A stretch of DNA of 64,000 nucleotides. It comes from an uncultured Methylomirabilota bacterium (GTDB taxonomy: Bacteria; Methylomirabilota; Methylomirabilia; Methylomirabilales; 2-02-FULL-66-22). A program made the position numbers and the translations under genes. The DNA lies in the NCBI GenBank assembly GCA_963705305.1, contig OY970067.1, positions 992,001 through 1,056,000 of the forward strand, read 5' to 3'. The notes under the pieces are model-generated. The model had not been told where the DNA came from, made no database searches, and was given only the letters and a program-made list of their open reading frames with translations. Below, in pieces: positions 1 to 64,000 of this stretch (positions are counted from its first letter, which is position 1; every line of letters starts with the position of its first letter).

Positions 1-2
1 CC

Positions 3-1310
3 GTCCAGGACCGCCTGCTCGAGCCGCCCTTTCAGCTCGCCGATCTGCGGCCCGGCAGGAATGCCGCAATGCTCCATGATAGCCTGCCCGATGCCTTTGG
101 GCAGGAGGGGACCCCGGCCGTCCTTCTCGGCGAGCTCGGCGGCCCGGTGTTCCAACTCGGCCAGCCGTTTCAGCACACCCTCGCGCACCCCGGGCCGGTG
201 CGAGGTGACATCGGCCCGGCTGAGGTCGAGGAGATCCCCGAAGGCCTCCCCCGCGTCCCGCATCAGCCGCCGGACCGCGCCGTCCGTCCAGTCCCCTTCG
301 TACAGGGCCGGCCGTTGATGCAGCGCCACCAGCGTCCGCACCCGCTGGTGCAGCGCCCGGTCGAATCGAAAGCGGCCGGCCGCATCGTCGACGATCCCGA
401 CCCCCACCATCTCGTGGCCATAGAAGTGGACGTCGCCGGCCGCATCCACCGATCGCGTCGTGACCTTCCCGGCGTCGTGCAGCAGGGCCGCCCAGCGCAC
501 AGGAAGCCGCGCCGGCGATTGCGCCACCACCGCCACCGTGTGCGGCCAGAGCGCCTTATGGTGAAAGCGCCCCTGATCCGCCTTGAATTCCACCGCCCCG
601 TGCACTGCCGGCAGGAGATGGGCCAGCAGGCCGCTCCCCGCCAGGAAATCCAGGGCACGATCCACTGCCTGCCCCACCAGGAGCTTGTTCATCTCCACCA
701 GCCAGCGCTCGCGGCTGACGCTGAGGATCTCGACCGCCAGGTCGCGCACACCCTCCACCAGCTCTGGTTCGGGCTGCATGCCGAGGGTGGCGATGAACCG
801 GGCGGCGCGCAGCGTGCGCAGCGGGTCCTCCCGGAAGATCACCTGCGGCTCGCCCACCGTCCGCAGAACCCGCCGTCCCAGATCCCGCCCGCCCCCGAAG
901 GGGTCGATGAACTGCCGGTCCACGGTCATGGCGATGGCGTTGATCGAGAAGTCCCTCCGGGCCAGGTCCGCCTCCAGGTCCGTGCCGAACGTCACGCGGG
1001 GCCTGCGGCTGCCGTTGACGTACACCTCACCGCGGAAGGTCGTGACCTGCACCTCCCGCCTGATTCCCTTCTCCTCCAGGATCGTTCCAACCGTTCCGAA
1101 GCGGCTGCCCACCGTGAACACCGGCAGCCCGCCGCTGCGCAAGACACGGGCACTGTCTTCCGGCAGGGCGCTGGTCGCAAAGTCCAGATCCCTCAGCTCA
1201 TCCAGCGGCGTGCCGCTCAGATGGTCGCGCACGGCCCCGCCCACGAGGTACAGCTCGTATCCCGAGCGGGCGAAGAGATCGAACAGCCTGTGCATCAGAG
1301 ACGTGGACAT
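3..1310 (-). CDS. cca: CCA tRNA nucleotidyltransferase with HD domain (runs off the left edge; absent from the ORF track)
   Basis: Manual translation from ATG 1310 gives MSTSLMHRLFDLFARSGYELYLVGGAVRDHL. It contains DLDFAT, DLARRDFSINA, EDPLR and the HD-domain motifs LLHDAGK and HFYGHE. Confidence 0.9.
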   Translation of the reverse strand, partial: MSTSLMHRLFDLFARSGYELYLVGGAVRDHLSGTPLDELRDLDFATSALPEDSARVLRSGGLPVFTVGSRFGTVGTILEEKGIRREVQVTTFRGEVYVNGSRRPRVTFGTDLEADLARRDFSINAIAMTVDRQFIDPFGGGRDLGRRVLRTVGEPQVIFREDPLRTLRAARFIATLGMQPEPELVEGVRDLAVEILSVSRERWLVEMNKLLVGQAVDRALDFLAGSGLLAHLLPAVHGAVEFKADQGRFHHKALWPHTVAVVAQSPARLPVRWAALLHDAGKVTTRSVDAAGDVHFYGHEMVGVGIVDDAAGRFRFDRALHQRVRTLVALHQRPALYEGDWTDGAVRRLMRDAGEAFGDLLDLSRADVTSHRPGVREGVLKRLAELEHRAAELAEKDGRGPLLPKGIGQAIMEHCGIPAGPQIGELKGRLEQAVLD

Positions 1311-1355
1311 AGTGCGGGCGCCTCGACCCACGGCAGCCGCCGGGGGCCTGGAGAC

Positions 1356-1388
1356 AAAAAGCCCTAAGACCCGGAGGCCTTAGGGCTT
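1356..1388 (-). terminator. Intrinsic terminator about 45 nt upstream of the cca start
   Basis: Minus strand reads AAGCCCTAAGgcc-tccg-ggtCTTAGGGCTT-TTT: a long stem ending in a T-run. Confidence 0.8.
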
Positions 1389-1570
1389 CAAGAAATTGCA
1401 ACAGACGGCCCGATGATGCCTAAGGCTCCCTTCCGGCACGGGACGGACCGGGTGCAAAGACCGATGGGAAGCAGGCGAATTGCGCTCCTCCCACACCGAC
1501 CTGCCGGTCCCGCCCAGCGCGTTTGTGGCGATCGTGCCGCACGTTCAGGCTCTCCCTGGGTCAAAAAGCG
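1356..1570 (-). ncRNA. Unannotated structured leader RNA / riboswitch-like element
   Basis: Bounded by a sigma70 promoter and a terminator. Nested complementary blocks: GCCTGA/TTAGGC, CGGCAC/GTGCCG, GGGCGGGACCGG/CCGGTCCGTCCC, TGGGAG/TTCCCA. Confidence 0.55.
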
Positions 1571-1575
1571 GCTTG

Positions 1576-1604
1576 ACTATCCTTCAGCACCAATGCCGTG
1601 TCAA
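1576..1604 (-). promoter_or_regulatory. sigma70-type promoter TTGACA-N17-GATAGT
   Basis: Perfect -35, 17-bp spacer and a plausible -10. Confidence 0.65.
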
Positions 1605-1635
1605 GGAGAAACGGTCGCCGGCCGGGACCGGGGGC

Positions 1636-2205
1636 TCAGGGTGCCGCCAGCAGGTCCTCCAGGAGCTGGCGCATGGCTTCGTAGCTGGTCGAACCAACCT
1701 GGGATTTCACGATGCGCCCATCCTTGGTCGCCAGGAAGAAGGTGGGAACTCCCTCCAGACGGTAGGCATCGGCGATGCTTTGGTTTCCCACGAGGTAGGG
1801 CCACGGATGCTTTTCCAGCCGGGCAAAGGACTGGATGCGAGCCACATCCCGGTGGAACCCCACGGTCAGGAACTGGATGCGCTTCCCATACTCCGCATAC
1901 AGTCGCAGGAGGATGGGCGCCATGTCCTGGCAGTGGGGGCAGTCGGGGGACATGAATTCCAGGAGGAGTGGCTTCCGGCCCAGGAACTCCTCCAGGGTGT
2001 GGGCATGCCCATCTATGTCCCACGTGGCGAAGGGCTGGACGGAGGTCAGCGGGGTCTCGGCTGCGAGTGCCGACCCCGAACCGGGCAGAAATCCGGTGAG
2101 GCCAATTGCCACCCCAACCACCACGGCCAGCCGCACAAGACGTCGGACCGCGCGCGACCGGAGCACGCCCGGTTCGAGAGACCTTTCGATTCGATGGTCA
2201 CGCAT
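1636..2205 (-). CDS. Exported TlpA/redoxin-family thiol:disulfide oxidoreductase
   Basis: Signal peptide, LLEFMSPDCPHC, and GVPTFF cis-Pro loop. Confidence 0.85.
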   Translation of the reverse strand: MRDHRIERSLEPGVLRSRAVRRLVRLAVVVGVAIGLTGFLPGSGSALAAETPLTSVQPFATWDIDGHAHTLEEFLGRKPLLLEFMSPDCPHCQDMAPILLRLYAEYGKRIQFLTVGFHRDVARIQSFARLEKHPWPYLVGNQSIADAYRLEGVPTFFLATKDGRIVKSQVGSTSYEAMRQLLEDLLAAP

Positions 2206-2749
2206 GATTCGTCTCGATTTCCCCCGTTGCCGACGCCGCTCGCCAGGCCAGCACCGCCGCTACGAAGGCGCCAGCCAGCAAGGCCAGGGCCGTCAGGCAG
2301 TACGGACAGGCCGCACCGATCACGAACACTTCTATCCAGGTCATCCCGAGCTCATAGGCCAATCCGCAGCCCGCCGTCAGCGCGAGGATGCCCGGCAGCC
2401 GGTGGAGGCTTCGCCCCCCGCCGGCCAGCCGCCAGGCCGCCAGGCCGAACAAGAACGCGAAGCCCAGCAGGCCGATCAGGGCCACCGGGATTCCGGCAAT
2501 CTCCGCGTACGGGCTGGCCAGCACCTTATCGCACGAGATGGTCTCCGTAAAGCTGCACAACCCCCTCTTGGGGTTGCCCGCGATCACCAGGTGCAGGTGC
2601 AGCAGGTACGCGGCGACCCCCGCCCCCGCCAGCGTGAAGAGCAGGACGAACACGAGGCTCCGTCGCTCTCGGGTCGTTACTCCGCCTCCGCCAGGAGGGC
2701 CAGAAGCCGGCTCGAATCCCCCTTCCGTCTTCATGCGGTCGTGCGGCAT
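2198..2749 (-). CDS. Vitamin K epoxide reductase (VKOR) family protein
   Basis: Loop Cys pair LCSFTETISCDKVLASPYA, GIPVA, ACPYC and about 4 TM helices. Confidence 0.88.
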   Translation of the reverse strand: MPHDRMKTEGGFEPASGPPGGGGVTTRERRSLVFVLLFTLAGAGVAAYLLHLHLVIAGNPKRGLCSFTETISCDKVLASPYAEIAGIPVALIGLLGFAFLFGLAAWRLAGGGRSLHRLPGILALTAGCGLAYELGMTWIEVFVIGAACPYCLTALALLAGAFVAAVLAWRAASATGEIETNHA

Positions 2750-3047
2750 GGAATCTTCTCCCGGATATGGTCGCCCATCTTTATACCGCATGGACGGACT
2801 CATCGCAACAGTGCGGGCTCAGGACGGCGCATAGGCGCGCCGAACCGCACATGTCTCTCTCGGGCCGGCGGCCCGCCCTCGAGACGCTGCATCATGCGGA
2901 TTTCTCTCCCCCATGGGAGAAGGCCCGCCTATCGTGAAGAACCTGGGATGTGAGGGGGCAGCCCGGAGGGTCGGAGAAGACGGGGCTCACGCTGCCGGAT
3001 AACGACGCAACCGAGATCACGGCGATGTCTCAGCCCATCCTCGCCGC

Positions 3048-3518
3048 CTACGCCGTCCGGAGCGAGGCGACCAGGCGCTTGGGGCGAAGCAGAAGATCCA
3101 AGGCATCCTCGACGGAGGTCACCACGAGGTCCGCCGCCAGCAGGGATCGGACCGCTGCCCCTTCCCGCCCGACGACAACGATACCCAGCGCCGCCTCGCG
3201 GAGCATCGCCTCGTCATTCATGCCGTTGCCGATGGCGACCGTGTTTGCCCTTCCCAGGGCCTCGACGGCCGCCGCCTTGGCCCGGACCTGATCCTCCCGC
3301 CCGAGACGCACGACGCGGGCCCCGAGCCCTTCCAGGCCGGCGGCGGTCCCGAACGTGTCCGCCGTCAGGATCTGCACCTGAAGGGAGGCGGCCAGGGACC
3401 TCACCCGCTCCATTACGTCGGGAGGCACCTGTCCGTCCGTCGCCAGGGTCCCGTTCAAGTCGAGGACCAGGTGCTCCACTTCCAGGGGATCGCGCCCCGG
3501 CACTTCCACGCGAATCAT
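3048..3518 (-). CDS. HAD-superfamily soluble P-type ATPase-like hydrolase
   Basis: DLNGTLA, LTADTFGT and IGNGMND motifs; GAGGAG RBS. Confidence 0.85.
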   Translation of the reverse strand: MIRVEVPGRDPLEVEHLVLDLNGTLATDGQVPPDVMERVRSLAASLQVQILTADTFGTAAGLEGLGARVVRLGREDQVRAKAAAVEALGRANTVAIGNGMNDEAMLREAALGIVVVGREGAAVRSLLAADLVVTSVEDALDLLLRPKRLVASLRTA

Positions 3519-3560
3519 CTCCTCACCTCTCGAATTCCACTCGGCTACCCGCCCTCCGGC

Positions 3561-4247
3561 TCAGCGGGGCCGTGAAGACTCCGCCGCCACAGAGGGCGTC
3601 AGGGTTGCCGCCTGCGCCAGCGCATCCCCCAGCGGGACCGGGGCCTGGAGCTCCCGCGCGGGCCACGGGAACAGGAGGCTCCACCAGCGAAGGCGCCGCA
3701 AGCGATCCCCCGCCCCCTGGCGCACCACGCGTTTCAGGCGGGGAAGCGAGAAGTCCCGCGCGTGCCCCAGCAAGGCCTGGTGCGACTGCGGTCCCCACCG
3801 GCGCGAGACGCCACCGACGCTCCACCGGTTGAGGACGATCAGGAGGATGCCCCGGCGCACCACCCGGACGACCTCGGCCAGGACCTGCCCGGGGTCCTCC
3901 AGGAACTCGAGCGCCGTCACGAAGATCGCCAGGTCCAGCGACCCGTCGCGAAAAGGGAGATGGTGGGCATCCCCGAGCACCATGGGCGGTCCGGGCTCGT
4001 GTCCGCGACCCTCCGAAAGCATGGCCGGCGAGCGGTCGAGGCCCACAACCCTCCACCCCTCGTCCCGCAGCCACCGCGTGAAATGGCCAGTGCCGCAGCC
4101 GACCTCCAGGATACTTTGCGCCCCGGGAAACTCCCGCAGCAGCCGGACCAGCGCGGCGCGCTCGGCCCGATCCACCCGCGCCCCCCACCGCGAGGCATAC
4201 CAGCTCTCGTACTTGGCCGCCTCCCGCTCGAACGGCGTCCAGGGCAC
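3561..4247 (-). CDS. Class I SAM-dependent methyltransferase
   Basis: ILEVGCGTG, GLDRS and GDAHHLPF motifs. Confidence 0.85.
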   Translation of the reverse strand: MPWTPFEREAAKYESWYASRWGARVDRAERAALVRLLREFPGAQSILEVGCGTGHFTRWLRDEGWRVVGLDRSPAMLSEGRGHEPGPPMVLGDAHHLPFRDGSLDLAIFVTALEFLEDPGQVLAEVVRVVRRGILLIVLNRWSVGGVSRRWGPQSHQALLGHARDFSLPRLKRVVRQGAGDRLRRLRWWSLLFPWPARELQAPVPLGDALAQAATLTPSVAAESSRPR

Positions 4248-4259
4248 AGCCGTTGCCTC

Positions 4260-4502
4260 TCAGATCGGGCAGGCGTTCGAGACCGTCAAGGTCATGACGA
4301 CATGGCCGGTCTCGGCCGCCTGCGAGAAGCCGTCCCGCAGAGCAGCAAAGAGGGTGTCCCCCTCACCCGTGATGATCGTACTCATCGGGCCGATGGTTGT
4401 CGCCAGCCCCGAGGCTTTGAGCGTGTCGGTGAAAGCTCGGATGCCCGGGGCCAACGACTCCTGCCGCAAGGAATACAGGCTGACCTGCACGCTTATCACC
4501 AT
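4260..4502 (-). CDS. YkoF/MTH1187 thiamine-binding-like protein
   Basis: VQVSLYSL...IGPMST..TG pattern with C-terminal SNACP. Confidence 0.75.
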   Translation of the reverse strand: MVISVQVSLYSLRQESLAPGIRAFTDTLKASGLATTIGPMSTIITGEGDTLFAALRDGFSQAAETGHVVMTLTVSNACPI

Positions 4503-4524
4503 GGCTCACATCCTCCCGGGAAGG

Positions 4525-4647
4525 GCCAGGACCGGACACCCGTGCCCCGAATCGCCGCGCCCAGGCCAGGCCGCAGCGGACGGCAATTCGCGACACCTCG
4601 CTCATATCGGTGGGGCAGAGGATGCGACGGGGCGGAATGTGCGTCAT
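4525..4647 (-). pseudogene. Truncated universal stress protein (Usp) N-terminal remnant
   Basis: RRILCPTDMSEVSRIAVRCGLAWARRFGARV matches the Usp beta1-alpha1 region. Similarity ends after about 38 aa. Confidence 0.5.
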
Positions 4648-4823
4648 CGCCTGGATCCTTTCGCATGAAAGTCCTGCGGGCTCTCTTTGGTTCGATCCAG
4701 GGACGGGGTCAATGATTCAGAAAAGGCCTCGCCGCTACCGGGGTGTCGCGACACCCGACCGACGCCGCCTTGGGGAAGCGGGCGACCAGGCCTGGAAGGC
4801 CTTTCTGGGAGCCCTGAGGCTTC

Positions 4824-5051
4824 TTATCCGGCGGCCTCCAACCGGCTTCGCCCTGACGGGGTGAGGGCGTACGCTCCGTCTCGCTCCTCTGCCAGTTCGG
4901 CCTGGACCAGCTCTCGCAGCCCACTCCGAATCCGGTAGAGCGGCATGAGCACCTGCTGGGCGACCTCTTCCGGCTTCCGCGGGGATCGCAGCACGTGGAG
5001 GATCGCTCGCGCCACGGGCTCCATCGTCCCGTCAGCATTGAAGCAGGGCAT
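4824..5051 (-). CDS. Small winged-helix-like protein (MPCFNADGT...)
   Basis: PEEVAQQVLMPLYRIRSGLRELV...YALTPSG; GGAG RBS; directly follows the peroxiredoxin. Confidence 0.7.
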   Translation of the reverse strand: MPCFNADGTMEPVARAILHVLRSPRKPEEVAQQVLMPLYRIRSGLRELVQAELAEERDGAYALTPSGRSRLEAAG

Positions 5052-5062
5052 CGCGTCTCCCC

Positions 5063-5755
5063 CTACTTCGGCAGGTCACGCTTGCAGAAGTACCAGTCGG
5101 CGCACTCGAAGCCGGCCTTGACCCGTTCCTCGGCCGCCTCGGCTGTTTTCGGCGGAGGCACGATGACCTTCTCGCCGGGCTTCCAGTTGGCCGGTGTCGC
5201 CACGCCGTGCTTGTCCGTGGTCTGCAAGGCATCGATTAGGCGGAGGATCTCCGCCATATTCCGTCCCGTCGTCAGCGGGTAGTAGATCATGGCCCGCAGG
5301 ACGCCGGTGGGGTCGATCACGAAAACACAGCGGCTGGTCTCCGTCTTGCTCTCCCCGGGCATGATCATGCCGTACAGCGACGCAACTTCTTTGTTGAGAT
5401 CGGCGATGATGGGGAACGGGATCTTGACCTTGAAGTGCTGCTCGATGTTGCGCATCCAGGCGATATGCGAATAGGTGCTGTCGATGCTGAGACCCATCAG
5501 CTCGACGTTCCGCTTCTTCAGCTCCGGGGCGATCTCGGCGAAGGCGATGAACTCGGTGGTACAGACCGGTGTGAAGTCCGCGGGATGCGAGAACAGGATC
5601 AACCAGCTCCCCTTGAAGTCTTCCAGGCGGATCGTCCCGTGGGTGGTCTCGGCCTGGAAGGCGGGGGCCGGCGCCCCCAGGCGCGGCATGGCGGGCGGTG
5701 CCTTCTGCTCGATGGTCGGTTCCACAGAACCCTCCTTTCGGATTCCTTCCTGCAT
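5063..5755 (-). CDS. Peroxiredoxin (Prx6/archaeal-type, Cys)
   Basis: FSHPADFTPVCTTEF, YYPLTTGRN, TPANW and C-terminal CADWYFC. Confidence 0.93.
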   Translation of the reverse strand: MQEGIRKEGSVEPTIEQKAPPAMPRLGAPAPAFQAETTHGTIRLEDFKGSWLILFSHPADFTPVCTTEFIAFAEIAPELKKRNVELMGLSIDSTYSHIAWMRNIEQHFKVKIPFPIIADLNKEVASLYGMIMPGESKTETSRCVFVIDPTGVLRAMIYYPLTTGRNMAEILRLIDALQTTDKHGVATPANWKPGEKVIVPPPKTAEAAEERVKAGFECADWYFCKRDLPK

Positions 5756-5958
5756 TGTCCGCCCTCCCGGGGGTCCGGGTCCTGAAGCCACCCACACCCC
5801 CAGGAGGAGCAGTTCTCCTGCGCGAAGGGTTGTATTTTGTCAGGGTACCGGAGAGAAGGCAAGCCGCAAGTGGCTCGATACGGCCCCTTTGGCTGGCTGT
5901 GGATCTCGCTCTTAACGTCGAGTGCCCCACGCCGGTGGTGGCGGGCTATCAACGACCT

Positions 5959-6624
5959 TCACGCGCCGGCCTGGGCTCCTGGGCTCTTGACAGCCGTGAG
6001 AATCCGGCTCGCGCCCGGGGGCACTACCTCCTTGCTTACCTCAGGAAACACCGCCCCCAGCTCTTGCCCCTCTCCGCCCAGGAAGGCGCGGGCCCCTTCC
6101 GCTCCGATGATTGCCAGCCGGAGAGACAGCAAGAGGCGCAGCAGGGGCCGCGTCGGGATCTCGTGCTCCATGACCAGGAACCGACCAGCGAGGGAGAGGA
6201 TCCGTTCCACCTCTCGCATCATGCGCCTGCGCCCATCGCCCTTCAGCTCGTACAGGGCGTAGGCGCACGTCACCGCGTCAAACGCCCCCGCCCCGAACGG
6301 GAGGGCCGACGCATCGGCCAGAATCCACCGGATCGAGGTCAGGCCTTTCCGGTGCGCCGCCTGCGCCGCTCGCGCCAGCATCCCCCCCGAGAAATCCAGG
6401 CCCACGATCAGGCATTCACTCCCGAACCGCTCTGCCAGGGCGCAGGTCACGGCGCCGGTCCCGCAGCACAGATCCAGGATGCGTCCCTGCGGACGTGGGG
6501 CCACGCGCTCGGCCAGCGCGCGGCGCATCGGCCCCGTCGGATCGCCCGCGTGCCACGCAACGAAGCGGTCATACACCCGGGCGAACAGGTCGTAGTACCG
6601 CCGTCGCAAGCGGCGCCTGTCCAC
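5959..6624 (-). CDS. UbiE/MenG-like class I SAM methyltransferase
   Basis: ILDLCCGTG, GLDFSGGML and ADASALPF motifs. Confidence 0.85.
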   Translation of the reverse strand: MDRRRLRRRYYDLFARVYDRFVAWHAGDPTGPMRRALAERVAPRPQGRILDLCCGTGAVTCALAERFGSECLIVGLDFSGGMLARAAQAAHRKGLTSIRWILADASALPFGAGAFDAVTCAYALYELKGDGRRRMMREVERILSLAGRFLVMEHEIPTRPLLRLLLSLRLAIIGAEGARAFLGGEGQELGAVFPEVSKEVVPPGASRILTAVKSPGAQAGA

Positions 6625-6634
6625 CAGCCTGGCC

Positions 6635-6838
6635 TCAAAGCCGCGCCAGGATGCCGCCCAGCCGCCGGAAGACGATCGCCCCCTCGATGATCAGCCAGGC
6701 CAGCTCGACCAGGAGAGGCTCCTGCTTCCCTTTGCTCTGTTTCGCCGGCAGCCGGTGCTCAGGCGGCGACACCTCCGCCGGGACCTCCGCGGGCCCGGGA
6801 TTGGCAAGCGCTCGGCCCTGCTCGCTCATGGCTCTCAT
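6635..6838 (-). CDS. Small hypothetical protein
   Basis: AGGAGG RBS; fills the gap within the co-oriented operon; no recognised motif. Confidence 0.45.
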   Translation of the reverse strand: MRAMSEQGRALANPGPAEVPAEVSPPEHRLPAKQSKGKQEPLLVELAWLIIEGAIVFRRLGGILARL

Positions 6839-6872
6839 CCCTCCTCGTGCCCGGCAGCCGGCCGAGCCCCCC

Positions 6873-7259
6873 TCAGTGCGCGAGTTCCGGACGCTCTGTC
6901 AGCCGACCCTCCACAAAAGCTTGTATCGCTTCACGAATGTCGGACAGTTCCGTCAGGACCGGACGGATTCCAAGCTCGCGAAGATTCATCAGCATCCCCT
7001 GACCCATACCACCAGCCAAGACCACCTGACAGTCACCGATGCTCGCCAGCATCTGCGCGTGGCGGCCCCGGCTGGCGGGATCGAAGCCGTGGGTCCCCGC
7101 GACAGGCTCGTGCGGCGCGAACGTATGGTGGCCCGCTTTGTCTCGAAGCTCCTGCCCCGTGATCTTCCCATCCTCCACGGTGCAAACGAGATAGTGCTCG
7201 GCTCGCCCGAAGTGCCGGGAGAGCGTCTTGCCATCATCCGTGATCGCGGCGATCTTCAC
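6873..7259 (-). CDS. NifB/NifX (MTH1175/ORP-like) cluster-binding protein
   Basis: GTG start with AGGAGGAG RBS; KIAAITDDG..SRHFGRA and GGMGQG motifs. Confidence 0.85.
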   Translation of the reverse strand: MKIAAITDDGKTLSRHFGRAEHYLVCTVEDGKITGQELRDKAGHHTFAPHEPVAGTHGFDPASRGRHAQMLASIGDCQVVLAGGMGQGMLMNLRELGIRPVLTELSDIREAIQAFVEGRLTERPELAH

Positions 7260-7368
7260 TGTTCTCCTCCTTTGCGTCCCATGTATTTCCTTCGCCGCCC
7301 ACACCGGCGGCCAGTTTTCCCTCGACCCCTGTCGCAGTTCCAAATCCATGTCCACACGGAAGCTTAGA

Positions 7369-7383
7369 GCATTCCCGATGCCA
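7369..7383 (-). promoter_or_regulatory. sigma54 -24/-12 promoter TGGCATCGGGAATGC
   Basis: GG-N10-GC spacing with TGGCA. Confidence 0.7.
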
Positions 7384-7512
7384 CAGCCATAGAAAGTCAC
7401 ATCAGGCCCGTAACACATTGGAACAGTGGAATTCATGGGATATTCCCGACGCCCTTGAAATTTCTCTCAGGCTTTTATGATTCGCATTTGCAACCATGAG
7501 TCAAGAATGCAA

Positions 7513-7526
7513 TTGCAATTCTGCAA
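7513..7526. promoter_or_regulatory. Putative enhancer palindrome TTGCA-N4-TGCAA
   Basis: TTGCAattcTGCAA about 130 bp upstream of the sigma54 site; same motif at 18111-18124. Confidence 0.6.
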
Positions 7527-7570
7527 CCACAGCATTGACAACGACGATCCACCTTCGATCCTTTTGCATC

Positions 7571-8848
7571 TCACCGCATGAGCAGCGAGGGGAGCCAGAG
7601 GCTGACGGCGGGCACGAAGGTCGCCAGCAGGAGAACGATCAAGTTGCCCACCAGGTACGGTAGGGCACCCCTGAAGATAGTTCCAATCCTAAGCCGTGTG
7701 ATCGAGGAGGCGACGAAAAGGCACATGCCTACCGGTGGAGTGACCAGCCCGATGGCCAGGCCGACGATCAGGATGGCCCCGAACTGAATCGGCGGGACGC
7801 CGAGCGCCTTCATGGCCGGCATGAAGACGGGCGTCAGGAGGATGATGGAAGGGGCCACGTCGACGAAACAGCCGACCAGGAGGATGATCAGGTCGAGGCA
7901 GAGCAGAATGAGGCAGAGCGGCAGGTTCAGACCGAGCAGGAACGAGGCCATCTTTTGTGGGATGTTCTCGAGCGCCAAGATCCAGGTGTAGAGGCCGCTG
8001 AAAGCCGTCACGATCATGACGGTGGCACTGTTCATGATGGAGCTTCGCAGCATCGGTGGAATGTCGCGCAGGGTCAGTCCCCGGAAGACGAGGACCCCCA
8101 CGATGAAGGCGTACAGCACCCCCACACCGGCGGCCTCGGTCGCGGTGGTCAGGCCGATGACGACGGAGCCGACGACGAATACCGGCATCAAGAGCGGAAA
8201 GAATCCATGGCGGAGCCGGACCAGAACATCCGTAGGGGTGAGCCGGACCTCCTCCACGGGATACTTCCGCCGGCTCGAGATCACGGCGGTGATCCCGAAC
8301 TGCAGGAGGCCGATGAGGATCCCCGGGATGGCGCCCGCCAGGAACAGTCGCCCCACGGATTCGGAGGCCACGAAGGCGTAGATCACCATGGGAATGCTGG
8401 GCGGGATGATCATCCCCATGGTCGAGGCGGCCACGGTGATCCCACTGGCAAACTCCCGCGAATAGCCGCGCCGCTCCATCTCGGGAATCAGGACCGCCCC
8501 CACCGAGGCCATGTCCGACACCGACGATCCCGAGATTCCGCCGAAGATCATGCTGGCCAGGACGGTGACCATGCCCAGGCCGCCGCGCAGCCGCCCCACG
8601 AAGAGCATGCTGAAATCGATGAGCCGCGAGGTGAGCCTGCCGGCGTTCATCATCAGGCCCATGAGGACGAACAGGGGGAGGGCGATCATGACCTCGGCGT
8701 CCATGCCCGAGAACACCCGCTGGGGGAGGATCAGCATCAACTCCGGCCGCACGCCGAGGAAGTAGAGGAAGGACGAAAGGCCCAGCGCGTACGCGACGGG
8801 GATGCCGGCCAGCAGGAACACCCCCAGGCTTCCCAGCAGAATGGTCAT
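7571..8848 (-). CDS. dctM: TRAP transporter large permease
   Basis: ALPLFVLMG, FGGISGSS, IIPPSIPM and TPPVG motifs; start coupled to the dctQ stop. Confidence 0.93.
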   Translation of the reverse strand: MTILLGSLGVFLLAGIPVAYALGLSSFLYFLGVRPELMLILPQRVFSGMDAEVMIALPLFVLMGLMMNAGRLTSRLIDFSMLFVGRLRGGLGMVTVLASMIFGGISGSSVSDMASVGAVLIPEMERRGYSREFASGITVAASTMGMIIPPSIPMVIYAFVASESVGRLFLAGAIPGILIGLLQFGITAVISSRRKYPVEEVRLTPTDVLVRLRHGFFPLLMPVFVVGSVVIGLTTATEAAGVGVLYAFIVGVLVFRGLTLRDIPPMLRSSIMNSATVMIVTAFSGLYTWILALENIPQKMASFLLGLNLPLCLILLCLDLIILLVGCFVDVAPSIILLTPVFMPAMKALGVPPIQFGAILIVGLAIGLVTPPVGMCLFVASSITRLRIGTIFRGALPYLVGNLIVLLLATFVPAVSLWLPSLLMR

Positions 8849-9333
8849 GCCGGCTCCCTTCGCGCACTCTCGTCCCGGCAGGAAATCCCCAGCATGCGAA
8901 AAATCGCATACACGCACACCAGGCCGCAGCCGATGGGCAAGCTGACGAGGACCAGTCCCTGCGGGACGCGGAGGACGGGGGACGGGAAATACCCGACGGA
9001 CTGAATCCACGGAATGCTCAGAGCAACCAGCGCCCCGTTGAGGAAAGCCACGAGCAGGTGGCCGGCCCGCTCCACCCACCGCCGGAGGCGACCCGGCCAG
9101 AGATCCAGGAGAACCCGAATGGTGATCTGCTCGTCCTTGGCGAGGGCCACGGCGGCGCCGATGGCCGTCGTATAGATGAAACAGAACGAGATGAACTCCT
9201 GACCGCCGATGATGGTCGTCCCGAAAAAATAGCGGAGGATGACCAGGAGGATGACCAGCGCGGCGATTAGCAGGAACAGCCAGGAGATCGCCGCCTCGAT
9301 GGTCTCCGTGATGCGCGGAATCAATGATCGCAT
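8845..9333 (-). CDS. dctQ: TRAP transporter small permease
   Basis: Four TM helices, VILRY and SPVLRVP; lies between dctP and dctM. Confidence 0.9.
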   Translation of the reverse strand: MRSLIPRITETIEAAISWLFLLIAALVILLVILRYFFGTTIIGGQEFISFCFIYTTAIGAAVALAKDEQITIRVLLDLWPGRLRRWVERAGHLLVAFLNGALVALSIPWIQSVGYFPSPVLRVPQGLVLVSLPIGCGLVCVYAIFRMLGISCRDESARREPA

Positions 9334-9411
9334 GTTTTCTCGTCCGGAGGAGGCGGCGCCGCGACCGAAGGGTGCCGACCGCAGCGCCGCCTGGAGGTCA
9401 CGGGAGGGATG

Positions 9412-10431
9412 TTACTTTTTTATGATTTCCAGGGCCTCGTTGACCTCGGACCGGGAGAAATAGCCGTCCGTGATGTAATGCTCCCACACGGGCTTCACCT
9501 TCTCAACGAAAAGCTTGTGGTTCTCCGGCGATATGGAATTGGTCTGGAGCTTCTGGCTCAGGAACTTGAAATAATCCTTTTCGGAATCCAGCCAGATCTG
9601 GTCGCTGTACGCCATGGCCGCCTTGGCGGTCTCGGTGAAGACCGCCTTGAGATCGTTGGGCAGGCTCTCGAACCAGGCCAGGCTGACGAACATCGGATCG
9701 GGGTGGATCTGGTAGTTCACCTCCGTGAGGTACTTCTGCACTTCGTAGAATTTCATCTCCGCGATGTTCGAGCAGGGATTCTCCTCGCCGTCCACGACAT
9801 TCGTCTTCAAGGCCATGTAGGTCTCGGTATAGGGCACCTGCTGGGGGCTGGCTCCGAGTGCGGTCATGGTCCGGATGATGGAGTCGATGGGTGGGGTCCG
9901 CATCTTCAGGCCCTTCATGTCTTCCGGCGAGGTGACGGGACGGACATTGTTGGTGAATTGGCGGAATCCGCCAGCCACTCCTGTGGCCGGAACATAGAAT
10001 CCGTTGGCCCGGGCGCCGGCATTGATCTGGTCCCCGAAGCTGCTCCGGATAAGCTTCTTGGCCTGCTCAACATTGGAAAAGAGGAACGGCAGGGTGTAGA
10101 GCAGGAACTTCTTGTTCGCCCGCTCGAAGAGGGCGCCGCGAGTGCCCTGGAGAGTCCCCACTTTCACCATGTCCATCAATTCGGACTCTTTTCCCAGGAC
10201 TCCACCCGCGTATAACTCAACCTTGATCTGCCCGTGGGAGGCCGCCTCCAGCTTTTCCTTGAAGAATTCCATCGACTTTTGTCGAGGGTGGGTCGCCGGT
10301 TGCGCATGGGCGAACTTGAAAGTGAACGTCGCCGCCGACACGGGCGTCTCGAGAGGGGTCCAGCCGATCAGCCCGACGGCGACGGCCAGAACGAACAGGA
10401 TTGCCGGCCGAAATCCCCTTTTCACTCTCAT
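9412..10431 (-). CDS. dctP: TRAP substrate-binding protein
   Basis: Signal peptide; DMKGLKMR and VVDGEENP motifs. Confidence 0.93.
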   Translation of the reverse strand: MRVKRGFRPAILFVLAVAVGLIGWTPLETPVSAATFTFKFAHAQPATHPRQKSMEFFKEKLEAASHGQIKVELYAGGVLGKESELMDMVKVGTLQGTRGALFERANKKFLLYTLPFLFSNVEQAKKLIRSSFGDQINAGARANGFYVPATGVAGGFRQFTNNVRPVTSPEDMKGLKMRTPPIDSIIRTMTALGASPQQVPYTETYMALKTNVVDGEENPCSNIAEMKFYEVQKYLTEVNYQIHPDPMFVSLAWFESLPNDLKAVFTETAKAAMAYSDQIWLDSEKDYFKFLSQKLQTNSISPENHKLFVEKVKPVWEHYITDGYFSRSEVNEALEIIKK

Positions 10432-10525
10432 TGCGGTTCCCCCTTTCCTTGACTGTCACTCATTGCAGAATTGCGCTCCGAACGAGATAGGCCAACGAGA
10501 CGGCGAGGTCGCCTCCCGGCGCGAC

Positions 10526-10972
10526 TCAATCGTAGGCCAGCCGCGTAGCCTCGTCGCACAGCGTGGGCTCGAGGAGCGGCTGCCACTCCGCCGCGCTCCA
10601 CGTCTTCAGCTCCATGTGGGTCCGGTAATATTTCTGCGGAATGGGGTGCGTCCCCACCACCACGGGCAGGCCGTATTTCGATTCGATGAATGCCTTGAAG
10701 CTCGGAAGATACGGGCATGGCGGATAGCCCACGACGAGGCCCGTGGCCAGATGGATGACCGTGGCCCCGTTCTTTACCATCTCTTCGGGCGCGTACTCAA
10801 TATTGCCGCCGGGGCACCCGGCGCAAGTGGTGTACCCTACCAGCTGGACGTCGCGCCCCCGGTAGCGGCCGAACGCCCCCTCCCGGTTGTGCAGCGCCCG
10901 GAGGCACTTTCCTCCCGCACAGGTGCGATAGCGGTCGCAGATGACAATTCCGATCCGGACTGGCTCCTGCAT
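10526..10972 (-). CDS. CGGC-domain putative metal-binding protein
   Basis: IVICDRYRTCAGGKC, TTCAGCPG, YPPCP and VVGTHP. Confidence 0.85.
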   Translation of the reverse strand: MQEPVRIGIVICDRYRTCAGGKCLRALHNREGAFGRYRGRDVQLVGYTTCAGCPGGNIEYAPEEMVKNGATVIHLATGLVVGYPPCPYLPSFKAFIESKYGLPVVVGTHPIPQKYYRTHMELKTWSAAEWQPLLEPTLCDEATRLAYD

Positions 10973-11162
10973 GGCGTCCCTTTCATCGGCGGCGGGACCT
11001 CCGCCGTCCCACCAGATTCATTGACACCGCCACACCTGTCGGTGGTCCGCTAGCAACAAGGCATCACCACGAGTCTGGCATGGCCGCGGGCGCGGCTGGG
11101 GCGTTCATGAACAATCAGACTCCGCGAACGGGCACCTCGAGGCGGCCGGTTCCGGCCGACGC

Positions 11163-12059
11163 TTACCCCGTGACCCCCAGCAACGTTCGAATGCGCCCCC
11201 AAACTTCGCGAATCGCGCGCGCCGCCTCACCACCGCCATTCAACTCCACCACGCTCCGCCGCTGCTCCTGGGCATCCAGGAATTCCGGGGCGTAGGGGAT
11301 CCGCCCCACGAACGGGACACCGCGCTCCCGGCACCAGTCCTCGATCGCCCTCCCCACTTCCTCGTTGAGGTCCGCCTTGTTGAGGCAGACCGCCAGGGGA
11401 ACCGTAAAATGCGCAGCCAGAGCGGCCAGGCGTTTGAGATCCTCCCGGCCGGCGCAGGTCGGCTCCGTCACGGCCAGGGCCAGGTCCGCTCCCCCCAGCG
11501 AGGCGATGACCGGACAGCCGACGCCTGGAGGGCCGTCCAGCAATACCAGTGGAAACTCCCGCGCTGCTGCCACGTTCCTGGCCTCGTTCCGGACCAGCGT
11601 CACCAGCTTCCCCGAGTTCTCGCCGCCGGGCGCGAGCCGGGCATGCACCATGGGCCCGTGGCGTGTCTCGGACAGGTACCACTCGCCGCTCCGAACCGGC
11701 TCGATCTCGATCGCCTGCTGCGGACAGACGTGGCGGCAGACCCCGCAGCCTTCGCAGGCCAGGGGATCCACCCGGTACACCCGCCTCTTCGGCGCCCTCT
11801 CGCTGCAACGGATGGCGTCGAACCGGCACGCCTCGGCGCAGATCCCGCAGGCCATGCATCGATCCGGGAGGATCCGCGCCTTGTGCCCTCCCCAGAACTC
11901 CTCCCGGCGGATACCCTTCGGCTCCACCACCAGAGGGAGATTTGACGCGTCCACATCCCCATCGGCCAGGGCTGTCTCGCCGGCCAGCGCCGCCAGGGCG
12001 GCCACCAGGCTGGTTTTCCCGGTCCCGCCCTTTCCGCTCAGCACGACCAGTTCCTTCAT
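11163..12059 (-). CDS. MinD-superfamily P-loop ATPase with inserted 2x[4Fe-4S] domain
   Basis: SGKGGTGKT; CMACGICAEAC and CEGCGVCRHVCP; DGPPGVGCP. Confidence 0.9.
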   Translation of the reverse strand: MKELVVLSGKGGTGKTSLVAALAALAGETALADGDVDASNLPLVVEPKGIRREEFWGGHKARILPDRCMACGICAEACRFDAIRCSERAPKRRVYRVDPLACEGCGVCRHVCPQQAIEIEPVRSGEWYLSETRHGPMVHARLAPGGENSGKLVTLVRNEARNVAAAREFPLVLLDGPPGVGCPVIASLGGADLALAVTEPTCAGREDLKRLAALAAHFTVPLAVCLNKADLNEEVGRAIEDWCRERGVPFVGRIPYAPEFLDAQEQRRSVVELNGGGEAARAIREVWGRIRTLLGVTG

Positions 12060-12904
12060 GCCGGGACCCAGCAATCAATCGCGGCCAGGAGCTGCCGCAT
12101 CCGGGCGGCGTATTCGGGAAGCGACCGCATGGCCAGCTCACCCCGGGAATAGGCCTCCGCAACGCGTCGGTCCTCGGGAATCTCCAGCGCGATCGAAATC
12201 CCCTGCTCTCGACAGTAGCGGCGCACGGCATTTCCACCCCGCCCCGTCCGGTTGAGGACGACGGCATGCCGGAGGCCCATATCACGGATGGCCTCCACGG
12301 CCAGCGTGAGATCGTGCAGGCCAAAGGGGGTCGGCTCGGTCACCAGGAGGACCAGATCGGCGTCCCGGACCGCCTCCACCATGGGGCAGGCAGTCCCCGG
12401 CGGCGCATCGAGGATGGCCAGTCCCGTATCTGGCATCCGGGCCTTCACCGCCTGGATCACGGGCGGGGCGCTGGGTTGGCCCACCCGCAGCCGCCCCTGG
12501 ACGAAGTGGACCCTGCCTGCCTGCCCTTCCTCGACCTCGCCGATCTCTTGGGGGATCTCCCCGATGGCCTTCTCGGGGCACACCAGCCGGCACCCCCCGC
12601 ACCCATGGCACAACTCGGGAAAGGTGAGCACGGCCTTCCCCAGGCAGACGATCGCATGGAACTGGCAGAACTCGCCGCAGCGCCCGCAGTGCGTGCACCG
12701 ACTCTCGTCCACAACGGGGCGGCTGACCGTCACCGCGTCCCGGCGACTGATGGCGGGGTGCAGGAACAGGTGCGCGTTCGGTGCCTCCACATCACAGTCG
12801 AGACACGTCACCGCCTGCCCAGACTCGGCGGCGGTGATGGCCAGATTGGTGGCGACGATGGTCTTGCCCGTCCCGCCCTTGCCGCTGGCCACGGCGATCC
12901 GCAT
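12056..12904 (-). CDS. MinD-superfamily P-loop ATPase with inserted 2x[4Fe-4S] domain (partner)
   Basis: ASGKGGTGKT; CTHCGRCGEFC and CHGCGGCRLVCP; EPTPFGLHDL. Confidence 0.9.
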   Translation of the reverse strand: MRIAVASGKGGTGKTIVATNLAITAAESGQAVTCLDCDVEAPNAHLFLHPAISRRDAVTVSRPVVDESRCTHCGRCGEFCQFHAIVCLGKAVLTFPELCHGCGGCRLVCPEKAIGEIPQEIGEVEEGQAGRVHFVQGRLRVGQPSAPPVIQAVKARMPDTGLAILDAPPGTACPMVEAVRDADLVLLVTEPTPFGLHDLTLAVEAIRDMGLRHAVVLNRTGRGGNAVRRYCREQGISIALEIPEDRRVAEAYSRGELAMRSLPEYAARMRQLLAAIDCWVPA

Positions 12905-13017
12905 GACTCCGTTCCGCTCGCGCACCCTGGATGCCTTTCGGACCGTGCTCCGCTTCCTGGCCCTGCCTGGCTCCGACGAGAGTCGTCCCGGCCCGGCGCC
13001 GCTTGCATCGTCGCAGG

Positions 13018-13734
13018 CTACTGCTCCATGGACGGCTTCCAGACCTTCCACACGTTGCCGACCAGATCCGGACCGGGCGTCAAGGTCGGCTGCCCAGGCA
13101 CCCAGCCGGCCGGCGTGGCCTCCTTGCCGGCCGACGCCCGCACACGCTGGTAGGCCTGGACCTGTCGAACCGTCTCGGCGAACTTCCGGCCCACGGGTGG
13201 CGTCAAAAGCTCCATGGCCTGGATGACGCCGTCCGGATCGATGATGAATCGGCCCCTGAGCTCGATCCCCTGGGCCTCGTCATAGACCCCGTACGCCCGT
13301 CCCACATTGCCGGCCTGATCCGAGGCCATGTGGAAGGGAATGCCGCCCTCCACCATCTTCACGAGCTCGTGATCGTTCCACATCTTGTGGACGAAGTGGC
13401 TGTCCACGCTGACGGAGATCACCTCCACGCCCAGTTTTTGCAGCTCGGCGTACTTGTCGGCGACCGCCGACACTTCCGTCGCTCAGACGAAGGTGAAGTC
13501 CCCAGGGTAGAAGCACACCAGAACCCACTTGCCCAGATAATCGGAGAGCTTGACAGCTGTGAAGCCGCCTCGGTAGTACGCCGGGGCGGTGAACTCGGGG
13601 GCTTTCTGTCCGACGCGCGCGGCCACGGTTGCCTCCTTCTTCTCGCTGTGGGTTTCAGTAGGATGCGCGTCCCCGGCCTCCTGGCCGGCGATCGTTCCGG
13701 TCACACGGGCACAGCCTTGCGGTTGTTCCGCCAT
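13018..13734 (-). CDS. prxU: Selenocysteine-containing peroxiredoxin (in-frame UGA at 13485-13483)
   Basis: Two track ORFs share a frame and join as [19 protein letters not shown], with UGA at the peroxidatic Cys position. SECIS-like hairpin at 13455-13472. Confidence 0.9.
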
Positions 13735-13770
13735 ACGACCTCCTTTCCGGAGCGGATGCTCCGCGCCGCC

Positions 13771-15123
13771 CTATGGCCGATCAGCCGGCGAGCCGGCACT
13801 CGCCTGGATGTTCGGCTCGGTCTCCGTCGCCCCTGTCCTCCGCGGCTCCTCGCTCTCGCCGAGCCGGGCGATGATCGTGCGCATGATGACCGCCGTCGGG
13901 GAATCAGCGTAAGAGGCGACGAACGCCCGTCCTTCGTCGCAGGCCTCGGCGATCCTCGGGTCCATGGGAATGGAACCGAGAAACGGGACCTGCATATCCA
14001 GGGCGATTTGCTGCCCGCCGCCGGACCGTAACACGGGCGTGACCTCGCCGCAGCGCGGGCAGGTGAATCCGCTCATATTCTCCACAACGCCCAGCACCGG
14101 GACCCCGACCTGCCGGCAGAAGGAGATGGCCTTCCGCACGTCCACGGCCGCTACCCGCTGTGGGGTGGTGACCACCACCGCGCCGTCCACCCTGCCCAGC
14201 AGTTGGCAGACGGACAGCGGCTCGTCGCCGGTGCCCGGCGGGGAGTCGACCACCAGGTCGTCGAGATCTCCCCAGGCCACGTCCTGGAGGAACTGCTTGA
14301 TGGCCTTCATCTTCATGGGTCCCCGCCAGATCACGGCTTCGTCGGGGTTGCGCAGGAAGAAGCCGAGCGAGAACACCTTCAGCCCTCCCGCCTCCACGGG
14401 CAGGAGCTCCTCCCCCACCGCCTGGACGCTGGCCCCCTCCAAACCGAGCATGGTGGGCACGCTGGGTCCGTGGATGTCCACGTCCAGCAAGCCGACTTTT
14501 CTGCCGGACAGCATCAGGGCCACGGCCAGGTTGACCGCCACCGTGCTCTTGCCGACGCCTCCTTTACCCGAGAGCACCAGGATCTTTCGGTGGATTCGGC
14601 AGAGTCGCGCCTGAAGCCGCCGGCGCTCCTCGAACTCTTCCCTGCTTTCGTTGGCCAGCCGCTGGTGTGCCGGGCACGCCGCATCGCTGCAGGTGTCGCA
14701 AGCCTGCCGGCCTTCAGAAGCTCCCATCTGCTCCCCTTTCGTCGCGCGCCGGACGAAATCCTCGCAGGCAGCCTTCAACGTATTGGCCGCCAGCAGGGCG
14801 CAATGCTCGACGTCCGGCGGAAGCCCGCCGAGGGCGTCCAGGATTTCGGGCTGGCCGATTGCAGCCACGCGATCAACGCTCTGGCCCTCTGCCAGACAGG
14901 TGGCCATGCTGCCGCATGCGTGCGACGGCCCGCAGCCGTCGGTCACAAACGCAGCCTTCTCAACCTTCCCTCCGCGGACCACCAGCCAGAACTCCATCGT
15001 ATCCCCGCAGGGTCCGGTGATCCTGGCATGGCCGTCAAACGCGGCCAGCGGGCTATTGTTTCGCGGGTACTGTGCATGCTCGATCAGCGCCGGCGAGATA
15101 GCCGGCGCACCCTGACCCTCCAA
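13771..15123 (-). CDS. NifU_N (IscU-like) domain fused to Mrp/NBP35 (ApbC) Fe-S carrier ATPase
   Basis: TTG start with GGAGG RBS. IscU Cys in GPCGD, GCG and HCA; Mrp motifs SGKGGVGKS, DSPPGTGD and ENMSGFTCPRC. Confidence 0.87.
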   Translation of the reverse strand: MEGQGAPAISPALIEHAQYPRNNSPLAAFDGHARITGPCGDTMEFWLVVRGGKVEKAAFVTDGCGPSHACGSMATCLAEGQSVDRVAAIGQPEILDALGGLPPDVEHCALLAANTLKAACEDFVRRATKGEQMGASEGRQACDTCSDAACPAHQRLANESREEFEERRRLQARLCRIHRKILVLSGKGGVGKSTVAVNLAVALMLSGRKVGLLDVDIHGPSVPTMLGLEGASVQAVGEELLPVEAGGLKVFSLGFFLRNPDEAVIWRGPMKMKAIKQFLQDVAWGDLDDLVVDSPPGTGDEPLSVCQLLGRVDGAVVVTTPQRVAAVDVRKAISFCRQVGVPVLGVVENMSGFTCPRCGEVTPVLRSGGGQQIALDMQVPFLGSIPMDPRIAEACDEGRAFVASYADSPTAVIMRTIIARLGESEEPRRTGATETEPNIQASAGSPADRP

Positions 15124-15173
15124 GGCTGTCCTCCATTCCCCCCTGTTCTTACCGATGAATCCCGGGCCCGGCG

Positions 15174-16121
15174 TTATGTCTTCACCGCCTCGTAGAAGAC
15201 GGCCCCCTCTTTCCGCAAAGGGGCCACTTTCCCCTGCCTGCTGAGCGCATCCAGTCGCTTGGCGACCTCTCCGATGTGGAGCCCGAGCCCCTCCGAAACG
15301 CCCCAGGCCGTGCAGGGCCGGCGCTGCAGGAGCGCCAGGATGTCGAGGTCCGTCGCGGCTCCGGAGGGTGCGATTTCTGAGGCCCCGGCTCGTTCCTCGC
15401 CGATGACCTCTGCACGTCCGGTGAACAGTCTCGTGAAGGCCGCCATCCGCTCCGGGGGAACCGCGGCGGCGAACGCCTCGCAGGGCGGACGCGTGACCGT
15501 GTTGAGCTGCAGCCGGTCGGGGTGGATCCGCGCGGCGATAGCAGCGATCTTCTCGACCTCGGGCTGGATCCCCGTGATGCCAGCCAGTAGCATGACCTCC
15601 AGCCATATCGGCTTGGCGAAACGGCTGCGGAATGCGGTCAAGCCCTCCACCACCCGGTCGAACCCGATCTCCTCGTGGGGGCGGTTGACCAACCGGAACA
15701 GCGCCGCATCGCCGGCGTCCAGCGAGGGAAGGACCAGGTCGGCCTCCAGCAGCGCGTCCTGGACGTCGCTCATCCAGAGGAGCGCGCCGTTGGTCAGGAC
15801 CGCCACCGGGGCGCGCGTCAGGGACTTGATCCCTGCGATCAGGTCGCCTATCCGGGCGTTGAGGGTCGGCTCTCCCGATCCTGCCAGGCTCACGTAGTCC
15901 GGCAGCGGCCCCGTTCGCAGCCTGGATGCCAGCTGGCCCAGAATGTCGTCCACGGGCACGTACTCGCGCCGCTGGATCGTCTTGTTGGTGGTCCGGCCCA
16001 GCTGGCAGTAGACGCAGTCGTAGGTGCACGTTTTGAATGGCACCAGATCCACGCCCAGCGAGCGGCCCAAGCGCTTGGAGGGAACCGGCCCATAGACGTA
16101 CTGGCGCTCACCGCCGGTCAA
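15174..16121 (-). CDS. Radical SAM protein (TYW1-like family)
   Basis: YVYGPVPSKRLGRSLG, CTYDCVYC and GEPTL; TTG start overlaps the upstream stop. Confidence 0.88.
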   Translation of the reverse strand: MTGGERQYVYGPVPSKRLGRSLGVDLVPFKTCTYDCVYCQLGRTTNKTIQRREYVPVDDILGQLASRLRTGPLPDYVSLAGSGEPTLNARIGDLIAGIKSLTRAPVAVLTNGALLWMSDVQDALLEADLVLPSLDAGDAALFRLVNRPHEEIGFDRVVEGLTAFRSRFAKPIWLEVMLLAGITGIQPEVEKIAAIAARIHPDRLQLNTVTRPPCEAFAAAVPPERMAAFTRLFTGRAEVIGEERAGASEIAPSGAATDLDILALLQRRPCTAWGVSEGLGLHIGEVAKRLDALSRQGKVAPLRKEGAVFYEAVKT

Positions 16122-16384
16122 GGCTCCTCCCCGCACGGCGGCCGGTGGCACCGCTCCTGGCGCCCGCAGCAGGTCACGCCTTCCCGCTCCCTGGCACAGC
16201 CACCCCCGCGCGGCCCTCCCCCGCCCCGGCCGGCCTCCTTGAGAATGAATCCGGCCCCGCCGCTGAGCAGGCGCTGCACCTCGCCGTGGCAGTCCGGACA
16301 CTCTGCAAGCGGGGCCACCGTGATGGCCTGCCGGCGCTCGAACCGGCGGCCGCAGGCCGTGCACTCGTACTCGTACGTCGGCAT
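16118..16384 (-). CDS. FmdB-family zinc ribbon protein with Cys-rich tail
   Basis: MPTYEYECTACG...CPDCHG; tail CCG...C...PC. Confidence 0.85.
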   Translation of the reverse strand: MPTYEYECTACGRRFERRQAITVAPLAECPDCHGEVQRLLSGGAGFILKEAGRGGGGPRGGGCAREREGVTCCGRQERCHRPPCGEEP

Positions 16385-16428
16385 ATCTCGCCTCCGGCCC
16401 GCTCGCCTCTCCTCCATGGCATCCTGGA

Positions 16429-16650
16429 TCAGCGCTGGCGGGTCATGGTCGCCCCGCAGGCGGGGCAAGTCATCTGCAGGCAGGGAACCCCCTGCTGGTG
16501 GGGTGCAGTCTTCCCGCACTTGGGACAGACGCACCCACCGCCCGGTCCGGACGCGAAGCCGCCCTGTCGCCCGCGGCCGCCGCCGCGTCCCTTTCCTCGA
16601 CCCGTTCCCTGGCCTTGTCCCGTGGGTCCGGTTCCGTCTCCGCGTGGCAT
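16429..16650 (-). CDS. Small Gly-rich protein with a Cys4+ metal-binding C-terminus (DUF5320-like N-terminus)
   Basis: MPRGDGTGP; CVCPKCG..HQQGVPC...CPACG. Confidence 0.75.
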   Translation of the reverse strand: MPRGDGTGPTGQGQGTGRGKGRGGGRGRQGGFASGPGGGCVCPKCGKTAPHQQGVPCLQMTCPACGATMTRQR

Positions 16651-16743
16651 GTCTCTTTCCTCCTCTAACCGTTGGAGCGGTCGAGGCTTCTTCGACCGGA
16701 ACCGGAGGAGGCTCTGTGCCTCCCCCGGCCTGCCTCGATCCGG

Positions 16744-17127
16744 CTACTCTCTCTTGCTTTCGCCTTCCAGCTCCTGGATATGCTGCCGCAGCTCGTCCAG
16801 GGACTGCTGCAGGGCGGCCGCTTGGGCTTTCATTTCAGCCAGCTGCCCCTCTCTTGCGGCGCCGGCAGGCGCCGGAGCGGCACAGGGAGACGCGGGAGCT
16901 CCCCAGGCGGACTGCCCCCAGCCTGCCCGCATCCAGCCCGGCAGGCCCGTGGCATAGAACCAATGCCGCCACCCCCGGCCTCCGCCTCCCCATGCACCTC
17001 GCCCCCAGGCACCCCAGCTGCCCATCCGGTTCATGAATCCCGGCGCGCCGAATCCGGCGCAGAGGCCCGCCCCGCGCCCCGTCATGGGGCCCCAACCCAT
17101 CGGTCCAGTGCGATCTCCGCGTGGCAT
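16744..17127 (-). CDS. DUF5320-family protein
   Basis: MPRGDRTGPMGWGPMTGRGAGLC, YATGLPGW and a C-terminal coiled coil. Confidence 0.85.
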   Translation of the reverse strand: MPRGDRTGPMGWGPMTGRGAGLCAGFGAPGFMNRMGSWGAWGRGAWGGGGRGWRHWFYATGLPGWMRAGWGQSAWGAPASPCAAPAPAGAAREGQLAEMKAQAAALQQSLDELRQHIQELEGESKRE

Positions 17128-17215
17128 GTTCCTTCCCTCCTCTATGGTTCGGCGGTGTATGAGCGGAGGCCGTCCCGGCCTGTCGCACCCACCGGCAAGG
17201 TGAGCATCGACGCGC

Positions 17216-17578
17216 TCACCAGTGACCCTGAACGTCCGCCGTCTGGGCCTCGTGGAGGCTCCCCGCTTGAAACTGCCTCACCGCATCTCGAGCCGTCCCA
17301 CCGGTCAAGCCGGTGCACACCCGGATGCCGGCTGCCTGGAGGGCGCGGAAAGCGTTGGGGCCACAATGCCCGGTCAGGAGGACTTGAGCACCCCGATCCG
17401 CGATCCGTTTCGCCGCCTGAATGCCGGCGCCCTGGGGGGCATCAACCCCCGACGCATTGTCCAGGTACTCCGAGTCGTTGCTTTCGGTGTCCACGATCAG
17501 GAACCCGGGGGCACGACCAAAGCGCATCTCCACCGCGGCGTCGAGCTCCTCCCCTCGCACTGTCACTGCGACTTTCAC
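17216..17578 (-). CDS. NifB/NifX Orange-protein-like cluster-binding protein
   Basis: RFGRA, QGAGIQAA, TGHCGPNAF and DVQGHW. Confidence 0.88.
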   Translation of the reverse strand: MKVAVTVRGEELDAAVEMRFGRAPGFLIVDTESNDSEYLDNASGVDAPQGAGIQAAKRIADRGAQVLLTGHCGPNAFRALQAAGIRVCTGLTGGTARDAVRQFQAGSLHEAQTADVQGHW

Positions 17579-18003
17579 TGCACTCCTCCTCGGGGCCCCC
17601 TTCCCATCGGCCCGCGGGGTCCTCGCCGCCGCCGCCCGCCCTGCTGCGACCCCGGGGGCCCGCCCGCGCATCCGGGCATCAGCCAGCGCGGATCCGGCAG
17701 CCGCCCACCCAGGTAGGCGGTCAGAACTTCCTCGACCGACCCCGCCGTCCACGGGACCAGCCGGATTCCCGCGGCGGCCAGCATGGATGCCAGAGGGCGG
17801 GAGATTCCTCCGCAAATGAGGACGCTGACACCCAGTTCCTCCAATCGTCGCACTCGCCAGGCGGGGAAGCTTCCGGATAGCTCCTCCGACCGGCGACTAC
17901 GCTCGCCCCCCTGTTCGATGTCTACCACCAGCAGTTGTCCGGCGGTGTCGAACACGGGCGAGACCCGGCCGTTCCAGACTGGGATCGCAAGCCGCATCCT
18001 CAC
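17575..18003 (-). CDS. NifB/NifX-family protein
   Basis: RVSPVFDTA, LICGGIS and MPGC. Confidence 0.85.
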   Translation of the reverse strand: MRMRLAIPVWNGRVSPVFDTAGQLLVVDIEQGGERSRRSEELSGSFPAWRVRRLEELGVSVLICGGISRPLASMLAAAGIRLVPWTAGSVEEVLTAYLGGRLPDPRWLMPGCAGGPPGSQQGGRRRRGPRGPMGRGPRGGVQ

Positions 18004-18021
18004 CCTCCAACCGACAGCAAG

Positions 18022-18036
18022 GCACGAAGCATGCCA
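18022..18036 (-). promoter_or_regulatory. sigma54 -24/-12 promoter TGGCATGCTTCGTGC
   Basis: GG-N10-GC; AT-rich IHF-like tract at about 18060-18078. Confidence 0.72.
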
Positions 18037-18110
18037 CAGTGGTCAGTTCATCTCCATGCTTTTTTTATCGATAGTTAGCCAGCCGCGTGCCTCAGCGATT
18101 CCCCACGAGA

Positions 18111-18124
18111 TTGCAGATATGCAA
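18111..18124. promoter_or_regulatory. Putative enhancer palindrome TTGCA-N4-TGCAA
   Basis: ATTGCAgataTGCAAT upstream of the sigma54 site. Confidence 0.6.
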
Positions 18125-18287
18125 TCACAATCGACTGCTGACGATGCAGACTTGAACCCAGAGATTTCACCGCTAAGGGAGGACGAACCGGGGGATTAGG
18201 AGCTTCCAAAAGCTGGGCCGCCCTCAGGGCTCTCGCGGCGGCGGAGGCCGCATAGAGCCCGAGGGCGGGCTGAGGGGGACAGCGGAT

Positions 18288-18725
18288 TTAGACGAGCTCG
18301 ATCGAGACCGGAGTCATCTTTTGAAGGTTATCGGAGACCGGGCAGCGCCGGTCGATCTCTTCGAGAAACTGCTGCTTCTCCTCCCGCGAGAGATCGGCGT
18401 CGATGTCGACCTTCACTGTGATGCCCGTGAAGCCGGCTCGATTCTCCTGCGCCTTGCCCATCAGCGTGTTCGCATCCAGCGCCCCGGAGACAGTCACGCG
18501 CATTCCACGCAGGGCGATTCGCTTCTGGTTGGCCACGATCCTGCCGATGCTGCCCACGCATCCTCCCAGGGAGAGAAAGAGGTACTCCAGGGGGGTCGGT
18601 CCCGCGTCCTGCCCTCCCGCGGCGGCAGGCTGATCCACGAACAGCTTGTGTCCGCGGATCTGGCTCTCGATCGTGAAGCGTTCACCCAACTTGGCTTCGA
18701 CTTCCACTGTCTTCATGGCTGGCAT
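18288..18725 (-). CDS. OsmC-family protein
   Basis: DQP...GG.DAGPTPLEY..SLGGC and RCPVSD. Confidence 0.88.
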   Translation of the reverse strand: MPAMKTVEVEAKLGERFTIESQIRGHKLFVDQPAAAGGQDAGPTPLEYLFLSLGGCVGSIGRIVANQKRIALRGMRVTVSGALDANTLMGKAQENRAGFTGITVKVDIDADLSREEKQQFLEEIDRRCPVSDNLQKMTPVSIELV

Positions 18726-19309
18726 GGAGATCCTCCTTGTGAATTTTTGTGCATGACCGCGCACATAAAAACCTCGGAGGGAGACTCCCCCCCGAGGCTG
18801 CACGTATTTTACCCGACTCAGCCGCCCGCAGCACGCACGGAAGTCAGATTGTCTGTAGTTTCGCCCCTCTCGGACCGAAGGCTGCCGGCGCTCGCCGCCC
18901 GACTCGCAGCGGCCGGACGCTAGGCGATGGCGCCGCTCGTGGGGTCAACCACGAGCCTGACGCTCCTGAGGGGATCTTTAAGGCGCGGACGGGGAACCTA
19001 CCGGTCCTCCACTGACAAGAATGAGGAATAGGGGACGTTGCATTATCTGTCGAATCTCCTCGATCAGACCCACACGTGATCGCACGGAGCGGTGAGCTGA
19101 CTGTTAGCAAACCCTGCGATGGAGTGGGCGGTGGGAAGAGAGGCAATCCCCCTAGCAGGATGCGTTCGGCCTCCAGCGAGAGGGTTCGTCTTGACATCCA
19201 GGAACGGCCAAGTCCCGCGTTCAGGGATGTGGAGTCCTCCGGATCGGTAATGCTGAGCGGTTCGCGTTAGTCAACCTAGTCAAAGACGTCCCCTCCTACG
19301 GCTCGTCGG

Positions 19310-20656
19310 TCAGCCCCGGGGGATGTCGAGGCCGAACTGCTTGATCTTTCGCCACAAGGTGGTCTTGTGCATCCTCAGCTCGCGGGCAGTGTCGGCCCGG
19401 TTCCAGCCGTGGCGGCGCAGGGCCTCGTACAGGAATCGAGCCTCCAGGTCGCGCAGCGTCGAGGTGCTCTGGATGGCGGGCGCCGCCTCGGGCGGCCGCA
19501 GACCCGCGGGGAGGTGGGCGGCCTGGATGGGCCCGCCCGCACACAGGATGAAGGCATGCTCGAGGATGTTCTCCAGCTCCCGGACGTTCCCCGGGTAATC
19601 GTGAGCCATGAGGATCTGGAGGGTCTCGGGCGAGACGCCGCTGATGTCCTTCCCCTTCAGACGATTGAACCGGCTGACGAAGTGGTCGATGAGGAGGGGG
19701 ATGTCCTCCCGCCGGTCGCGGAGCGGCGGGAGGACGAGTGTGACCACGTTGATCCGATAATACAGGTCCTGGCGGAACGTGCCGGCCTTCACCAGGTCTG
19801 CCAGGCGGCGGTTCGAGGCGGTCACCACCCTGACGTTGGCCTTGACCGACTCGGTGCCGCCCAGCGGCTCGTACATGCGCTGCTCGAGGACGCGGAGCAG
19901 GCGGACCTGGAGCGCGGGCGACACGTCGCCGATCTCGTCCAGGAAGATCGTCCCGCCCTCCGCCAGCGCGAATCGGCCCGCCTTGTCCTTGCGGGCGTCC
20001 GTGAAGGCCCCCGCCTTGTAGCCGAACAGCTCGGATTCGAGCAGGGTGTCCGGGAGAGCCCCGCAGTTCACCGCGATCAGCGGCCGCTCCCGGCGGGGGC
20101 TCAAGGTGTGCAAAGCTCGGGCGATCAGCTCTTTCCCCGTCCCGCTCTCTCCCTCGATCAAGACGGTGCTGTCGCTCTCCGCCACGGCCGGAAGGATGGC
20201 GAAGAGTCGCTGCATGGCGGCGCTCTTGCTCACGATATCCGCGAAGGTATAGCGGCGGGTCACCTCGGCCCGGAGCTGCTCCACCAGCCGAAGGTCGCGG
20301 AAGGTCTCCACGCCGCCCAGCAGCCGCCCCTGCCTGTCCCGAAGGACGGCTGTGCTGATGCTGATCGGCACGCGCTCGCCGTCGGCCCGCACGATGAAGA
20401 CGGGCCGGTTGACCACCGGCCGCCCCGTCTGAAGGGTCTCACGAAGGGCGCAGCGGGCCTCGCAGATGGAGGCGCGGAATACCTCGCAGCACGGACGGCC
20501 CAGGGATTCCTCCCGCGAGACCCCCGTGATCTCCTCGGCGGCGTGGTTGAATGAGGTGATGCGAAACTCCTCGTCCACGGTGAACACACCGTCCGCCACC
20601 GAGTCCAGGACGACCCCGACCTCTTCGGGGGTGAGCGCTGCGGTCTTTTCCCCCAT
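19310..20656 (-). CDS. PAS-domain sigma54-dependent activator (OrpR-like)
   Basis: PAS domain with CCEVFRASICEARC; GESGTGKE, GAFTDA and C-terminal Fis-type HTH. Confidence 0.92.
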   Translation of the reverse strand: MGEKTAALTPEEVGVVLDSVADGVFTVDEEFRITSFNHAAEEITGVSREESLGRPCCEVFRASICEARCALRETLQTGRPVVNRPVFIVRADGERVPISISTAVLRDRQGRLLGGVETFRDLRLVEQLRAEVTRRYTFADIVSKSAAMQRLFAILPAVAESDSTVLIEGESGTGKELIARALHTLSPRRERPLIAVNCGALPDTLLESELFGYKAGAFTDARKDKAGRFALAEGGTIFLDEIGDVSPALQVRLLRVLEQRMYEPLGGTESVKANVRVVTASNRRLADLVKAGTFRQDLYYRINVVTLVLPPLRDRREDIPLLIDHFVSRFNRLKGKDISGVSPETLQILMAHDYPGNVRELENILEHAFILCAGGPIQAAHLPAGLRPPEAAPAIQSTSTLRDLEARFLYEALRRHGWNRADTARELRMHKTTLWRKIKQFGLDIPRG

Positions 20657-20800
20657 GATCCCTTTCCTGTTTACGATATCTCTTATTCTCTCACAGACGG
20701 TGGACGCTCGCCAAGAGCAACCGCGACAGGAGCGCTCCGAAAAAGAAATCCCCCGCCGAGAGCCGACGGGGGAGCGGTGAAGGCGTGATGGGCGAGCCGC

Positions 20801-21779
20801 CTACTTGTAGACCTCCGGATTCACGACTCCTTCGGGGCGGCGGCCCTCCAGGACGTCCACGATGGCCTGCGCGGCGTGGGTCGCCATCCGGATGACGCAC
20901 TCGACCGTGAGACCCGCCGAGTGGGGGCTCAGCACCACATTGGGCAGCCCGAAAAGCGGATTGTCGGCCACCGGAGGCTCCGGATCGAAGACATCCAGTC
21001 CGGCCCCGGCGATGACCCCCTCTTTGAGCGCCTTGACCAGCGCAGGCTCGTCCACGACCGGACCGCGCGCGCAGTTGATCAGGAAGGCGGACCGCTTCAT
21101 CATGCGAAGCTGCGCCGCTCCGATCAGCCCCTTGGTCTCGGGCATCGAGGGCATGTGCAGCGTGACAAAGTCTGCGGCCTTGAGCAGCTCCGGGATGGCA
21201 GTCACCACCTTCCCGCCCGCCTTCTCCATGGCCTCGCGCGGGACCAGCGGATCGTAGACCAGCACCTCCATGTTGAAGGCAGCCCGGGCCTTCTGGCAGA
21301 CGAGCGTGCCGATGCGCCCCATCCCGAGGATGCCCAGGACCTTTCCATCCAGGTCGAACGCCGCGTAGCTGTTCCGGATCTCCCACTCATTCTTCCGCGT
21401 CGCGATATCGTACGGCACGATCCGCTTTGCCAGGACCAGCATCAAGGTCAGGACGTGCTCGGCCACCGACAGCGCGTTGGCCCGGGGCGTGATGCATACC
21501 GGAATCTTCCGGCGGGTGGCTGCGGCCACGTCGATGTTGTCGTAGCCGACGCCGTGCCGGGCGATGACCTTCAGGCCGGCCCCCGCCTCGATGACGGAGG
21601 CCGGGATCGGCGCCGTCCGGACCAGCAGACCCGCGCAGTCGCGGATCTCCCGGACCAGCGTGGCCTCGGTGAAATCGGGCGCCACCCGGGCCTCCATCCC
21701 CTTGTCGGTGAGGAGGCGGATTCCCGCCTCGTGAATGGGCTGCGAGAATCAACACCTTCCGCTTTGTGGCTGCCACCAT
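20801..21779 (-). CDS. D-isomer 2-hydroxyacid dehydrogenase (SerA-like) with a 1-nt frameshift near 21745
   Basis: RHGVGYDN, GMGRIG, INCARG and SPHSAG. The N-terminus MVAATKRKVLI is out of frame with QPIHEAGIRLL. Confidence 0.85.
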
Positions 21780-21865
21780 CAGCGTCTCTCCTTTCCGCAA
21801 GCCGTTCCGGCCGCGGAGTTCGTCCGTGTCGACCTTCCGCATCCCGCGGACCCAAGCCCGCCACC

Positions 21866-21913
21866 TGCACCCCGGCCGGGGTGCATTGTGGCCGGGTTAC
21901 ATGGCGGGGTCAA
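21866..21913 (-). promoter_or_regulatory. sigma70 promoter TTGACC-N17-CACAAT with an adjoining 20-bp perfect palindrome
   Basis: TGCACCCCGGCCGGGGTGCA at 21866-21885 abuts the -10. Confidence 0.5.
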
Positions 21914-22051
21914 GGCGGGCGCAGGCACCGTGCCGGCCTCGTGCGGCCTCCCGTACATTGCGGCGCCGACCCGCGGGCATGCGGGTACTCGGCCGAAGGC
22001 TCGGCACCCATCAGATGGGCACCCGGCAGATGGGCCTTTTTCAACAGCCTG

Positions 22052-23524
22052 TTAATTTTGTGGTCCGTAGCGCTTCTTATAGAACTCCTGCATCTTCTGG
22101 AGCTGCTCTTTGGTCATCCCCTGCTTCAGCCACTGATTCCCCGGCTGAGAGTAGACGTACTTGTTCATCAGCTGGGTGGCCAGCGGCTCTCCCGCCACCG
22201 CCCGGACCTCGGGAAGGAACTCCGTGTAGAAGTTCTTGGCCACGTCGTAGATTCCGTGCCACCAGGCGTAGTCCGGACCCGACATGGCGGCGCCGTGGCG
22301 GGCGCGCCGCCCCTCATGGTGCCAGAGCTCGAAGTAGGTCCACTCCAGCTTTTCGTCCATGGGGGCCGGCGTCAGCTTCTTGGCCTTGTACAGCTCATCC
22401 ATGATCGCCGTGGCCGGTTTGGCGAATTTCTCGTTGTACAGATCGACCAGATCGTCGAACTGCTTGTAGAAACCGCCGATCTGCTCGGACGCATGGCACT
22501 GGTCGCAGACATCCCGCATCGACTGCCGCCGCTGTTCCCACGTGACGACCTTGGCCACCTTCCGTAGCGTGCCGTCCTTGGTCTTGATGTTCTCCCCAAC
22601 CTTGGGGAGGGGGGCGCCCTCCGCCAGATCCTCTTTCCAATGGTCCTCGAACACCACCATGCTGATCCGCGTAGAGACCGCCGGCCGCAGCGTCCAGCTG
22701 ATGCGCTCGCCCACATCGTGCGTCACACCCTGGGAGGGGGTCGCGCTCATGTGGCAGCTGGCGCAGGTCGGGGCCGCGGTGTAATCCACGCCCGCCACCC
22801 ACGTGCGGCGGTCCAGGTTCATCCGCCCCTGGAAGGCCTCGAACAGGATCCCGTGCTTCGATTCCTGGTAGACCTCGATCTGGGGGTGATCCGGGCCGAG
22901 GTGACACTTCCCGCAGGCCTCGGGCCGGCGGGCCTGCGCGACCGAGAAGGCGTGGCGGGTATGGCAGGCGGTGCAGCTCCCCCAGCTTCCGTCGGGATTG
23001 ATGCGCCCGATGCCGGAATTCGGCCAGGTGGTCGGATCGAACTTTCCCCCCGGCAGCACCTTGACCTGCGAGCCGTGACACTGCACGCATCCGACCGCGA
23101 CCGCCGGCGGGCCGCCCACCACCTCGCCCAGGTAGTTATCCAGCGAGGCCAGGATCTGGCCGGCCTTGGCGTGGTGGCTGCCCTGCTGCTCGACCACTTG
23201 CTGCGGGTGGCAGCGGCCACATTTCTTGGGCGACACGATCACGGAGATCAGGAAGCCGTTGTGCTCGAAGGCGTCCGGATCTCCCTTCTGAGCCCGGTGG
23301 CAGTCGTAGCAGTTGACCCCCGCCTGTCCCATGCGCGACAGGCGCCAGTCATACACCAGGGCGGCATTCTGCTGGCTGTGGCAGCCGATGCAGACCGACC
23401 CTTCCTTCGAGCCGTAAAAGGCGGGCAGGGGACTCTGCTGGGCGTGGCCGACTCCCCACGCCAGCAGGACGCACAGGCTCGACACGAGGAGTGCGCACAG
23501 GGCGAGCAGGTAGCGTCGTTTCAT
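22052..23524 (-). CDS. Octaheme cytochrome c, hydroxylamine oxidoreductase (HAO) family
   Basis: Signal peptide; 8 CxxCH motifs; CHLGPDHPQIE, SKHG and GPDYAWWHG. Confidence 0.9.
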   Translation of the reverse strand: MKRRYLLALCALLVSSLCVLLAWGVGHAQQSPLPAFYGSKEGSVCIGCHSQQNAALVYDWRLSRMGQAGVNCYDCHRAQKGDPDAFEHNGFLISVIVSPKKCGRCHPQQVVEQQGSHHAKAGQILASLDNYLGEVVGGPPAVAVGCVQCHGSQVKVLPGGKFDPTTWPNSGIGRINPDGSWGSCTACHTRHAFSVAQARRPEACGKCHLGPDHPQIEVYQESKHGILFEAFQGRMNLDRRTWVAGVDYTAAPTCASCHMSATPSQGVTHDVGERISWTLRPAVSTRISMVVFEDHWKEDLAEGAPLPKVGENIKTKDGTLRKVAKVVTWEQRRQSMRDVCDQCHASEQIGGFYKQFDDLVDLYNEKFAKPATAIMDELYKAKKLTPAPMDEKLEWTYFELWHHEGRRARHGAAMSGPDYAWWHGIYDVAKNFYTEFLPEVRAVAGEPLATQLMNKYVYSQPGNQWLKQGMTKEQLQKMQEFYKKRYGPQN

Positions 23525-23777
23525 GGCATCCCTCCAGTCTTACGGCAAGCGACTATGATGTGCTGGCGGAGAGTCGCCTCCCCGGCCAGCCTTCCGCATC
23601 GTCGTACAAACTTCGAGGCATCCGCCCATGCCCACAGTCCGCGGATGCATCGCCGCAGACGGCGCGTGGTCTCACGCCCCATTCTTCAGAGTGCCGCCTT
23701 TTGGTCAAGATGGAGAGGAACGATCGGGAGGGATTCGTCCGGGTTCCCGGACATCCGGCTGGACGCCTGCGGCCTGT

Positions 23778-26651
23778 TCAGGGCCGGGTCGCGTGCTCGA
23801 GCAGGTACAGGTAGGATCGGTAGATCCGGCCGGTCGCCCGTGTCATCCCGATCTCGCAGGTGCGGCTGCTGGAGAAGTGGCCGTCGTGGGGCGCCGCCAG
23901 CGCCGCGGCGGCCTCGCGGCGGGTGGCCGCGGCCGTCAGCTCCGGGAAGAGGAATCCCCGGTCGCCGGCAAAGCCGCAGCAGCCGGCCTCGGCGGGGACG
24001 GTGACCGAGTCGCTGCAGGCCCGCGCGATCGCCTCCAGCTTGGGAGTGAGGTTGAGCTTGACCAGCGAGCAAACCGGGTGCAGGACCACCGACCCCGCCC
24101 GGTGCCGGATGGTCAGGCGGGGCAGCAGGCGGTCGTGGACGAAGGCAGTGCTGTCCAGGATCTGCAGCCGGTCGAACCGCTCTCGGTTCTCCGGCGTCAG
24201 ATGCTCGCGGCAGGTGAGCAGCCCGTACGTGCACGGGCTGGTATCGACCACCACCGGCAGCCTGCCCTCGCCCGACCACGCCCAGAACCGTTCGATCGCC
24301 CGGTTGGCCGCCACCGCATGGGCCTGGTCGTATCCCTTGGACGAGAACGGCACCCCGCAGCAGGTTCCCTCCACGTTCCCCGGAATCCAGACCGGCACCC
24401 CCGCCCGCTGCGCCACGGCCACCAGGGCGTCCTGCACGGTCAGCTCTTCGGGCTCGCCCGGCAGATGGCCCAGCACCCGGGAGATGCAGGCGGGGAAGTA
24501 GACAGCCTGCGCCGCCGCGCCTGCCGGCGCCGGCGGCCGGGCGCACGCCGGACGTGGCATCTCCCGGCTCCACTGGGGGAAGGGACGGCGGGTGACGGCG
24601 CGAAGCACCCGGGTGATCCCGGCCATCGTCCCGGCGCCCAGGAGGGACTGGACGAGATGCCCGAGGCGCAGCCCGAGGCGCGCCATCGGCTCGAGCAGGG
24701 CAAAGTGCTCGGCCGCACAGCGCGCGGCACGGTGCGCCCAGGCTGGGTGCTGCAGCCGGCGAAGGCGCTTGGTCAGCTGGCCGGTGTCGATGCCGACCGG
24801 GCAGGCCGTGGCGCACAGGCCGTCCGCGGCGCAGGTGTCCAGCGCCATGTACGGGAAATCGGCCTCCAGCGCCCCCAGGACGCTGCGGTCACCTGTTTGC
24901 TCCTTCCGCCGCGCCATCTCCCGGCGCACCACGATGCGCTGGCGGGGGGAGAGGGTCAAGTCCAGGCTCGGGCATTTCGACTCGCAGTAGCCGCACTCGA
25001 TGCACTTGTCCACCTCCTCCTCGACCCCGGGAAGGGATTTGAGGTCGGCGAGGTGGGCCTTGGGATCGGGGTTGAGGATCACGCCGGGGTTCAGCAGTCC
25101 CTCGGGGTCCGCCAGCGCCTTGAGCCGCCGCATGATGGCGTGCGCCTCGGGACCCCACTCGGTCTCGACGAAGGGGGCGATGTTGCGTCCGGTGCCGTGC
25201 TCGCCCTTGAGCGCCCCGTCGTACCGCTCCACCACCAGGCGGACCATGTCGTCCATGAACCGGGCATATCGGTCCACCTCGGCCTGGATATTGTACGACT
25301 GGGTGATCGTCAGGTGGAGGTTGCCGTCCTTGGCATGGCCGAAGAGGATCGCCTCCTCATAGCCGTGGCGGCCGGCCGTCTGGATCAGCTCCACCGTGGC
25401 GTCGGCCAGGCTCGGGATCGGGAAGACCACGTCCTCGATGATCACCGTGGTGCCCCGCTTTCGCACGGCCCCCACGGACGGGTACAATCCCTGGCGGATC
25501 TTCCAGAGGAGCGCCTGCTCCCCCGCCTCGTGCGTGAAGCGCCCGGGCTCGAGCAGCCGGAGGCCGCCCACGGCCTCGCGGGCCAGCGACTCCAAAGTGG
25601 CGCGATCCTTCTCCTCTGCGCTCTGGAACTCGACCAGGAGTCCGGCGGCCTCCGGAGGGAGGCCTGTGATGGTGGGGGGAATGCCGGGCTGGTTTTCCAC
25701 CGACCGGAGGGACGCCCGATCCATCAGCTCCAGGGCCTTGGCGTCGGCGGCGCGGAGCGGGGCGATGGCGGCGCAGGCGGCATGGATGCTGGGGAAGAGC
25801 AGCAGGCCGGTGTACTTCACCGGGAGGTCCGGCACCGTGTCGAGGACCGCCTCGGCGATGAACGCCAGGGTCCCCTCCGAGCCGATCAGCAGGTTGCGCA
25901 TGACGTCCACCGGCCGATGGAAGTCAAGGAAGGCGTTGAGGGAGTAGCCGGTGGTGTTCTTCATCCGGTACTTGGCCCGGATCCGATCGGCAAGACGCGG
26001 ATTCGCCTCGATCTCGCGCTTGATCTCCAGGAGCCCGCCGGCCAGGCGGGGCTCTTTTTGACGGAAGATCTCGTCGGCATCCGGATCGGCGGTGTCGATG
26101 ACCGTGCCCGAGGGCAGCACGAAGGTCAGGGAATGCAGCGTGTGGTAGGCGTTCTGGGCGACCCCGCAGCACATCCCGCTGGAGTTGTTGGCCAGGATCC
26201 CCCCCATCATGCAGGCGTTGATGGAGGCGGGGTCCGGCCCCATCTTGGCCCCGAACGGCCTGAGCGCCGCGTTGACATTGCCGCCGATGACCCCAGGCTG
26301 GACGCGGACCTTCCGGCCGCCGTCCTCGACCAGCACCCGCCGCCAGTGCTTGGCCACCTCCACCAGAATGCCATCCGTCACGGCCTGCCCGGACAGGCTG
26401 GTTCCGCCGGCCCGGAACGTCAGCGGGACGCGCTGGTCGCGGCTCAGGCGGAAGATGGTCCGGATCTCCTCCACGCCCTTCGCCAGGACCACCGCCCGGG
26501 GAATCAGGCGGTAGAAGCTGGCGTCCGAGGCGTAGGCGATCCGATCGATCGGGCGCGTGAGGACCCGCTTCGCGTCGATGAGCTGTCCCAGCAGGGCCTC
26601 CAGCACGGGCGGCGCAGCGGACTCACCGGGCGCGCGGGAAGGGATGGACAT
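23778..26651 (-). CDS. FAD- and Fe-S-containing D-lactate dehydrogenase (Dld-II type)
   Basis: YASDAS, RAGGTSLSGQA, GHAKDGNLH, KGEHGTGRN, CIECGYCE and CCG domains. Confidence 0.9.
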   Translation of the reverse strand: MSIPSRAPGESAAPPVLEALLGQLIDAKRVLTRPIDRIAYASDASFYRLIPRAVVLAKGVEEIRTIFRLSRDQRVPLTFRAGGTSLSGQAVTDGILVEVAKHWRRVLVEDGGRKVRVQPGVIGGNVNAALRPFGAKMGPDPASINACMMGGILANNSSGMCCGVAQNAYHTLHSLTFVLPSGTVIDTADPDADEIFRQKEPRLAGGLLEIKREIEANPRLADRIRAKYRMKNTTGYSLNAFLDFHRPVDVMRNLLIGSEGTLAFIAEAVLDTVPDLPVKYTGLLLFPSIHAACAAIAPLRAADAKALELMDRASLRSVENQPGIPPTITGLPPEAAGLLVEFQSAEEKDRATLESLAREAVGGLRLLEPGRFTHEAGEQALLWKIRQGLYPSVGAVRKRGTTVIIEDVVFPIPSLADATVELIQTAGRHGYEEAILFGHAKDGNLHLTITQSYNIQAEVDRYARFMDDMVRLVVERYDGALKGEHGTGRNIAPFVETEWGPEAHAIMRRLKALADPEGLLNPGVILNPDPKAHLADLKSLPGVEEEVDKCIECGYCESKCPSLDLTLSPRQRIVVRREMARRKEQTGDRSVLGALEADFPYMALDTCAADGLCATACPVGIDTGQLTKRLRRLQHPAWAHRAARCAAEHFALLEPMARLGLRLGHLVQSLLGAGTMAGITRVLRAVTRRPFPQWSREMPRPACARPPAPAGAAAQAVYFPACISRVLGHLPGEPEELTVQDALVAVAQRAGVPVWIPGNVEGTCCGVPFSSKGYDQAHAVAANRAIERFWAWSGEGRLPVVVDTSPCTYGLLTCREHLTPENRERFDRLQILDSTAFVHDRLLPRLTIRHRAGSVVLHPVCSLVKLNLTPKLEAIARACSDSVTVPAEAGCCGFAGDRGFLFPELTAAATRREAAAALAAPHDGHFSSSRTCEIGMTRATGRIYRSYLYLLEHATRP

Positions 26652-26981
26652 GCGAATGCCTCCGATGGAATGGGGGACAGCGCGAGGAGAGACGGCACGG
26701 CAGGATGTCGATCATTGAATCTTGCATGAGGAGTGTGATCGACCGATTGGGACTCGGCCGGAGCGCCCTCTCGACGCCTGGCGCCTCGTCGAGAACCGCC
26801 CGGCCTTGCTCCGGCGCCGCCGCCCCAGAGGGCGCGTCGCGCCGCGGGACGTTATTCCATACACCATGCGGTTCCCAGGAGCCCGCGGCGACCGAACCCG
26901 GCCGGGCCGCGGGCGCGGCGCTCGAGGGCACCCCGGCCGAGTCCCACCACAATCTCAAGTGGCCCATTACTTATGCAATAA

Positions 26982-27650
26982 TCAATAGGATTCCGTCATC
27001 ACCCAGGCGTACAGGCTTTTCGGGCCGTGCACGCCGAGGGTCAGCGTCAGCTCGATATCGCTGGTCCGGCTGGGCCCCGTCACGAGAACACAATACCCCG
27101 CGTCCTTCGCCTCCGCAAGCGCCTGGTGGAAATCCGGCCGCAGGGCGGCGGGCGTCAGGATTGCCAGGTGAACGCGCGGCAAGAGAGAGACGATCCGCGG
27201 CCGCTCCGGCGAAGAGCGGAGCAGGAGCGACCCGGTCTCCGGCAGGGCTGCATCCACGCCTGTCACCCCCAGCTCGCACTCGGCGACGCGGCGCTTGCCC
27301 GCCTCGGGCGGGACGATCTCGACGCCGAGCGCCTCGAGCGTCGTTGCCGCCTCCCATGCCGCGAGGTCCGGCGTGGACCAGAGGGTGGCCTTCTTGACCT
27401 CCTCGGTCTTCACCAGCTCGACCAATGCGGCGCGGAGCGCCTCCCTGCCTGTCAGGCGGCGGGTGACGCCGCTCAGCTTCTCGATCTCCGTCAAGAGCTG
27501 CGACAGCTCGGCCTCGGGATCCCCGGGCCGGCGGGGGCCCACGCGGGCCGTGGGGGGCAGCGGGGACGGGGCGCCCGCGGGCTGGGCGCCGGCAGGCCTC
27601 CCCAGCGATTCCCGCACTCTGGCCAGAATTTCTTCGCGCGCCGATTGCAC
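26982..27650 (-). CDS. lutC: Lactate utilization protein C (LutC/LldG)
   Basis: AREEILARVR, ETGS, SLLP and TGPSRTSDIE..L.LGVHGP. Confidence 0.9.
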   Translation of the reverse strand: MQSAREEILARVRESLGRPAGAQPAGAPSPLPPTARVGPRRPGDPEAELSQLLTEIEKLSGVTRRLTGREALRAALVELVKTEEVKKATLWSTPDLAAWEAATTLEALGVEIVPPEAGKRRVAECELGVTGVDAALPETGSLLLRSSPERPRIVSLLPRVHLAILTPAALRPDFHQALAEAKDAGYCVLVTGPSRTSDIELTLTLGVHGPKSLYAWVMTESY

Positions 27651-27679
27651 GTTTCCCTCGCTCCTTGGCGACACCGTTG

Positions 27680-29122
27680 CTACTGCTGTCCCCTGGCACC
27701 CCGCGGGCGGCGGCGCCACCAGCGCCGGAAATCCGACGCGAAGGCCGGGAACGGCCGGGACGTCGTCCAGCGGTTGAGAGGAGGTGGAAGCCTGTCCAGC
27801 CACCCCTCCTTCTCGAGCGGCGCTTGTAGCCACTTCAGCGCCCAGGCCCCCACGCGGTAGAGCCAGGGTGTGCGGAGGGCCACCGAGCCGGCCCGCGCGG
27901 CGGCCCGCAGCGCGGCCGGCGCCGCCGCCCCCTCCATCTCGTCTCCCTCGGCCACCCGGTGGCGCAGGTGGAGCAGGATGTCCGTGATGGGAATCTTCAC
28001 GGGGCAGATGTCATTGCAGGCGCCGCACAGCGTGGAGGCGAAGGGCAGCCCCCCCGCCGCCTTGGTTCCCAGGATCTGGCTGGCGAAGAGCGTCCCCGTG
28101 GGCCCGGAAATCGGATACCCGTAGGCGTACCCCCCCACGGTGTTGAACACGGGACAGATGTTCAGGCAGGCCCCGCACCGGATGCACAGCAGGGTCTCCC
28201 GGCATTCGGGTGTTCGCAGGATGCGGGACCGCCCGTTATCCAGCAGGACGAGGTGAAACTCGCTCGGTCCGGCCTCAGCCGCCGTGCGGGGCGGACCGGT
28301 GATGAAGGAGGTGTAGCAGGTGATCTTCTGTCCGGTGGCGCTCCTCGCCAAGAGCTTCAAAAGGACGGTGAGGCACTCCCAATCCGGTACGATCTTGTCG
28401 ATACCGACGACGGCCACGTGCACGGGGGAGACGGTCGTGCACATGCGCCCGTTCCCCTCGTTGGTCACCATGACCAGGGTCCCGGTCTCCGCCACCAGGA
28501 AGTTTCCCCCCGAGATGCCCATGTCCGCGGCCAGGAATTCCTCCCGGAGCTTCATGCGCGCGACCTGGGTCAGCCCCTGCGCATCAGAAGGGGCCTCCAC
28601 GCCCAACTTCCGATGGAACACGTCGGCGATCTCCTCCTTGGAGAGATGGAATGCCGGCACGACGATGTGAGCCGGTCCCATGCCGAGGAGCTGGACGATG
28701 TACTCGCCCAGGTCGGTCTCCAGCACCTGGATTCCGGCCGCCTCCAGGGCGTGGTTCAGGCCGATCTCCTCCGAGGCCATGCTCTTCGACTTCACCGCCT
28801 TCTTGACCTGGCGCTGTCGCGCGATCTCGAGGACGATCCGATTGGCCTCCTCCGCGTCCCGCGCCCAGTGCACGTGCCCGCCCGCGGCGGTCACTGCCCG
28901 CTCTGCCTGCTCGAGATAGTCGTCGAGGTGCGTGATGGCGTGGAGGCGCAGGTCGTGGCCGGCCTGGCGGAGCGCCTGCCACAGCTCCTGCCCCAGCAGC
29001 TCCACCAGCGTCGCGCGGGTGCCCAGGAACTTTCCGGTGGCCTTCTGCACCGCCGCCGGCATCGTGGGGGGTACCCGCCGGCTGTTGGCCCGAAAGTCGA
29101 TGGAGGGAGGCGCCTGACTCAT
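27680..29122 (-). CDS. lutB: Lactate utilization protein B (LutB/LldF), Fe-S
   Basis: KSKSM..EE, ETDLGEYI, NEGNG and CIRCGACLNICP. Confidence 0.93.
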   Translation of the reverse strand: MSQAPPSIDFRANSRRVPPTMPAAVQKATGKFLGTRATLVELLGQELWQALRQAGHDLRLHAITHLDDYLEQAERAVTAAGGHVHWARDAEEANRIVLEIARQRQVKKAVKSKSMASEEIGLNHALEAAGIQVLETDLGEYIVQLLGMGPAHIVVPAFHLSKEEIADVFHRKLGVEAPSDAQGLTQVARMKLREEFLAADMGISGGNFLVAETGTLVMVTNEGNGRMCTTVSPVHVAVVGIDKIVPDWECLTVLLKLLARSATGQKITCYTSFITGPPRTAAEAGPSEFHLVLLDNGRSRILRTPECRETLLCIRCGACLNICPVFNTVGGYAYGYPISGPTGTLFASQILGTKAAGGLPFASTLCGACNDICPVKIPITDILLHLRHRVAEGDEMEGAAAPAALRAAARAGSVALRTPWLYRVGAWALKWLQAPLEKEGWLDRLPPPLNRWTTSRPFPAFASDFRRWWRRRPRGARGQQ

Positions 29123-29859
29123 CGGCTTTCTCCTTCCGCCGCCAGGATATCGATCAGGTGCATGGCGCGGATGGGTGAGCCCGCCTTGCGCAGTCCGCCC
29201 GCGATATTCATCAGGCACCCGGCGTCGCAGGCGACGACGACCTCGGCCCCGCTGGCCTGGATGGAGCGGACCTTGGCCTCCATCATGGCCCGGCTGACCT
29301 CGGGGTAGACGACGCTGAAGACGCCGCCGAATCCGCAGCAGGTCTCCTCGGTGGACAGCGGCAGGAGGGTGAGGCCGCGCACCTGACGTAAGAGCGCCTT
29401 GGGCTCTTCCCGGCACTCCAGGCCGCGCAGGAGGTGGCAGGAGGCGTGGTAGGTCACCCTGTGGGGGAAGGTGGCGCCGACATCGGTGACCCCGAGGACA
29501 TTCACCAGGAACTGGGTGAATTCGAGCGTCCGCTCCGCGGCATCCCGGGCCTGCCGGTGCTCGGGGGTGCCCGGAGGGAAGAGCTCCGGATAGTGGTGGC
29601 GGACCATGTCCACGCAGGAGCCCGACGGCGACACGATATACCCGTCGGTCCCGCCGAAGGTGCGCAGCCACTGCCGCGCCAGGTCCCGCGCCTCTTTCCG
29701 GAAGCCGCTGTTGAAGAAGGGCTGGCCGCAGCAGGTCTGGTCCCGGGGGAAGGCCGTCTCTACCCCCAGCCGCTCCAGGAGACCCACCATCCGGTGGAGG
29801 ACGCCGGGGAAGAATTGCTCGCCCAGGCAGGTGATGAAGAGCTGCGCCTTGATCGCCAC
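29119..29859 (-). CDS. lutA: Lactate utilization protein A (LutA/LldE), CCG domains
   Basis: LFITC, QTCCGQP, YHASCH and CCGFGG. Confidence 0.93.
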   Translation of the reverse strand: MAIKAQLFITCLGEQFFPGVLHRMVGLLERLGVETAFPRDQTCCGQPFFNSGFRKEARDLARQWLRTFGGTDGYIVSPSGSCVDMVRHHYPELFPPGTPEHRQARDAAERTLEFTQFLVNVLGVTDVGATFPHRVTYHASCHLLRGLECREEPKALLRQVRGLTLLPLSTEETCCGFGGVFSVVYPEVSRAMMEAKVRSIQASGAEVVVACDAGCLMNIAGGLRKAGSPIRAMHLIDILAAEGESR

Positions 29860-29961
29860 GCCGATCCTTTCCGTTCGAGGCCGACCCCCTCCGGATCTTC
29901 TCCCTTCAGGAAAGATCGCAATAGCCGACGAGAGGCGAGCGCCCGGCCGCGCCGCACTTTC

Positions 29962-31239
29962 CTAGGCGCGGCCGGCCGAGGCCCGGTCCAGAAGCTGGCT
30001 CACGTGCTGGACCTGAACGGCCAACCCCTTCTTCCGGACCCCGTAGGACAGATGCATCATGCAGGCGGGGCACTCGGTGGCCAGGATCGTGGCGCCGGTC
30101 TTCTCCACGTTCCCCATCTTCCGGTCCAGGACCCCGGCGGCCTCGGTGTGGTGCAGGAACGTGTAGCTTCCCGCGGCGCCGCAGCACCAGTCCGATTCGG
30201 GCAGCTCCTTGTAGGTCAAGCCGGGGATGGACTTGAGGAGCTGGCGCGGCTGCGCCGTGATCTTGGAGTACCTGTTCGAAAGATGACATGGATCGTGATA
30301 GGTGACCACGCCCTCCAGCGCTGCCAGTGGACCGTTCACGCCCAGCGCTATCAGAAATTCGCTGAAGCTCTTGATCTTCCCGGACAGGGCCTCGGCCCGC
30401 TCCGCGTACGCCGGATCCCCCTTGAGCAGGCTGCCGTATTCTTTGAGATGGCTGCTGCAGCTCCCGCACTCGGACAGGATGGCGTCAAAGCCCATGGCCG
30501 GGGCGAGGCGCTCCACATTCCGCCGCGCGATGTCCCGCGCCGCATCCAGGTCGCCGTACGCATGCGCCGGCCGGCCGCAGCAGGTGTTGTTGAGGATGGT
30601 GATCGAGCAGCCCGCCCGCGCCAGCACGCGCAGCGTCGCCTCGACCACATCGGGATACTGGAAGCTCAGGCCGCAGGAGACGAAGTAGCCGATCCTGGCC
30701 TTGGACTTGGCCGGCTCGGCCCCCAGGCTCCGCTCGCCGCGTCGGAAGGGCTGCGCCGGCAGGCTGGGCACGATGTCGGCCGTCCCGTGCAGGCGCCCGT
30801 CCACCAGCTTCATGGCCCCGCTCTTCTCGGCCAGGCTGGCCAGGCCCGTCCGCTTGGCCCACACGGCCATGCGCCCGGCCCACTCCAGCTTCGTGCTGTC
30901 GGCCAGGACCGACCGGAACAAGATCCGCTGCCACATCGGCTGGCCCTGCCGGTTGAGGTAGGCATGCCGGATCGCGGTGACGATCTCGTCGGTCTTCAGG
31001 GCCGGGAAGCAGTGGGCGGTGCAGCCGCGGCAGAGGAGGCAGTCCTCCAGGGCGTGCATGACGTCCGGCGTCAGATCCAGATCGCCCAGCATCAGGCCCC
31101 GGGCAATGGCCAGGCGGCCGCGCGACAGCGAATGCTCCTCGCCCGTCACCCGGAACACCGGGCAGCCGGCCTGGCAGAAGCCGCAGTGATTGCACTTCGC
31201 GATCAGCTCGTGCAGGGGCAGCAGCTCTGGGATGGCCAT
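29962..31239 (-). CDS. glcF: Glycolate oxidase Fe-S subunit
   Basis: CNHCGFCQAGCP, CLLCRGC, CCG, YHDPCHL and CCGAAG. Confidence 0.85.
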   Translation of the reverse strand: MAIPELLPLHELIAKCNHCGFCQAGCPVFRVTGEEHSLSRGRLAIARGLMLGDLDLTPDVMHALEDCLLCRGCTAHCFPALKTDEIVTAIRHAYLNRQGQPMWQRILFRSVLADSTKLEWAGRMAVWAKRTGLASLAEKSGAMKLVDGRLHGTADIVPSLPAQPFRRGERSLGAEPAKSKARIGYFVSCGLSFQYPDVVEATLRVLARAGCSITILNNTCCGRPAHAYGDLDAARDIARRNVERLAPAMGFDAILSECGSCSSHLKEYGSLLKGDPAYAERAEALSGKIKSFSEFLIALGVNGPLAALEGVVTYHDPCHLSNRYSKITAQPRQLLKSIPGLTYKELPESDWCCGAAGSYTFLHHTEAAGVLDRKMGNVEKTGATILATECPACMMHLSYGVRKKGLAVQVQHVSQLLDRASAGRA

Positions 31240-31260
31240 TAAACTCTCCTGAGCGAATGC

Positions 31261-31350
31261 AAAACCGACAACCGACAAGTGATAACCGGTCAACGAAGAG
31301 CCGATCGGCCGGTGACTTTTCAGTTGTTCGGTTGTCGGTTGTCGGTTTTT
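31261..31350. repeat. Inverted heptamer (AACCGAC)n tandem repeats
   Basis: AAAACCGACAACCGACAA ... TTCGGTTGTCGGTTGTCGGTTTT in the glcE-glcF spacer. Confidence 0.65.
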
Positions 31351-31366
31351 CCTTTCGCCTTCCCTG

Positions 31367-32719
31367 TCAGATTCCCCCGACGAAGCGTCCCGGGCTCAGG
31401 ATGCCGGCCGGGTCGAACTCCGCCTTCAGGCGCCGCATGACGGCCAGCGCCTCCCCCGGTTTTCCCCAGGCCTCGAGGTGGCGCTTGACGGCCAGGGGGG
31501 CCGCTTCCACGACCAGGCTCCCTTCGGCCGCTTCGGCCTCGCGTCGCAAGGCCTCGATCCCATCCCGCACCAATTCCGGCGGGGTTCCGGCCGTGAGGCC
31601 GCAGGCCGCCCGGACGACCCCGCTCCCCGCATGGGCCGCGATCGCGCCGCGCCACCCGTGGCGGCGCAGCAGATCCTCCGCCCTGGCGACGAACGCAAGG
31701 GTCTGGCTGATGGGCACGCCGATCTTCAGGCTGAGCCGCTCTGCCGCTCCGACCGCCCGATCCAGAACATCGCGGATCTCGCCCCAGGCGGCCGGGCTCT
31801 GCTCCGCGGCCAGGGTCGAGGTCTTCACGGCCCGCCCCTCCACGAACACCTGGGCGAAATCGCGGACCTGCCGCGCCACGGTGGCGGGGGTGCCGGCCAG
31901 CGAGACGGCCACCCCATACCCACGCGATCCGGTCAATCCCAGACTGGCAACCCCCGCCAAGGCCGGCGCGTCCAGCAGCTCCATAGCCTCGGGCAGGAGA
32001 AACGACCCCAGGGTGCGCGTGACGACGGCCGCCGCCTGGCCGAGATCCGGAAACACCGCTGCGATCGTGGCGCGGGTTGCCGGCATCGGCAGCAGCTTGA
32101 AGGTCACCTCCGTGATGAGCCCCAGCGTCCCGAGGCTGCCGATGAACAGTTTATTCATGTCGTAGCCCGAGACGTTCTTGATCACCTTGCCCCCGCAGCG
32201 GACCCGCTCCCCGGTCGGCAGGACGACCCGCATGCCCAGCACCCAGTCGCGGGCCGTCCCGTACAGAAGCCGGCTGGGCCCGCTGGCGCTGGTTGCGATC
32301 ACCCCTCCCACCGTCCGCCGGGCCATCCCGGGCGGATCCAGCGGGAGAAATTCCCGCTCCGCCGCGAGCGCCCGCTCGAGGTCCCCGAGGCGCACCCCGG
32401 CTTCCGCCGCGACAACCAAGTTCGCCGCGTCGAATTCCACGATTCGCGCCAGTCGGTCCAGGCAGATCACGACGTCCAGCCGAGCCGGAGGATTCCCCAG
32501 CCCCACGGTCGACCCGCCGCCCCAGGGGGCGACGGCCGCCTCGGCCGACCCGCATGCCGCCACCACGGCCGCCACCTGCTCTTGCGTGCCGGGATGCACC
32601 ACGAGCTGCGGCGCGACACCGTCCACGGCATAGGCGGCAGCCTCCGGTCCGGCGGCGAGGTGCTCCCCGCCGGCGATCTCGGATACCTGCCGCTGCAGTC
32701 CCTCCAGCTCACGCAGCAT
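31367..32719 (-). CDS. glcE: Glycolate oxidase FAD-binding subunit
   Basis: LPLDPP, GGKVIKNVSGYDM.KLFIGSLGTLG and FDPAGILSPG. Confidence 0.88.
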   Translation of the reverse strand: MLRELEGLQRQVSEIAGGEHLAAGPEAAAYAVDGVAPQLVVHPGTQEQVAAVVAACGSAEAAVAPWGGGSTVGLGNPPARLDVVICLDRLARIVEFDAANLVVAAEAGVRLGDLERALAAEREFLPLDPPGMARRTVGGVIATSASGPSRLLYGTARDWVLGMRVVLPTGERVRCGGKVIKNVSGYDMNKLFIGSLGTLGLITEVTFKLLPMPATRATIAAVFPDLGQAAAVVTRTLGSFLLPEAMELLDAPALAGVASLGLTGSRGYGVAVSLAGTPATVARQVRDFAQVFVEGRAVKTSTLAAEQSPAAWGEIRDVLDRAVGAAERLSLKIGVPISQTLAFVARAEDLLRRHGWRGAIAAHAGSGVVRAACGLTAGTPPELVRDGIEALRREAEAAEGSLVVEAAPLAVKRHLEAWGKPGEALAVMRRLKAEFDPAGILSPGRFVGGI

Positions 32720-34109
32720 GAGCCACCTCCTGCGGGGCGGGGAACATCTTGCCGGGGTTGGCGAGGTTTCGGGGATCGAAGGCCTGCTTCACCTTCAGCT
32801 GAGCCCGGATATCGTCGTCGGTGAAGACGAGGCGCATGGACTCGATCTTCTCCAGGCCGACGCCGTGCTCGCCGCTGATGGTGCCCCCCAGCTCCACGCA
32901 CAGCCGGAGGATCTCCATCCCGGCCCGCATGACGCGGCCCTTCTGCTCTGCATCTCGCCAGTCGAAGAGGATCAGCGGGTGCAGGTTGCCGTCCCCGGCG
33001 TGGAACACGTTGGGGATCTGGAGGTCGTACTTCTTGCCGACCTCGGCCACCTTCTTCAGGACCGCGGGCAGGGCCGTGCGGGGGACCGTCCCGTCGCAGA
33101 CCAGGTAGCTGGGGGTGATCCGGGCCACCGCGCCGAACGCGCCGCGCCGGCCGGCCCACAGTGCGGCCCGCTCGGCCTCGTCTTTCGCCACCCGGACCTC
33201 GCGGGCCCCGTGGGCGCGGCACAGGTCGGCGATGGATTGCGCTTGCGCCTCCAGGTCATCCTCAAGCCCGTCCACCTCGATGAGGAGGACGGTCGCACAG
33301 TCCAGGGGAAAGCCGCAGGGCATCGACGCCTCCACCGCCTTGATGACCAGCTGGTCCATCATCTCCAGCGTGGCGGGGACCATGCCGGCGCCCACGATGG
33401 CCGACACCGTCTCGCTGCCCGCCTCGAGGCTATCGTAGATGGCCAGCAGCGTCTTGACCGCTTCCGGCAACCGCACAATGCGGGTCACGATCTCCGTGCA
33501 GATTCCCAGGGTCCCCTCGCTCCCCACGAAGACCCCGGTAAGATCATAGCCGGGGGCGTCCGGCGCCTTGCCGCCGGTCCGGACGATCCGGCCGTCGGGG
33601 AGGACCAGGGTAAGCCCGAGGACATGGTTCGTGGTGACGCCGTACTTGAAGCAGTGGGGGCCGCCGGAGTTTTCGGCCACGTTGCCCCCCAGCGTGGCGG
33701 CCTTCTGGCTGGCGGGATCGGGGAGATACTGGTAGCCGAGCGGTGCGAGGGCGTTGCCGAATTCCAGATTGAAATGACCCGGCTGGACGCGGGCCCGCAA
33801 ATTGGGGAGGTCCACCTCCAGGATGCGGTTCATGCGGATCATCTCCAGGACGACGCCGCCCCGGAACGGAATCGTGCCCCCCGACAGATTCGTGCCCCCG
33901 CCCCGCGGCACGAAGGGAACCCCGTGCTTGTTGCAGGCGGTGACCACCCTGGCGACCTCTTCGGTGGTGCCCACGAAGACGACCGCATCGGGGCGCCGCT
34001 CTTCCAGATAGGCGTCGTACTTGTAGAGGTGGAGATCCACGCCCGAGTCCTTGACATTCGCCTTGCCAACGATTTGTCGGAGCTCGGCCACGAGCGTTCG
34101 TGTTTCCAT
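32709..34109 (-). CDS. glcD: Glycolate oxidase subunit GlcD
   Basis: RGGGTNLSGG, PDPAS, ENSGGPHCFKYG, HAGDGNLHP and GEHGVG. Confidence 0.92.
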   Translation of the reverse strand: METRTLVAELRQIVGKANVKDSGVDLHLYKYDAYLEERRPDAVVFVGTTEEVARVVTACNKHGVPFVPRGGGTNLSGGTIPFRGGVVLEMIRMNRILEVDLPNLRARVQPGHFNLEFGNALAPLGYQYLPDPASQKAATLGGNVAENSGGPHCFKYGVTTNHVLGLTLVLPDGRIVRTGGKAPDAPGYDLTGVFVGSEGTLGICTEIVTRIVRLPEAVKTLLAIYDSLEAGSETVSAIVGAGMVPATLEMMDQLVIKAVEASMPCGFPLDCATVLLIEVDGLEDDLEAQAQSIADLCRAHGAREVRVAKDEAERAALWAGRRGAFGAVARITPSYLVCDGTVPRTALPAVLKKVAEVGKKYDLQIPNVFHAGDGNLHPLILFDWRDAEQKGRVMRAGMEILRLCVELGGTISGEHGVGLEKIESMRLVFTDDDIRAQLKVKQAFDPRNLANPGKMFPAPQEVAHAA

Positions 34110-34161
34110 GGCGTCCCTGTATCCTCCCGCCCCGGCCTCGGGGGCCAGCCGGTTCACTCCT

Positions 34162-34518
34162 TCATCGCAGGCATCTCGGGCGTGGATGTTCGCCTGTCGT
34201 TCCGCTGGCGCATTCCGGATGGCAGGCGGGCCGACCCCCGGCCACGGGAATCAGGATGGAGAGGGCGTCCCCGCTCTGCACTAGCGTCTCCAGGCCCTGC
34301 AAGGCGCGGATGTCCCGCCCGTTCAGCTCGACAAACAGGTAGGCGAGGAGGCCGCCTGTCCCCCCATCGAACAGGCGGCCCTTCAACCCGTCGTGCGCGG
34401 CCACCAGATCCTCCAGCACGGTCCGCACCGTGGCCCCCGGCGCGACGTCGAGCTGCACCGATTGCCGCCCCATGATTCGGGCCAAGTCGAACATCGTGCG
34501 GACCGTCACCGTCGGCAT
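34162..34518 (-). CDS. moaD: MoaD/ThiS ubiquitin-like protein with a 23-aa extension after GG
   Basis: LNGRDI...L.T.VQSGD...IPVAGG followed by RPACHPECASGTTGEHPRPRCLR; directly downstream of aor. Confidence 0.8.
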   Translation of the reverse strand: MPTVTVRTMFDLARIMGRQSVQLDVAPGATVRTVLEDLVAAHDGLKGRLFDGGTGGLLAYLFVELNGRDIRALQGLETLVQSGDALSILIPVAGGRPACHPECASGTTGEHPRPRCLR

Positions 34519-34541
34519 GCCGCCTCTCCTGTTGCCACCCG

Positions 34542-36410
34542 TCAGGCGCGCGGCAGATCCGCCACCAGGGCCTCCAGGCCCAGGGCCTTCAGCCGCTCCG
34601 GCGTCGGCACCCCCCGGGCGTCCCAGCCGTGCAGGCTGTAGTACTCGTCCAGCATGACGTCCCGGTCCTCCGGTGAGATGCGGTGCCCTTGAGAGGCGCC
34701 TGTCTTCAGCGGCTCCATCAGCAGGCGATCCGGCAGGGTGTCGTCCGCCCGGGTGAGCCCGGCGCGGAGGTTCCAGACCCGGGCCATGTTGGTGAGCCGC
34801 TCGCCCACCCGCACCACCTCTTCGGGGGTCACGTTGTAGCCCTGGGCCGCACGCCAGAGATCGGCGACGACCGTGGGTCCCAGGTTTTTGGGGAGGAGGG
34901 CCAGGCGGACGACGAACGTGCAAAGCATGGCGGAATCCTTGACGGAGGCTCCCACGTCCTGGTTGAAGATGGTGAGGGCGGCCTTCCCCTCGATAGCCAG
35001 GCGATCCACGGCCTGGGGCACGGGGATGCCGAACACCTCCTGCTCCGAGTGGCCGCGGGAATGGTCCGCGCCGGTATAGGCGGTCATGTAGTTGAGGCCC
35101 ATGGCCTTGAGGCCGCGGGGGTCGTAGCCCGGAAACTCCAACCCCTTGACGTGCATGGCGTACTTGGGGGCTTCTCCGCCGATGCGCTCGGCGGCCCGCT
35201 TGCTCCCTTCGGCGAGAAGGTCGCCCACTCCCTCGCGGTAGGCGATCTTCCGCAGGAGCGCGACCGCCGCCTCATGGTTGCCGAACTTGAGGTCGAGGCC
35301 GTCCACATCCCCCCGCGTGAGGATCCCCCGCTCGTACAGCTCCATGGCCATGGCCACCGTCGCCCCGAAGGAGACGGTGTCCAGCCCCAGCTCGTCACAG
35401 AGGCGGTCCATGGCGATGCAGGCGCCCATGTCCGTGATGCCCATGTCACTTCCCAGGGAGTAGAGCGACTCGAACTCGGGCCCTTCGCTGGCATAGCCGG
35501 CATACGGCCCCGAGGAGACCGCCCGCACCTGGGCGGCCAGGACGGGGCACTGGTCGCAGGCGAAGTGGCGAACCCGGAATCCGGTGCCCGCCTGGGCGCC
35601 GATGGTCAGGTACTTTTCGTCCGCCGGCTCCTGGAAGTTCAGGGCCGGCATGTCCCCTTGTTTGACGGTCAGCTCCACGTTGCCGGCCGTGCCGAAGTTC
35701 CGGAAGCGGCTGTACAGCGCCGGGCTCTCCTTCATGGCCGTATGGAGGATCTTCACCGCCTCCTTGAATGCCGCCGAGTCGGCCAGGGGTGGGACCTTCT
35801 GGCTGCCGCGCACCGCGATGGCCTTCAGGTTCTTGGCCCCCATCACCGCGCCCAGGCCCTTCCGCCCGGCGGCCCGGCGCTCGTTGATGATGGCGGCGTA
35901 CCTGACCAGGCGCTCGCCGCCCGGGCCGATGCACGCGATGCGGATGTTACCGTCGTGGAGCGCCTGCTGCATGTAGAACTGGGTATCGATGGTGTTGAGC
36001 CCCCAGTAGTCCTGGGCGTCGCGGATCTCCGCTTTGCCGTCGTCGATCCAGAGGTATGCGGGGGCCTCGGCCTTCCCCTCCACGATGACGGCCTGCACGC
36101 CGGTCGCCCGCAGCTCGTTGGGGAAAAAGCCTCCGGAGTTGGAGTAGCCCACCGTTCCCGACATCGGCGACTTTCCCACGAAGGCCACGCGGCTGGTGAC
36201 CGGCGCCGATGTCCCGGCCAGGAAGCCCAGGCTCGCGATCAGCTTGTTGTCCGGGCCCAGCGCGTCTACGCGGGGGTCCACCTCGTCGTATAGGAGCTTG
36301 ATGGCCGCGGCTGCCCCGCCCATGAACCGCCGGGACAGGGTCTCCGGGTACGGCTCCTCCGTGATCTGTTTGGTGGTAAGGTTCACCCGCAGGATCTTCC
36401 CCATGATCAT
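34542..36410 (-). CDS. aor: Tungsten-dependent aldehyde:ferredoxin oxidoreductase
   Basis: GKILRVNLT, KSP, GRKGLGAVMGAKNLKA, CDQC, GPEFES, DELGLD and YYSLHGWD. Confidence 0.92.
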   Translation of the reverse strand: MIMGKILRVNLTTKQITEEPYPETLSRRFMGGAAAAIKLLYDEVDPRVDALGPDNKLIASLGFLAGTSAPVTSRVAFVGKSPMSGTVGYSNSGGFFPNELRATGVQAVIVEGKAEAPAYLWIDDGKAEIRDAQDYWGLNTIDTQFYMQQALHDGNIRIACIGPGGERLVRYAAIINERRAAGRKGLGAVMGAKNLKAIAVRGSQKVPPLADSAAFKEAVKILHTAMKESPALYSRFRNFGTAGNVELTVKQGDMPALNFQEPADEKYLTIGAQAGTGFRVRHFACDQCPVLAAQVRAVSSGPYAGYASEGPEFESLYSLGSDMGITDMGACIAMDRLCDELGLDTVSFGATVAMAMELYERGILTRGDVDGLDLKFGNHEAAVALLRKIAYREGVGDLLAEGSKRAAERIGGEAPKYAMHVKGLEFPGYDPRGLKAMGLNYMTAYTGADHSRGHSEQEVFGIPVPQAVDRLAIEGKAALTIFNQDVGASVKDSAMLCTFVVRLALLPKNLGPTVVADLWRAAQGYNVTPEEVVRVGERLTNMARVWNLRAGLTRADDTLPDRLLMEPLKTGASQGHRISPEDRDVMLDEYYSLHGWDARGVPTPERLKALGLEALVADLPRA

Positions 36411-36844
36411 GGTACGTCCTCCTTTTCTCTCGCCCCCGGCCGCCTTCCCGGCCGCGGGACGCTGCCCTGCCTACTCTCGCGCAGGTTGCGCCTCGGCTCG
36501 TGCTGTTACCGATTCGCACCAGACGCCCGATCGGACACCCCACTGTCTTTTCACGGAGTTATCGCAAAACGCCATCTCCTTCGCCAACGGCAGGCGGAAG
36601 GCAAACATCGTCCCCCGGGACACCCGGGTTGCGCTCCCAATCTACATTCTCTCTCTGCAAGGAGGTATACGTCCCGCAGGTCAAGATCGTCAAGTGAATC
36701 GTTTCGCCCGCATCCCGCCCGAGCGCCCGTGCCGGTGAGGGGGGCAATGCAGGGCCCTCCCGGCTGCACCATATCTGTCAGGACACGATCAGAGCGGTGC
36801 CGGGGGACGGGCGGCCCGTCCCCCGGCTCGGCCGACCTACCAGC

Positions 36845-38656
36845 TCATGGAACAGGCGGGATCGGGATCATGCCCGGGAACACATACGCCTGCAGGAAAC
36901 AGATCAGGCCGATCACCGCGGCACCAGCGACGGAATGCCAGAAGACCGTGCGGAAGATCGGCCCCATGGCGTGCGACCGCTCGTAGGGATCGTCGTAGCA
37001 GGCGGCGCAGGCGACCATGATGGACTGAGGGTCGATCATCTTGCCCATGACCCCGCCGGTGGAGTTCGTGGCGGAGATCAGGACCTCGTTCAGGTGCAGC
37101 TGCTGCGCGGTGATCCGCTGCAGGTTGCCGAACAGCGCGTTCGAGGCGGTGTCGGAGCCGGTGAGGAAGACCCCCAGCCAGCCAAGGTAGGCCGAGAAGA
37201 ACGGATACAGGGGGCCGGCGGCGGTGAAGGCCAGGCCGATCACGGCGTCGGTCCCGGAGTAGCGGGTGAGGAACCCGAGCCCGAGCACCTGCGCGATGAC
37301 CAGAATCGGGATCCCCAAGCGGCGGGCGGTCCGGGTGATGGACTGACCCCACTGGGCTGGGTTCAATTTCAAGACGAGGCCGGAAATGAGGGCGGCAACG
37401 AACACACCCGTACCGGCCGCGGAGAGCCAGTTGATGGCAAACACAGCCGCCTCTGGCTTGGCGTTCAGTGGAGCCACCGGTGGCATTCGCTCGACCAGAT
37501 TATGGAGCGCTGGCATCTGCCACACTGGCAGCGAGAGGGAGCCGGCGAAGGTGGAGCCGAGGAGGGTGGTCTTGAAGGTGATCCCGGAGAAGAGGCCATT
37601 CAGGTACGCCTTCCACTGGGGCATGCCCCAGATGGCACAGCAGACGATGAGGATGCCCCAGGGCACCCAGGCGTAGGCCGTCTGCCCGGCGGTGTATGGA
37701 TATTTCCACTCGCTGCTGTCGGTGGTCACCGTCTCCGTCTTTTTGCCGGCCTTTGCCAGGGCCTCCCGCTCGGACCGCAACAGGAACCGGGTCTTGGGGT
37801 GCCAGACGAAGCGGAGGAACAGCGCCGTGCAGATGACGGAGAAGACGCCCGCGACCACATCCGTCATCAGGTGGAACTCGTTGGTCTGGGACGCAATGAA
37901 CTGCATGACGGCGAAAGAGCAGCCGGACATCAGCGTTCCCGGCCACACCTCCCACGCCTCCTTCCACGTTCCCCCTTCCATCAAGACGAAGGCTGTCACC
38001 AGCCAGAACGGGACCAGGATGGACACCCAGGGGAGCTGCCGGCCCACCATGGAGGACAGGGTGAGCTGGTCGAGGCCGGTCACGGTCGCGAGCATCACGA
38101 TGGGGGTGCCGATGGCCCCGAAGGCGACCGGGGCGGTGTTGGCCAGCAGGTTCAGGACGGCCGACTGGAAGGGCGAGAAGCCGAGGCCCACCATCACGGC
38201 GCCGGCGATGGCCACCGGCGTCCCGAAGCCCGACGTGCCCTCGATGATGGCCCCGAAGGAGAAGGCGATCAGGAGAACCTGGAGGCGCCGGTCGAACGAG
38301 ATGTGAATGATGGACTCCTTCACGATCTCGAACTTCCCGGAGATCAGGGTCATATTGTAGAGAAATATGGCCCCGATGATGATCCAGATGATCGCCAGGA
38401 AGCCCGACAGGGCGCCGTACGAGAAGGCGGAGAAGGCCGACACGAATGGCATCCTGAAGGCCAGGGTGGTTACCACGAAGGCGGCCAGAACGCCGTAGAA
38501 CGCGGCATACGGAGCGCTGATACCGAGATGTCTCCCCCCTTGCTTGTCCCGGTGGGGGTGCAGGGCGATGAAATACAGAAGGGTCAGAATTGGGATGGCG
38601 GCCACAATCGTCGAGAGGAAGGCGTTGCCGAATGGGTTGTAGTTCTGATGATACAT
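36845..38656 (-). CDS. lctP: L-lactate/glycolate permease (LctP/GlcA family)
   Basis: DRRLQVLLIAFSFG..EG.SGFGTP, ANTAPVAFG, GSDTASN and GKMIDPQSI. Confidence 0.92.
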   Translation of the reverse strand: MYHQNYNPFGNAFLSTIVAAIPILTLLYFIALHPHRDKQGGRHLGISAPYAAFYGVLAAFVVTTLAFRMPFVSAFSAFSYGALSGFLAIIWIIIGAIFLYNMTLISGKFEIVKESIIHISFDRRLQVLLIAFSFGAIIEGTSGFGTPVAIAGAVMVGLGFSPFQSAVLNLLANTAPVAFGAIGTPIVMLATVTGLDQLTLSSMVGRQLPWVSILVPFWLVTAFVLMEGGTWKEAWEVWPGTLMSGCSFAVMQFIASQTNEFHLMTDVVAGVFSVICTALFLRFVWHPKTRFLLRSEREALAKAGKKTETVTTDSSEWKYPYTAGQTAYAWVPWGILIVCCAIWGMPQWKAYLNGLFSGITFKTTLLGSTFAGSLSLPVWQMPALHNLVERMPPVAPLNAKPEAAVFAINWLSAAGTGVFVAALISGLVLKLNPAQWGQSITRTARRLGIPILVIAQVLGLGFLTRYSGTDAVIGLAFTAAGPLYPFFSAYLGWLGVFLTGSDTASNALFGNLQRITAQQLHLNEVLISATNSTGGVMGKMIDPQSIMVACAACYDDPYERSHAMGPIFRTVFWHSVAGAAVIGLICFLQAYVFPGMIPIPPVP

Positions 38657-38845
38657 CGTGTCTCCTCCTCAGGCTGACGGAACGGGATACTGGGATCGCC
38701 CCTTTCTCGGAGGGCGACTCAGCGTGCCCCGGGGAGCTCTTGCGAGAAGAGCCCTGGCGCAGATCCCTCAGGGGCTTCACGACGACCGGCGAGGTTGCTC
38801 GTAAAAACAGGGTCGGCGTCCCGCTGAACAGGATGGGAGCGGGCT

Positions 38846-39232
38846 CTAGGCGGGATCTTCGGCTGCGAGGCGTGTGGAGAAGGCCATGTGGCGTGCGTGA
38901 GAGCGCAGACGGACCCGCTCAAACCGAGGGGCGATCGGTGCCGGCTTCAACCCGATGCAGATCTTGGAAAAGTTGGTCGGAAGGCTGAGGGTCTGCCAGA
39001 AAGCGTCGAGCCTGATCGGCTCGAGGCGCAAGGGACCCTTGGCAGGCAGAGATTCCCGGTCGACGAGGGATGGGACGGTCGTTACGGCTTCCCTGGACAG
39101 TCCAGCGTACAGTCGTGAGCCATCCACGTCCAGGAGATCGAAGCCAACAAACAGCCCCATCGCCAGGAAGGCCGAATACAGCCCTACCCGCCAGGCCGTT
39201 GAGCCTCGCCGCCACGTGCCCCGGAGCCTCAC
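38846..39232 (-). CDS. Small membrane protein (FDLLDVDGS ... DPA), putative leader peptide
   Basis: One TM segment, then DLLDVDGS, then an Arg/His-rich tail ending in DPA; paralog at 52886-53347; TTGACA-N18-TAGCAT promoter upstream. Confidence 0.6.
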   Translation of the reverse strand: MRLRGTWRRGSTAWRVGLYSAFLAMGLFVGFDLLDVDGSRLYAGLSREAVTTVPSLVDRESLPAKGPLRLEPIRLDAFWQTLSLPTNFSKICIGLKPAPIAPRFERVRLRSHARHMAFSTRLAAEDPA

Positions 39233-39370
39233 GACTCACCTCGCGGCTACCAGCGACGTATGCGGGCGGATGCTACTTCGATCGGACTGTTGCTGTCAAT
39301 ATGCTCGTCGCAGCCTATTGCATTGGGATCTAGCTTGTGTTTCCCGGCGAACAACCGTTCTCCCGGGGGC

Positions 39371-40462
39371 TCACGCGGCCCGCTGCTCCCGGCCCATCTT
39401 CCACAGCATCCAGGCCACCGTGAGGAGCCCCAAGAGAAACACAGCCGAGAACACGGCGAGCAGGTCTCCCTGCGTTGCGCTGGGCACCTCCCGCAGCCGG
39501 ACGAACGGGGCCAGGTACAGGCCCCGCACCATGTCGCGGAGGACGATCATCCCGGCCAGCGTGAGGAGGAGGACTCCCGCGGCCAGACGGATGAGAGCGG
39601 GTTGTCCGATCGGATCCATCGTCCGTGAGAGCAGAATCAACAGGAGCACACCCAGACCCACGGCCAGGGCAAAGGTCGGGGTCTCGGGAAATCGCCCTTG
39701 CATGATCCCCTGGAGGACGCCCAGGGGTAGGGCGAACAGGAACCAGAAGCCGTCCGCCACCTGCAGGCCGGTCGCCACCAGCGCCCAGCGCAGGCCGCGC
39801 TGCGCCAGCCATGGATAGAAGGGGTCCGGATCCCGCCGGGCGCGCTCCGTGGCCAGCAGCCCCAGGAACACGCCCCCCACTGCCAGCGACCCCAGGACAA
39901 AGTGGAGGTACCGGGGAAGCAGCGTCGGATCGCGGAGCGCATCGGCCGCCCCCATGCCGACCGCGACCCAGCGTGACGGCGTCAGTTCCAGGACGTTGAC
40001 CAGCACCTGGATCGCCGCCGCGCCCAGGAATGCGAGAGCGGCCACCAGGAGCCAGGCCGCGAGACCGTCCTTTCCGCCCGCCTTGTATTTGAACAGGTAG
40101 GTCGCGTAATAGCCCGCCCCCAGCAGGACCAGCAGGGACAGCCAGACCCATCCCACCAGGATGGTCGCCGGGTAGAAGACCTGACCGTACAAGACCTGGA
40201 CGAAGAGGAGGGGGGCGACCCCCGTGGTGATGGTGAAGGCGATCGTCGTGGGCAGGAATCCCGCCACCAGCCGCCCCAGGCGCCTACCCGGCCCATCGGG
40301 CCAGCCTGCCAGGAGGCGGTGCGCGGCGGCGATAATCGACCCGCCCAACGTGACGCTCAGAAACAGGATGTGGATGAGGAACGTGACGACCAGCAGCAGG
40401 TGAAAGAGCCAGGCCGGCGCCGGCAGCGGCATCGGGTCCAGGGCGGGAAGCGGCAGCGTCAT
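39371..40462 (-). CDS. Polytopic membrane protein, partner subunit of a bd-superfamily oxidoreductase
   Basis: About 9 TM helices; His in TFLIH and RYLH; GVAPLLFVQVLYG; start overlaps the upstream stop. Confidence 0.75.
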   Translation of the reverse strand: MTLPLPALDPMPLPAPAWLFHLLLVVTFLIHILFLSVTLGGSIIAAAHRLLAGWPDGPGRRLGRLVAGFLPTTIAFTITTGVAPLLFVQVLYGQVFYPATILVGWVWLSLLVLLGAGYYATYLFKYKAGGKDGLAAWLLVAALAFLGAAAIQVLVNVLELTPSRWVAVGMGAADALRDPTLLPRYLHFVLGSLAVGGVFLGLLATERARRDPDPFYPWLAQRGLRWALVATGLQVADGFWFLFALPLGVLQGIMQGRFPETPTFALAVGLGVLLLILLSRTMDPIGQPALIRLAAGVLLLTLAGMIVLRDMVRGLYLAPFVRLREVPSATQGDLLAVFSAVFLLGLLTVAWMLWKMGREQRAA

Positions 40463-41775
40463 TTCGCGCCTCCTGGGGCGGCGGCAGAGGCCGATGCAGG
40501 CGCGCCCCCCAGCCCGGCGAGATAGGTGGCCAGGCTCTTGATCTCTTCCTCCGTCCCGACGATCGGCGGCATCCCCGGCTGGCCGCCGCCGCGCAGGGCC
40601 TCGAGGAGCATCGCCAGGCTGGCGGCATCCATCCCACCCACCAAGGGCCGGATGGCCAGGTAGCCGTCCAGGCTATGGCACATCCGGCACTGGGCGCGGA
40701 AGACTTGCTCCCCCAGGCTCGTCGAAGCCTGAGCCAGACCGACCCCGGCCCAGTGCGCTTTCGACAGGATGCCTTGGTGATTCAGGCGATCCACCTCGTC
40801 CACGCGAACCCCGTTGCTGTACATGTACCCGTAAATCACGAACGGCTTCCGGCTCCCTTCCCGGATCCGCTCATACGCGCCGAGGTGCAGACCCGACAGC
40901 AGGATGGCCGCCAGGGCCGCCGCCACCCCGAACGTCCGCGGGAAGAGAAAACCGGCCCAGACCAGCAGGATGGACACGAGCGCCAGGGCCGCCAGACCGA
41001 CCAGGTACGTCTGTCGCAACAGCGCGCCGGCTGGAAAGATCAGGGCCCGGGCGTCGGCCGGAATCCTCGCCTGCCACCACCCGAGACCTGCCAGCGACAG
41101 GGCCGCGCCAGCGATGCCCCAGGCGGCCAGGTACCGGACCAGATCGCGCCGGCCGGACGCATCCGGCATCCAGGCGGCCACGACCCAGCCGTAGGCGCCG
41201 GCCAACAGCAGGGCGACGCCTGTGCGCAGCAGCAGGGACGGCCAGTACGTCGGATTGAAGAAGCCGTCCCAGAAGGCCCGGGTCTCGATCCAGCGGCCCG
41301 GGGTCAGCATGAAGGTGATGATCCCGTTGATGACGACCAGGCTGAGATAGGCCGCCAGAAAGTAGATCCAGCCGACGGCGACGTGGGTCCGGCGCGAGAA
41401 GCGGTCCCAGGTGCCGACGTACACCAGGGCCGCCGCGACCTCGACGAAGAAGAACACCCACTCGATCGCCCACCCCCACACGAAGGTATGGATCAGGGCC
41501 AACGTCGCCGCCGGCTGCACTAGGCCGATGGTGAACCAGATGCCCACCCCCGTGACGGCGCCCAGGACCGTGGAGAGCAGGACGAGGAAGGTGGACTCCT
41601 TGCGGGCGAACTCCAGCCAGAGGGGATTGCCTCGCCGGACGGCGAGTTGCTCCGTCGCCACGATGAGGAGACCGCCGCCCACGGCGAAGTGCGCGAGGAT
41701 TACGTGGAGGATGGCGATCCCCCCGATCAGCCAGCCTCCGTTGATGTACGGGACGAGGAAAAGCGGGTAGTCCAT
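40459..41775 (-). CDS. Cytochrome bd-superfamily subunit I (CydA-like) fused to a C-terminal cytochrome c
   Basis: HVILAHFAVG, GAVTGVG, WAIEWVFFFVE, FMLTPG and RE..RKPF; CRMCH plus MP axial Met. Confidence 0.82.
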   Translation of the reverse strand: MDYPLFLVPYINGGWLIGGIAILHVILAHFAVGGGLLIVATEQLAVRRGNPLWLEFARKESTFLVLLSTVLGAVTGVGIWFTIGLVQPAATLALIHTFVWGWAIEWVFFFVEVAAALVYVGTWDRFSRRTHVAVGWIYFLAAYLSLVVINGIITFMLTPGRWIETRAFWDGFFNPTYWPSLLLRTGVALLLAGAYGWVVAAWMPDASGRRDLVRYLAAWGIAGAALSLAGLGWWQARIPADARALIFPAGALLRQTYLVGLAALALVSILLVWAGFLFPRTFGVAAALAAILLSGLHLGAYERIREGSRKPFVIYGYMYSNGVRVDEVDRLNHQGILSKAHWAGVGLAQASTSLGEQVFRAQCRMCHSLDGYLAIRPLVGGMDAASLAMLLEALRGGGQPGMPPIVGTEEEIKSLATYLAGLGGAPASASAAAPGGAK

Positions 41776-41997
41776 GGCGGGCCTCCTGCGGCGCCCTGCC
41801 CCTCCCGTCGGGGCGACGGGAGGGGCGGCGAGAACAGGAACGTCACAGCCTCTTGGATGAGGCTCGCAAACCGCGGGATGCGGAAGGCGGACGCATCCGC
41901 GCGAAAATCCGAACAGAGCCGGGGCGCGCCGAAGGTCTCTTTCCCATTCCCGGGAAGCCTCCCGGCGCGCACCGGTCTTGGCGCGGGCAGGGGGCCG

Positions 41998-43002
41998 CTA
42001 GCGGCGCGAGAGAATGTACGACCGCAGCACCCGCATGTAGTTGGCCCGCTCGAAGGCGGCGGGGTTGGCCACCGACCGCTGGCTCATGCTGCCCTGCATC
42101 TGCCGGATGGAGGCGTATTCGTGCTCTTCCATCCAGGAGACGACACCGGCCCGCACCGCCGAGAGGTGCTGGATGCCGTTGGCCAGCAGGGCCGAGGTCA
42201 TCATGGCCGCCTTGGCCCCCGCCATCATGCACTTCAGCACGTCCTGGGCGGTGTGCACCCCCCCGGTGACGGCCAGGTCGGCCTGGATGCGGCCGCACAG
42301 GATGGCCACCCAGCGCACGCGCAGCCGCAGCTCTTCGGACCGGCTGAGGGTCAGGTTGGGAACGACCTCCAGCCTGTCCAGGTCGAAGTCGGGCTGGTAG
42401 AAGCGGTTGAAGAGGACCAGGGCGTTGGCCCCCGCCTGGTCCAGCCGCCTGGCCATGGCGGCCATGGAGCTGAAGTACGGCCCCAGCTTGACGGCCACGG
42501 GGATCTTGACGCTGGCCTTGACGTCCCGCACCAGGTCCACGTACATCTGTTCGACCTGGGCGCTGCTGACGTCGGGATTGGTCGGAATGTAATAGACATT
42601 CAGCTCCAGCGCGTCCGCGCCCGCCTCCTGCATCTTCCGGGCGTAGCCGATCCAGCCGCCGGTGGAGACCCCGTTCAGGCTGGCAATGACCGGGATGCCG
42701 ACTGCTGCCTTGGCCCGCCGCAGGTGCTCCAGGTACCCGTCGGGCCCCAGGTTATACTCCTTCATCTCCGGGAAGTAGGTCAGCGATTCGGCAAAGCTCT
42801 CCGTACCGGCCGAGAGAAATTGATCCAGGTCCTGGCTCTCCAGGCTCAGCTGCTCTTCGAACAGGGAATGCAGCACCACCGCGGCCGCCCCGGCATCCTC
42901 CATGCGCCGCAGGTTCCCCAGATCCTCGCACAGGGGCGACGCCGAGACGACCAGCGGGTTCTTCAGGGTGAGGCCGAGATAGGTTGTCGTGAGGTCGCTC
43001 AT
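41998..43002 (-). CDS. Dihydroorotate dehydrogenase-like protein (nifJ-associated)
   Basis: [26 protein letters not shown] and ERANY. Confidence 0.88.
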
Positions 43003-46000
43003 TGCCCCTTCTCCTCTGTCGCGCCCGGGACCGGCATGGCCGCCCAGTGCTCGTACAGGCGCCAGCGCGCCGCCACCTCCGTCTGGGCCTGCTGCAGCAG
43101 TCGCTTGGCCGCTTCGGGGTCGCTGTGGTTCAGCATGGAGAATCGCGTCTCGTTGTTCTCGAACTTGTCCAGGGTGATGCTGGGGGCCTTGCTGTCCAGC
43201 ACGAGCGGGTTCTTGCCCTGCTTTTCCAGGTCGGGGTTGTAGCGCATCAGTGGCCAGTGGCCGGACTGGACCGCCGCCTTCTGCTGGTCCAACCCGTGCT
43301 TCAGGTCATAGCCGTGGGCAATGCAGTGGCTGTAGGCAATGATGAGGGAGCAGCCGTCGTATGCCTCGGCCTCCAGGAAGGATTTGACCGTGTGCATGTC
43401 GTTCATGCCGAAGGCCACCCGCGCCACGTAGATGTTCCCATAGGTCATGGCGATCATGGCCAGGTCCTTCTTGGGGCGGGGCTTGCCGCCGGCCGCGAAC
43501 TTCGCCACCGCGCCGCGCGGCGTGGCCTTGGACATCTGGCCTCCGGTATTGGAATAGACCTCGGTGTCCAGGACCAGGGCATTCACGTTGTAGCCCGAGG
43601 CTAAGACGTGGTCCAGGCCACCATAGCCGATGTCATAGGCCCAGCCATCGCCTCCGATGATCCACACGCTCTTCTTTACCAGGACCTCGGCCAGGCCCAG
43701 CAGGTCCCGCGCTTCGCGCGTATTGATCCCCTGCAGCTTCTCCTTCAAGGCTTTCACCCGATCGCGCTGGGCCTTGATGCCCGCCTCGCTGGACTGGTCG
43801 GCCTCCAGCAGGCCCTTGACTAGCTCGTCGCCCAGCTGGCCCGCCAGGCGCTCCAACAGCTCTCGGGCGTACTGCGTCTGCTTGTCCAGCGCGAGGCGCA
43901 TCCCCAGTCCGAACTCGGCGTTGTCCTCGAAGAGCGAGTTCGACCAGGTCGGCCCGCGGCCCTGGCGGTTGAAGGTGTAGGGCGTGGTGGGCAGGTTCCC
44001 CCCGTAGATGGAGGAGCAGCCCGTGGCGTTGGCGATCATGGCCCGGTCGCCGAAAAGCTGCGACATCAGCTTGATGTACGGCGTCTCGCCGCAGCCCGCG
44101 CATGCCCCGGAGAACTCGAACAGGGGCTCCAAGAGCTGCACGTCCTTCACCTGGGCCAGGTTCAGCCCGTCCCGGTCAACGTCGGGCAGGCCCAGGAAGA
44201 AGTTCCAGTTGTCCCGCTCCGTCTCGCGGATGGGGGGTTGCGGGGCCATGTTGATGGCCTTGAGGCGCGTCTCCTGCTTGTTCTTGGCCGGGCAGACCTC
44301 CACGCACAGCTCGCAGCCGGTGCAGTCCTCGGGGGCCACCTGGAGCGTGTACTTCATCTCCTTGAACTCGCGCCAGCGCGCGGGGGCCGACTTGAAGGTG
44401 GCCGGCGCATCCTTGAGGAGCTCCGGCGAGTAGAGCTTGGCCCGGATGACCGCATGCGGGCAAACCAGGATGCACTTCCCGCACTGGATGCAGACCTCCG
44501 GATCCCAGACGGGGATCTCCAGGGCGATGTTCCGCTTCTCCCACTGGGTGGTCCCGGTGGGGAACGTCCCGTCCTTGGGGAAGGCGCTCACCGGCAGGTC
44601 ATCCCCTTCGTTGGCGATGATCTTGGCCAGTGTCTTCTGCACGAAGTCCGGCGCCTCCTTGGGAACCGGCAGCCGCAGGTCGAAGGCGCTGGAGACCTTC
44701 CCGGGCACCTTCACCTCGTGCAGGTGGTCCAGGGCGGCATCCACGGCGGCGAAATTCTTCTTCACCACGGCCTCGCCCCGCTTGCCGTAGGTCTTCTCGA
44801 TGGCGTGCTTGATGGCGGCGATGGCCTCGTCCCGGGGCAGGACGCCGCTGATGGCAAAGAAACAGGTCTGCATGATGGTGTTGATGCGCACCCCCATGCC
44901 GGTCTGCTCCGCCACCTTGTAAGCGTCGATGACGTAGAAGCGCAGCTTCTTGTCGATGATCTGCCGCTGGACCGTGCGCGGGAGGTGATCCCAGACATCC
45001 TCCGGCCCGTACAGGCTGTTGAGCAGGAACGTCGCCCCCGGCGCCGCCGCCTTCAGGACGTCCAGCCGCTCCAGGAAGCTGAACTGGTGGCAGGCCACGA
45101 AGCTGACCTGGCTGATGAGATAGGGGGAGTGGATGGGCTTGGGGCCGAAGCGCAGGTGGGAGATGGTCAGGGCGCCCGACTTCTTCGAGTCGTAGACGAA
45201 GTAGCCCTGAGCATAATTGTCGGTATCCTCGCCGATGATCTTGATGGAGTTCTTGTTGGCTCCCACCGTCCCGTCGGCGCCCAGGCCGTAGAACAGCGCG
45301 CGGATCGTCTTGGGATCCTCGGTGGAGAAGGCCGGGTCGTAGTCCAAGCTGGTGTGGGTCACGTCGTCGGCGATGCCGACCGTGAAATGGTTCTTCGGCG
45401 CCGCCTTGGCCGCCTCGTCCAGGACCGCCTTGACCATGGCCGGGGTGAACTCCTTGGAGGACAACCCGTAGCGCCCCCCGATGACCCGCGGCATGGCGGC
45501 GAACGGGGCCGCTCCGGCTGTCACTGCCTCGCTCACCGCCGTCACCACATCCGTGTACAGGGGCTCGCCCGCCGCCCCCGGCTCTTTGGTCCGGTCCAGA
45601 ACGGCCAGCGTCTTGACCGTCTTGGGCAGGGCCTTCACGAAGTGCTCCACCGAGAACGGCCGGTAGAGCCGGACCTTGAGGACACCGATCTTCTCCCCCT
45701 TGGCCGTGAGGTACTCCACCGTCTCCTGCGCCGTCTCGGCGCCGGAGCCCATCAGGACGATCACCCGCTCGGCGTCCGGAGCCCCCAGGTAGTCGAACAG
45801 GTGGTACTGCCGGCCCACGATCTTGGCAAACGTGTCCATGGTGTTCTGCACGATCTGGGGACAGGCCAGGTAGTAGGGGTTGACCGTCTCGCGGGCCTGG
45901 AAGTAGACATCGGGATTCTGGGAGGAGCCGCGCAGCACCGGATGATCCGGAGACATCGCCCGGGCGCGGTGGGCCTGAACCAGCTTCTCGTCCAACATGG

Positions 46001-46577
46001 CCCGCATGTCGTCCAGCGTGATCTGCTCGACCTTCTCGACCCCGTGGCTGGTGCGGAAGCCGTCGAAGAAATGGACCAAGGGGACCCGCGCCTCCAGGGT
46101 GGCCGCCTGGGCGATGAGGGCCAGATCCATCACCTCCTGGACGGAGTTGGAGGCGATCAGGCCGAAGCCGGTCGAGCGGGTGGCCATGACGTCGCTATGG
46201 TCGCCGAAGATGGACAGGGCGTGGGTGGCGACCGTCCGCGCCGACACATGGAAGACCGTGGAGGTCAACTCGCCGGCGATCTTGAACATGTTGGGGATCA
46301 TCAGCAGGAGGCCCTGGGATGCGGTGAAGGTGGTGGTCAGGGCCCCGCCCTGCAGCGCCCCGTGCACCGCGCCGGAGGCCCCGCCCTCGCTCTGCAACTC
46401 CACGACCGTGGGGATCGTCCCCCAGATGTTGGGGATGCCTCGCGCCGAATACTCATCCGCCCATTCCCCCATGTTGGAGGAGGGGGTGATCGGATAGATG
46501 GCGATCACCTCGTTGGTGCGGTGGGCCACGTACGCCGCGGCCTCGTTTCCATCGATGGTCACAATGGCTCTGCTCAT
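42999..46577 (-). CDS. nifJ: Pyruvate:ferredoxin (flavodoxin) oxidoreductase
   Basis: YPITPS, two 4Fe-4S motifs, [19 protein letters not shown] and YSNTGGQ. Confidence 0.96.
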
Positions 46578-46634
46578 CGAGACTCTCCTTACCCGCGACA
46601 CTTCACGGGCGCGCGATGACGGGTGGAGGGGCGC

Positions 46635-47282
46635 TCAGCTCTTGCTCGCGGCGGAGACCACCGCCTCCACGAATTTCGCTTCAGGCAACGCCCCCTCGAT
46701 GCTTCCGTCCTCGTTGACAAGGGTCCGGGGGACGGCCCGCACCCGGTATCGCTGGGCGAGGTGCGGAAATTCCGTCGCCTCCACCGCATCCGCGGTGACG
46801 AGGTCGCTCTCCACGGCACACTGCTGTGCCAGCCGCACCGCGGCCGGACAGTGCGGTCAGGTCGGCGTGACGAACACCTGCAGATGAACCGGCCGGCCGA
46901 TGGCTGCCAGCGCCGCCTTGGTGTCCGGCTGAAGGTCGGTGCTCCCCCGGGAGACGTCCTGGATCGCCCCCAGCAGCGATGCGAACTCGTATCCCATGGG
47001 AATCCCGTAGAACCGGATCCCGAAATCCTTGGCCCCTTCCACCACCGTGGCCGGGATCTTGTCCACCCCGTACTGTGCGACCTTCTCCTTATCGAGCTGG
47101 AAGTTGTACACCTCCAGGCTGATCTTGTCCGAGAGCCCCGCCACCTCCCGCAGCAGCAACTCGGTCTCCCGGCAGTACTGGCAGCCCAACTCCTGCGTGA
47201 AGTTGACCAGCTTGACCGGTCCAGAGAGGCCAGCCAACTGGGCCTGGACCTCCCGGCGGTCGCGATCACTCAACAGCGCCAT
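46635..47282 (-). CDS. Selenocysteine-containing protein disulfide oxidoreductase (PDO/AhpF-NTD-like; UGA at 46859-46857)
   Basis: N-terminal CQYC, GIPMGYEFASL, then VFVTPT-UGA-PHCPAAV (UxxC). The frame continues to VRAVP. SECIS-like hairpin at 46829-46847. Confidence 0.88.
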
Positions 47283-47499
47283 CCTCTTTTCCCCTTCCGG
47301 TCCGTACACACTTCGACCCCGCGGCAGCATACACCGACTGACCTTCCAAGCCTAGTACAGCAGAACCCGAACACCAAGAGAGAAAGGGAGGAAGGGATCG
47401 AAGGCGTGAGAAAACAGACAAAGAACTAGGGGGAACACGGTGAGATTTATCAACGACCGGCGACTTTCGTCGATCGCTCGACAGTAGACCGGGGGGTCC

Positions 47500-48432
47500 T
47501 CAGGCCTTCTCGGTCTGGAGGCGCCGCCAGGTCTTGCGGATCGCCTCCCGAAGCCCATCCCGCACCCCCCAGGGGTCGCGGCTGGGCTTGAATCCGAGCT
47601 CCGCGCGGATGCGCCGGTCGTCCAGCTCCCACCGGTCGGCCAGAAACGCCGCGCCCGTCCACGCCTCCCGGGGAACCGTCTGCACCCCGGCGGCAGAGCC
47701 GGTCACCTCCACGACCATCCCCGCAATCTCCTCCCAGGTGGTGTAGGCGCTGGCCAGGTTGAACACGCGGCCGGCGGCGGGGTGGGCCAGAACCATCTCC
47801 ACCGCCCGGTTGAAATCCTCCTGGCTCAGAAAGCTCCCCCCGCAATCCGCCGGAACGACCAGGGGCCGTCCCGCAGCAGCCGTCCGCAACATCTCCCGGA
47901 GATGGCGGCCCCCGATCTCCTCCCCGAAGGCCCACCAGAATCGCAGGATCGTCGCCGACAGATCCTCCCCCCTGGCTGCCAACAAGGTGAGCTTCTCGGC
48001 AAACTCCTTGGCCATCCCGTAGGCGGGCTTTCGGGCCTCCAGGACCCTCAGAGGATGGTCCTCGCCGACCGGGACGTGTAGGGGCTTCCCGTATACGACG
48101 GCCGTGCTGGTGTAAACAAAATGGCGGACCCGCTCTGCGCGCGCCGCCTCCAAGAGCAGCGCATGCCCCCGCAGGTCGTGTTCCAGAAGGGAACGGGGAT
48201 CGTCGTCGAATGACCAGGCCAGGTGGACGATCGCCTCAGCGCCGCGGACGGCCTCGGCCACCGCCGCCGGATCGTCGACACTTCCCGCCACCGACATGAG
48301 GCCCTGCCGGCCGGTCTGGGCGGCCGGGCCCGGCACCTTGTCCAAGACGACGACGGAGTGCCCGCCGCCGAGCAGCGCAGGCACCAGGCCCTGTCCTACG
48401 CTCCCGTGTCCGCCGGTCACCAAGATCCGCAT
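47500..48432 (-). CDS. NAD-dependent epimerase/dehydratase
   Basis: LVTGGHGSVG, STAVVYG and YGMAK. Confidence 0.88.
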   Translation of the reverse strand: MRILVTGGHGSVGQGLVPALLGGGHSVVVLDKVPGPAAQTGRQGLMSVAGSVDDPAAVAEAVRGAEAIVHLAWSFDDDPRSLLEHDLRGHALLLEAARAERVRHFVYTSTAVVYGKPLHVPVGEDHPLRVLEARKPAYGMAKEFAEKLTLLAARGEDLSATILRFWWAFGEEIGGRHLREMLRTAAAGRPLVVPADCGGSFLSQEDFNRAVEMVLAHPAAGRVFNLASAYTTWEEIAGMVVEVTGSAAGVQTVPREAWTGAAFLADRWELDDRRIRAELGFKPSRDPWGVRDGLREAIRKTWRRLQTEKA

Positions 48433-48433
48433 G

Positions 48434-49147
48434 CTATTTCACGGCCGGCTCGGCCGAGACGGCCGCCTTCGCCTCCCGCTGCTCCATGGACCGCTTCTTC
48501 CAGACGGCCAGCAGGACGATCCCCACCGCCAGGCCCCACGCCACCGCCAGCTCGACGGGGTGGGCGGCATGGCCGAGCTGCCGCGAGACAAACGGATCGG
48601 TCACCACCATCTCGCCGGCCACCTTGCCCAGGATGCCCCCGCCCAGCAGGACCAGCCAGGGGTACTTGTTCATCAGGTTGGCGATCAGGGCGCTGCAGCA
48701 CAGGATGATGGGAATGCTCATGACCAGCCCGAAGATGAGCAGCTCCATGCTCCCCTTGGCTGCAGCCGCGACCGCCAGCACGTTGTCCAGGGACATGATC
48801 AGGTCGGCGATGATGATGATCTTGATCGCCTCCCAGAGGTTCGCGCTGGCCTTCACGTGGTCTTCGCCCTGCTCGCCCGTCGGTCGCACCAGCTTCCACG
48901 CGATCCAGACGAGCAGCAGGCCGCCTCCCAGCCGGAGCCCCGGGACCTCCAGGAGGAGCACCGCCACGACGGTGAGGACGATGCGCAGGGCCACGGCCCC
49001 GAACGAGCCCCAGAAGAGCCCCAGCTTCATCTGGCGCGGGGGCAGGGACCGGATGGCCATGGCGATCACCACGGCGTTGTCCCCCGACAGGATGAAATTC
49101 ACATAGATGATGGTGAGGATGCCGACGATCAGCTGCTCCCACGTCAT
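48434..49147 (-). CDS. TerC/YjbE-family membrane protein
   Basis: LSGDNAVVIAMA and ADLIMSLDNVLAVA. Confidence 0.9.
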   Translation of the reverse strand: MTWEQLIVGILTIIYVNFILSGDNAVVIAMAIRSLPPRQMKLGLFWGSFGAVALRIVLTVVAVLLLEVPGLRLGGGLLLVWIAWKLVRPTGEQGEDHVKASANLWEAIKIIIIADLIMSLDNVLAVAAAAKGSMELLIFGLVMSIPIILCCSALIANLMNKYPWLVLLGGGILGKVAGEMVVTDPFVSRQLGHAAHPVELAVAWGLAVGIVLLAVWKKRSMEQREAKAAVSAEPAVK

Positions 49148-49320
49148 TGCACAAGACCTCCTCGCTCACCTCGATGCGTTACACCCCCGAAGAGCCGTAA
49201 TTCCGGCGGCGCCCCGAGGTGTGCGATCCCGCCGGGAGCGCTGGTTTTCTCGGACGTCCCTGCGCTGGATCGCGTGCCCTATCTCGGTTCGACCGTGGGC
49301 GAGTCTCTATTGTCTCGCCA

Positions 49321-49349
49321 AGGATACGACCTCCCGTGCCGAATGTAAA
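49321..49349 (-). promoter_or_regulatory. sigma70 promoter TTTACA-N17-TATCCT
   Basis: Consensus spacing upstream of the TerC gene. Confidence 0.55.
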
Positions 49350-49393
49350 CCCGCCGGGGCTTCGAGATCTGCGGCCCCGACGGGACCGGCGAG

Positions 49394-50911
49394 CTAGTGG
49401 CCGGCAGGCGCTGGCTTCCCCTTCCGCTTGGCCCGGTACGAGCTGATGGCGGGCCAGAAGCATATGATCGCCGCCGCAACGACCAGCGGGAGCGTGATCG
49501 GCGGCTGCAGGAAGATCAACAGCGAGCCCTGGGACATGATCAGGCTCTGCCGCATGGCCGACTCCGCCATGTCCCCCAGGACCAGGGCCAAGAGCATGGG
49601 CGCCATGTTGTAATCCAGCTTTTTGAACGCCCAGCCGATGACCCCGAAGACCATCATGTACCAGATGTCGATCATGCGGTTGTTGACCGCGTAGGCGCCG
49701 ATGGCGCAGATGAAGATGAGCAGGGGCATCAGGATCGCGAAGGGGGTCCTGAGGACCGCCGCGAACAGGGGCGCGAACGCCAGGACGATCAACAGTCCGA
49801 GGAGGGTGCCGTACCAGGTGCTGGCGATGAGGCCCCAGACGAAGTCGGGGCTATCAACAAAGAGCATGGGTCCCGGCTGAAGCCCCCAGATCATGAGGCC
49901 TCCCAGGATGACCGCTGCCGTCGGCGACCCCGGAATCCCCAGGGTGATCATGGGGATCATGGCGGACGTCCCGGCGCCGTGAGCGGCGGCTTCCGGGGCG
50001 AAGATGCCGGCGATATGGCCCTGCCCGAACTGCGCCCTGTCCTCCTCCTTCATGCCTTCCTTGGCGAACCCGTAGGCCATGAAGGAGGCCGGCGTTGCGC
50101 CGCCCGGCTTGAAGCCCATCCAGACTCCGACGATGGAGCCCAGGACGAGGGTTTTCCAGTACCGCTTCATGTCGGCCAGCGTGCTCGTGATGTCGCTCCA
50201 CCGCATCCGGACCTTGACCCCTTCGAAGCGGAGACCCTCCTCCACGGTGAGCAGGATCTCGCCGATGCCGAACAGGCCGATGACGGCGACGATGAAGTTG
50301 AAGCCGCCCATCAGCGGCACCAGGTTGAAGGTCAGGCGCAGCTGTCCGCTCACGACGTCGATGCCCACCGCGGCCATGATGAACCCGAGGGCGGTCGCCA
50401 CCACCGTCTTGATCGGGGACTTCCCCACCAGGCCGACGAAGGCGCTGAAGGTGAGCAGCATGACGCCGAAGACCTCGGGCGGCCCGAACCGCAGGGCAAA
50501 GGCGGCCAGGATGGGCGCGAAGAACGTCAGCATGATCGTGCCCAGGACGCCGCCGCAGAAGTGGGCGAAAAATGCGGCGCTGAGCGCCCTCCCGGCCTGG
50601 CCTTTCTTGGCCATGGGATAGCCGTCGAAGGTTGTGGCGACGGCCCACGGCTCACCCGGAATGTTGAAGAGGATGGAGCAGATGCAGCCTCCGTACAGGG
50701 CCCCCCAGTAGAGGGAGGCGAGCAGGATGACGGCGGCCACCGGAGGCATCACGAACGTGATGGGGATCAGGATGGCGCAGCCGTTGGCCCCGCCCAGCCC
50801 CGGCAACACGCCGACAATGACTCCCAGGATGAGCCCGACGATGGCGGTGATGAGATTGTACGGCTCGGCGGCGACCTTGAGCCCCATCAGCAGGTTGGGG
50901 AGAATTTCCAT
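49394..50911 (-). CDS. tctA: Tripartite tricarboxylate transporter large subunit
   Basis: GVLPGLG, SILFNIPG, DGYPM and TLGIPG. Confidence 0.93.
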   Translation of the reverse strand: MEILPNLLMGLKVAAEPYNLITAIVGLILGVIVGVLPGLGGANGCAILIPITFVMPPVAAVILLASLYWGALYGGCICSILFNIPGEPWAVATTFDGYPMAKKGQAGRALSAAFFAHFCGGVLGTIMLTFFAPILAAFALRFGPPEVFGVMLLTFSAFVGLVGKSPIKTVVATALGFIMAAVGIDVVSGQLRLTFNLVPLMGGFNFIVAVIGLFGIGEILLTVEEGLRFEGVKVRMRWSDITSTLADMKRYWKTLVLGSIVGVWMGFKPGGATPASFMAYGFAKEGMKEEDRAQFGQGHIAGIFAPEAAAHGAGTSAMIPMITLGIPGSPTAAVILGGLMIWGLQPGPMLFVDSPDFVWGLIASTWYGTLLGLLIVLAFAPLFAAVLRTPFAILMPLLIFICAIGAYAVNNRMIDIWYMMVFGVIGWAFKKLDYNMAPMLLALVLGDMAESAMRQSLIMSQGSLLIFLQPPITLPLVVAAAIICFWPAISSYRAKRKGKPAPAGH

Positions 50912-50945
50912 TTCCGGATGACTCCTTTCCTTTCACCCGCTCAGG

Positions 50946-51428
50946 TCAGAACCGGAGGATCTGAGCCCCGAACATCCCCATGGGCATTGGGATGAGGAAG
51001 ATCTTTTCAAACAGCCACCAGAACACGAGGGGAATGGGAATGCTGACGAGCAACACGGTTCTCCACCGGAATTGGCCGACCCAGCGGATGTATCCTATCA
51101 GGTAGATCATCGCCGCCACGTAGAGTCCGACCACCTCGGTCAGAAGGACCATCCCGCAGGCCGGGATGAAGACCGTGAGGACCGGCTTCATTCCCCCGGG
51201 GGGGACGAAGCGCTTCTCGCCCTTCACCGACGAGGTCCCCTTGGTGGCCTGCCGCATGATGATGAGGCAGCCGCCCACGACCAGGACGGCCATCAGCATC
51301 GGGAAGAACCCGGCCTGGGGTCCGTCGGCCCCCCAGCCGGCCCCCAGCTGGTAGGAATCCCAGCCCACCACCAGGCCGAGGGCTAAGAGGATCGCCGCCA
51401 CCAGAAGATCCGCCGACTTATTAGTCAT
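50946..51428 (-). CDS. tctB: Tripartite tricarboxylate transporter small subunit
   Basis: GP.AGFFP; four TM helices; lies between tctC and tctA. Confidence 0.88.
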   Translation of the reverse strand: MTNKSADLLVAAILLALGLVVGWDSYQLGAGWGADGPQAGFFPMLMAVLVVGGCLIIMRQATKGTSSVKGEKRFVPPGGMKPVLTVFIPACGMVLLTEVVGLYVAAMIYLIGYIRWVGQFRWRTVLLVSIPIPLVFWWLFEKIFLIPMPMGMFGAQILRF

Positions 51429-51536
51429 TACTGCTCCTTCCTTGCCGACAAACTCACGATGGGCTGCTCCGATCTCAGAAGGAGTCCCCGGGAAGAAACG
51501 GCCCTCCTCCCCGGGGCTCCAAGCCGCCGCCCTCAG

Positions 51537-52538
51537 CTACTTCTTCAGCAAGCCGCCTTTTGCCATGAGCTCCTTGGTCATGGCATCCTTCTCTTCCAGC
51601 CACTTCACGTACTCGTCCCCGGAGAGGAAGGCGCCCTTGAGCGCATACTTCTCCAGATAGTCCTTCCACGAGGCGGTCTCCGTCACCTTCTTGAACAGGG
51701 AGACATAGCCCTCCTGAACGTCCTTGCCGATCTTGGGGGCAGCAAAGATGCCGCGGAGCATCATGTATTCCAGATCCACGCCTGTTGCCTCCTTCAGGGT
51801 CGGGATCTTATCCCACATCGGCAGGTGGATCCGATCGTGGGCGATCACCGCCAGGGGGCGCAGCTTCCCGGCCCGCCAGTGGCTGACGGCCTCGGCCGGA
51901 TTGTTCACCGTCGAGTCGATGTGCTTCCCCACCAGCTCCACTGCCACCGTTCCGCCCCCCTTGAAGGGCACGTAGGCGAACTTCAGGCCGAAGGCCTGCT
52001 CCAACTGCACGGTGATGATCTGGTCCTCCTGCTTGGTGCCAGTGCCGCCCATCTTGAACTTGCCCGGGGCCTTCTTCACGGCGTCGAAGTATTCCGTCGC
52101 CGTCTTGTACGGAGAATCCGCGTTCACCCACAGCACGAACCAGTCCAGGGCCAGGCGCGCGATCGGGGTCATGTCCTTCCAGCTGAAGGGCACCCCGGTC
52201 GCCAGGGGGGTCGTGAAGAGGTTGTCGAGGGTGATGATGACCATGTTGTCGTCGCCGGGCTTGCCCTTCATGTACATGAACCCTTCCGCCCCGGCGCCGC
52301 CCGCCCGGTTGACCACGATCCACGGCACGTCAGTGATCTTGTCCTTCTGGAAGAGGGGGGAGATGTAGCGGGCCATGATGTCGGCCCCGCCGCCGGTCCC
52401 TGCCGGAACGTTGAATTCCACCGGCTTCGTCGGCTGCCATTCGGCATTCGCCGCACTGCTCCACACGACCGGGATCGCCACGACCAGAGCTGCCACGGCG
52501 ACCCACACCCACACTGTCCGTCTGCACTTTCCTACCAT
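51537..52538 (-). CDS. tctC: Tripartite tricarboxylate transporter substrate-binding protein (Bug/TctC)
   Basis: Signal peptide; PAGTGGGAD..AR, NRAGGAG and VPFKGGG. Confidence 0.92.
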   Translation of the reverse strand: MVGKCRRTVWVWVAVAALVVAIPVVWSSAANAEWQPTKPVEFNVPAGTGGGADIMARYISPLFQKDKITDVPWIVVNRAGGAGAEGFMYMKGKPGDDNMVIITLDNLFTTPLATGVPFSWKDMTPIARLALDWFVLWVNADSPYKTATEYFDAVKKAPGKFKMGGTGTKQEDQIITVQLEQAFGLKFAYVPFKGGGTVAVELVGKHIDSTVNNPAEAVSHWRAGKLRPLAVIAHDRIHLPMWDKIPTLKEATGVDLEYMMLRGIFAAPKIGKDVQEGYVSLFKKVTETASWKDYLEKYALKGAFLSGDEYVKWLEEKDAMTKELMAKGGLLKK

Positions 52539-52885
52539 GTCCTTCCTCCTTATGCCCGCCGCGACTTATGACATTAATTTGGGCGACCGCTCCCGGGCCC
52601 GCGGCGGCGCCCAGGATTTCGAGGGCCCCTCACCATCCCTTATATCTCGACCCTGACACCCGGCATGACCCTCCACGCCGAGCGTACGGGAGGTTGCCGA
52701 TTGTTGCCGCCGGAAGAAGGCATCTTGCTATCCGCCACCAGCGATTCACGATCTTCCGTTGTGAATCCCTCCACCGGCAGCCCCGTTGCCAGGGGGACTG
52801 CGATGAGATTTATGCCCTCAGGGGCCACGAGCCGCCTCGGGGGGTCAAGCAAACACTTGAGGGAATGATTAGGAGGCGGCGCGCC

Positions 52886-53347
52886 CTAGCAGAGCCGAGA
52901 GGAATCCCATGCCGGGTCGGGGACCTCCCGGCCCGCGGAGGATGCTTCCCGGAAGAGACAGGATCGAGATAGGGTTCGAATGTGTTCGGAGGCGAATGGC
53001 TTTGCGGTGCACGCTTGGGTGCATGGCGGTGATTTGGGAGCGGTCGGCAGGCGCAGCGACTGGCGGGCGAGGCGTGGTGAGGTCGGCGGCGGTGGAGGGT
53101 CACCGGGCCGGCCGAGCATCCGGATCTGGGCGAGCTCTGCCTCCCCCCCCGTCGGACTCTCGGCCACAGGGGTGCTGGGATCCGAGTCGTCCAGATCCAG
53201 GAGATCCTGTGGCGTCACGCTGCCCAGCAGAAAGATGGCGAACAGGACGGCGCCCCACAACACCCACGACCGTCGTTTGAGCTCCGCACTGAAATGCACT
53301 GCGACGCTCCAAGACGAGGGGGCCGTGCCCGTCTCGCCCTTCCGCAC
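52886..53347 (-). CDS. Small membrane protein (DLLDLDDS ... DPA), paralog of 38846-39232
   Basis: TM segment, then DLLDLDDS, then an Arg-rich tail with PDPA near the end. Confidence 0.5.
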   Translation of the reverse strand: MRKGETGTAPSSWSVAVHFSAELKRRSWVLWGAVLFAIFLLGSVTPQDLLDLDDSDPSTPVAESPTGGEAELAQIRMLGRPGDPPPPPTSPRLARQSLRLPTAPKSPPCTQACTAKPFASEHIRTLSRSCLFREASSAGREVPDPAWDSSRLC

Positions 53348-53571
53348 GGTCCGTCAGCCGGTCGGGCGATCGAGCACGGCGGGAGTTTTCAGGCTTCTCC
53401 GGCCGCTCGGCGCTCTTGCTGCAAAATCAGTCTAGCAAACACTGACGCGTGAACGCAAGGCTCGATGGGGTGCGGGGCGGGGGAGAATGTCCGCATCCTC
53501 CCCCGCCCCGCCGTTTTCTCTTCATGCCGCGCGCTTCGATGCGTGCCGCGCCGCATGTGTGCCGATCGACG

Positions 53572-54597
<1,026 letters not shown>

Positions 54598-54630
54598 TCA
54601 GGCCTTCACGTGATCTGCCATCCTGGCCGG

Positions 54631-55821
54631 CTACTCCTTCTCGAAGCCGACCCAGTGCGTCCGCTTGCAGGCCTTGCCGTCCTTGGCGGCCTTGGCCAGA
54701 TGCTTCGCCATGTACTCGAAGTGCTCGATCTCCACGACCTCGCCGCCCAGGCCGGCCATGAAGGAGGTCACCACCGGCCGCTTCGGCTGGTCGTACAGGG
54801 AGGTGCACACCTCGAACATCAGGCCGCCGCCCATGGTGGCGCCGCCGAACGAGGTCTGGGTCTCGACCACGCCCACTGCCTTCACCTTGCTGAGGGCCGC
54901 GGCCACCGCCTCGGTCGGCCAGGGGCGCACGAACCGGAGCTTGGCCATGCCGATCTTCACCCCCTGCTTCCGCAGCTTCTGGATAGCGGAGCGGGCGGTC
55001 GACGCATGCGCGCCCTGGATGAAGATGGCGTACTCGGCGTCGTCCAGCATGTACTCCTCGACGAAGGGGGAGTACTTCCGGCCGAAGATCCGGCTGAAGT
55101 CATCCAGGGCCTCCTTGATGACGGCCGGGACCGCCATCATGGCCTGTGCCCGCGCCAGCTCCAGGGCGTCGCCCTGGTCGGGGCGGATCTGGGGGCTGTG
55201 CGAGATGGGCTTCTTGGGATCCAGCCGGTGGTCCATCTTGAGGGGGGGCAGGAACTCGTCCACCTGCTTCTGGTCCGGCAGAACCACCTTGCCCGGGATG
55301 TGGGAGACGAAGTAGCCGTCCTGGCAGACGAACTGCGGCAGGTAGATCCGCGGGTCCTCGCCCACCCGGTAGTTGATCAGGTGGTTGTCGAAGGCCTCCT
55401 GCGGGTCCTCGGCCCAGCCCATGAGCCAGCCCATGTCGCGGGCGCAGAAGATGTCCGTGTGCTCCGACCCGAAATCGCCGGGCGGATCCAGGGTCCGGTC
55501 GGCCACCATCATCTGCAACGGCAGGCGGGCGCCGGCGATGGGGGAATAGACCTCGTACGCGTAGGTGCAGCCCACACCGGAGCTTCCGGTGAAGGCCCGG
55601 GCGCCGCAGGCCGAGGCGCCGTACACGACCGAAAGCTGCGCGTGCTCGCCCTCGGCATGCACGAACTCGGCGTCCAGCTCGCCATTCGCCACCAGCTTCG
55701 CCAGCTCCATCATCACCGCCGTGTAGGGGCGGATGGGATAAGAACTGATCACCTCAACCTTGGCGTACTTGGCCGCCTGGGCCGAGGCTGCGCATCCGCT
55801 GATCATCACTTCCTTCGCCAT
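54631..55821 (-). CDS. oorA: Oxalate oxidoreductase alpha subunit
   Basis: YPIRPYT (Arg in place of Thr of PFOR YPITP), EGEHAQLSVVYGAS and DRTLDPPGDFG. Confidence 0.87.
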   Translation of the reverse strand: MAKEVMISGCAASAQAAKYAKVEVISSYPIRPYTAVMMELAKLVANGELDAEFVHAEGEHAQLSVVYGASACGARAFTGSSGVGCTYAYEVYSPIAGARLPLQMMVADRTLDPPGDFGSEHTDIFCARDMGWLMGWAEDPQEAFDNHLINYRVGEDPRIYLPQFVCQDGYFVSHIPGKVVLPDQKQVDEFLPPLKMDHRLDPKKPISHSPQIRPDQGDALELARAQAMMAVPAVIKEALDDFSRIFGRKYSPFVEEYMLDDAEYAIFIQGAHASTARSAIQKLRKQGVKIGMAKLRFVRPWPTEAVAAALSKVKAVGVVETQTSFGGATMGGGLMFEVCTSLYDQPKRPVVTSFMAGLGGEVVEIEHFEYMAKHLAKAAKDGKACKRTHWVGFEKE

Positions 55822-55832
55822 GGTTTCCCTCC

Positions 55833-56159
55833 TTAGAACGGCTTCTCAAGTCGGACGACGCCATCCTCGAAATCCAGCTCGTGGGCCTTGGAGAGCGCCC
55901 CGTGTGTGCACTCGGCGACGCAGATCAGGCAGCCCTTGCAGTACTCGGCGTTCCACTCAACCTCCGTCCCTTCCTCGTTCAACTGCCAGCAGGCATCGGG
56001 ACAGTAGGCCACGCAGCTCAGGCACAGGTTGCACTCCTCCCGGTTGATGACCGGGCGGTAGATGCGCCAGTTGCCCGTGATCATCATGCGCTGCTCTTTC
56101 ACCGGCGCCGGCGTGCAGCCGGCGAACGGCACCCGCTTTTGCTCCAGAATTACGAACAT
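55833..56159 (-). CDS. 2x[4Fe-4S] ferredoxin-like (delta) subunit of the oxalate oxidoreductase
   Basis: TGNWR..RP; CNLCLSCVAYCP and CKGCLICVAEC. Confidence 0.85.
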   Translation of the reverse strand: MFVILEQKRVPFAGCTPAPVKEQRMMITGNWRIYRPVINREECNLCLSCVAYCPDACWQLNEEGTEVEWNAEYCKGCLICVAECTHGALSKAHELDFEDGVVRLEKPF

Positions 56160-56189
56160 AACCTATCCTCCTTTGGAAGAACGTGGGCC

Positions 56190-56798
56190 CTAGTTGAGGG
56201 TCTTCACCACGGCCTGCTCGTAGCCGCGCTTCAACGCTTCCTTGTTCGCGACCACCTGCTCCAGGCTGCCCAGCTTCACCAGGCCGGTGCCCTTGGCCAG
56301 GGCGCCCAGGATCGGGGCCGCCACGCCGGCGCCCAGAGAGGTGGCGTCAATGCCGCCCTCGGTTCCGGAGAAGTCGATGGTGCTCGAGCCGGCGATCCCG
56401 TCGGCATCCACGCACACGAGCGCCTTGAGCAAGTTCTTGTTGGGAACGAACTTCAGGATGTCCTCCGGCTTCCGGTTGGTGTTGACCACCAGGACGCCGC
56501 CCTTGGCCATCCCGAGCAGGACGTTCATCCCCTTCACGATGGCGTCGGTGACCAGCACCACCACCTCGGGATGCTTGTTCTCGTACTCGTAGCGCATCTC
56601 GATCTCTGCGTCGCTGATGCGCGCGTATTTCCGGACGGGGACGTTGACGCGGTCCGGAAGGTCCACGTAGTTGTCGAAGGCCTGGACGAATTTCCCTTCC
56701 TTCGCCCCGGCCAGGGCCAAGCCATTGGCGACGTCCCGGCCTTCCTTGTCCTTGACGACCCCCGATGTCCACACCGTAATTTCACGTACCTGAGCCAT
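56190..56798 (-). CDS. Gamma-type subunit of the oxalate oxidoreductase
   Basis: GKFVQAFDNYVDLPDRV.VP..KYARIS and LVVNT. Confidence 0.85.
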   Translation of the reverse strand: MAQVREITVWTSGVVKDKEGRDVANGLALAGAKEGKFVQAFDNYVDLPDRVNVPVRKYARISDAEIEMRYEYENKHPEVVVLVTDAIVKGMNVLLGMAKGGVLVVNTNRKPEDILKFVPNKNLLKALVCVDADGIAGSSTIDFSGTEGGIDATSLGAGVAAPILGALAKGTGLVKLGSLEQVVANKEALKRGYEQAVVKTLN

Positions 56799-56842
56799 AC
56801 TCGCCTCCTTTGGCAGGACTGTAGCGAAAAAGCGCCGGTCCC

Positions 56843-59038
56843 CTACACGACAGAATTCCCGCGCCTCACCTCCCTCTCCAGGGCCCGCGTCCCGGGCCGC
56901 GTGGACTCGACCGTACTTGCCACCTGTGCCTGGGCGTCCTGCATGTGCCGCCAGGCAACGCGGAAGGCCGCAGCCGGCCCGAGCCGTTGTTCCTCCAGTG
57001 CCAGGATGGCCGCCTTCTTACACAAAAGCTCCAGGTCGGCCCCGGTCCACCCCGGCGTAATTTCGGCGATGCGCGCCAAACTGATATCCGTTTCGAGCGG
57101 CATGCCGTCCGTGTAGATCCCGAGGATCTCGCGCCGCTCCGCCTCGGTGGGAAGCGGCAGCTCCAGCACGTAATCGAAACGGCCGGCGCGCAAAAGCGCC
57201 GGCTCCAGCAAATCCGGCCGGTTGGTCGCCCCGATGACCATCAGCCCCAGCGAGCCGTGCAGATCGTCCAGCTCGCGGAAGAGCTGGCTGACCAGGCGCG
57301 GGAAGTGACTCCCGGCCTCGTGCATGGACCGGGCCGGCGCCAGCGCCTCGATCTCGTCGAAGAAGACAATGCAGGGGGAGGCCTGCTTGGCCCGCTTGAA
57401 GACCTCGTGGAGCCCCTTCTCCGACTCGCCCACCCACTTGGAGAGCAGGCTGGGCTGATCCACCGTGATGAGGGTGAGCGCCAGGTCCCCGGCCAGGGCG
57501 CGGGCCAGCATCGTCTTGCCCGTTCCCGACGGGCCGGTCAGCAGGATCCCCTTGGGCGGGTTGAAGCGCGCCTGGGCCGAGATGGCGCCTCCCTGCCGCA
57601 TCAGCTCCAGAATGGTGCGGAGGGTGCGCTTGGTCTCGGCGAGCCCGCCGACGTCCTTCAGGGTGATCCGGGGCCGCTCGGCCAGGAATTCCCGGGTGGC
57701 GGTGGGCTCCACCATCTTGAAGGCCTCCAGGAAATCCTGCTGCGTGATTTGCACGGTCTCGGCGGCCAGCGTCGGCTTTTCCTCGCCCACCTCGAACCGG
57801 ATCTGCGGGATGAGCCGGCGCAGGGCCACCATGCCCGCCTCCTTGCAGAGGACGGCCAGGTCCGCGCCGACGTAGCCGTGGGTGAACTTGGCGATCTCTT
57901 CCAGGTCCACGTCCGCGGCCAGCGGCATGCGCTTGGAATGGATGCCCAGGATCTGGCGCCGGGCGACGAGGTTCGGAACACCGATGCTGATCTCGCGATC
58001 GAAGCGGCCGGGGCGGCGCAGAGCCGGATCCAAAAGCTCGGGCATGTTGGTGGCCCCGATCACGACCACCTCGCCGCGCTCCACCAGGCCGTCCATCAGG
58101 GCCAGGAGCTGGGCCACCACGCGCTTCTCCACGTCCCCGACGACCTGGGAGCGCTTGGGCGCCACCGCGTCCATCTCGTCCAGGAAGATGATGCTGGGGG
58201 CGTTGCGCCGGGCCTCCTCGAACACCTGGCGGAGCTTGGCCTCGCTCTCGCCGTAGTACTTGTGGATGACCTCCGGCCCGCTCACGTGGATGAAGTGTGC
58301 CCGCACCTCGTTGGAAATGGCCCGGGCGATCAGGGTCTTCCCCGTGCCCGGGGGGCCGACCAGGAGCACCCCCTTGGGAGGATCGATCCCCAGCAGGCCG
58401 AAGATCTCCGGCAGCTTCAAGGGCAGCTCGATCATCTCCCGCACCAGCCGGAGCTCGCGATCCAGACCGCCGATGTCCTCGTACGAGACCCGGTAGGCCC
58501 GGTCGCCCGAGACGTCGGGGGCCCGGAAGGAAATAACCGTCTCCTCGTTGATCAGGATCGCGCCGCGGGGCGAGGCCCCCTCGACCGTGAAGGATCGGGG
58601 CCTTGACCCGAGGAATGTCACCTGCAGGTTGTCGCCGAGGACAACGGGGATTCCGGAGAGGAGGTGGCGGAGGTGGGGAACCTCCTCTTCCTTGGGCATC
58701 GGCAGGCCGGCCTGGACGGGGGACAGAAGCAGCGAGGTCGCGGGCTTGAAGGGGACCTTGCGGACGGTGGACCACTCGTCGATGCCGATCTGGGCGTTGG
58801 CCCGCGTGGTCCCGTCGATCATGATGATCTGCTGCCCCCGGTGGGTGGGGGGCAGCTCGGCCGCCCGGGCCACGGTCGAGCGGCGGCCCGTGATCATCAG
58901 GACGTCCCCCGGGAAGGCGTGCAGCCGCACGAGATCGTCCGTGTCCAGGCGGGCCATCCCCTTGCCCACGTCGTCCGTGAAGGCTTCCTGCACGCGGTAC
59001 TGCAGGCCGCTGGCGCTGGTGGTGGCTGGTTCGGTCAC
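56843..59038 (-). CDS. CDC48/p97/VAT-family double AAA+ ATPase
   Basis: N-domain (DVGKGMARL); D1 YEDIGGL, GPPGTGKT, DEMD and RRPGRFD; D2 GPSGTGKT, KWVGESE and FFDEIE. Confidence 0.92.
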   Translation of the reverse strand: MTEPATTSASGLQYRVQEAFTDDVGKGMARLDTDDLVRLHAFPGDVLMITGRRSTVARAAELPPTHRGQQIIMIDGTTRANAQIGIDEWSTVRKVPFKPATSLLLSPVQAGLPMPKEEEVPHLRHLLSGIPVVLGDNLQVTFLGSRPRSFTVEGASPRGAILINEETVISFRAPDVSGDRAYRVSYEDIGGLDRELRLVREMIELPLKLPEIFGLLGIDPPKGVLLVGPPGTGKTLIARAISNEVRAHFIHVSGPEVIHKYYGESEAKLRQVFEEARRNAPSIIFLDEMDAVAPKRSQVVGDVEKRVVAQLLALMDGLVERGEVVVIGATNMPELLDPALRRPGRFDREISIGVPNLVARRQILGIHSKRMPLAADVDLEEIAKFTHGYVGADLAVLCKEAGMVALRRLIPQIRFEVGEEKPTLAAETVQITQQDFLEAFKMVEPTATREFLAERPRITLKDVGGLAETKRTLRTILELMRQGGAISAQARFNPPKGILLTGPSGTGKTMLARALAGDLALTLITVDQPSLLSKWVGESEKGLHEVFKRAKQASPCIVFFDEIEALAPARSMHEAGSHFPRLVSQLFRELDDLHGSLGLMVIGATNRPDLLEPALLRAGRFDYVLELPLPTEAERREILGIYTDGMPLETDISLARIAEITPGWTGADLELLCKKAAILALEEQRLGPAAAFRVAWRHMQDAQAQVASTVESTRPGTRALEREVRRGNSVV

Positions 59039-59811
59039 GCGCCCACTCCCGCCGCCGGCTGGCCGTCAGCTTTCAGGGCCGGCGCCTCCTTTTCCCGCGA
59101 GGCGAAGACCAGCCGCTCCATCTCTTCCAGATGTTCGTACATCCGCTGCTCGGCCCCCTCGGCATCGCCCTTCTCGATGGCGCGGAGTATGGCCCGGTGG
59201 TTCCGGAGCGACCGGCCCGGCCGGTCGTTCAGCTGCACCGACGCCTCTCGCGTCTCGCGCAGCATATCCATGAGATTGGTCATGATCTGGAACAGCACCT
59301 CGTTCCCGGCGGCCTCTGTCAGCCGGAAATGAAAATCGGTGTCCGCCTTGAGCCCGGTCTTCCCGTCCGCAACGTCGGCCTCCTGCCGGGCCAGGGCCTC
59401 CCGCATGCGCTCTACCTGCTCGGGCGTGGCCCGGAGCGCCGCAAACGCGGCCAGGTCGGGCTCGATCACCCGGCGAACCTCGAAGAGCTTTCGCTGGTTG
59501 CGCCAGAACTGAAGCAGGCTGGCGGCAATGGCACCGTTTGGATGGCTGCCCGTGCCGTCGGCGAGAAAGGTTCCTTCCCCCGGCCGCGTGTCGACCATCC
59601 CGAGGGACTCCATGGACCGAATCGCTTCCCGCACCGTCGATCGGCCCACCCCCAGCGTCTGGGCCAGCTCGCGCTCGGCGGGCAGGCGATCACCCGGCTT
59701 CAGTCCTCCCGAGGTGATCAATTCCCTCACCTGGTCGATGATTTCCTCCGATGCTCTGGTCTTGCGAACGGCGCGGAAGGCCTTGTGACTCACGGATTTG
59801 ATGGTCGCCAT
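59035..59811 (-). CDS. GntR/FadR-family transcriptional regulator
   Basis: LKPGDRLPAERELAQ.LGVGRSTVREA; FCD domain with D..FH and H..I. Confidence 0.93.
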   Translation of the reverse strand: MATIKSVSHKAFRAVRKTRASEEIIDQVRELITSGGLKPGDRLPAERELAQTLGVGRSTVREAIRSMESLGMVDTRPGEGTFLADGTGSHPNGAIAASLLQFWRNQRKLFEVRRVIEPDLAAFAALRATPEQVERMREALARQEADVADGKTGLKADTDFHFRLTEAAGNEVLFQIMTNLMDMLRETREASVQLNDRPGRSLRNHRAILRAIEKGDAEGAEQRMYEHLEEMERLVFASREKEAPALKADGQPAAGVGA

Positions 59812-59908
59812 CTCATTCACGGCACCCGGCCTGAAAACCCCGGATCCCGGCTCCACAAAAGAGACTCCCCCATCGCCGCGTCATCCGATTGGGAATTCGG
59901 AGTGCGTA

Positions 59909-60020
59909 GGTCAGGAAAGGTTATATGGCCAGATGGTCGGCTGGCCTGACCACACCTACAATATGCAACGGACATCGCGCCGCGTCAAGACCAATAATTA
60001 TAGAAACTTATATGACCAGA
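59909..60020 (-). promoter_or_regulatory. sigma70 promoter TTGACG-N17-CATATT (59988-59960) with FadR-type operator half-sites
   Basis: TGGCCTGACCA at 59942-59952 plus repeated TGGCC/TGGTC/GACCA half-sites. Confidence 0.6.
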
Positions 60021-60112
60021 CTAGTCTGAATAGGTGAGCGAAGCGATCTCAGCCTCCCATCACTGGAGGCAGGAACATCGCGCCGGAAGGAAGGAATTTA
60101 GCGCGGCAGACT

Positions 60113-60874
60113 TCACACCACCGGCTGGAGTACCGTCACTCCACAGTCGACCAGCAGGGTGTGCGCCGTGATGCCGGTTGCGTCGCATGCGAGGTACAGG
60201 GCCGCATTAGCGATGTCGTCCACATTGGGGATCCGACCCATGGGGCTCACCTGGATGTTCTTCTCGACCACCTCCCGGGGCCAATCCGTGAAACCCGTAT
60301 CCAGAAAGCCGGGCGCAATGGCGTTCACGCGGATGTTGTCCTTGGCGAACGCGCGGGCCAGGGATTTCGTGATCGTTCCCAGAGCGGCCTTGGAGGCGCC
60401 GTAGATTATCGAGCTCCCGGCCCCCTGGTAGGCCGCAATCGAGGTGATATTCACGATAGCACCGCCGCCCGTCTTGATCAGGTGCGGGATGGCGGCCCGC
60501 GAGCAGTAGATGGGCCCCTTGACGTTGACCGCCCAGGTCCGCTCGAGAACCTCCTCCGTCAGGCCGTCGAGGTCGCGATGGGGGGTAATCTTGCTCCAGC
60601 CCGCGTTGTTCACCAGGATGTCCAGGCGGCCCAGCTTGTCAACCGTCTCCCGCACCAGCCGGCGCGCCTCACTATCCTGGGACACGTCGGCCTTGACGGC
60701 AAACGCCCGGCGGCCGAGCTTGCAGATCGCCTCGGCGGTCTCCTCTCCCGCTTTCTGCCGCCGGGAGTAGTTCACAATCACATTCGCCCCTTCCTGGGCG
60801 AACTTCAGGGAGATCGCGCGGCCCATTCCCGTCCCCCCGCCCGTCACCAATGCCGCCTTGCCCATCAGCTTCAT
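60113..60874 (-). CDS. Short-chain dehydrogenase/reductase (FabG-like)
   Basis: TGGGTGMG, NNAG, YGASK and VNAIAPG. Confidence 0.92.
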   Translation of the reverse strand: MKLMGKAALVTGGGTGMGRAISLKFAQEGANVIVNYSRRQKAGEETAEAICKLGRRAFAVKADVSQDSEARRLVRETVDKLGRLDILVNNAGWSKITPHRDLDGLTEEVLERTWAVNVKGPIYCSRAAIPHLIKTGGGAIVNITSIAAYQGAGSSIIYGASKAALGTITKSLARAFAKDNIRVNAIAPGFLDTGFTDWPREVVEKNIQVSPMGRIPNVDDIANAALYLACDATGITAHTLLVDCGVTVLQPVV

Positions 60875-61163
60875 TGCTCGCTCCTGATCCTGGCGTTGAA
60901 CAGTGTTAATCGCCTGGCGGATCTGTCTTCCGGCTGTCGGCAGGAATGGCAATCCCGGCCGAGGCCATTTCGAAATATACCATGACTCGCAGGAGGGCGC
61001 CATGCAAAGCCAGGAGAGGCGAGCGCGATTGCGGGGCTGGACAGCCAGCCGTGTTCGGGCGGGACCCAAAAAGCGTCGCCCCGGGCCCATTCGGCAATGT
61101 GGGTCCGGGGCGACACGAGAGACCGGCCTGCCCCGGAGGGTCTCGGGCGGGCCGGGGAAGAGC

Positions 61164-63341
61164 CTAGAAGTCGTACTTCATCATGAAGCTGAGAATCTGC
61201 GCCTCGTAGTTGGGTGCGGTCGCCCCCAGGAACGGCGTGATTGCGCTCGTGTCGACGTTCCCCATGTACGGCGCCATGGAGTCCATGGCGAAATTCTGCT
61301 CCGTGTACCGCTCGTAGGTGTAGCCCAGCTGGGCCGAGAGCTTCTGGGTGATGAAGTAGCGCGCAGTGATCTTGACGGTCTGGAGCAAGCTGTCGACGTT
61401 CGGCCAGTTCGAGGCGTAGGCGCCCGCGAGGTTGCTGGCGCTTCCCGTGGTTGCCAGGGTCGGTGTCCCCAGGTTGCTGGCGTCAATCCTGGTCTGCCCA
61501 AAGGTGATCGAGTATCCCGCGGTGATCTTCAGCTTCTTCGGGATCACGTCGAGATCAGCGTTCAAACCCACCGTGTGGAAGAAATCCGCGCTGCTGCTCT
61601 TCCAGTCGTTGGCGGCAAAGTTGTACACGGTGTTCGCCCCGACCACCGGGATGTACCGGTTCTGCTGGTTGTACATGTCGCATTCGAAGGTGTAATCGGC
61701 CGACAGCTTCAGCCAGTTCAACGGGGTCCACCCCAGGCTGAAGCCGGCGGAGAGATCGTTGTCGTACGTCAGCCCATACGCTGAATTGTAGTAATTGTCC
61801 TCCGCATAGCTAAACGTGGCGGAAGGCGTCACGGTCTCCCAGGGGGTGAGCTGGAACAGCAGATCTACCTTGTTCTGTCGCCGGTCGGCCTGATCGAACA
61901 TCACGAACTGCGGCAGCTGGCCTGCCGGAGCCACGTAATTGTTGACCGTTCGCTGGCTGTAGCTGTACGTCACCCGGCTCAGGAGCCACTCGATCGGCGT
62001 CAGGTCGAGCGAAAGCTTGCCCGTATGCTGCTCGTCCGAGCTCGAGTCGAAATCCCCCAGGTCCCGGTGCTCGTAGTCGTAGCCGACTTTCAGGGAGGCC
62101 CAGCTGATCGGCCTCCACCCGATGTCCCCGCCGGCGTTCTGCTTCGTGTAGCGCTCTTGCGTCGTTGCGCACGTCGTAATGGAAGCCGCAGTCCCCAAGC
62201 CTTCGGGATCGCAACTGGTGAAGATGTGCTCCGGCGTATCGTTCTGGTACTCGAAGTAGCGGTACCGCACCGTGGTCGTGACGTTGTCGAGCGGACGGCT
62301 GGTCACCTCGATATTGCCCAGGACGTTGTTCGCCTTTGTGTCCGGGCTCGTGCTTCCGGAACTGTCCGCGTTTGTCGGCGCAGCCACGGACGGGTTATTG
62401 AGAGTGAACGTCTGGTCCTGTCGCATCAGGCTGTAGGCAAAGGTCCCACTGATGCGCGACCGCAGGGGCAGGGGCGCCGACCCGGTGAGGTTGAAGGTGT
62501 GCTCGATGTTATTCGGCGGGGCGGCGATCTGCCCCAGGCTGCCTACCCCTGTGGCAGTTGTCGGGTTGGCCCAGGTGTAACTGCTGTAGTCGTTTCGAAA
62601 GATCGAGGCGTTATAGCCGAACTGCAACACATAGCCCTCTCGGGCATACTCCGCGCCGAACTTCACATTCTGCGTCATGTTGTCGATGGGGATGGCCAGC
62701 TCGGTGGGCGAGCCGCCCGGGCTCCCGATCACCGTTCCGAGCGCCTGGTACCCTTGCCTGTGGATGTTTTCGTAGCCCACATCGAAGGTCCATTCCTCCG
62801 TTGGCGTGAACTTGAACCCGGCCTGCCCCGTGTCGGTGTTGAATTTGAGATCCACGGGGCGTGTCAGCGCGTTGATCCTGCTCTGGGCATTGGCGGCCGT
62901 GAACGGCACCAACGTCGAGGGCAGCGTGAAGGTCGAGCCGTTCTGCTGGAAGACCGTCTCCGCGTCATTGCTGATCACGTGCGGGACTCGATTCCAATCC
63001 AAGTCCAATTGGAACAGCCCGTACTGCCCGACGGATCCATCATACTTCTGATCCTCCCGGCCGGGATTGGTCACATCCAGTTTAAAATGGTACGGATTGG
63101 CCGTGTCTTCGCCTTGCAGCGAAAGCCCGCCGATGAATCCGTTATCCATATCCCGGTATTCATCGAACTTCGACGAGTTGCGCTCGCCGAACGAGTACAT
63201 CCCTCCGGCCTCGACCGAGCCCCCGATCCTCCAATCTAAGACATCCTGCTGAGCCCGGGACAGGCCGGGAGCCGCCAGGGAAAGGGAGGCCGCGACGAGA
63301 CCGGCCAGCGCGACGCTCACCCATTTTCGTGCTTGCCCCAT
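61164..63341 (-). CDS. MtrB/PioB-family outer-membrane beta-barrel
   Basis: Signal peptide; KFDEYRD, P.N..H, beta-strand periodicity and terminal KYDF; follows the multiheme cytochrome. Confidence 0.88.
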   Translation of the reverse strand: MGQARKWVSVALAGLVAASLSLAAPGLSRAQQDVLDWRIGGSVEAGGMYSFGERNSSKFDEYRDMDNGFIGGLSLQGEDTANPYHFKLDVTNPGREDQKYDGSVGQYGLFQLDLDWNRVPHVISNDAETVFQQNGSTFTLPSTLVPFTAANAQSRINALTRPVDLKFNTDTGQAGFKFTPTEEWTFDVGYENIHRQGYQALGTVIGSPGGSPTELAIPIDNMTQNVKFGAEYAREGYVLQFGYNASIFRNDYSSYTWANPTTATGVGSLGQIAAPPNNIEHTFNLTGSAPLPLRSRISGTFAYSLMRQDQTFTLNNPSVAAPTNADSSGSTSPDTKANNVLGNIEVTSRPLDNVTTTVRYRYFEYQNDTPEHIFTSCDPEGLGTAASITTCATTQERYTKQNAGGDIGWRPISWASLKVGYDYEHRDLGDFDSSSDEQHTGKLSLDLTPIEWLLSRVTYSYSQRTVNNYVAPAGQLPQFVMFDQADRRQNKVDLLFQLTPWETVTPSATFSYAEDNYYNSAYGLTYDNDLSAGFSLGWTPLNWLKLSADYTFECDMYNQQNRYIPVVGANTVYNFAANDWKSSSADFFHTVGLNADLDVIPKKLKITAGYSITFGQTRIDASNLGTPTLATTGSASNLAGAYASNWPNVDSLLQTVKITARYFITQKLSAQLGYTYERYTEQNFAMDSMAPYMGNVDTSAITPFLGATAPNYEAQILSFMMKYDF

Positions 63342-63391
63342 GTTCGCCTCCACAGAAGATTCGCGGTTCCCGAGACTTTCAACCCGAGCCG

Positions 63392-64000
63392 TCACCGGGT
63401 GAAATAGATGCCCGATGGAGAGTTCGACCCGTGGATGTTCGAGTGGCAGTTCAGGCACGCCGCGTTGAACACGTACCGGGACGTCGGCGCGTACGGGTTC
63501 GTCGGATGCCGGTTCGTATCATGACATTGCTGGCAGAGCCGCGGCGGCTTGAGGCGGAGGAGATACCCGTTGTTCGACCCGTGCGGCTGATGGCAGTTCA
63601 TGCAGGTCTCCATCACCGGCGGATGCGTCCAGAGGAACGGACCCCGCTTGTCCGCGTGGCAGCTGGTGCACAGGTCATTAACGGAGATGGCTTTGATCAG
63701 GTGCTCGGTGGTCGAGCCGTGCGGGTTATGGCAGCTGGTGCACACGAGGCTTCCGGCCTCTCCGAGGTCGCTCGCCGGCATGTGAGAGGAGCGCTGGAAC
63801 TGCCTGGTTTTTGCTTGATGGCACTGGGCGCACAGCGCCATTTCGGTTTCCTTCTGGAGCTGAGCCTTCTTACTCTTCGGGGAGTGGACCGAGTGGCAAG
63901 TCTCGCAGACAACGTCGCGGGAGTCGTGCGGGCTTCCCGCCCACAGGATCTGCTTGCCCCGCTCATGGCACTGGAGGCACACCGCGGCCTGCTCGTGCGC
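63392..64000 (-). CDS. DmsE/MtrA/PioA-family multiheme cytochrome c (partial; N-terminus outside the window)
   Basis: 8 CxxCH visible; KRGPFLW.H.PV and NCHSNIHGSN.PSG. Confidence 0.9.
   Translation of the reverse strand, partial: AHEQAAVCLQCHERGKQILWAGSPHDSRDVVCETCHSVHSPKSKKAQLQKETEMALCAQCHQAKTRQFQRSSHMPASDLGEAGSLVCTSCHNPHGSTTEHLIKAISVNDLCTSCHADKRGPFLWTHPPVMETCMNCHQPHGSNNGYLLRLKPPRLCQQCHDTNRHPTNPYAPTSRYVFNAACLNCHSNIHGSNSPSGIYFTR

Follow-up and report, generated by a model that had tools for sequence, protein, structure and literature searches.

In the attenuators of amino-acid operons (trp, his, pheA, thr, leu, ilv) the position of the ribosome on a leader ORF determines whether a terminator or an alternative hairpin is formed. 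The control of the CCA-adding enzyme level in bacteria is, to our knowledge, little known. Full-text literature searches, limited in coverage, returned no description of a cca leader, attenuator or riboswitch, no paper treating Rokubacteria together with riboswitches, and no regulatory RNA described for the uncultured Methylomirabilia lineage studied here. In Pseudomonas aeruginosa, ribosomes are reported to stall more often on the leader peptide PA5471.1 once cca is deleted, and the attenuation of armZ is relieved; full translation of the leader peptide allows the terminator to form, while stalling leads to read-through (PMC13041342). An attenuator is thus able to report the loss of CCA-adding activity, since stalling on PA5471.1 rises in the cca deletion mutant (PMC13041342).

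Here we describe the 5' leader of a cca gene found in a 64,000-nt stretch of DNA (the whole stretch analyzed is called the window). Its layout is that of the amino-acid attenuators: a promoter, a short leader ORF led by a Shine-Dalgarno (SD) site, a terminator before the structural gene, and a predicted alternative pairing that would exclude the terminator. It differs from them in several ways: codons for a single amino acid do not occur in runs, the long frame (40-41 codons) tolerates sequence change, its stop codon falls within the putative antiterminator strand, the product of the regulated gene repairs tRNA, and an ORF is missing from a sister class of leaders. The SD-led frame, conserved in phase and length and ending inside the antiterminator strand, points to ribosome-mediated attenuation, and we give about an even chance to the reading that the leader of the cca mRNA is a ribosome-dependent transcription attenuator. 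The leader, the terminator and cca are all encoded on the minus strand, with the following features:

1599..1604, minus strand: -35 hexamer (TTGACA) of the promoter for leader and cca; the two hexamers together match the consensus at 10 of 12 positions
1576..1581, minus strand: -10 hexamer GATAGT, separated from TTGACA by a 17-nt spacer
1550..1556, minus strand: Shine-Dalgarno-like GGGAGAG, recognized by sequence, 7 nt before the GTG start
1420..1542, minus strand: leader ORF from the ORF list, with a GTG start, 40 codons and a TAG stop (1422-1420)
1418..1434, minus strand: motif M2, GGAAGGGAGCCUUAGGC (alignment A3), purine-rich, holding the TAG stop; putative 5' strand of the antiterminator
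1387..1419, minus strand: 33-nt spacer from the stop codon to GCCC of the terminator stem, conserved in length and not in sequence
1356..1388, minus strand: intrinsic terminator with a 13-bp stem, UCCG loop and UUUUU (1360-1356), from folding and pair counts
3..1310, minus strand: cca-like gene of a class II tRNA nucleotidyltransferase (ORF, Pfam), the controlled gene, running off the window start

The promoter named in the original prediction, TTGACA-N17-GATAGT, is the sole promoter-like site in 1000-3000, where shuffles predict 0.1 such sites, and the exact pattern occurs twice in the 5.6-Mb genome. TTGACA and the 17-nt spacing are common to all class A leaders (15/15; long, mid and short forms). 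Transcription is predicted to start near 1569, from the usual distance of 6-8 nt to the -10 hexamer, and the leader is about 215 nt long.

The strong terminator that had been placed 45 nt before cca is borne out by folding and by comparison. The hairpin AAGCCCUAAGGCC/UCCG/GGUCUUAGGGCUU (1388-1359) is followed by UUUUU, giving by sequence and predicted fold a G+C-rich hairpin directly before a U tract, with a folding energy of -21 to -24.9 kcal/mol and 45 nt between its end and the ATG of cca (1310). Across 21 leaders, 99.1% of the stem cells are paired, and none of 500 shuffles reaches the covariation score. A simple terminator scan missed the hairpin; its support comes from folding and comparative pair counts. 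It is the best-conserved part of the leader by sequence and has no second copy in the genome. In several relatives there is no room for a separate cca promoter, as the terminator ends just 17-24 nt ahead of the start codon (L018, L019, L009, L031, L032); judging from this arrangement, transcription of cca must pass through the terminator hairpin.

The cca product contains the Pfam domains PolyA_pol, PolyA_pol_RNAbd and HD; its best NCBIfam match is TIGR02692 ('CCA tRNA nucleotidyltransferase'), with 328 bits, under the cut-off of 438.8. The predicted position of the leader upstream of the CCA-adding enzyme gene is general in the genus: at 26 of 27 loci, cca comes after a promoter and a terminator of conserved sequence, namely in all 18 cca-holding genus genomes and at eight of nine same-genus metagenome loci (at least nine such loci exist, nine being found in 9 of the 64 parts of the metagenome set). 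The covariance model of the leader (R1) has one strong match per genome, always at the cca locus, and a single match in this genome. A search of the genome contigs with the cca protein gave one locus, identical in sequence to L023. Beyond the genus, the model matched none of 73 more distant cca loci and gave only five weak matches when run on 130 further genomes from the class. Conservation does not extend to the gene upstream of the leader: a Trx-like neighbor occurs in the window alone (1/19 loci). CCA is encoded in most of the 53 predicted tRNA genes (46 flagged, one of them falsely), which makes cca mainly a repair enzyme; a low, inducible level of expression makes sense for an enzyme with this role.

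The strict linkage to cca while the upstream neighbors change, together with the lack of space for a separate cca promoter, speaks against a standalone or dual-function sRNA of about 215 nt that acts in trans, with cca expressed by leakage through the terminator. Such an sRNA would account for the near-consensus promoter and strong terminator, for the conserved G-rich motifs and for the paralogous cassettes at a second locus in relatives, and the terminated product would build up whatever the other role of the leader. However, the leader body is highly variable and was repeatedly lost while promoter and hairpin were retained, no conserved single-stranded seed is seen apart from M2, and the genome lacks a CsrA that GGA motifs could titrate, so we regard this reading as unlikely. 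For the same reason a CsrA sponge of the CsrB/RsmZ type was rejected: the genome, whose completeness is 98.9%, contains nothing that matches PF02599.

The reading frame of the leader (1542-1420) encodes the peptide MRHDRHKRAGRDRQVGVGGAQFACFPSVFAPGPSRAGREP. Its GTG at 1542 is the sole ATG or GTG within the first 70 nt of the leader. As in an attenuator, a short leader ORF with a ribosome-binding site and a start codon is found here. Among dinucleotide shuffles of this leader, 34 of 500 contain an SD-led ORF of at least 30 codons, and any such ORF appears in 24-98 of 500 shuffles per sequence. An ORF of this size, SD-led and opened by ATG or GTG, is present in nine of ten long class A leaders, with 40-41 codons in eight and 36 in L011. 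Further constraints are seen in the seven main class A leaders. All seven have a purine motif followed by ATG or GTG, like GGGAGAG-GTG here; in all of them the first SD-preceded start is in frame with the TAG of M2 (5 lineages), and the ORF terminates there. Their start-to-stop distances vary by 0 or 3 nt alone, while the 5' UTR (26-34 nt) and the stop-to-terminator spacer (31-34 nt, 7/7) vary by amounts other than 0 or 3 nt. Although sequence divergence is near saturation, these leaders retain the frame, its length of 40-41 codons and the spacing of 31-34 nt. The stop codon is UAG in 12 of 12 ORF-bearing members, and never UAA or UGA.

The unpaired purine-rich segments of the original prediction are in fact the SD site (GGGAGAG, 1556-1550) and the end of the ORF, and a 'purine-rich unpaired segment' in other GC-rich leaders may likewise be a ribosome-binding site. 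The SD site and the GTG-opened 40-codon frame had been overlooked in the first reading of the sequence.

The dN/dS ratios of the leader peptides (0.98 and 0.85) and the GC3 of the leader frames (0.57-0.73, compared with 0.87 in cca) indicate that the peptide sequence is unconstrained, and fit a regulatory frame rather than a gene of a functional protein. The opposite reading, in which the 40-residue product is functional, the hairpin ends its gene and the same transcript supplies cca at a low level, could draw on the SD, the start, the conserved length and the terminator of the frame, as well as on one pair of paralogs (L117/L123) with a dN/dS of 0.39. Five paralogous cassettes occupy a second locus in relatives, upstream of a gene for an 'RWGWFR' protein (without a tblastn match in this genome), and share the layout of the cca leader, consisting of a promoter, an SD, a 31-32-codon ORF with TAG, 32-34 nt and a terminator. 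The conserved 'RRxIVG' stretch of their peptides coincides, however, with a perfect RNA hairpin (CGACGA-GNNA-UCGUCG). Moreover, the cca-leader peptides of different lineages have almost no residues in common, their GC3 is well under that of real genes, no homologue of the 40-residue peptide was found among proteins of 22-70 residues, and Pfam holds no family for it. We therefore consider a small-protein gene very unlikely.

Runs of regulatory codons for one amino acid, typical of amino-acid attenuators, were not found by inspection of the leader peptides, and the arginine content of the latter is estimated to be near the expectation from GC content. A translation-rate sensor of a general kind would do without such runs. 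Codons read by tRNAs without gene-encoded CCA (Leu-CAA, Arg-CCU, Val-UAC) were considered as sensor codons and rejected, since the leader frames show no consistent use of them.

The mutually exclusive antiterminator that had been proposed for this leader is supported in the window. Among upstream 20-nt segments, the one with GGGAGCCUUAGGC (1430-1418) is the top partner of the terminator 5' arm, with a pairing energy of -18.1 kcal/mol against a median of -9.6 kcal/mol. M2, which spans this strand, is kept in both leader classes, A and B (alignment A3), and lies 29-33 nt from the terminator in each of ten leaders counted, four of them of class B. It is the top partner of the arm in 7 of 21 long leaders (the present one included), and the core pairs form in 15-20 of the 21 sequences; the pairing is weak in L030, L031, the L010 group, several class B leaders and the paralogous cassettes. 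Covariation, which supports the terminator stem, does not extend to this pairing: 70.5% of M2-arm cells are paired over the 21 leaders compared with 70.3% in shuffles, none of it beyond chance.

Folding of the nascent transcript was considered in three states. In the present leader, the minimum-energy fold of the ribosome-free state pairs M2 with the terminator 5' arm, and the antiterminator is absent when a stalled ribosome is placed at codon 8 or 20. Elsewhere, the nascent M2-arm pairing is seen in all three states in L007, L015 and L020, and in one state in L008. With a ribosome mask on the stop codon, the terminator is retained in all seven class A folds.

The leader body is far less conserved. 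The original prediction had the leader RNA fold into a long nested rod. The three complementary segment pairs of this rod do exist, but the minimum-energy fold has a different outer register, and the body is no more stable than dinucleotide shuffles (z = -0.01 for the body alone, mean -0.50 over 21 homologous leaders; z = -2.23 with the terminator included). In a BLASTN search with the 271-nt element against 40 relatives the terminator alone was matched, in two genomes, and class A leaders of different lineages have bodies that defy alignment. In at least three independent events the body was lost with promoter and terminator retained, and hence it is dispensable, the ORF included.

No known RNA family was recognized, in agreement with the original prediction: Rfam 15 has no match at gathering score over the whole window, and in the E-value mode only chance-level matches appear (best E 0.076), far under the gathering scores, the best two having 20.9 and 20.3 bits compared with gathering scores of 80 and 60. 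The chance-level matches to mir-7918, ar7, htlv_FSE, sot2652 and IRES_VEGF_A are all due to the terminator hairpin. T-box leaders are similar in having a terminator/antiterminator leader ahead of a tRNA-related gene, but the cca leader has an ORF and none of the conserved Stem I or T-box sequence features, and no T-box match is seen, whether at gathering score or with E values as high as 10. The 6S and SRP RNAs share the size class of 100-200 nt and a rod-like predicted fold; both are encoded elsewhere in the genome above gathering scores (6S at C1:4757152-4757341, 87.2 bits; SRP at C1:1355410-1355509, 68.9 bits), and neither model matches anything at the leader, whose GCCGGAAGGGAGC stretch presumably resembles SRP domain IV only superficially.

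The leaders of class B (n=11) have M2, the spacer and the terminator as in class A, while none of the 11 has a comparable ORF, and close relatives within this class (L012, L014, L021) are mutually frameshifted. Either a different mechanism operates there, or the frame is not an essential part. Covariation supports two hairpins in class B (87.5% of cells paired compared with 81.0% in shuffles, the score being reached by 0 of 500), but these do not make up a multi-helix core in common with the present leader. Two candidate class B frames were rejected as not conserved across the class: an 'M-P-stop' mini-ORF that overlaps the arm of the terminator, and a frame of 20 codons found in four leaders.

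The data on the body and on class B bear on the riboswitch proposed in the original prediction, in which an aptamer for a metabolite, an ion or tRNA would choose between antiterminator and terminator and the frame would be incidental. An expression platform of this kind exists, a new class is formally possible as no known family matches, and class B combines the lack of an ORF with two covariation-supported hairpins and the same M2-to-terminator spacing. Nevertheless, a conserved aptamer core with covarying helices was not found in the class A leaders: their bodies are unalignable, as stable as shuffles and repeatedly lost, which argues against a ligand-binding aptamer. The SD-led ORF found instead, conserved in frame and length, is not expected of an aptamer. 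The restriction of the leader to one genus, among the 73 distant cca loci and 130 other genomes searched, also counts against this reading. A ligand-sensing riboswitch thus appears quite improbable.

In the short forms (L009/L033, L034, L023) promoter and hairpin alone remain, directly adjoining each other. Their terminators tend to be weakened, with a U run of 1 in L009/L033, where their long sisters have 4, and with the weakest stem of all (-10.5 kcal/mol) in L023. The body may thus normally work against the terminator, although the trend is weak, as some long forms have poor U tracts likewise. These forms and the dispensability of the body are also what would be expected if the hairpin, the best-conserved sequence, were a constitutive brake or a 5' stabilizer of the cca mRNA, the body being neutral and the frame and alternative pairing non-regulatory; another leader of the promoter-hairpin-gene type, which precedes an RRM-type gene of the same genome, fits as well. 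The weakened short-form terminators speak slightly against this reading; it also leaves the frame, the 40-41 codons and the 31-34-nt spacing, held near sequence saturation, and the conservation of M2 in both classes without a role, and we consider it improbable.

For the ribosome-dependent attenuator, the parts and their conservation, the constraint on frame and length, and the M2-arm complementarity in the window follow from computation, and from these we infer the translation of the frame, the physiological signal and, more tentatively, the direction of the switch. Several findings weigh against this reading: the ORF-less class B, the M2-arm covariation at shuffle level, the weak pairing in part of the leaders, the nascent folds of the present leader with a stalled ribosome, the lack of regulatory codon runs and the repeated loss of the body. 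Transcription would begin at the conserved promoter and yield a leader with the SD and the 40-codon frame, whose peptide sequence would be irrelevant. A ribosome moving in step with RNA polymerase would reach the stop codon and cover M2; the terminator hairpin would then form and transcription would end 45 nt before cca. When translation is late or fails, free M2 would pair with the terminator 5' arm before the 3' arm exists, and with this pair in place the polymerase would read through into cca. The length of 40-41 codons would define how far ribosome and polymerase race each other. When intact tRNA 3' ends are lost, translation would slow, so that the leader would raise the level of the tRNA-repair enzyme when it is needed, closing a feedback loop.

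As in PA5471.1-armZ, the proposed device would be a general sensor of translation stress, with the terminator formed upon complete leader translation and read-through on stalling. The two systems differ in organism and leader length, and armZ controls an efflux-pump regulator, while here cca itself would be controlled, in a closed loop. If correct, this would be a simple, testable homeostatic circuit in which translation capacity feeds back on the tRNA-repair enzyme, with a leader frame selected for length and position rather than for codons.

More tentatively, and with clear reservations, the leaders may represent a genus-wide family of 'race-timer' attenuators, characterized by a sequence-free frame of fixed length, an invariant SD-like-plus-UAG motif at a fixed 31-34 nt before the terminator, and the homeostatic loop on cca, in which damaged or CCA-less tRNAs would slow the leader ribosome. 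On this view cca would have its first known cis-regulator of its own. Since only UAG stops are used, such a device may also read release-factor-1 activity, and class B would be a second sensor, consisting of RNA alone, that makes use of the shared expression platform. The frame lengths in the proposed family are about 40 codons at cca and 31-32 codons at the second locus.

On the minus strand of the window, the intergenic stretch between the thioredoxin-like gene and the putative cca gene is 325 nt long. The locus is composed of the following features, M2 being the purine-rich motif (1434-1418) that faces the 5' arm of the terminator as the candidate antiterminator strand.

2803-2198, minus strand: VKOR-family gene, upstream of the thioredoxin-like gene (ORF and Pfam)
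2205-1636, minus strand: thioredoxin-like gene, directly before the intergenic stretch (ORF and Pfam)
1604-1599 and 1581-1576, minus strand: promoter, TTGACA and GATAGT with a 17-nt spacer (promoter-like site scan)
1556-1550, minus strand: Shine-Dalgarno (SD) sequence GGGAGAG, 7 nt before GTG
1542-1420, minus strand: leader ORF of 40 codons, from GTG at 1542 to TAG at 1422-1420 within M2 (ORF listing)
1388-1356, minus strand: terminator hairpin AAGCCCUAAGGCC-UCCG-GGUCUUAGGGCUU, then UUUUU (folding)
ATG at 1310, minus strand: putative cca (class II tRNA nucleotidyltransferase), with PolyA_pol head, RNA-binding and HD domains (Pfam)

The name cca is a label for the nucleotidyltransferase gene, given on its domains and on the top NCBIfam match of its product, TIGR02692 ('CCA tRNA nucleotidyltransferase'), whose 328 bits lie under the 438.8-bit cut-off. 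The thioredoxin-like gene stands beside cca in only 1 of 19 loci, that of the window, and the VKOR/thioredoxin-like pair adjoining cca is not kept in relatives. Within the pair (1636-2803, minus strand) the VKOR-family membrane protein gene overlaps the thioredoxin/TlpA-like gene by 8 nt, the protein encoded at 2205-1636 has a signal-anchor-like N-terminus, and the two look like a disulfide-bond-forming pair.

The original prediction was confirmed in part. The promoter is the sole promoter-like site within 1000-3000 (0.1 expected), and its exact pattern, TTGACA-N17-GATAGT, occurs twice in the 5.6-Mb genome. Folding bore out the strong terminator claimed 45 nt before the cca start, with an energy of -21 to -24.9 kcal/mol; the hairpin is single-copy in the genome and absent from the output of a simple terminator scan. 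The claimed antiterminator pairing is real as well: as a partner of the terminator 5' arm, the segment with GGGAGCCUUAGGC outranks every other upstream segment (-18.1 kcal/mol vs a median of -9.6). The long nested rod proposed for the leader has no support beyond chance: leader and terminator together fold with z = -2.23, and the body (the leader upstream of M2) alone with z = -0.01, the mean of 21 homologous leaders being -0.50.

The other copy of the promoter pattern lies outside the window, at C1:1529310-1529687 of the same genome (minus strand). About 45 nt past it there is a terminator-like hairpin, GGACCCG...CGGGTCC, then TTTTT, preceding an SD and a gene for an RRM-type RNA-binding protein (RGFAFVE motif); this is probably a second promoter-hairpin-gene leader of the genome.

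As had been claimed, the leader belongs to no known family: the search of the entire window against Rfam 15 gave no matches at the gathering score, and E-value mode returned hairpin-driven noise only. No aptamer was recognized in the leader, which speaks against the riboswitch originally proposed. In the window, the leader shares with leader-peptide transcription attenuators a leader ORF, a terminator and a predicted alternative pairing, but, unlike them, it has no regulatory codon runs. From the computations, we see an even chance that the device works like such an attenuator. The literature search found no description of a leader or attenuator for cca, and no paper joining 'Rokubacteria' and 'riboswitch'.

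Among the 21 genomes of the genus in the collection, cca was detected in 18, the other three being 68-87% complete. All 18 have the promoter and terminator upstream of cca, and the terminator sequence is kept among them (GCCCYRRGG...CYYRGGGC). A metagenome scan added nine same-genus loci, eight with the element and one (L026) without it, so that the check for conserved homologs suggested with the original prediction finds promoter and terminator at 26 of 27 same-genus cca loci. These 27 include near-duplicates (L033 of L009, L028 of L017); L025, identical in sequence to L023, was fetched separately and stands outside them. The covariance model R1, spanning M2, spacer and terminator, matches the cca locus in every cca-bearing genus genome with the element, with one match in the window's genome. 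It gave no matches at 73 loci whose cca genes are more distant (at most 54% identity), and a search of 130 further genomes of the class yielded only five weak ones (26-31 bits); therefore, among the genomes and loci searched, the element is found only in one uncultured genus.

The other suggested check, covariation, gave a clear result for the stem of the terminator: across leaders, paired cells make up 99.1%, with compensatory G-C/A-U changes, and none of 500 shuffles reached its covariation score. Two classes of leaders can be distinguished upstream. Class A, to which the window belongs, has the promoter TTGACA...GATAGT (10 long forms, window included) and M2 of the form GGRGGGGCNUAGGC; class B has TTGCCG...TACSGT (11 long forms) and GAGGGRAGCGSCUKMAGGC. 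The spacer after M2 is free in sequence and nearly fixed in length, at 29-33 nt in the ten leaders counted (six class A, four class B). Class A bodies could not be aligned across lineages. In class B bodies, covariation supports two hairpins (paired cells 87.5% vs 81.0% in shuffles, the score reached by 0 of 500). Four short leaders of 44-60 nt (L009, L033, L034, L023) and a mid-length one of 98 nt (L018) consist of promoter and hairpin only. In L029 (1085-1125) the terminator 5' arm carries a 6-nt tandem duplication (CTGAGG CTGAGG) relative to its close relatives L010 and L011. In the metagenome relative L027 (500-1200), 249 nt separate leader and cca, and on either side of the leader there are long repeated hairpin elements resembling REP or MITE repeats, e.g. 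AAGCCAGCATTGTTCGCG...CGCGAACAATGCTGGCT.

Nine of the ten long class A leaders contain an SD-led frame with 30 codons or more, 40-41 codons long in eight of these nine. In the window, no ATG or GTG other than GTG 1542 occurs within the leader's first 70 nt. In the seven main class A leaders the frame starts 26-34 nt past the -10 hexamer, stops at the M2 TAG and ends 31-34 nt before the terminator stem. For each sequence, 24-98 of 500 dinucleotide shuffles yield any comparable frame. In all seven main leaders, from five lineages, the M2 TAG is in frame with the first start that an SD precedes; the start-to-stop distance is 120 or 123 nt throughout, and the flanking untranslated parts vary by non-multiples of three. 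The peptides of relatives are nearly unrelated in sequence, dN/dS of the ORF is 0.98 (L015 vs L020) and 0.85 (L030 vs L031), GC3 is 0.57-0.73 vs 0.87 in cca, and no Pfam family or protein homologue was found for the leader peptide. Since frame and length are kept and the peptides are unrelated, the apparent target of selection is translation across a set length and not the peptide product. A comparable frame is found in none of the 11 long class B leaders, and frameshifts separate close relatives within class B. Class B works without the frame, which counts against the attenuator reading.

In several relatives only 17-24 nt lie between the end of the terminator and the cca start, too few for cca to have its own promoter, and therefore polymerase must pass the hairpin. 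In an attenuator, a ribosome reaching the stop in time would hide M2, so that the terminator would form and cca would be off; a lagging ribosome would leave M2 free, the antiterminator would form and cca would be transcribed. The fixed frame length would be the track for this ribosome-polymerase race. With a ribosome mask on the stop codon, all seven class A leaders fold with an intact terminator. When nascent transcripts are folded as far as the terminator loop, pairing of M2 with the 5' arm is seen in the window in the no-ribosome state, in L007, L015 and L020 in all three states, and in L008 in one; it was not seen in L030 and L031. Three results count against the attenuator reading: with the ribosome stalled at codon 8 or at codon 20, the window's folds contain no antiterminator, which makes the direction of the switch given above tentative; the M2-arm complementarity is conserved, without covariation beyond shuffles (70.5% vs 70.3%); and only 7 of 21 leaders have M2 as the best partner of the arm.

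The cca protein tree places the short L009/L033 as sister to the long L030/L031 (support 98/94), the short L034 to L015/L020 (100/97), and the element-free L026 to L007 (96/87); therefore, the body or the entire element was lost independently at least three times. The body is thus dispensable, which also counts against an attenuator. The somewhat weaker terminators of short forms (U runs of 1 in L009/L033 and 4 in their long sisters, the weakest stem in L023) are as expected if the body normally opposes the terminator, but poor U tracts in several long forms count against this trend.

A simple check flagged 46 of the 53 tRNA genes of the window's genome as encoding CCA, the Val-UAC flag being wrong on closer look. 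The genes without encoded 3' CCA are:

C1:552102-552187: tRNA-Leu(CAA)
C1:4207101-4207176: tRNA-Arg(CCU)
C1:1744941-1745013: tRNA-Val(UAC)

Four very long unflagged ARAGORN predictions (87-98 nt) are dubious and look spurious, and the tRNA-Leu(CAA) gene has a second, seemingly degenerate copy at 4044163. Most tRNA genes encode CCA, and therefore the CCA-adding enzyme has mainly a repair function here, for which it makes sense to keep the level low and inducible. According to PMC13041342, when cca is lost in P. aeruginosa, ribosomes stall more on the leader peptide PA5471.1 and armZ attenuation is relieved; a leader frame can thus signal that CCA-adding activity is lacking.

Weaker R1 matches (29-39 bits) in relatives point to a second kind of locus, a cassette present in five of eight fetched regions, from three lineages:

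L117:873-1136 (genome G018): cassette
L123:874-1137 (genome G014): cassette
L118:868-1091 (genome G005): cassette
L119:917-1140 (genome G010): cassette
L124:859-1080 (genome G020): cassette

All five are built from a TTGAM-N17-TATNAT promoter, an SD, a frame of 31-32 codons whose TAG lies in an M2-like motif, a 32-34 nt spacer and a terminator, and all hold a perfectly conserved hairpin, CGACGA-GNNA-UCGUCG. Downstream of each there is a gene for a small conserved protein (~75 aa) that carries an RWGWFR motif and belongs to no Pfam or NCBIfam family. The M2-like motif of these paralogs is not complementary to the terminator arm, which likewise counts against the attenuator reading. The matches in L120 and L122 were rejected as cassettes, being ordinary gene-end terminators, and neither cassette nor RWGWFR protein was found in the window's genome.

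The stop is UAG, never UAA or UGA, in all 12 ORF-bearing members, i.e. the five paralogs and seven cca leaders (window, 1420-1422; L007, L008, L015, L020, L030, L031), and in ORF-bearing leaders an SD-like G-rich run lies 2-6 nt ahead of it. In the paralogs pairing with the terminator arm does not explain this constancy; a possible explanation is that the device depends on release factor 1.

Follow-up and report, generated by a model that had tools for sequence, protein, structure and literature searches.

The window analysed here is a stretch of 64,000 nucleotides from an uncultured Methylomirabilota bacterium (GCA_963705305.1 OY970067.1; C1:992001-1056000), within which we studied positions 29962..59811, counted from the window's first letter. 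Gene identities were assigned from Pfam-type domain matches together with NCBIfam/TIGR profile scores relative to model cut-offs, and all genes of the two clusters described below lie on the minus strand. The first cluster contains a 603-residue LctP-family lactate/glycolate permease (36845..38656; PF02652, E 5e-138; TIGR00795, 452.2 against a cut-off of 341.15), which scores under cut-off with both the L-lactate permease and the GlcA equivalog models, followed by a tungsten aldehyde oxidoreductase (AOR) of the class I WOR type, present as catalytic subunit only (622 aa, 34542..36410; AFOR_N, E 3e-74; AFOR_C, E 5e-123). Next to it lies a 118-residue MoaD/ThiS-like protein of the WorX type (34162..34518; TIGR01687, 49.8 against 49.5; SAMP1, 60.5 against 60), in which a GG is followed by a 23-residue tail and whose role is probably in cofactor synthesis. 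The three subunits of a glycolate (2-hydroxyacid) dehydrogenase come after it: a GlcD-like FAD subunit (32709..34157; TIGR00387, 506 bits, below the cut-off of 567.9), a GlcE-like FAD subunit (31367..32719; NF008439, 166.5 bits, below 284) and a GlcF-like Fe-S/CCG subunit with CCG and Fer4_8 domains (29962..31293; NF008434, 165.4, below 333). Because GlcD, GlcE and GlcF all fall under the glycolate oxidase cut-offs, D-lactate could be a substrate of GlcDEF. The intergenic distances from AOR to MoaD (23 bp), MoaD to GlcD (4 bp) and GlcD to GlcE (-11 bp) amount to operon-like packing. Three sets of neighbours had gone unmentioned in an earlier, sequence-only reading of this DNA: lutABC (26982-29859), directly after glcF; a 957-residue FAD-oxidase/Fe-S/CCG fusion dehydrogenase that follows (23778..26651; Dld-II or YdiJ-like, with every equivalog model under cut-off); and a 1200-residue pyruvate:ferredoxin oxidoreductase between the two clusters (42999..46601; TIGR02176, 1868.2 against 911.35). 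The lut genes, which encode Fe-S proteins of L-lactate oxidation and were assigned from CCG and LUD domains, comprise lutA (29119-29859), lutB (27680-29122; TIGR00273, 448.3 against 444.8), whose start at 29122 has a ribosome-binding site, and a lutC ORF (26982-27833).

The second cluster is headed by a GntR/FCD regulator with GntR and FCD domains (59035..59856) and a CDC48-like double AAA+ ATPase (56843..59038; TIGR01243, 758 bits, below 802.65), after which four ORFs (53572..56798) encode an oxalate oxidoreductase (OOR) as a gamma-like piece (56190-56798), a ferredoxin-like delta (55833-56159), alpha (54631-55821) and beta (53572-54546). Alpha and beta exceed NCBIfam cut-offs (NF045791, 566.6 against 500; NF045792, 597.6 against 590), as does the gamma-like piece (NF045790, 242.8 against 230). 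Alpha carries YPIRP at residues 28-32 and aligns ungapped, at 508 bits, with that of the Moorella thermoacetica OOR (5C4I), sharing the YPIRP motif (Arg31) as well as Arg109 and Asp116, the roles of which are described in an excerpt of PMC5020499. Where Moorella has one subunit linking domains III and V, there are here two ORFs of 202 aa and 108 aa and, unlike the Moorella system, the operon adds the ATPase, the GntR regulator and, downstream of OOR, a tripartite carboxylate transporter, TctC, TctB and TctA (49394..52538; PF03401, PF07331, PF01970). The OOR assignment is well supported, and the OOR genes form a unit independent of the AOR. The end of OOR beta (53572) lies 17.2 kb from position 36410, where the AOR starts, in agreement with the roughly 17 kb given by the sequence-only reading, which had also named the permease, AOR, MoaD, GlcDEF and OOR as domain and profile scores now place them.

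The best solved relative of the window AOR is the Pyrococcus furiosus AOR (PfAOR; 1AOR), at 443.5 bits over residues 4-612. PfAOR is a class I enzyme (WorL with the ThiS-like WorX) that shares both AFOR domains with the window protein; class I is described, in an excerpt of PMC13328260, as having one catalytic subunit and a neighbouring gene of ThiS type, an arrangement that the window AOR-MoaD pair matches. The PfAOR second-shell residues Thr243, Glu313, Tyr427 and His448, as given in part of PMC12096430, are all kept as T241, E314, Y429 and H450. Three other positions have changed: where PfAOR has Cys295, Ile330 and Tyr452, the window AOR has Ala292, Cys331 and His454. The third Fe-S cysteine is Ala in 25 of the 27 clade proteins but Cys in all comparison sequences (93/93 and 71/71); the gained cysteine, 39 residues after the lost position, is found in 26/27 clade proteins against 0/93 and 0/71; and the active-site Tyr is His in 27/27. 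By alignment the clade is unusual, with a third Fe-S cysteine lost, a new cysteine gained and the active-site Tyr replaced by His. Precedent for an altered cluster ligand exists in the AOR family, since an excerpt of PMC12096430 describes P. furiosus WOR4, with one Cys replaced by Gly and a Fe3S4 cluster, and WOR5/ASOR, with three Cys and one Asp as ligands. Unlike either, the clade AOR pairs its lost cysteine with a new one and retains the four second-shell residues intact; WOR4 is also without the conserved Tyr and showed no aldehyde activity. The settings differ too, PfAOR being linked to peptide fermentation and the clade AOR being embedded in a glycolate/glyoxylate operon.

The AOR-MoaD pair occurs in 6 of 251 genomes of the phylum and in 1 of 68 genera; AOR orthologues (87-88% identity) are present in 5 of 20 same-genus genomes, the remaining matches being at most 45% identical. 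Synteny was compared over 27 AOR-clade loci including the window, all of them close relatives (84-91% identity), among which some may be the same population and for which shared ancestry inflates the synteny counts. MoaD follows AOR in all 23 loci where the sequence continues. Apart from MoaD, the most constant neighbour is glyoxylate carboligase (Gcl). Among the 15 informative loci, whose downstream sequence extends for 2.1 kb or more, 11 have Gcl within that distance, and it is also seen in two shorter loci; the four informative loci with no Gcl nearby are the window, G007, L118 and L128. An IclR/BhcR-like regulator, for which the best-fitting NCBIfam models are BhcR, KdgR, IclR and AllR (all under cut-off), flanks the module in 14/27 loci, and GlcDEF abuts it in six, with GlcF at most 354 bp upstream in five and GlcDEF directly downstream in the window. 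Gene order varies, with at least four arrangements that include IclR-AOR-MoaD-Gcl and GlcDEF-AOR-MoaD-IclR-Gcl, while the partners stay constant; as an outgroup control, 0/61 loci of distant AORs (at most 60% identity) have Gcl, GlcDEF, LctP, LutABC or OOR nearby. GlcD orthologues of at least 83% identity, linked to Gcl in relatives, are found in 5/5 AOR-carrying relatives versus 5/15 others, and in 6/6 AOR genomes. The relative's locus G019:C84 holds a GlcDEF-IclR-Gcl-aminotransferase cluster without AOR-MoaD, and the module is therefore optional within the glycolate/glyoxylate cluster. We conclude that a distinct type of tungsten AOR is embedded among genes of glycolate/glyoxylate breakdown in one group of uncultured soil/sediment bacteria, which ties the AOR to C2 metabolism more strongly than the sequence-only reading had.

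That reading had gone on to propose a route from glycolate through glyoxylate and oxalate to CO2, building on the absence of the usual glyoxylate sinks from the window and linking the AOR to the OOR; neither a missing sink nor this link was supported. The window is indeed free of malate synthase and Gcl, since PF01274 has 0 matches genome-wide, as does isocitrate lyase, and the Gcl-like matches all lie outside the window. Elsewhere in this genome (98.9% complete), however, are two genes that pass the NF008431 cut-off of 791 for Gcl (at 807.1 and 806.4), a tartronate-semialdehyde reductase (411.7 against 340.75) and an AGXT/BhcA-like aminotransferase. A gcl gene elsewhere in the genome is among the observations that the sequence-only reading had itself listed as counting against its route. 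The Gcl homologues score 591 bits to E. coli Gcl versus 313 to acetolactate synthase; their exact reaction is not certain because they keep the canonical glutamate, which E. coli Gcl is without, and at 651 do not reach the TIGR01504 cut-off of 711. With regard to the OOR, its operon is kept with the adjoining AAA ATPase in 7/7 relatives, with GntR upstream in 5/7 (the other two loci end before that point) and the TctCBA transporter genes directly after OOR beta in 5/7, and no unit 1 gene is near it in the 7/7 relatives' loci. Conversely, OOR was not found beside the other 26 clade AOR loci, whose flanks run from 0 to ~10 kb per side, and in G020 OOR and AOR are on different contigs; the 17-kb distance is not conserved. 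Because OOR alpha is over cut-off in 4/5 AOR-carrying relatives versus 10/15 without AOR, co-occurrence is uninformative; its presence in all six AOR genomes (over cut-off in five, a partial match in the sixth) is as compatible with chance as with the oxalate route. No oxalyl-CoA decarboxylase was found in the genome, leaving OOR as the only oxalate route found, and a second YPIRP-type locus has two OxlT-like oxalate/formate antiporters as neighbours (467.5 and 458.9, cut-off 335).

On balance we favour two separate units, in which the AOR would have an aldehyde from the C2 pathway as its substrate. The analysis shows which genes are present, how they are arranged and distributed, and which motifs have changed, whereas each substrate, the operon status and ferredoxin as the acceptor are inferred. 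Unit 1 (26982-38656) would be a hydroxy-acid catabolic operon comprising the LctP permease and AOR-MoaD-GlcDEF-LutABC, in which GlcDEF would convert glycolate to glyoxylate and LutABC would oxidize L-lactate. Glyoxylate would pass mainly to Gcl, with tartronate-semialdehyde reductase and the AGXT-type aminotransferase alongside. AOR-MoaD would be a mobile two-gene module, an optional part of the glycolate/glyoxylate cluster in one genus only, where the AOR would oxidize a small pathway aldehyde to the acid and pass two electrons to ferredoxin. Unit 2 (49394-59856), comprising GntR, the AAA ATPase, OOR and TctCBA, would be a self-contained operon for uptake and oxidation of external oxalate.

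The identity of the aldehyde can be read in several ways, among which an anaerobic counterpart of E. coli AldA is a tentative possibility. The AOR would then convert glycolaldehyde to glycolate and lactaldehyde to lactate ahead of GlcDEF and LutABC, with the aldehydes arising from sugars, sugar acids or diols. The window order of permease, AOR, MoaD, GlcDEF and LutABC, with gaps of 4-102 bp, suits this assignment, as do the LctP-LutABC genes that adjoin the AOR there and in G013, G020 and L130, the GlcD orthologues in every AOR genome, the LacI regulators and sugar ABC transporters that recur beside the module, and the split transketolase and alcohol dehydrogenases that flank it in G018 and L118. 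A single enzyme property would account for lactate and glycolate neighbours alike, and an excerpt of PMC13328260 gives small neutral aldehydes as what AORs usually oxidize. Yet in at least six loci the module directly precedes Gcl and GlcDEF is not nearby, which would give steps one and three of the pathway but not step two, and no glycolaldehyde- or lactaldehyde-producing gene was identified beside the module. We regard these substrates as at least as likely as oxidation of glyoxylate to oxalate, which is conceivable but doubtful. Acting as a glyoxylate:ferredoxin oxidoreductase, the AOR would supply oxalate for OOR to oxidize to 2 CO2; together with GlcDEF, this would constitute a CoA-free, ferredoxin-reducing oxidation of glycolate in parallel to Gcl assimilation, a branch beside Gcl and not a substitute for an absent sink. 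The position of the AOR at the glyoxylate node in the two operon orders given above argues for it, and the adjacent IclR-type regulator is probably glyoxylate-responsive, which we assume from the sensing properties of BhcR and AllR. An operon with two glyoxylate consumers, of which one would serve energy and the other carbon supply, is plausible, and the oxalate/glyoxylate couple, estimated at ~-0.46 V from formation free energies, would be low enough to reduce ferredoxin. The well-supported OOR and its occurrence across the AOR genomes also count in favour, as do the basic residues gained in the clade (His454, Arg235, Arg237, Lys491, Arg502), but the last are weak evidence because the wider AOR family is variable both at position 452 and at the Arg positions. 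Set against this are the false missing-sink premise and an OOR that has its own regulator and transporter, occurs in genomes without AOR and is not found in the flanks of the other clade loci. Glyoxylate is, moreover, almost fully hydrated in water, and the literature searched yielded no AOR reported to use it as a substrate.

The adjacency of AOR, MoaD and Gcl, in this sequence, in most informative loci is a pattern classic for enzymes that process one another's products, irrespective of gene order, and raises the improbable option that the AOR takes up a product of Gcl, converting tartronate semialdehyde to tartronate or formaldehyde, from the hydroxymethyl-thiamine intermediate, to formate. 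An excerpt of PMC13328260 has AORs presumably clearing aldehydes derived from 2-keto acids, and the glutamate position that differs from E. coli Gcl could alter side reactions. However, tartronate has no evident onward route, the genome holds an ordinary tartronate-semialdehyde reductase, the module is optional where Gcl is not, and the window module is not next to any Gcl. It is more improbable still that the AOR is a general aldehyde detoxifier whose gene neighbourhood is a matter of shared ancestry within one genus, not of function. Most class I tungsten oxidoreductases of known role detoxify aldehydes (excerpt of PMC13328260), the genome has 12 AFOR_C matches, the clade loci are all closely related, and the neighbours in G007, G018 and G002 are unrelated; nevertheless, the partners persist through the differing gene orders, are absent from the outgroup loci, and the clade is nested in genomes with GlcD orthologues. 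Some other substrate or role altogether is unlikely, ranking between the glyoxylate and Gcl-product assignments.

The favoured two-unit arrangement can also be compared with glycolate use in E. coli and Pseudomonas, which proceeds through GlcDEF and the glycerate pathway (Gcl, tartronate-semialdehyde reductase). Common to both are a three-subunit dehydrogenase, an LctP/GlcA-family permease, Gcl and tartronate-semialdehyde reductase, as well as the clustering of GlcDEF with Gcl seen in the relatives. Unlike the E. coli/Pseudomonas system, the present one has no malate synthase, its GlcD, GlcE and GlcF are under the equivalog cut-offs and its Gcl has the canonical glutamate; the cluster also includes the AGXT/BhcA-like aminotransferase and the optional tungsten AOR and, in the window genome, lutABC is fused to the operon.

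Comparison of related loci shows a conserved glycolate/glyoxylate cluster (GlcDEF, an IclR-type regulator, glyoxylate carboligase (Gcl) and an aminotransferase), an optional insert of a predicted tungsten aldehyde:ferredoxin oxidoreductase (AOR) gene with a MoaD/ThiS-like gene, and a separate oxalate oxidoreductase (OOR) operon. Within the window, whose G+C content is 62-70% and whose minus strand carries nearly all genes, domain and family matches with their coordinates confirmed the gene-level observation of the sequence-only reading. In the direction of transcription, a GntR/FCD regulator (59035-59856, minus; domain match) and a CDC48-like double AAA ATPase (56843-59038, minus) are followed by the four ORFs of an OOR-type 2-oxoacid:ferredoxin oxidoreductase (53572-56798, minus), by TctC, TctB and TctA (49394-52538, minus), by TerC, an NAD epimerase-like protein and a thioredoxin-like protein, and by a full-length PFOR (42999-46601, minus; TIGR02176, 1868 bits). 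Three genes 3' of PFOR (39371-43002) encode a dihydroorotate-dehydrogenase-like protein (PRK07565, 491.8 against a cut-off of 303), a cytochrome bd-subunit-I-like N-terminal half fused to a c-type cytochrome domain, and a 363-aa product without a family match (39371-40462); another ORF without a family match lies at 38846-39232. There follow an LctP-family permease (36845-38656, minus), the AOR (34542-36410, minus; 622 aa), the MoaD/ThiS-like protein (34162-34518, minus), GlcD-, GlcE- and GlcF-like proteins (29962-34157, minus), LutA, LutB and LutC (26982-29859, minus) and a 957-aa FAD/Fe-S/CCG fusion dehydrogenase (23778-26651, minus), LutABC and the fusion dehydrogenase having gone unmentioned in that reading. 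Gaps between genes from AOR to LutB range from -11 to 102 bp, and a 434-bp gap lies 5' of AOR. This gap holds no Moco riboswitch, the window as a whole gave no Rfam match at gathering score, and a promoter and terminator scan showed no signal (one promoter-like hit against 0.9 expected, seven terminator-like hits against 4.8 ± 2.2 expected). For the AOR-GlcD stretch no RNA data set came up, and the DNA data sets that did contained small shares only.

At one end of the window, a multihaem cytochrome gene lies upstream of an outer-membrane porin of the MtrB/PioB type, and an SDR gene separates the porin from the OOR operon (60113-64000 for the group); the operon is flanked by SDR and MtrB in genome G020 too, and by SDR alone in genomes G014 and G019. 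Close to the lactate genes is an HAO-family-like multihaem cytochrome (22052-23524).

GlcDEF has the architecture of its family, two FAD-linked oxidase homologues and an Fe-S/CCG protein. GlcD, GlcE and GlcF score 506, 166.5 and 165.4, below the NCBIfam equivalog cut-offs of 567.9, 284 and 333, and GlcF scores higher on the LdhH model than on the GlcF model. GlcDEF would produce glyoxylate, a role supported by its linkage to Gcl: the two lie within 4 kb of each other in genomes G019, G005 and G020 and in loci L129 and L130, but not in the window. LutB exceeds its cut-off (TIGR00273, 448.3 against 444.8) and has its CCG partner LutA and LUD partner LutC.

The sequence-only reading had proposed that glyoxylate formed by GlcDEF is oxidized to oxalate by the AOR and then to two CO2 by the OOR, arguing from a missing glyoxylate sink and the nearby OOR. 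The absence of a sink holds within the window and is false for the genome, a single contig of 5.65 Mb that is 98.9% complete. The genome yielded zero matches to malate synthase (PF01274) or isocitrate lyase (PF00463), but it does encode tartronate-semialdehyde reductase over cut-off (411.7 against 340.75) and two Gcl homologues (C1:1544222-1545940 and C1:5027403-5029124) that are 85% identical to each other. On NF008431 the pair reaches 807.1 and 806.4, over the cut-off of 791, and on TIGR01504 it reaches 651, short of 711.2; comparison with E. coli Gcl gives 591 bits, and with the closest acetolactate synthase 313. An IclR/BhcR-like regulator lies on one side of the second copy, and on the other an AGXT/BhcA-like aminotransferase that scores 458 bits against a cut-off of 650. 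Glyoxylate carboligase is reportedly an enzyme without the canonical active-site glutamate (Kaplun et al. 2008). The six Gcl homologues of the genus that we read (L024:9162-10940 and L025:9376-11124 from this genome, L101:11905-13653, L121, L124 and L130, with genome G020 represented) have RHEEGA at the site aligned with RHVEGA of E. coli Gcl (8I05), and thus keep the thiamine-activating glutamate at the place of the E. coli valine. These proteins lie far closer to Gcl than to any other solved enzyme, and some doubt attaches to their exact reaction. Gcl and the aminotransferase would be the main glyoxylate sinks, and the 15 HpcH/HpaI-family matches in the genome could include further glyoxylate-using lyases.

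Orthologues of the window AOR (87-88% identity) occur in five of 20 same-genus genomes (G002, G007, G013, G018 and G020), the remaining matches among the 61 genomes searched reaching at most 45% identity. In the phylum sample the clade is confined to six genomes out of 251 and to one genus out of 68, and in a large protein collection it forms 27 clusters at 82-91% identity, with next relatives at 56% or less. Throughout the analysis, the unpublished G028 and G055 contribute to denominators alone, and no positive claim depends on either.

We scored the neighbours of 27 clade loci by tblastn, one being that of the window, five coming from other genomes and 21 from metagenome contigs (84-90% identity); since the clade genomes are closely related and some contigs may share a source, the counts that follow are descriptive and not statistics. 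MoaD follows AOR in all 23 loci with continuing sequence. Fifteen loci extend 2.1 kb or more past MoaD, and in 11 of them a Gcl gene lies within that distance (L119 retains only an N-terminal remnant), the four others being the window, genome G007, L118 and L128; the start of Gcl is seen in two shorter loci as well. An IclR/BhcR-like regulator occurs within 1.9 kb upstream in nine loci and within 0.9 kb downstream in five, and the end of GlcF lies no more than 354 bp upstream of AOR in five. Gene orders seen in the clade include IclR-AOR-MoaD-Gcl; GlcDEF-AOR-MoaD-IclR-Gcl-aminotransferase with LctP-LutABC divergent; and AOR-MoaD-Gcl-LctP-LutABC; the window has LctP followed by AOR-MoaD-GlcDEF-LutABC. 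None of 61 control loci, carrying AORs of at most 60% identity, has Gcl, GlcDEF, LctP, LutABC or OOR nearby. On contig C84 of G019 the order is GlcDEF-IclR-Gcl-aminotransferase with only 450 bp at the place of the AOR-MoaD module, and this cluster without the module identifies AOR-MoaD as an optional insert. GlcD orthologues (at least 83% identity) are present in all five AOR-carrying relatives against five of 15 non-carriers, two more of which have partial copies. Gcl exceeds its cut-off in three of five carriers against nine of 15 non-carriers.

Two details of these loci deserve mention. In the locus of contig C8 of G013 (L099), LctP, LutB and Gcl are each shortened or in two pieces, through frameshifts or assembly errors. 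All nine MoaD/ThiS-like copies read (window, L099, L101, L103, L118, L119, L121, L128 and L130) end in PVAGG plus a variable tail of 1-23 residues, which in the window protein (34162-34518) has 23 residues with three Cys; the diglycine end would need exposure by processing.

The OOR itself is real as judged by its sequence, and it would oxidize oxalate to two CO2 independently of CoA. Its alpha and beta subunits exceed the NCBIfam equivalog cut-offs (566.6 against 500 and 597.6 against 590), and an ungapped alignment of alpha to the Moorella thermoacetica enzyme (5C4I) spans residues 3-394 and scores 508 bits, against 229.5 for the solved relative that comes next. The YPIRP motif with Arg31, Arg109 and Asp116 falls at identical residue numbers in both; Arg31 is described as the oxalate-binding residue of this unique motif, and together with Asp116 as part of a bait-and-switch mechanism (PMC5020499). 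We fetched the OOR regions of seven same-genus genomes out of the 14 with OOR alpha over cut-off. YPIRP is kept in six of the seven, and the G020 protein (L110, contig C6) has YPIKP, with Lys for the oxalate-binding Arg31. Moorella OOR joins domains III and V in one subunit, whereas the window has separate ORFs of 202 and 108 aa in place of a three-subunit architecture, a split shared by all seven relatives. The order CDC48-OORgamma-delta-alpha-beta is likewise found in seven of seven, with GntR in the five whose contig reaches far enough and TctC(BA) directly after OOR beta in five.

The CDC48-like double AAA+ ATPase (56843-59038) directly upstream of the OOR genes, present also in all seven relatives (L110-L116), has no counterpart in the available portion of the description of Moorella OOR (PMC5020499); it may be a maturation or unfolding factor for OOR.

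Nearness of this operon, the other argument for an oxalate route, fails. AOR, LctP, GlcDEF, LutABC and PFOR are found near OOR in none of the seven relatives' loci (tblastn, E 1e-15 or better), OOR alpha in none of the 27 clade flank sets (tblastn; up to about 10 kb on a side), and G020 carries the two enzymes on different contigs, OOR on C6 and AOR on C1. Co-occurrence of the two enzymes, which the sequence-only reading had put forward as a check, tells nothing either way, since nearly the whole genus has OOR (alpha over cut-off in 14 of 20 genomes; four of five AOR carriers against ten of 15 non-carriers). A second YPIRP-type locus in the genome (C1:605000-614100; L026:7070-16076) has alpha and beta subunits at 419 and 342 bits, both under the OOR cut-offs, and is accompanied by a separate GntR regulator and a pair of OxlT-like oxalate/formate antiporters (467.5 and 458.9 against 335). 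Other families of the order also have OOR-alpha matches under the cut-off, with scores of about 404-426 bits. Oxalyl-CoA decarboxylase is absent from the genome (best match 187, cut-off 739). Judged by their gene content, both YPIRP-type loci seem designed to deal with oxalate imported from the surroundings.

The AOR is spanned over its whole length by AFOR_N (E 3e-74) and AFOR_C (E 5e-123), and its best matches among solved structures are strict-sense AORs (1AOR, the Pyrococcus furiosus enzyme, PfAOR, 443.5 bits; 9MQX, 410; 9G7J, 408; 8C0Z, 387), followed by formaldehyde oxidoreductase at 319 bits. A lone catalytic subunit with a ThiS-like neighbour fits class I of the 2026 classification (PMC13328260). 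The second-shell residues described for PfAOR, Thr243, Glu313, Tyr427 and His448 (PMC12096430), are kept as T241, E314, Y429 and H450 in all 27 clade proteins. A structure predicted for the AOR has a pLDDT of 95.1.

The clade departs from the family in the four-Cys ligation of the [4Fe-4S] cluster, for which we take the Pf ligands to be Cys288, 291, 295 and 494, consistent with the 1AOR alignment. The third Cys is replaced: the 27 clade proteins carry Ala at this position in 25 cases, Gly in one (P0020) and Cys in one (P0025), and all 26 clade loci covering it have Ala, Gly or Ser, whereas it is Cys in 93 of 93 relatives (51-56% identity) and in 71 of 71 more distant homologues. Cys331 (Pf Ile330) shows the converse pattern: all but one of the 27 clade proteins and all 26 loci have it, against none of the 93 relatives and none of the 71 more distant homologues. 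This paired loss and gain may represent a moved Fe-S ligand, with Cys331 replacing the third ligand, and P0025, which has both cysteines, is a possible intermediate of the move. Precedents for altered cluster ligation are described in WOR4, where a Cys to Gly change accompanies an Fe3S4 cluster, and in WOR5, with three Cys and one Asp (PMC12096430). All 27 clade proteins have His in place of Pf Tyr452, which the same source refers to as an active-site tyrosine, and 92 of the 93 near relatives have Tyr there. Basic residues specific to the clade (Arg235, Arg237, Lys491 and Arg502) also adjoin active-site or cluster motifs in the sequence; we give them little weight because those positions vary across the wider family.

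The neighbourhood thus upholds the placement of the AOR in C2 acid metabolism, while the missing-sink and OOR-nearness arguments for its specific reaction both fall away. The enzyme would oxidize an aldehyde of the glycolate/glyoxylate pathway, and the candidates differ in which neighbours they explain. Oxidation of glycolaldehyde and lactaldehyde is a tentative reading: one enzyme property would account for both the lactate and the glycolate neighbours, and the reading also agrees with the occurrence of sugar transporter, LacI regulator and transketolase-like genes in the vicinity. Conversion of glyoxylate to oxalate, which would explain why AOR and Gcl are so closely paired under a regulator that probably senses glyoxylate, and would give the OOR a use, we hold to be somewhat doubtful. 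Redox potentials calculated from free energies of formation are about -0.46 V for oxalate/glyoxylate and about -0.09 V for glyoxylate/glycolate, so that ferredoxin could accept electrons from the oxidation of glyoxylate to oxalate but not from that of glycolate to glyoxylate. It is distinctly unlikely that the substrate is tartronate semialdehyde or formaldehyde arising from Gcl, and generic detoxification is less probable still.

Taken as a whole, the proposal that the clade acts as a glyoxylate:ferredoxin oxidoreductase whose cluster is re-ligated and whose active site is altered, and which with GlcDEF and OOR would carry glycolate to two CO2 without CoA, seems rather improbable, and the oxalate route is a minority option. 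Under it, the CoA-free oxidative branch would yield low-potential electrons and the Gcl share of glyoxylate would go to biomass. Among archaeal 2-oxoacid oxidoreductases, some are described as accepting glyoxylate no less well than pyruvate (PMC13768988), so direct attack on glyoxylate by an oxidoreductase of the window's genome is also possible. Were the oxalate branch true, it would be a novel way of oxidizing C2 compounds anaerobically; the enzyme would be the first AOR to be given a role in C2 acid catabolism, and the first to supply an OOR with oxalate from inside the cell.

This genus-restricted clade, with altered cluster ligation and active site and wired into a glycolate/glyoxylate operon, is apparently undescribed. 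A literature search, whose coverage left most subscription-journal papers outside, found no published link of an AOR with such an operon and nothing relevant on AOR with glycolaldehyde, tungsten AOR with glyoxylate or oxalate, Gcl with a tungsten ferredoxin oxidoreductase, or Methylomirabilales with glycolate. Only five of 92 tungsten-oxidoreductase clades have a defined physiological role according to the 2026 classification (PMC13328260). The present clade stands out by a neighbourhood that points to a single pathway, a natural with/without comparison between close relatives and a short list of candidate substrates, and its paired Cys loss and gain offers a test case for how cluster ligation tunes tungsten oxidoreductases. 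Glycolate and oxalate are common products of plants, algae and fungi, and the result therefore bears on how uncultured Methylomirabilota live on small organic acids.

With 12 AFOR_C matches in 5.65 Mb, the genome has an unusually large tungsten/molybdenum AOR-family set. One 40%-identical paralogue (C1:1544222-1548307 with its neighbours; L024) stands behind a GntR regulator and directly upstream of Gcl copy 1. We rejected it as independent support for an AOR-Gcl association, since its orthologues in four relatives (70-87% identity) have none of the same neighbours (a fifth locus is only a 43% match) and the pairing looks specific to this genome. More distant AORs (33-41% identity; Clostridia, Spirochaetota, Neomoorella and others) show a different recurrent pairing: a D-2-hydroxyacid dehydrogenase often lies beside the AOR or a few kb off (L057, L059, L066, L067, L069, L072-L074, L086, L094, L097 and several of L152-L193), directly beside it in about half of these loci.
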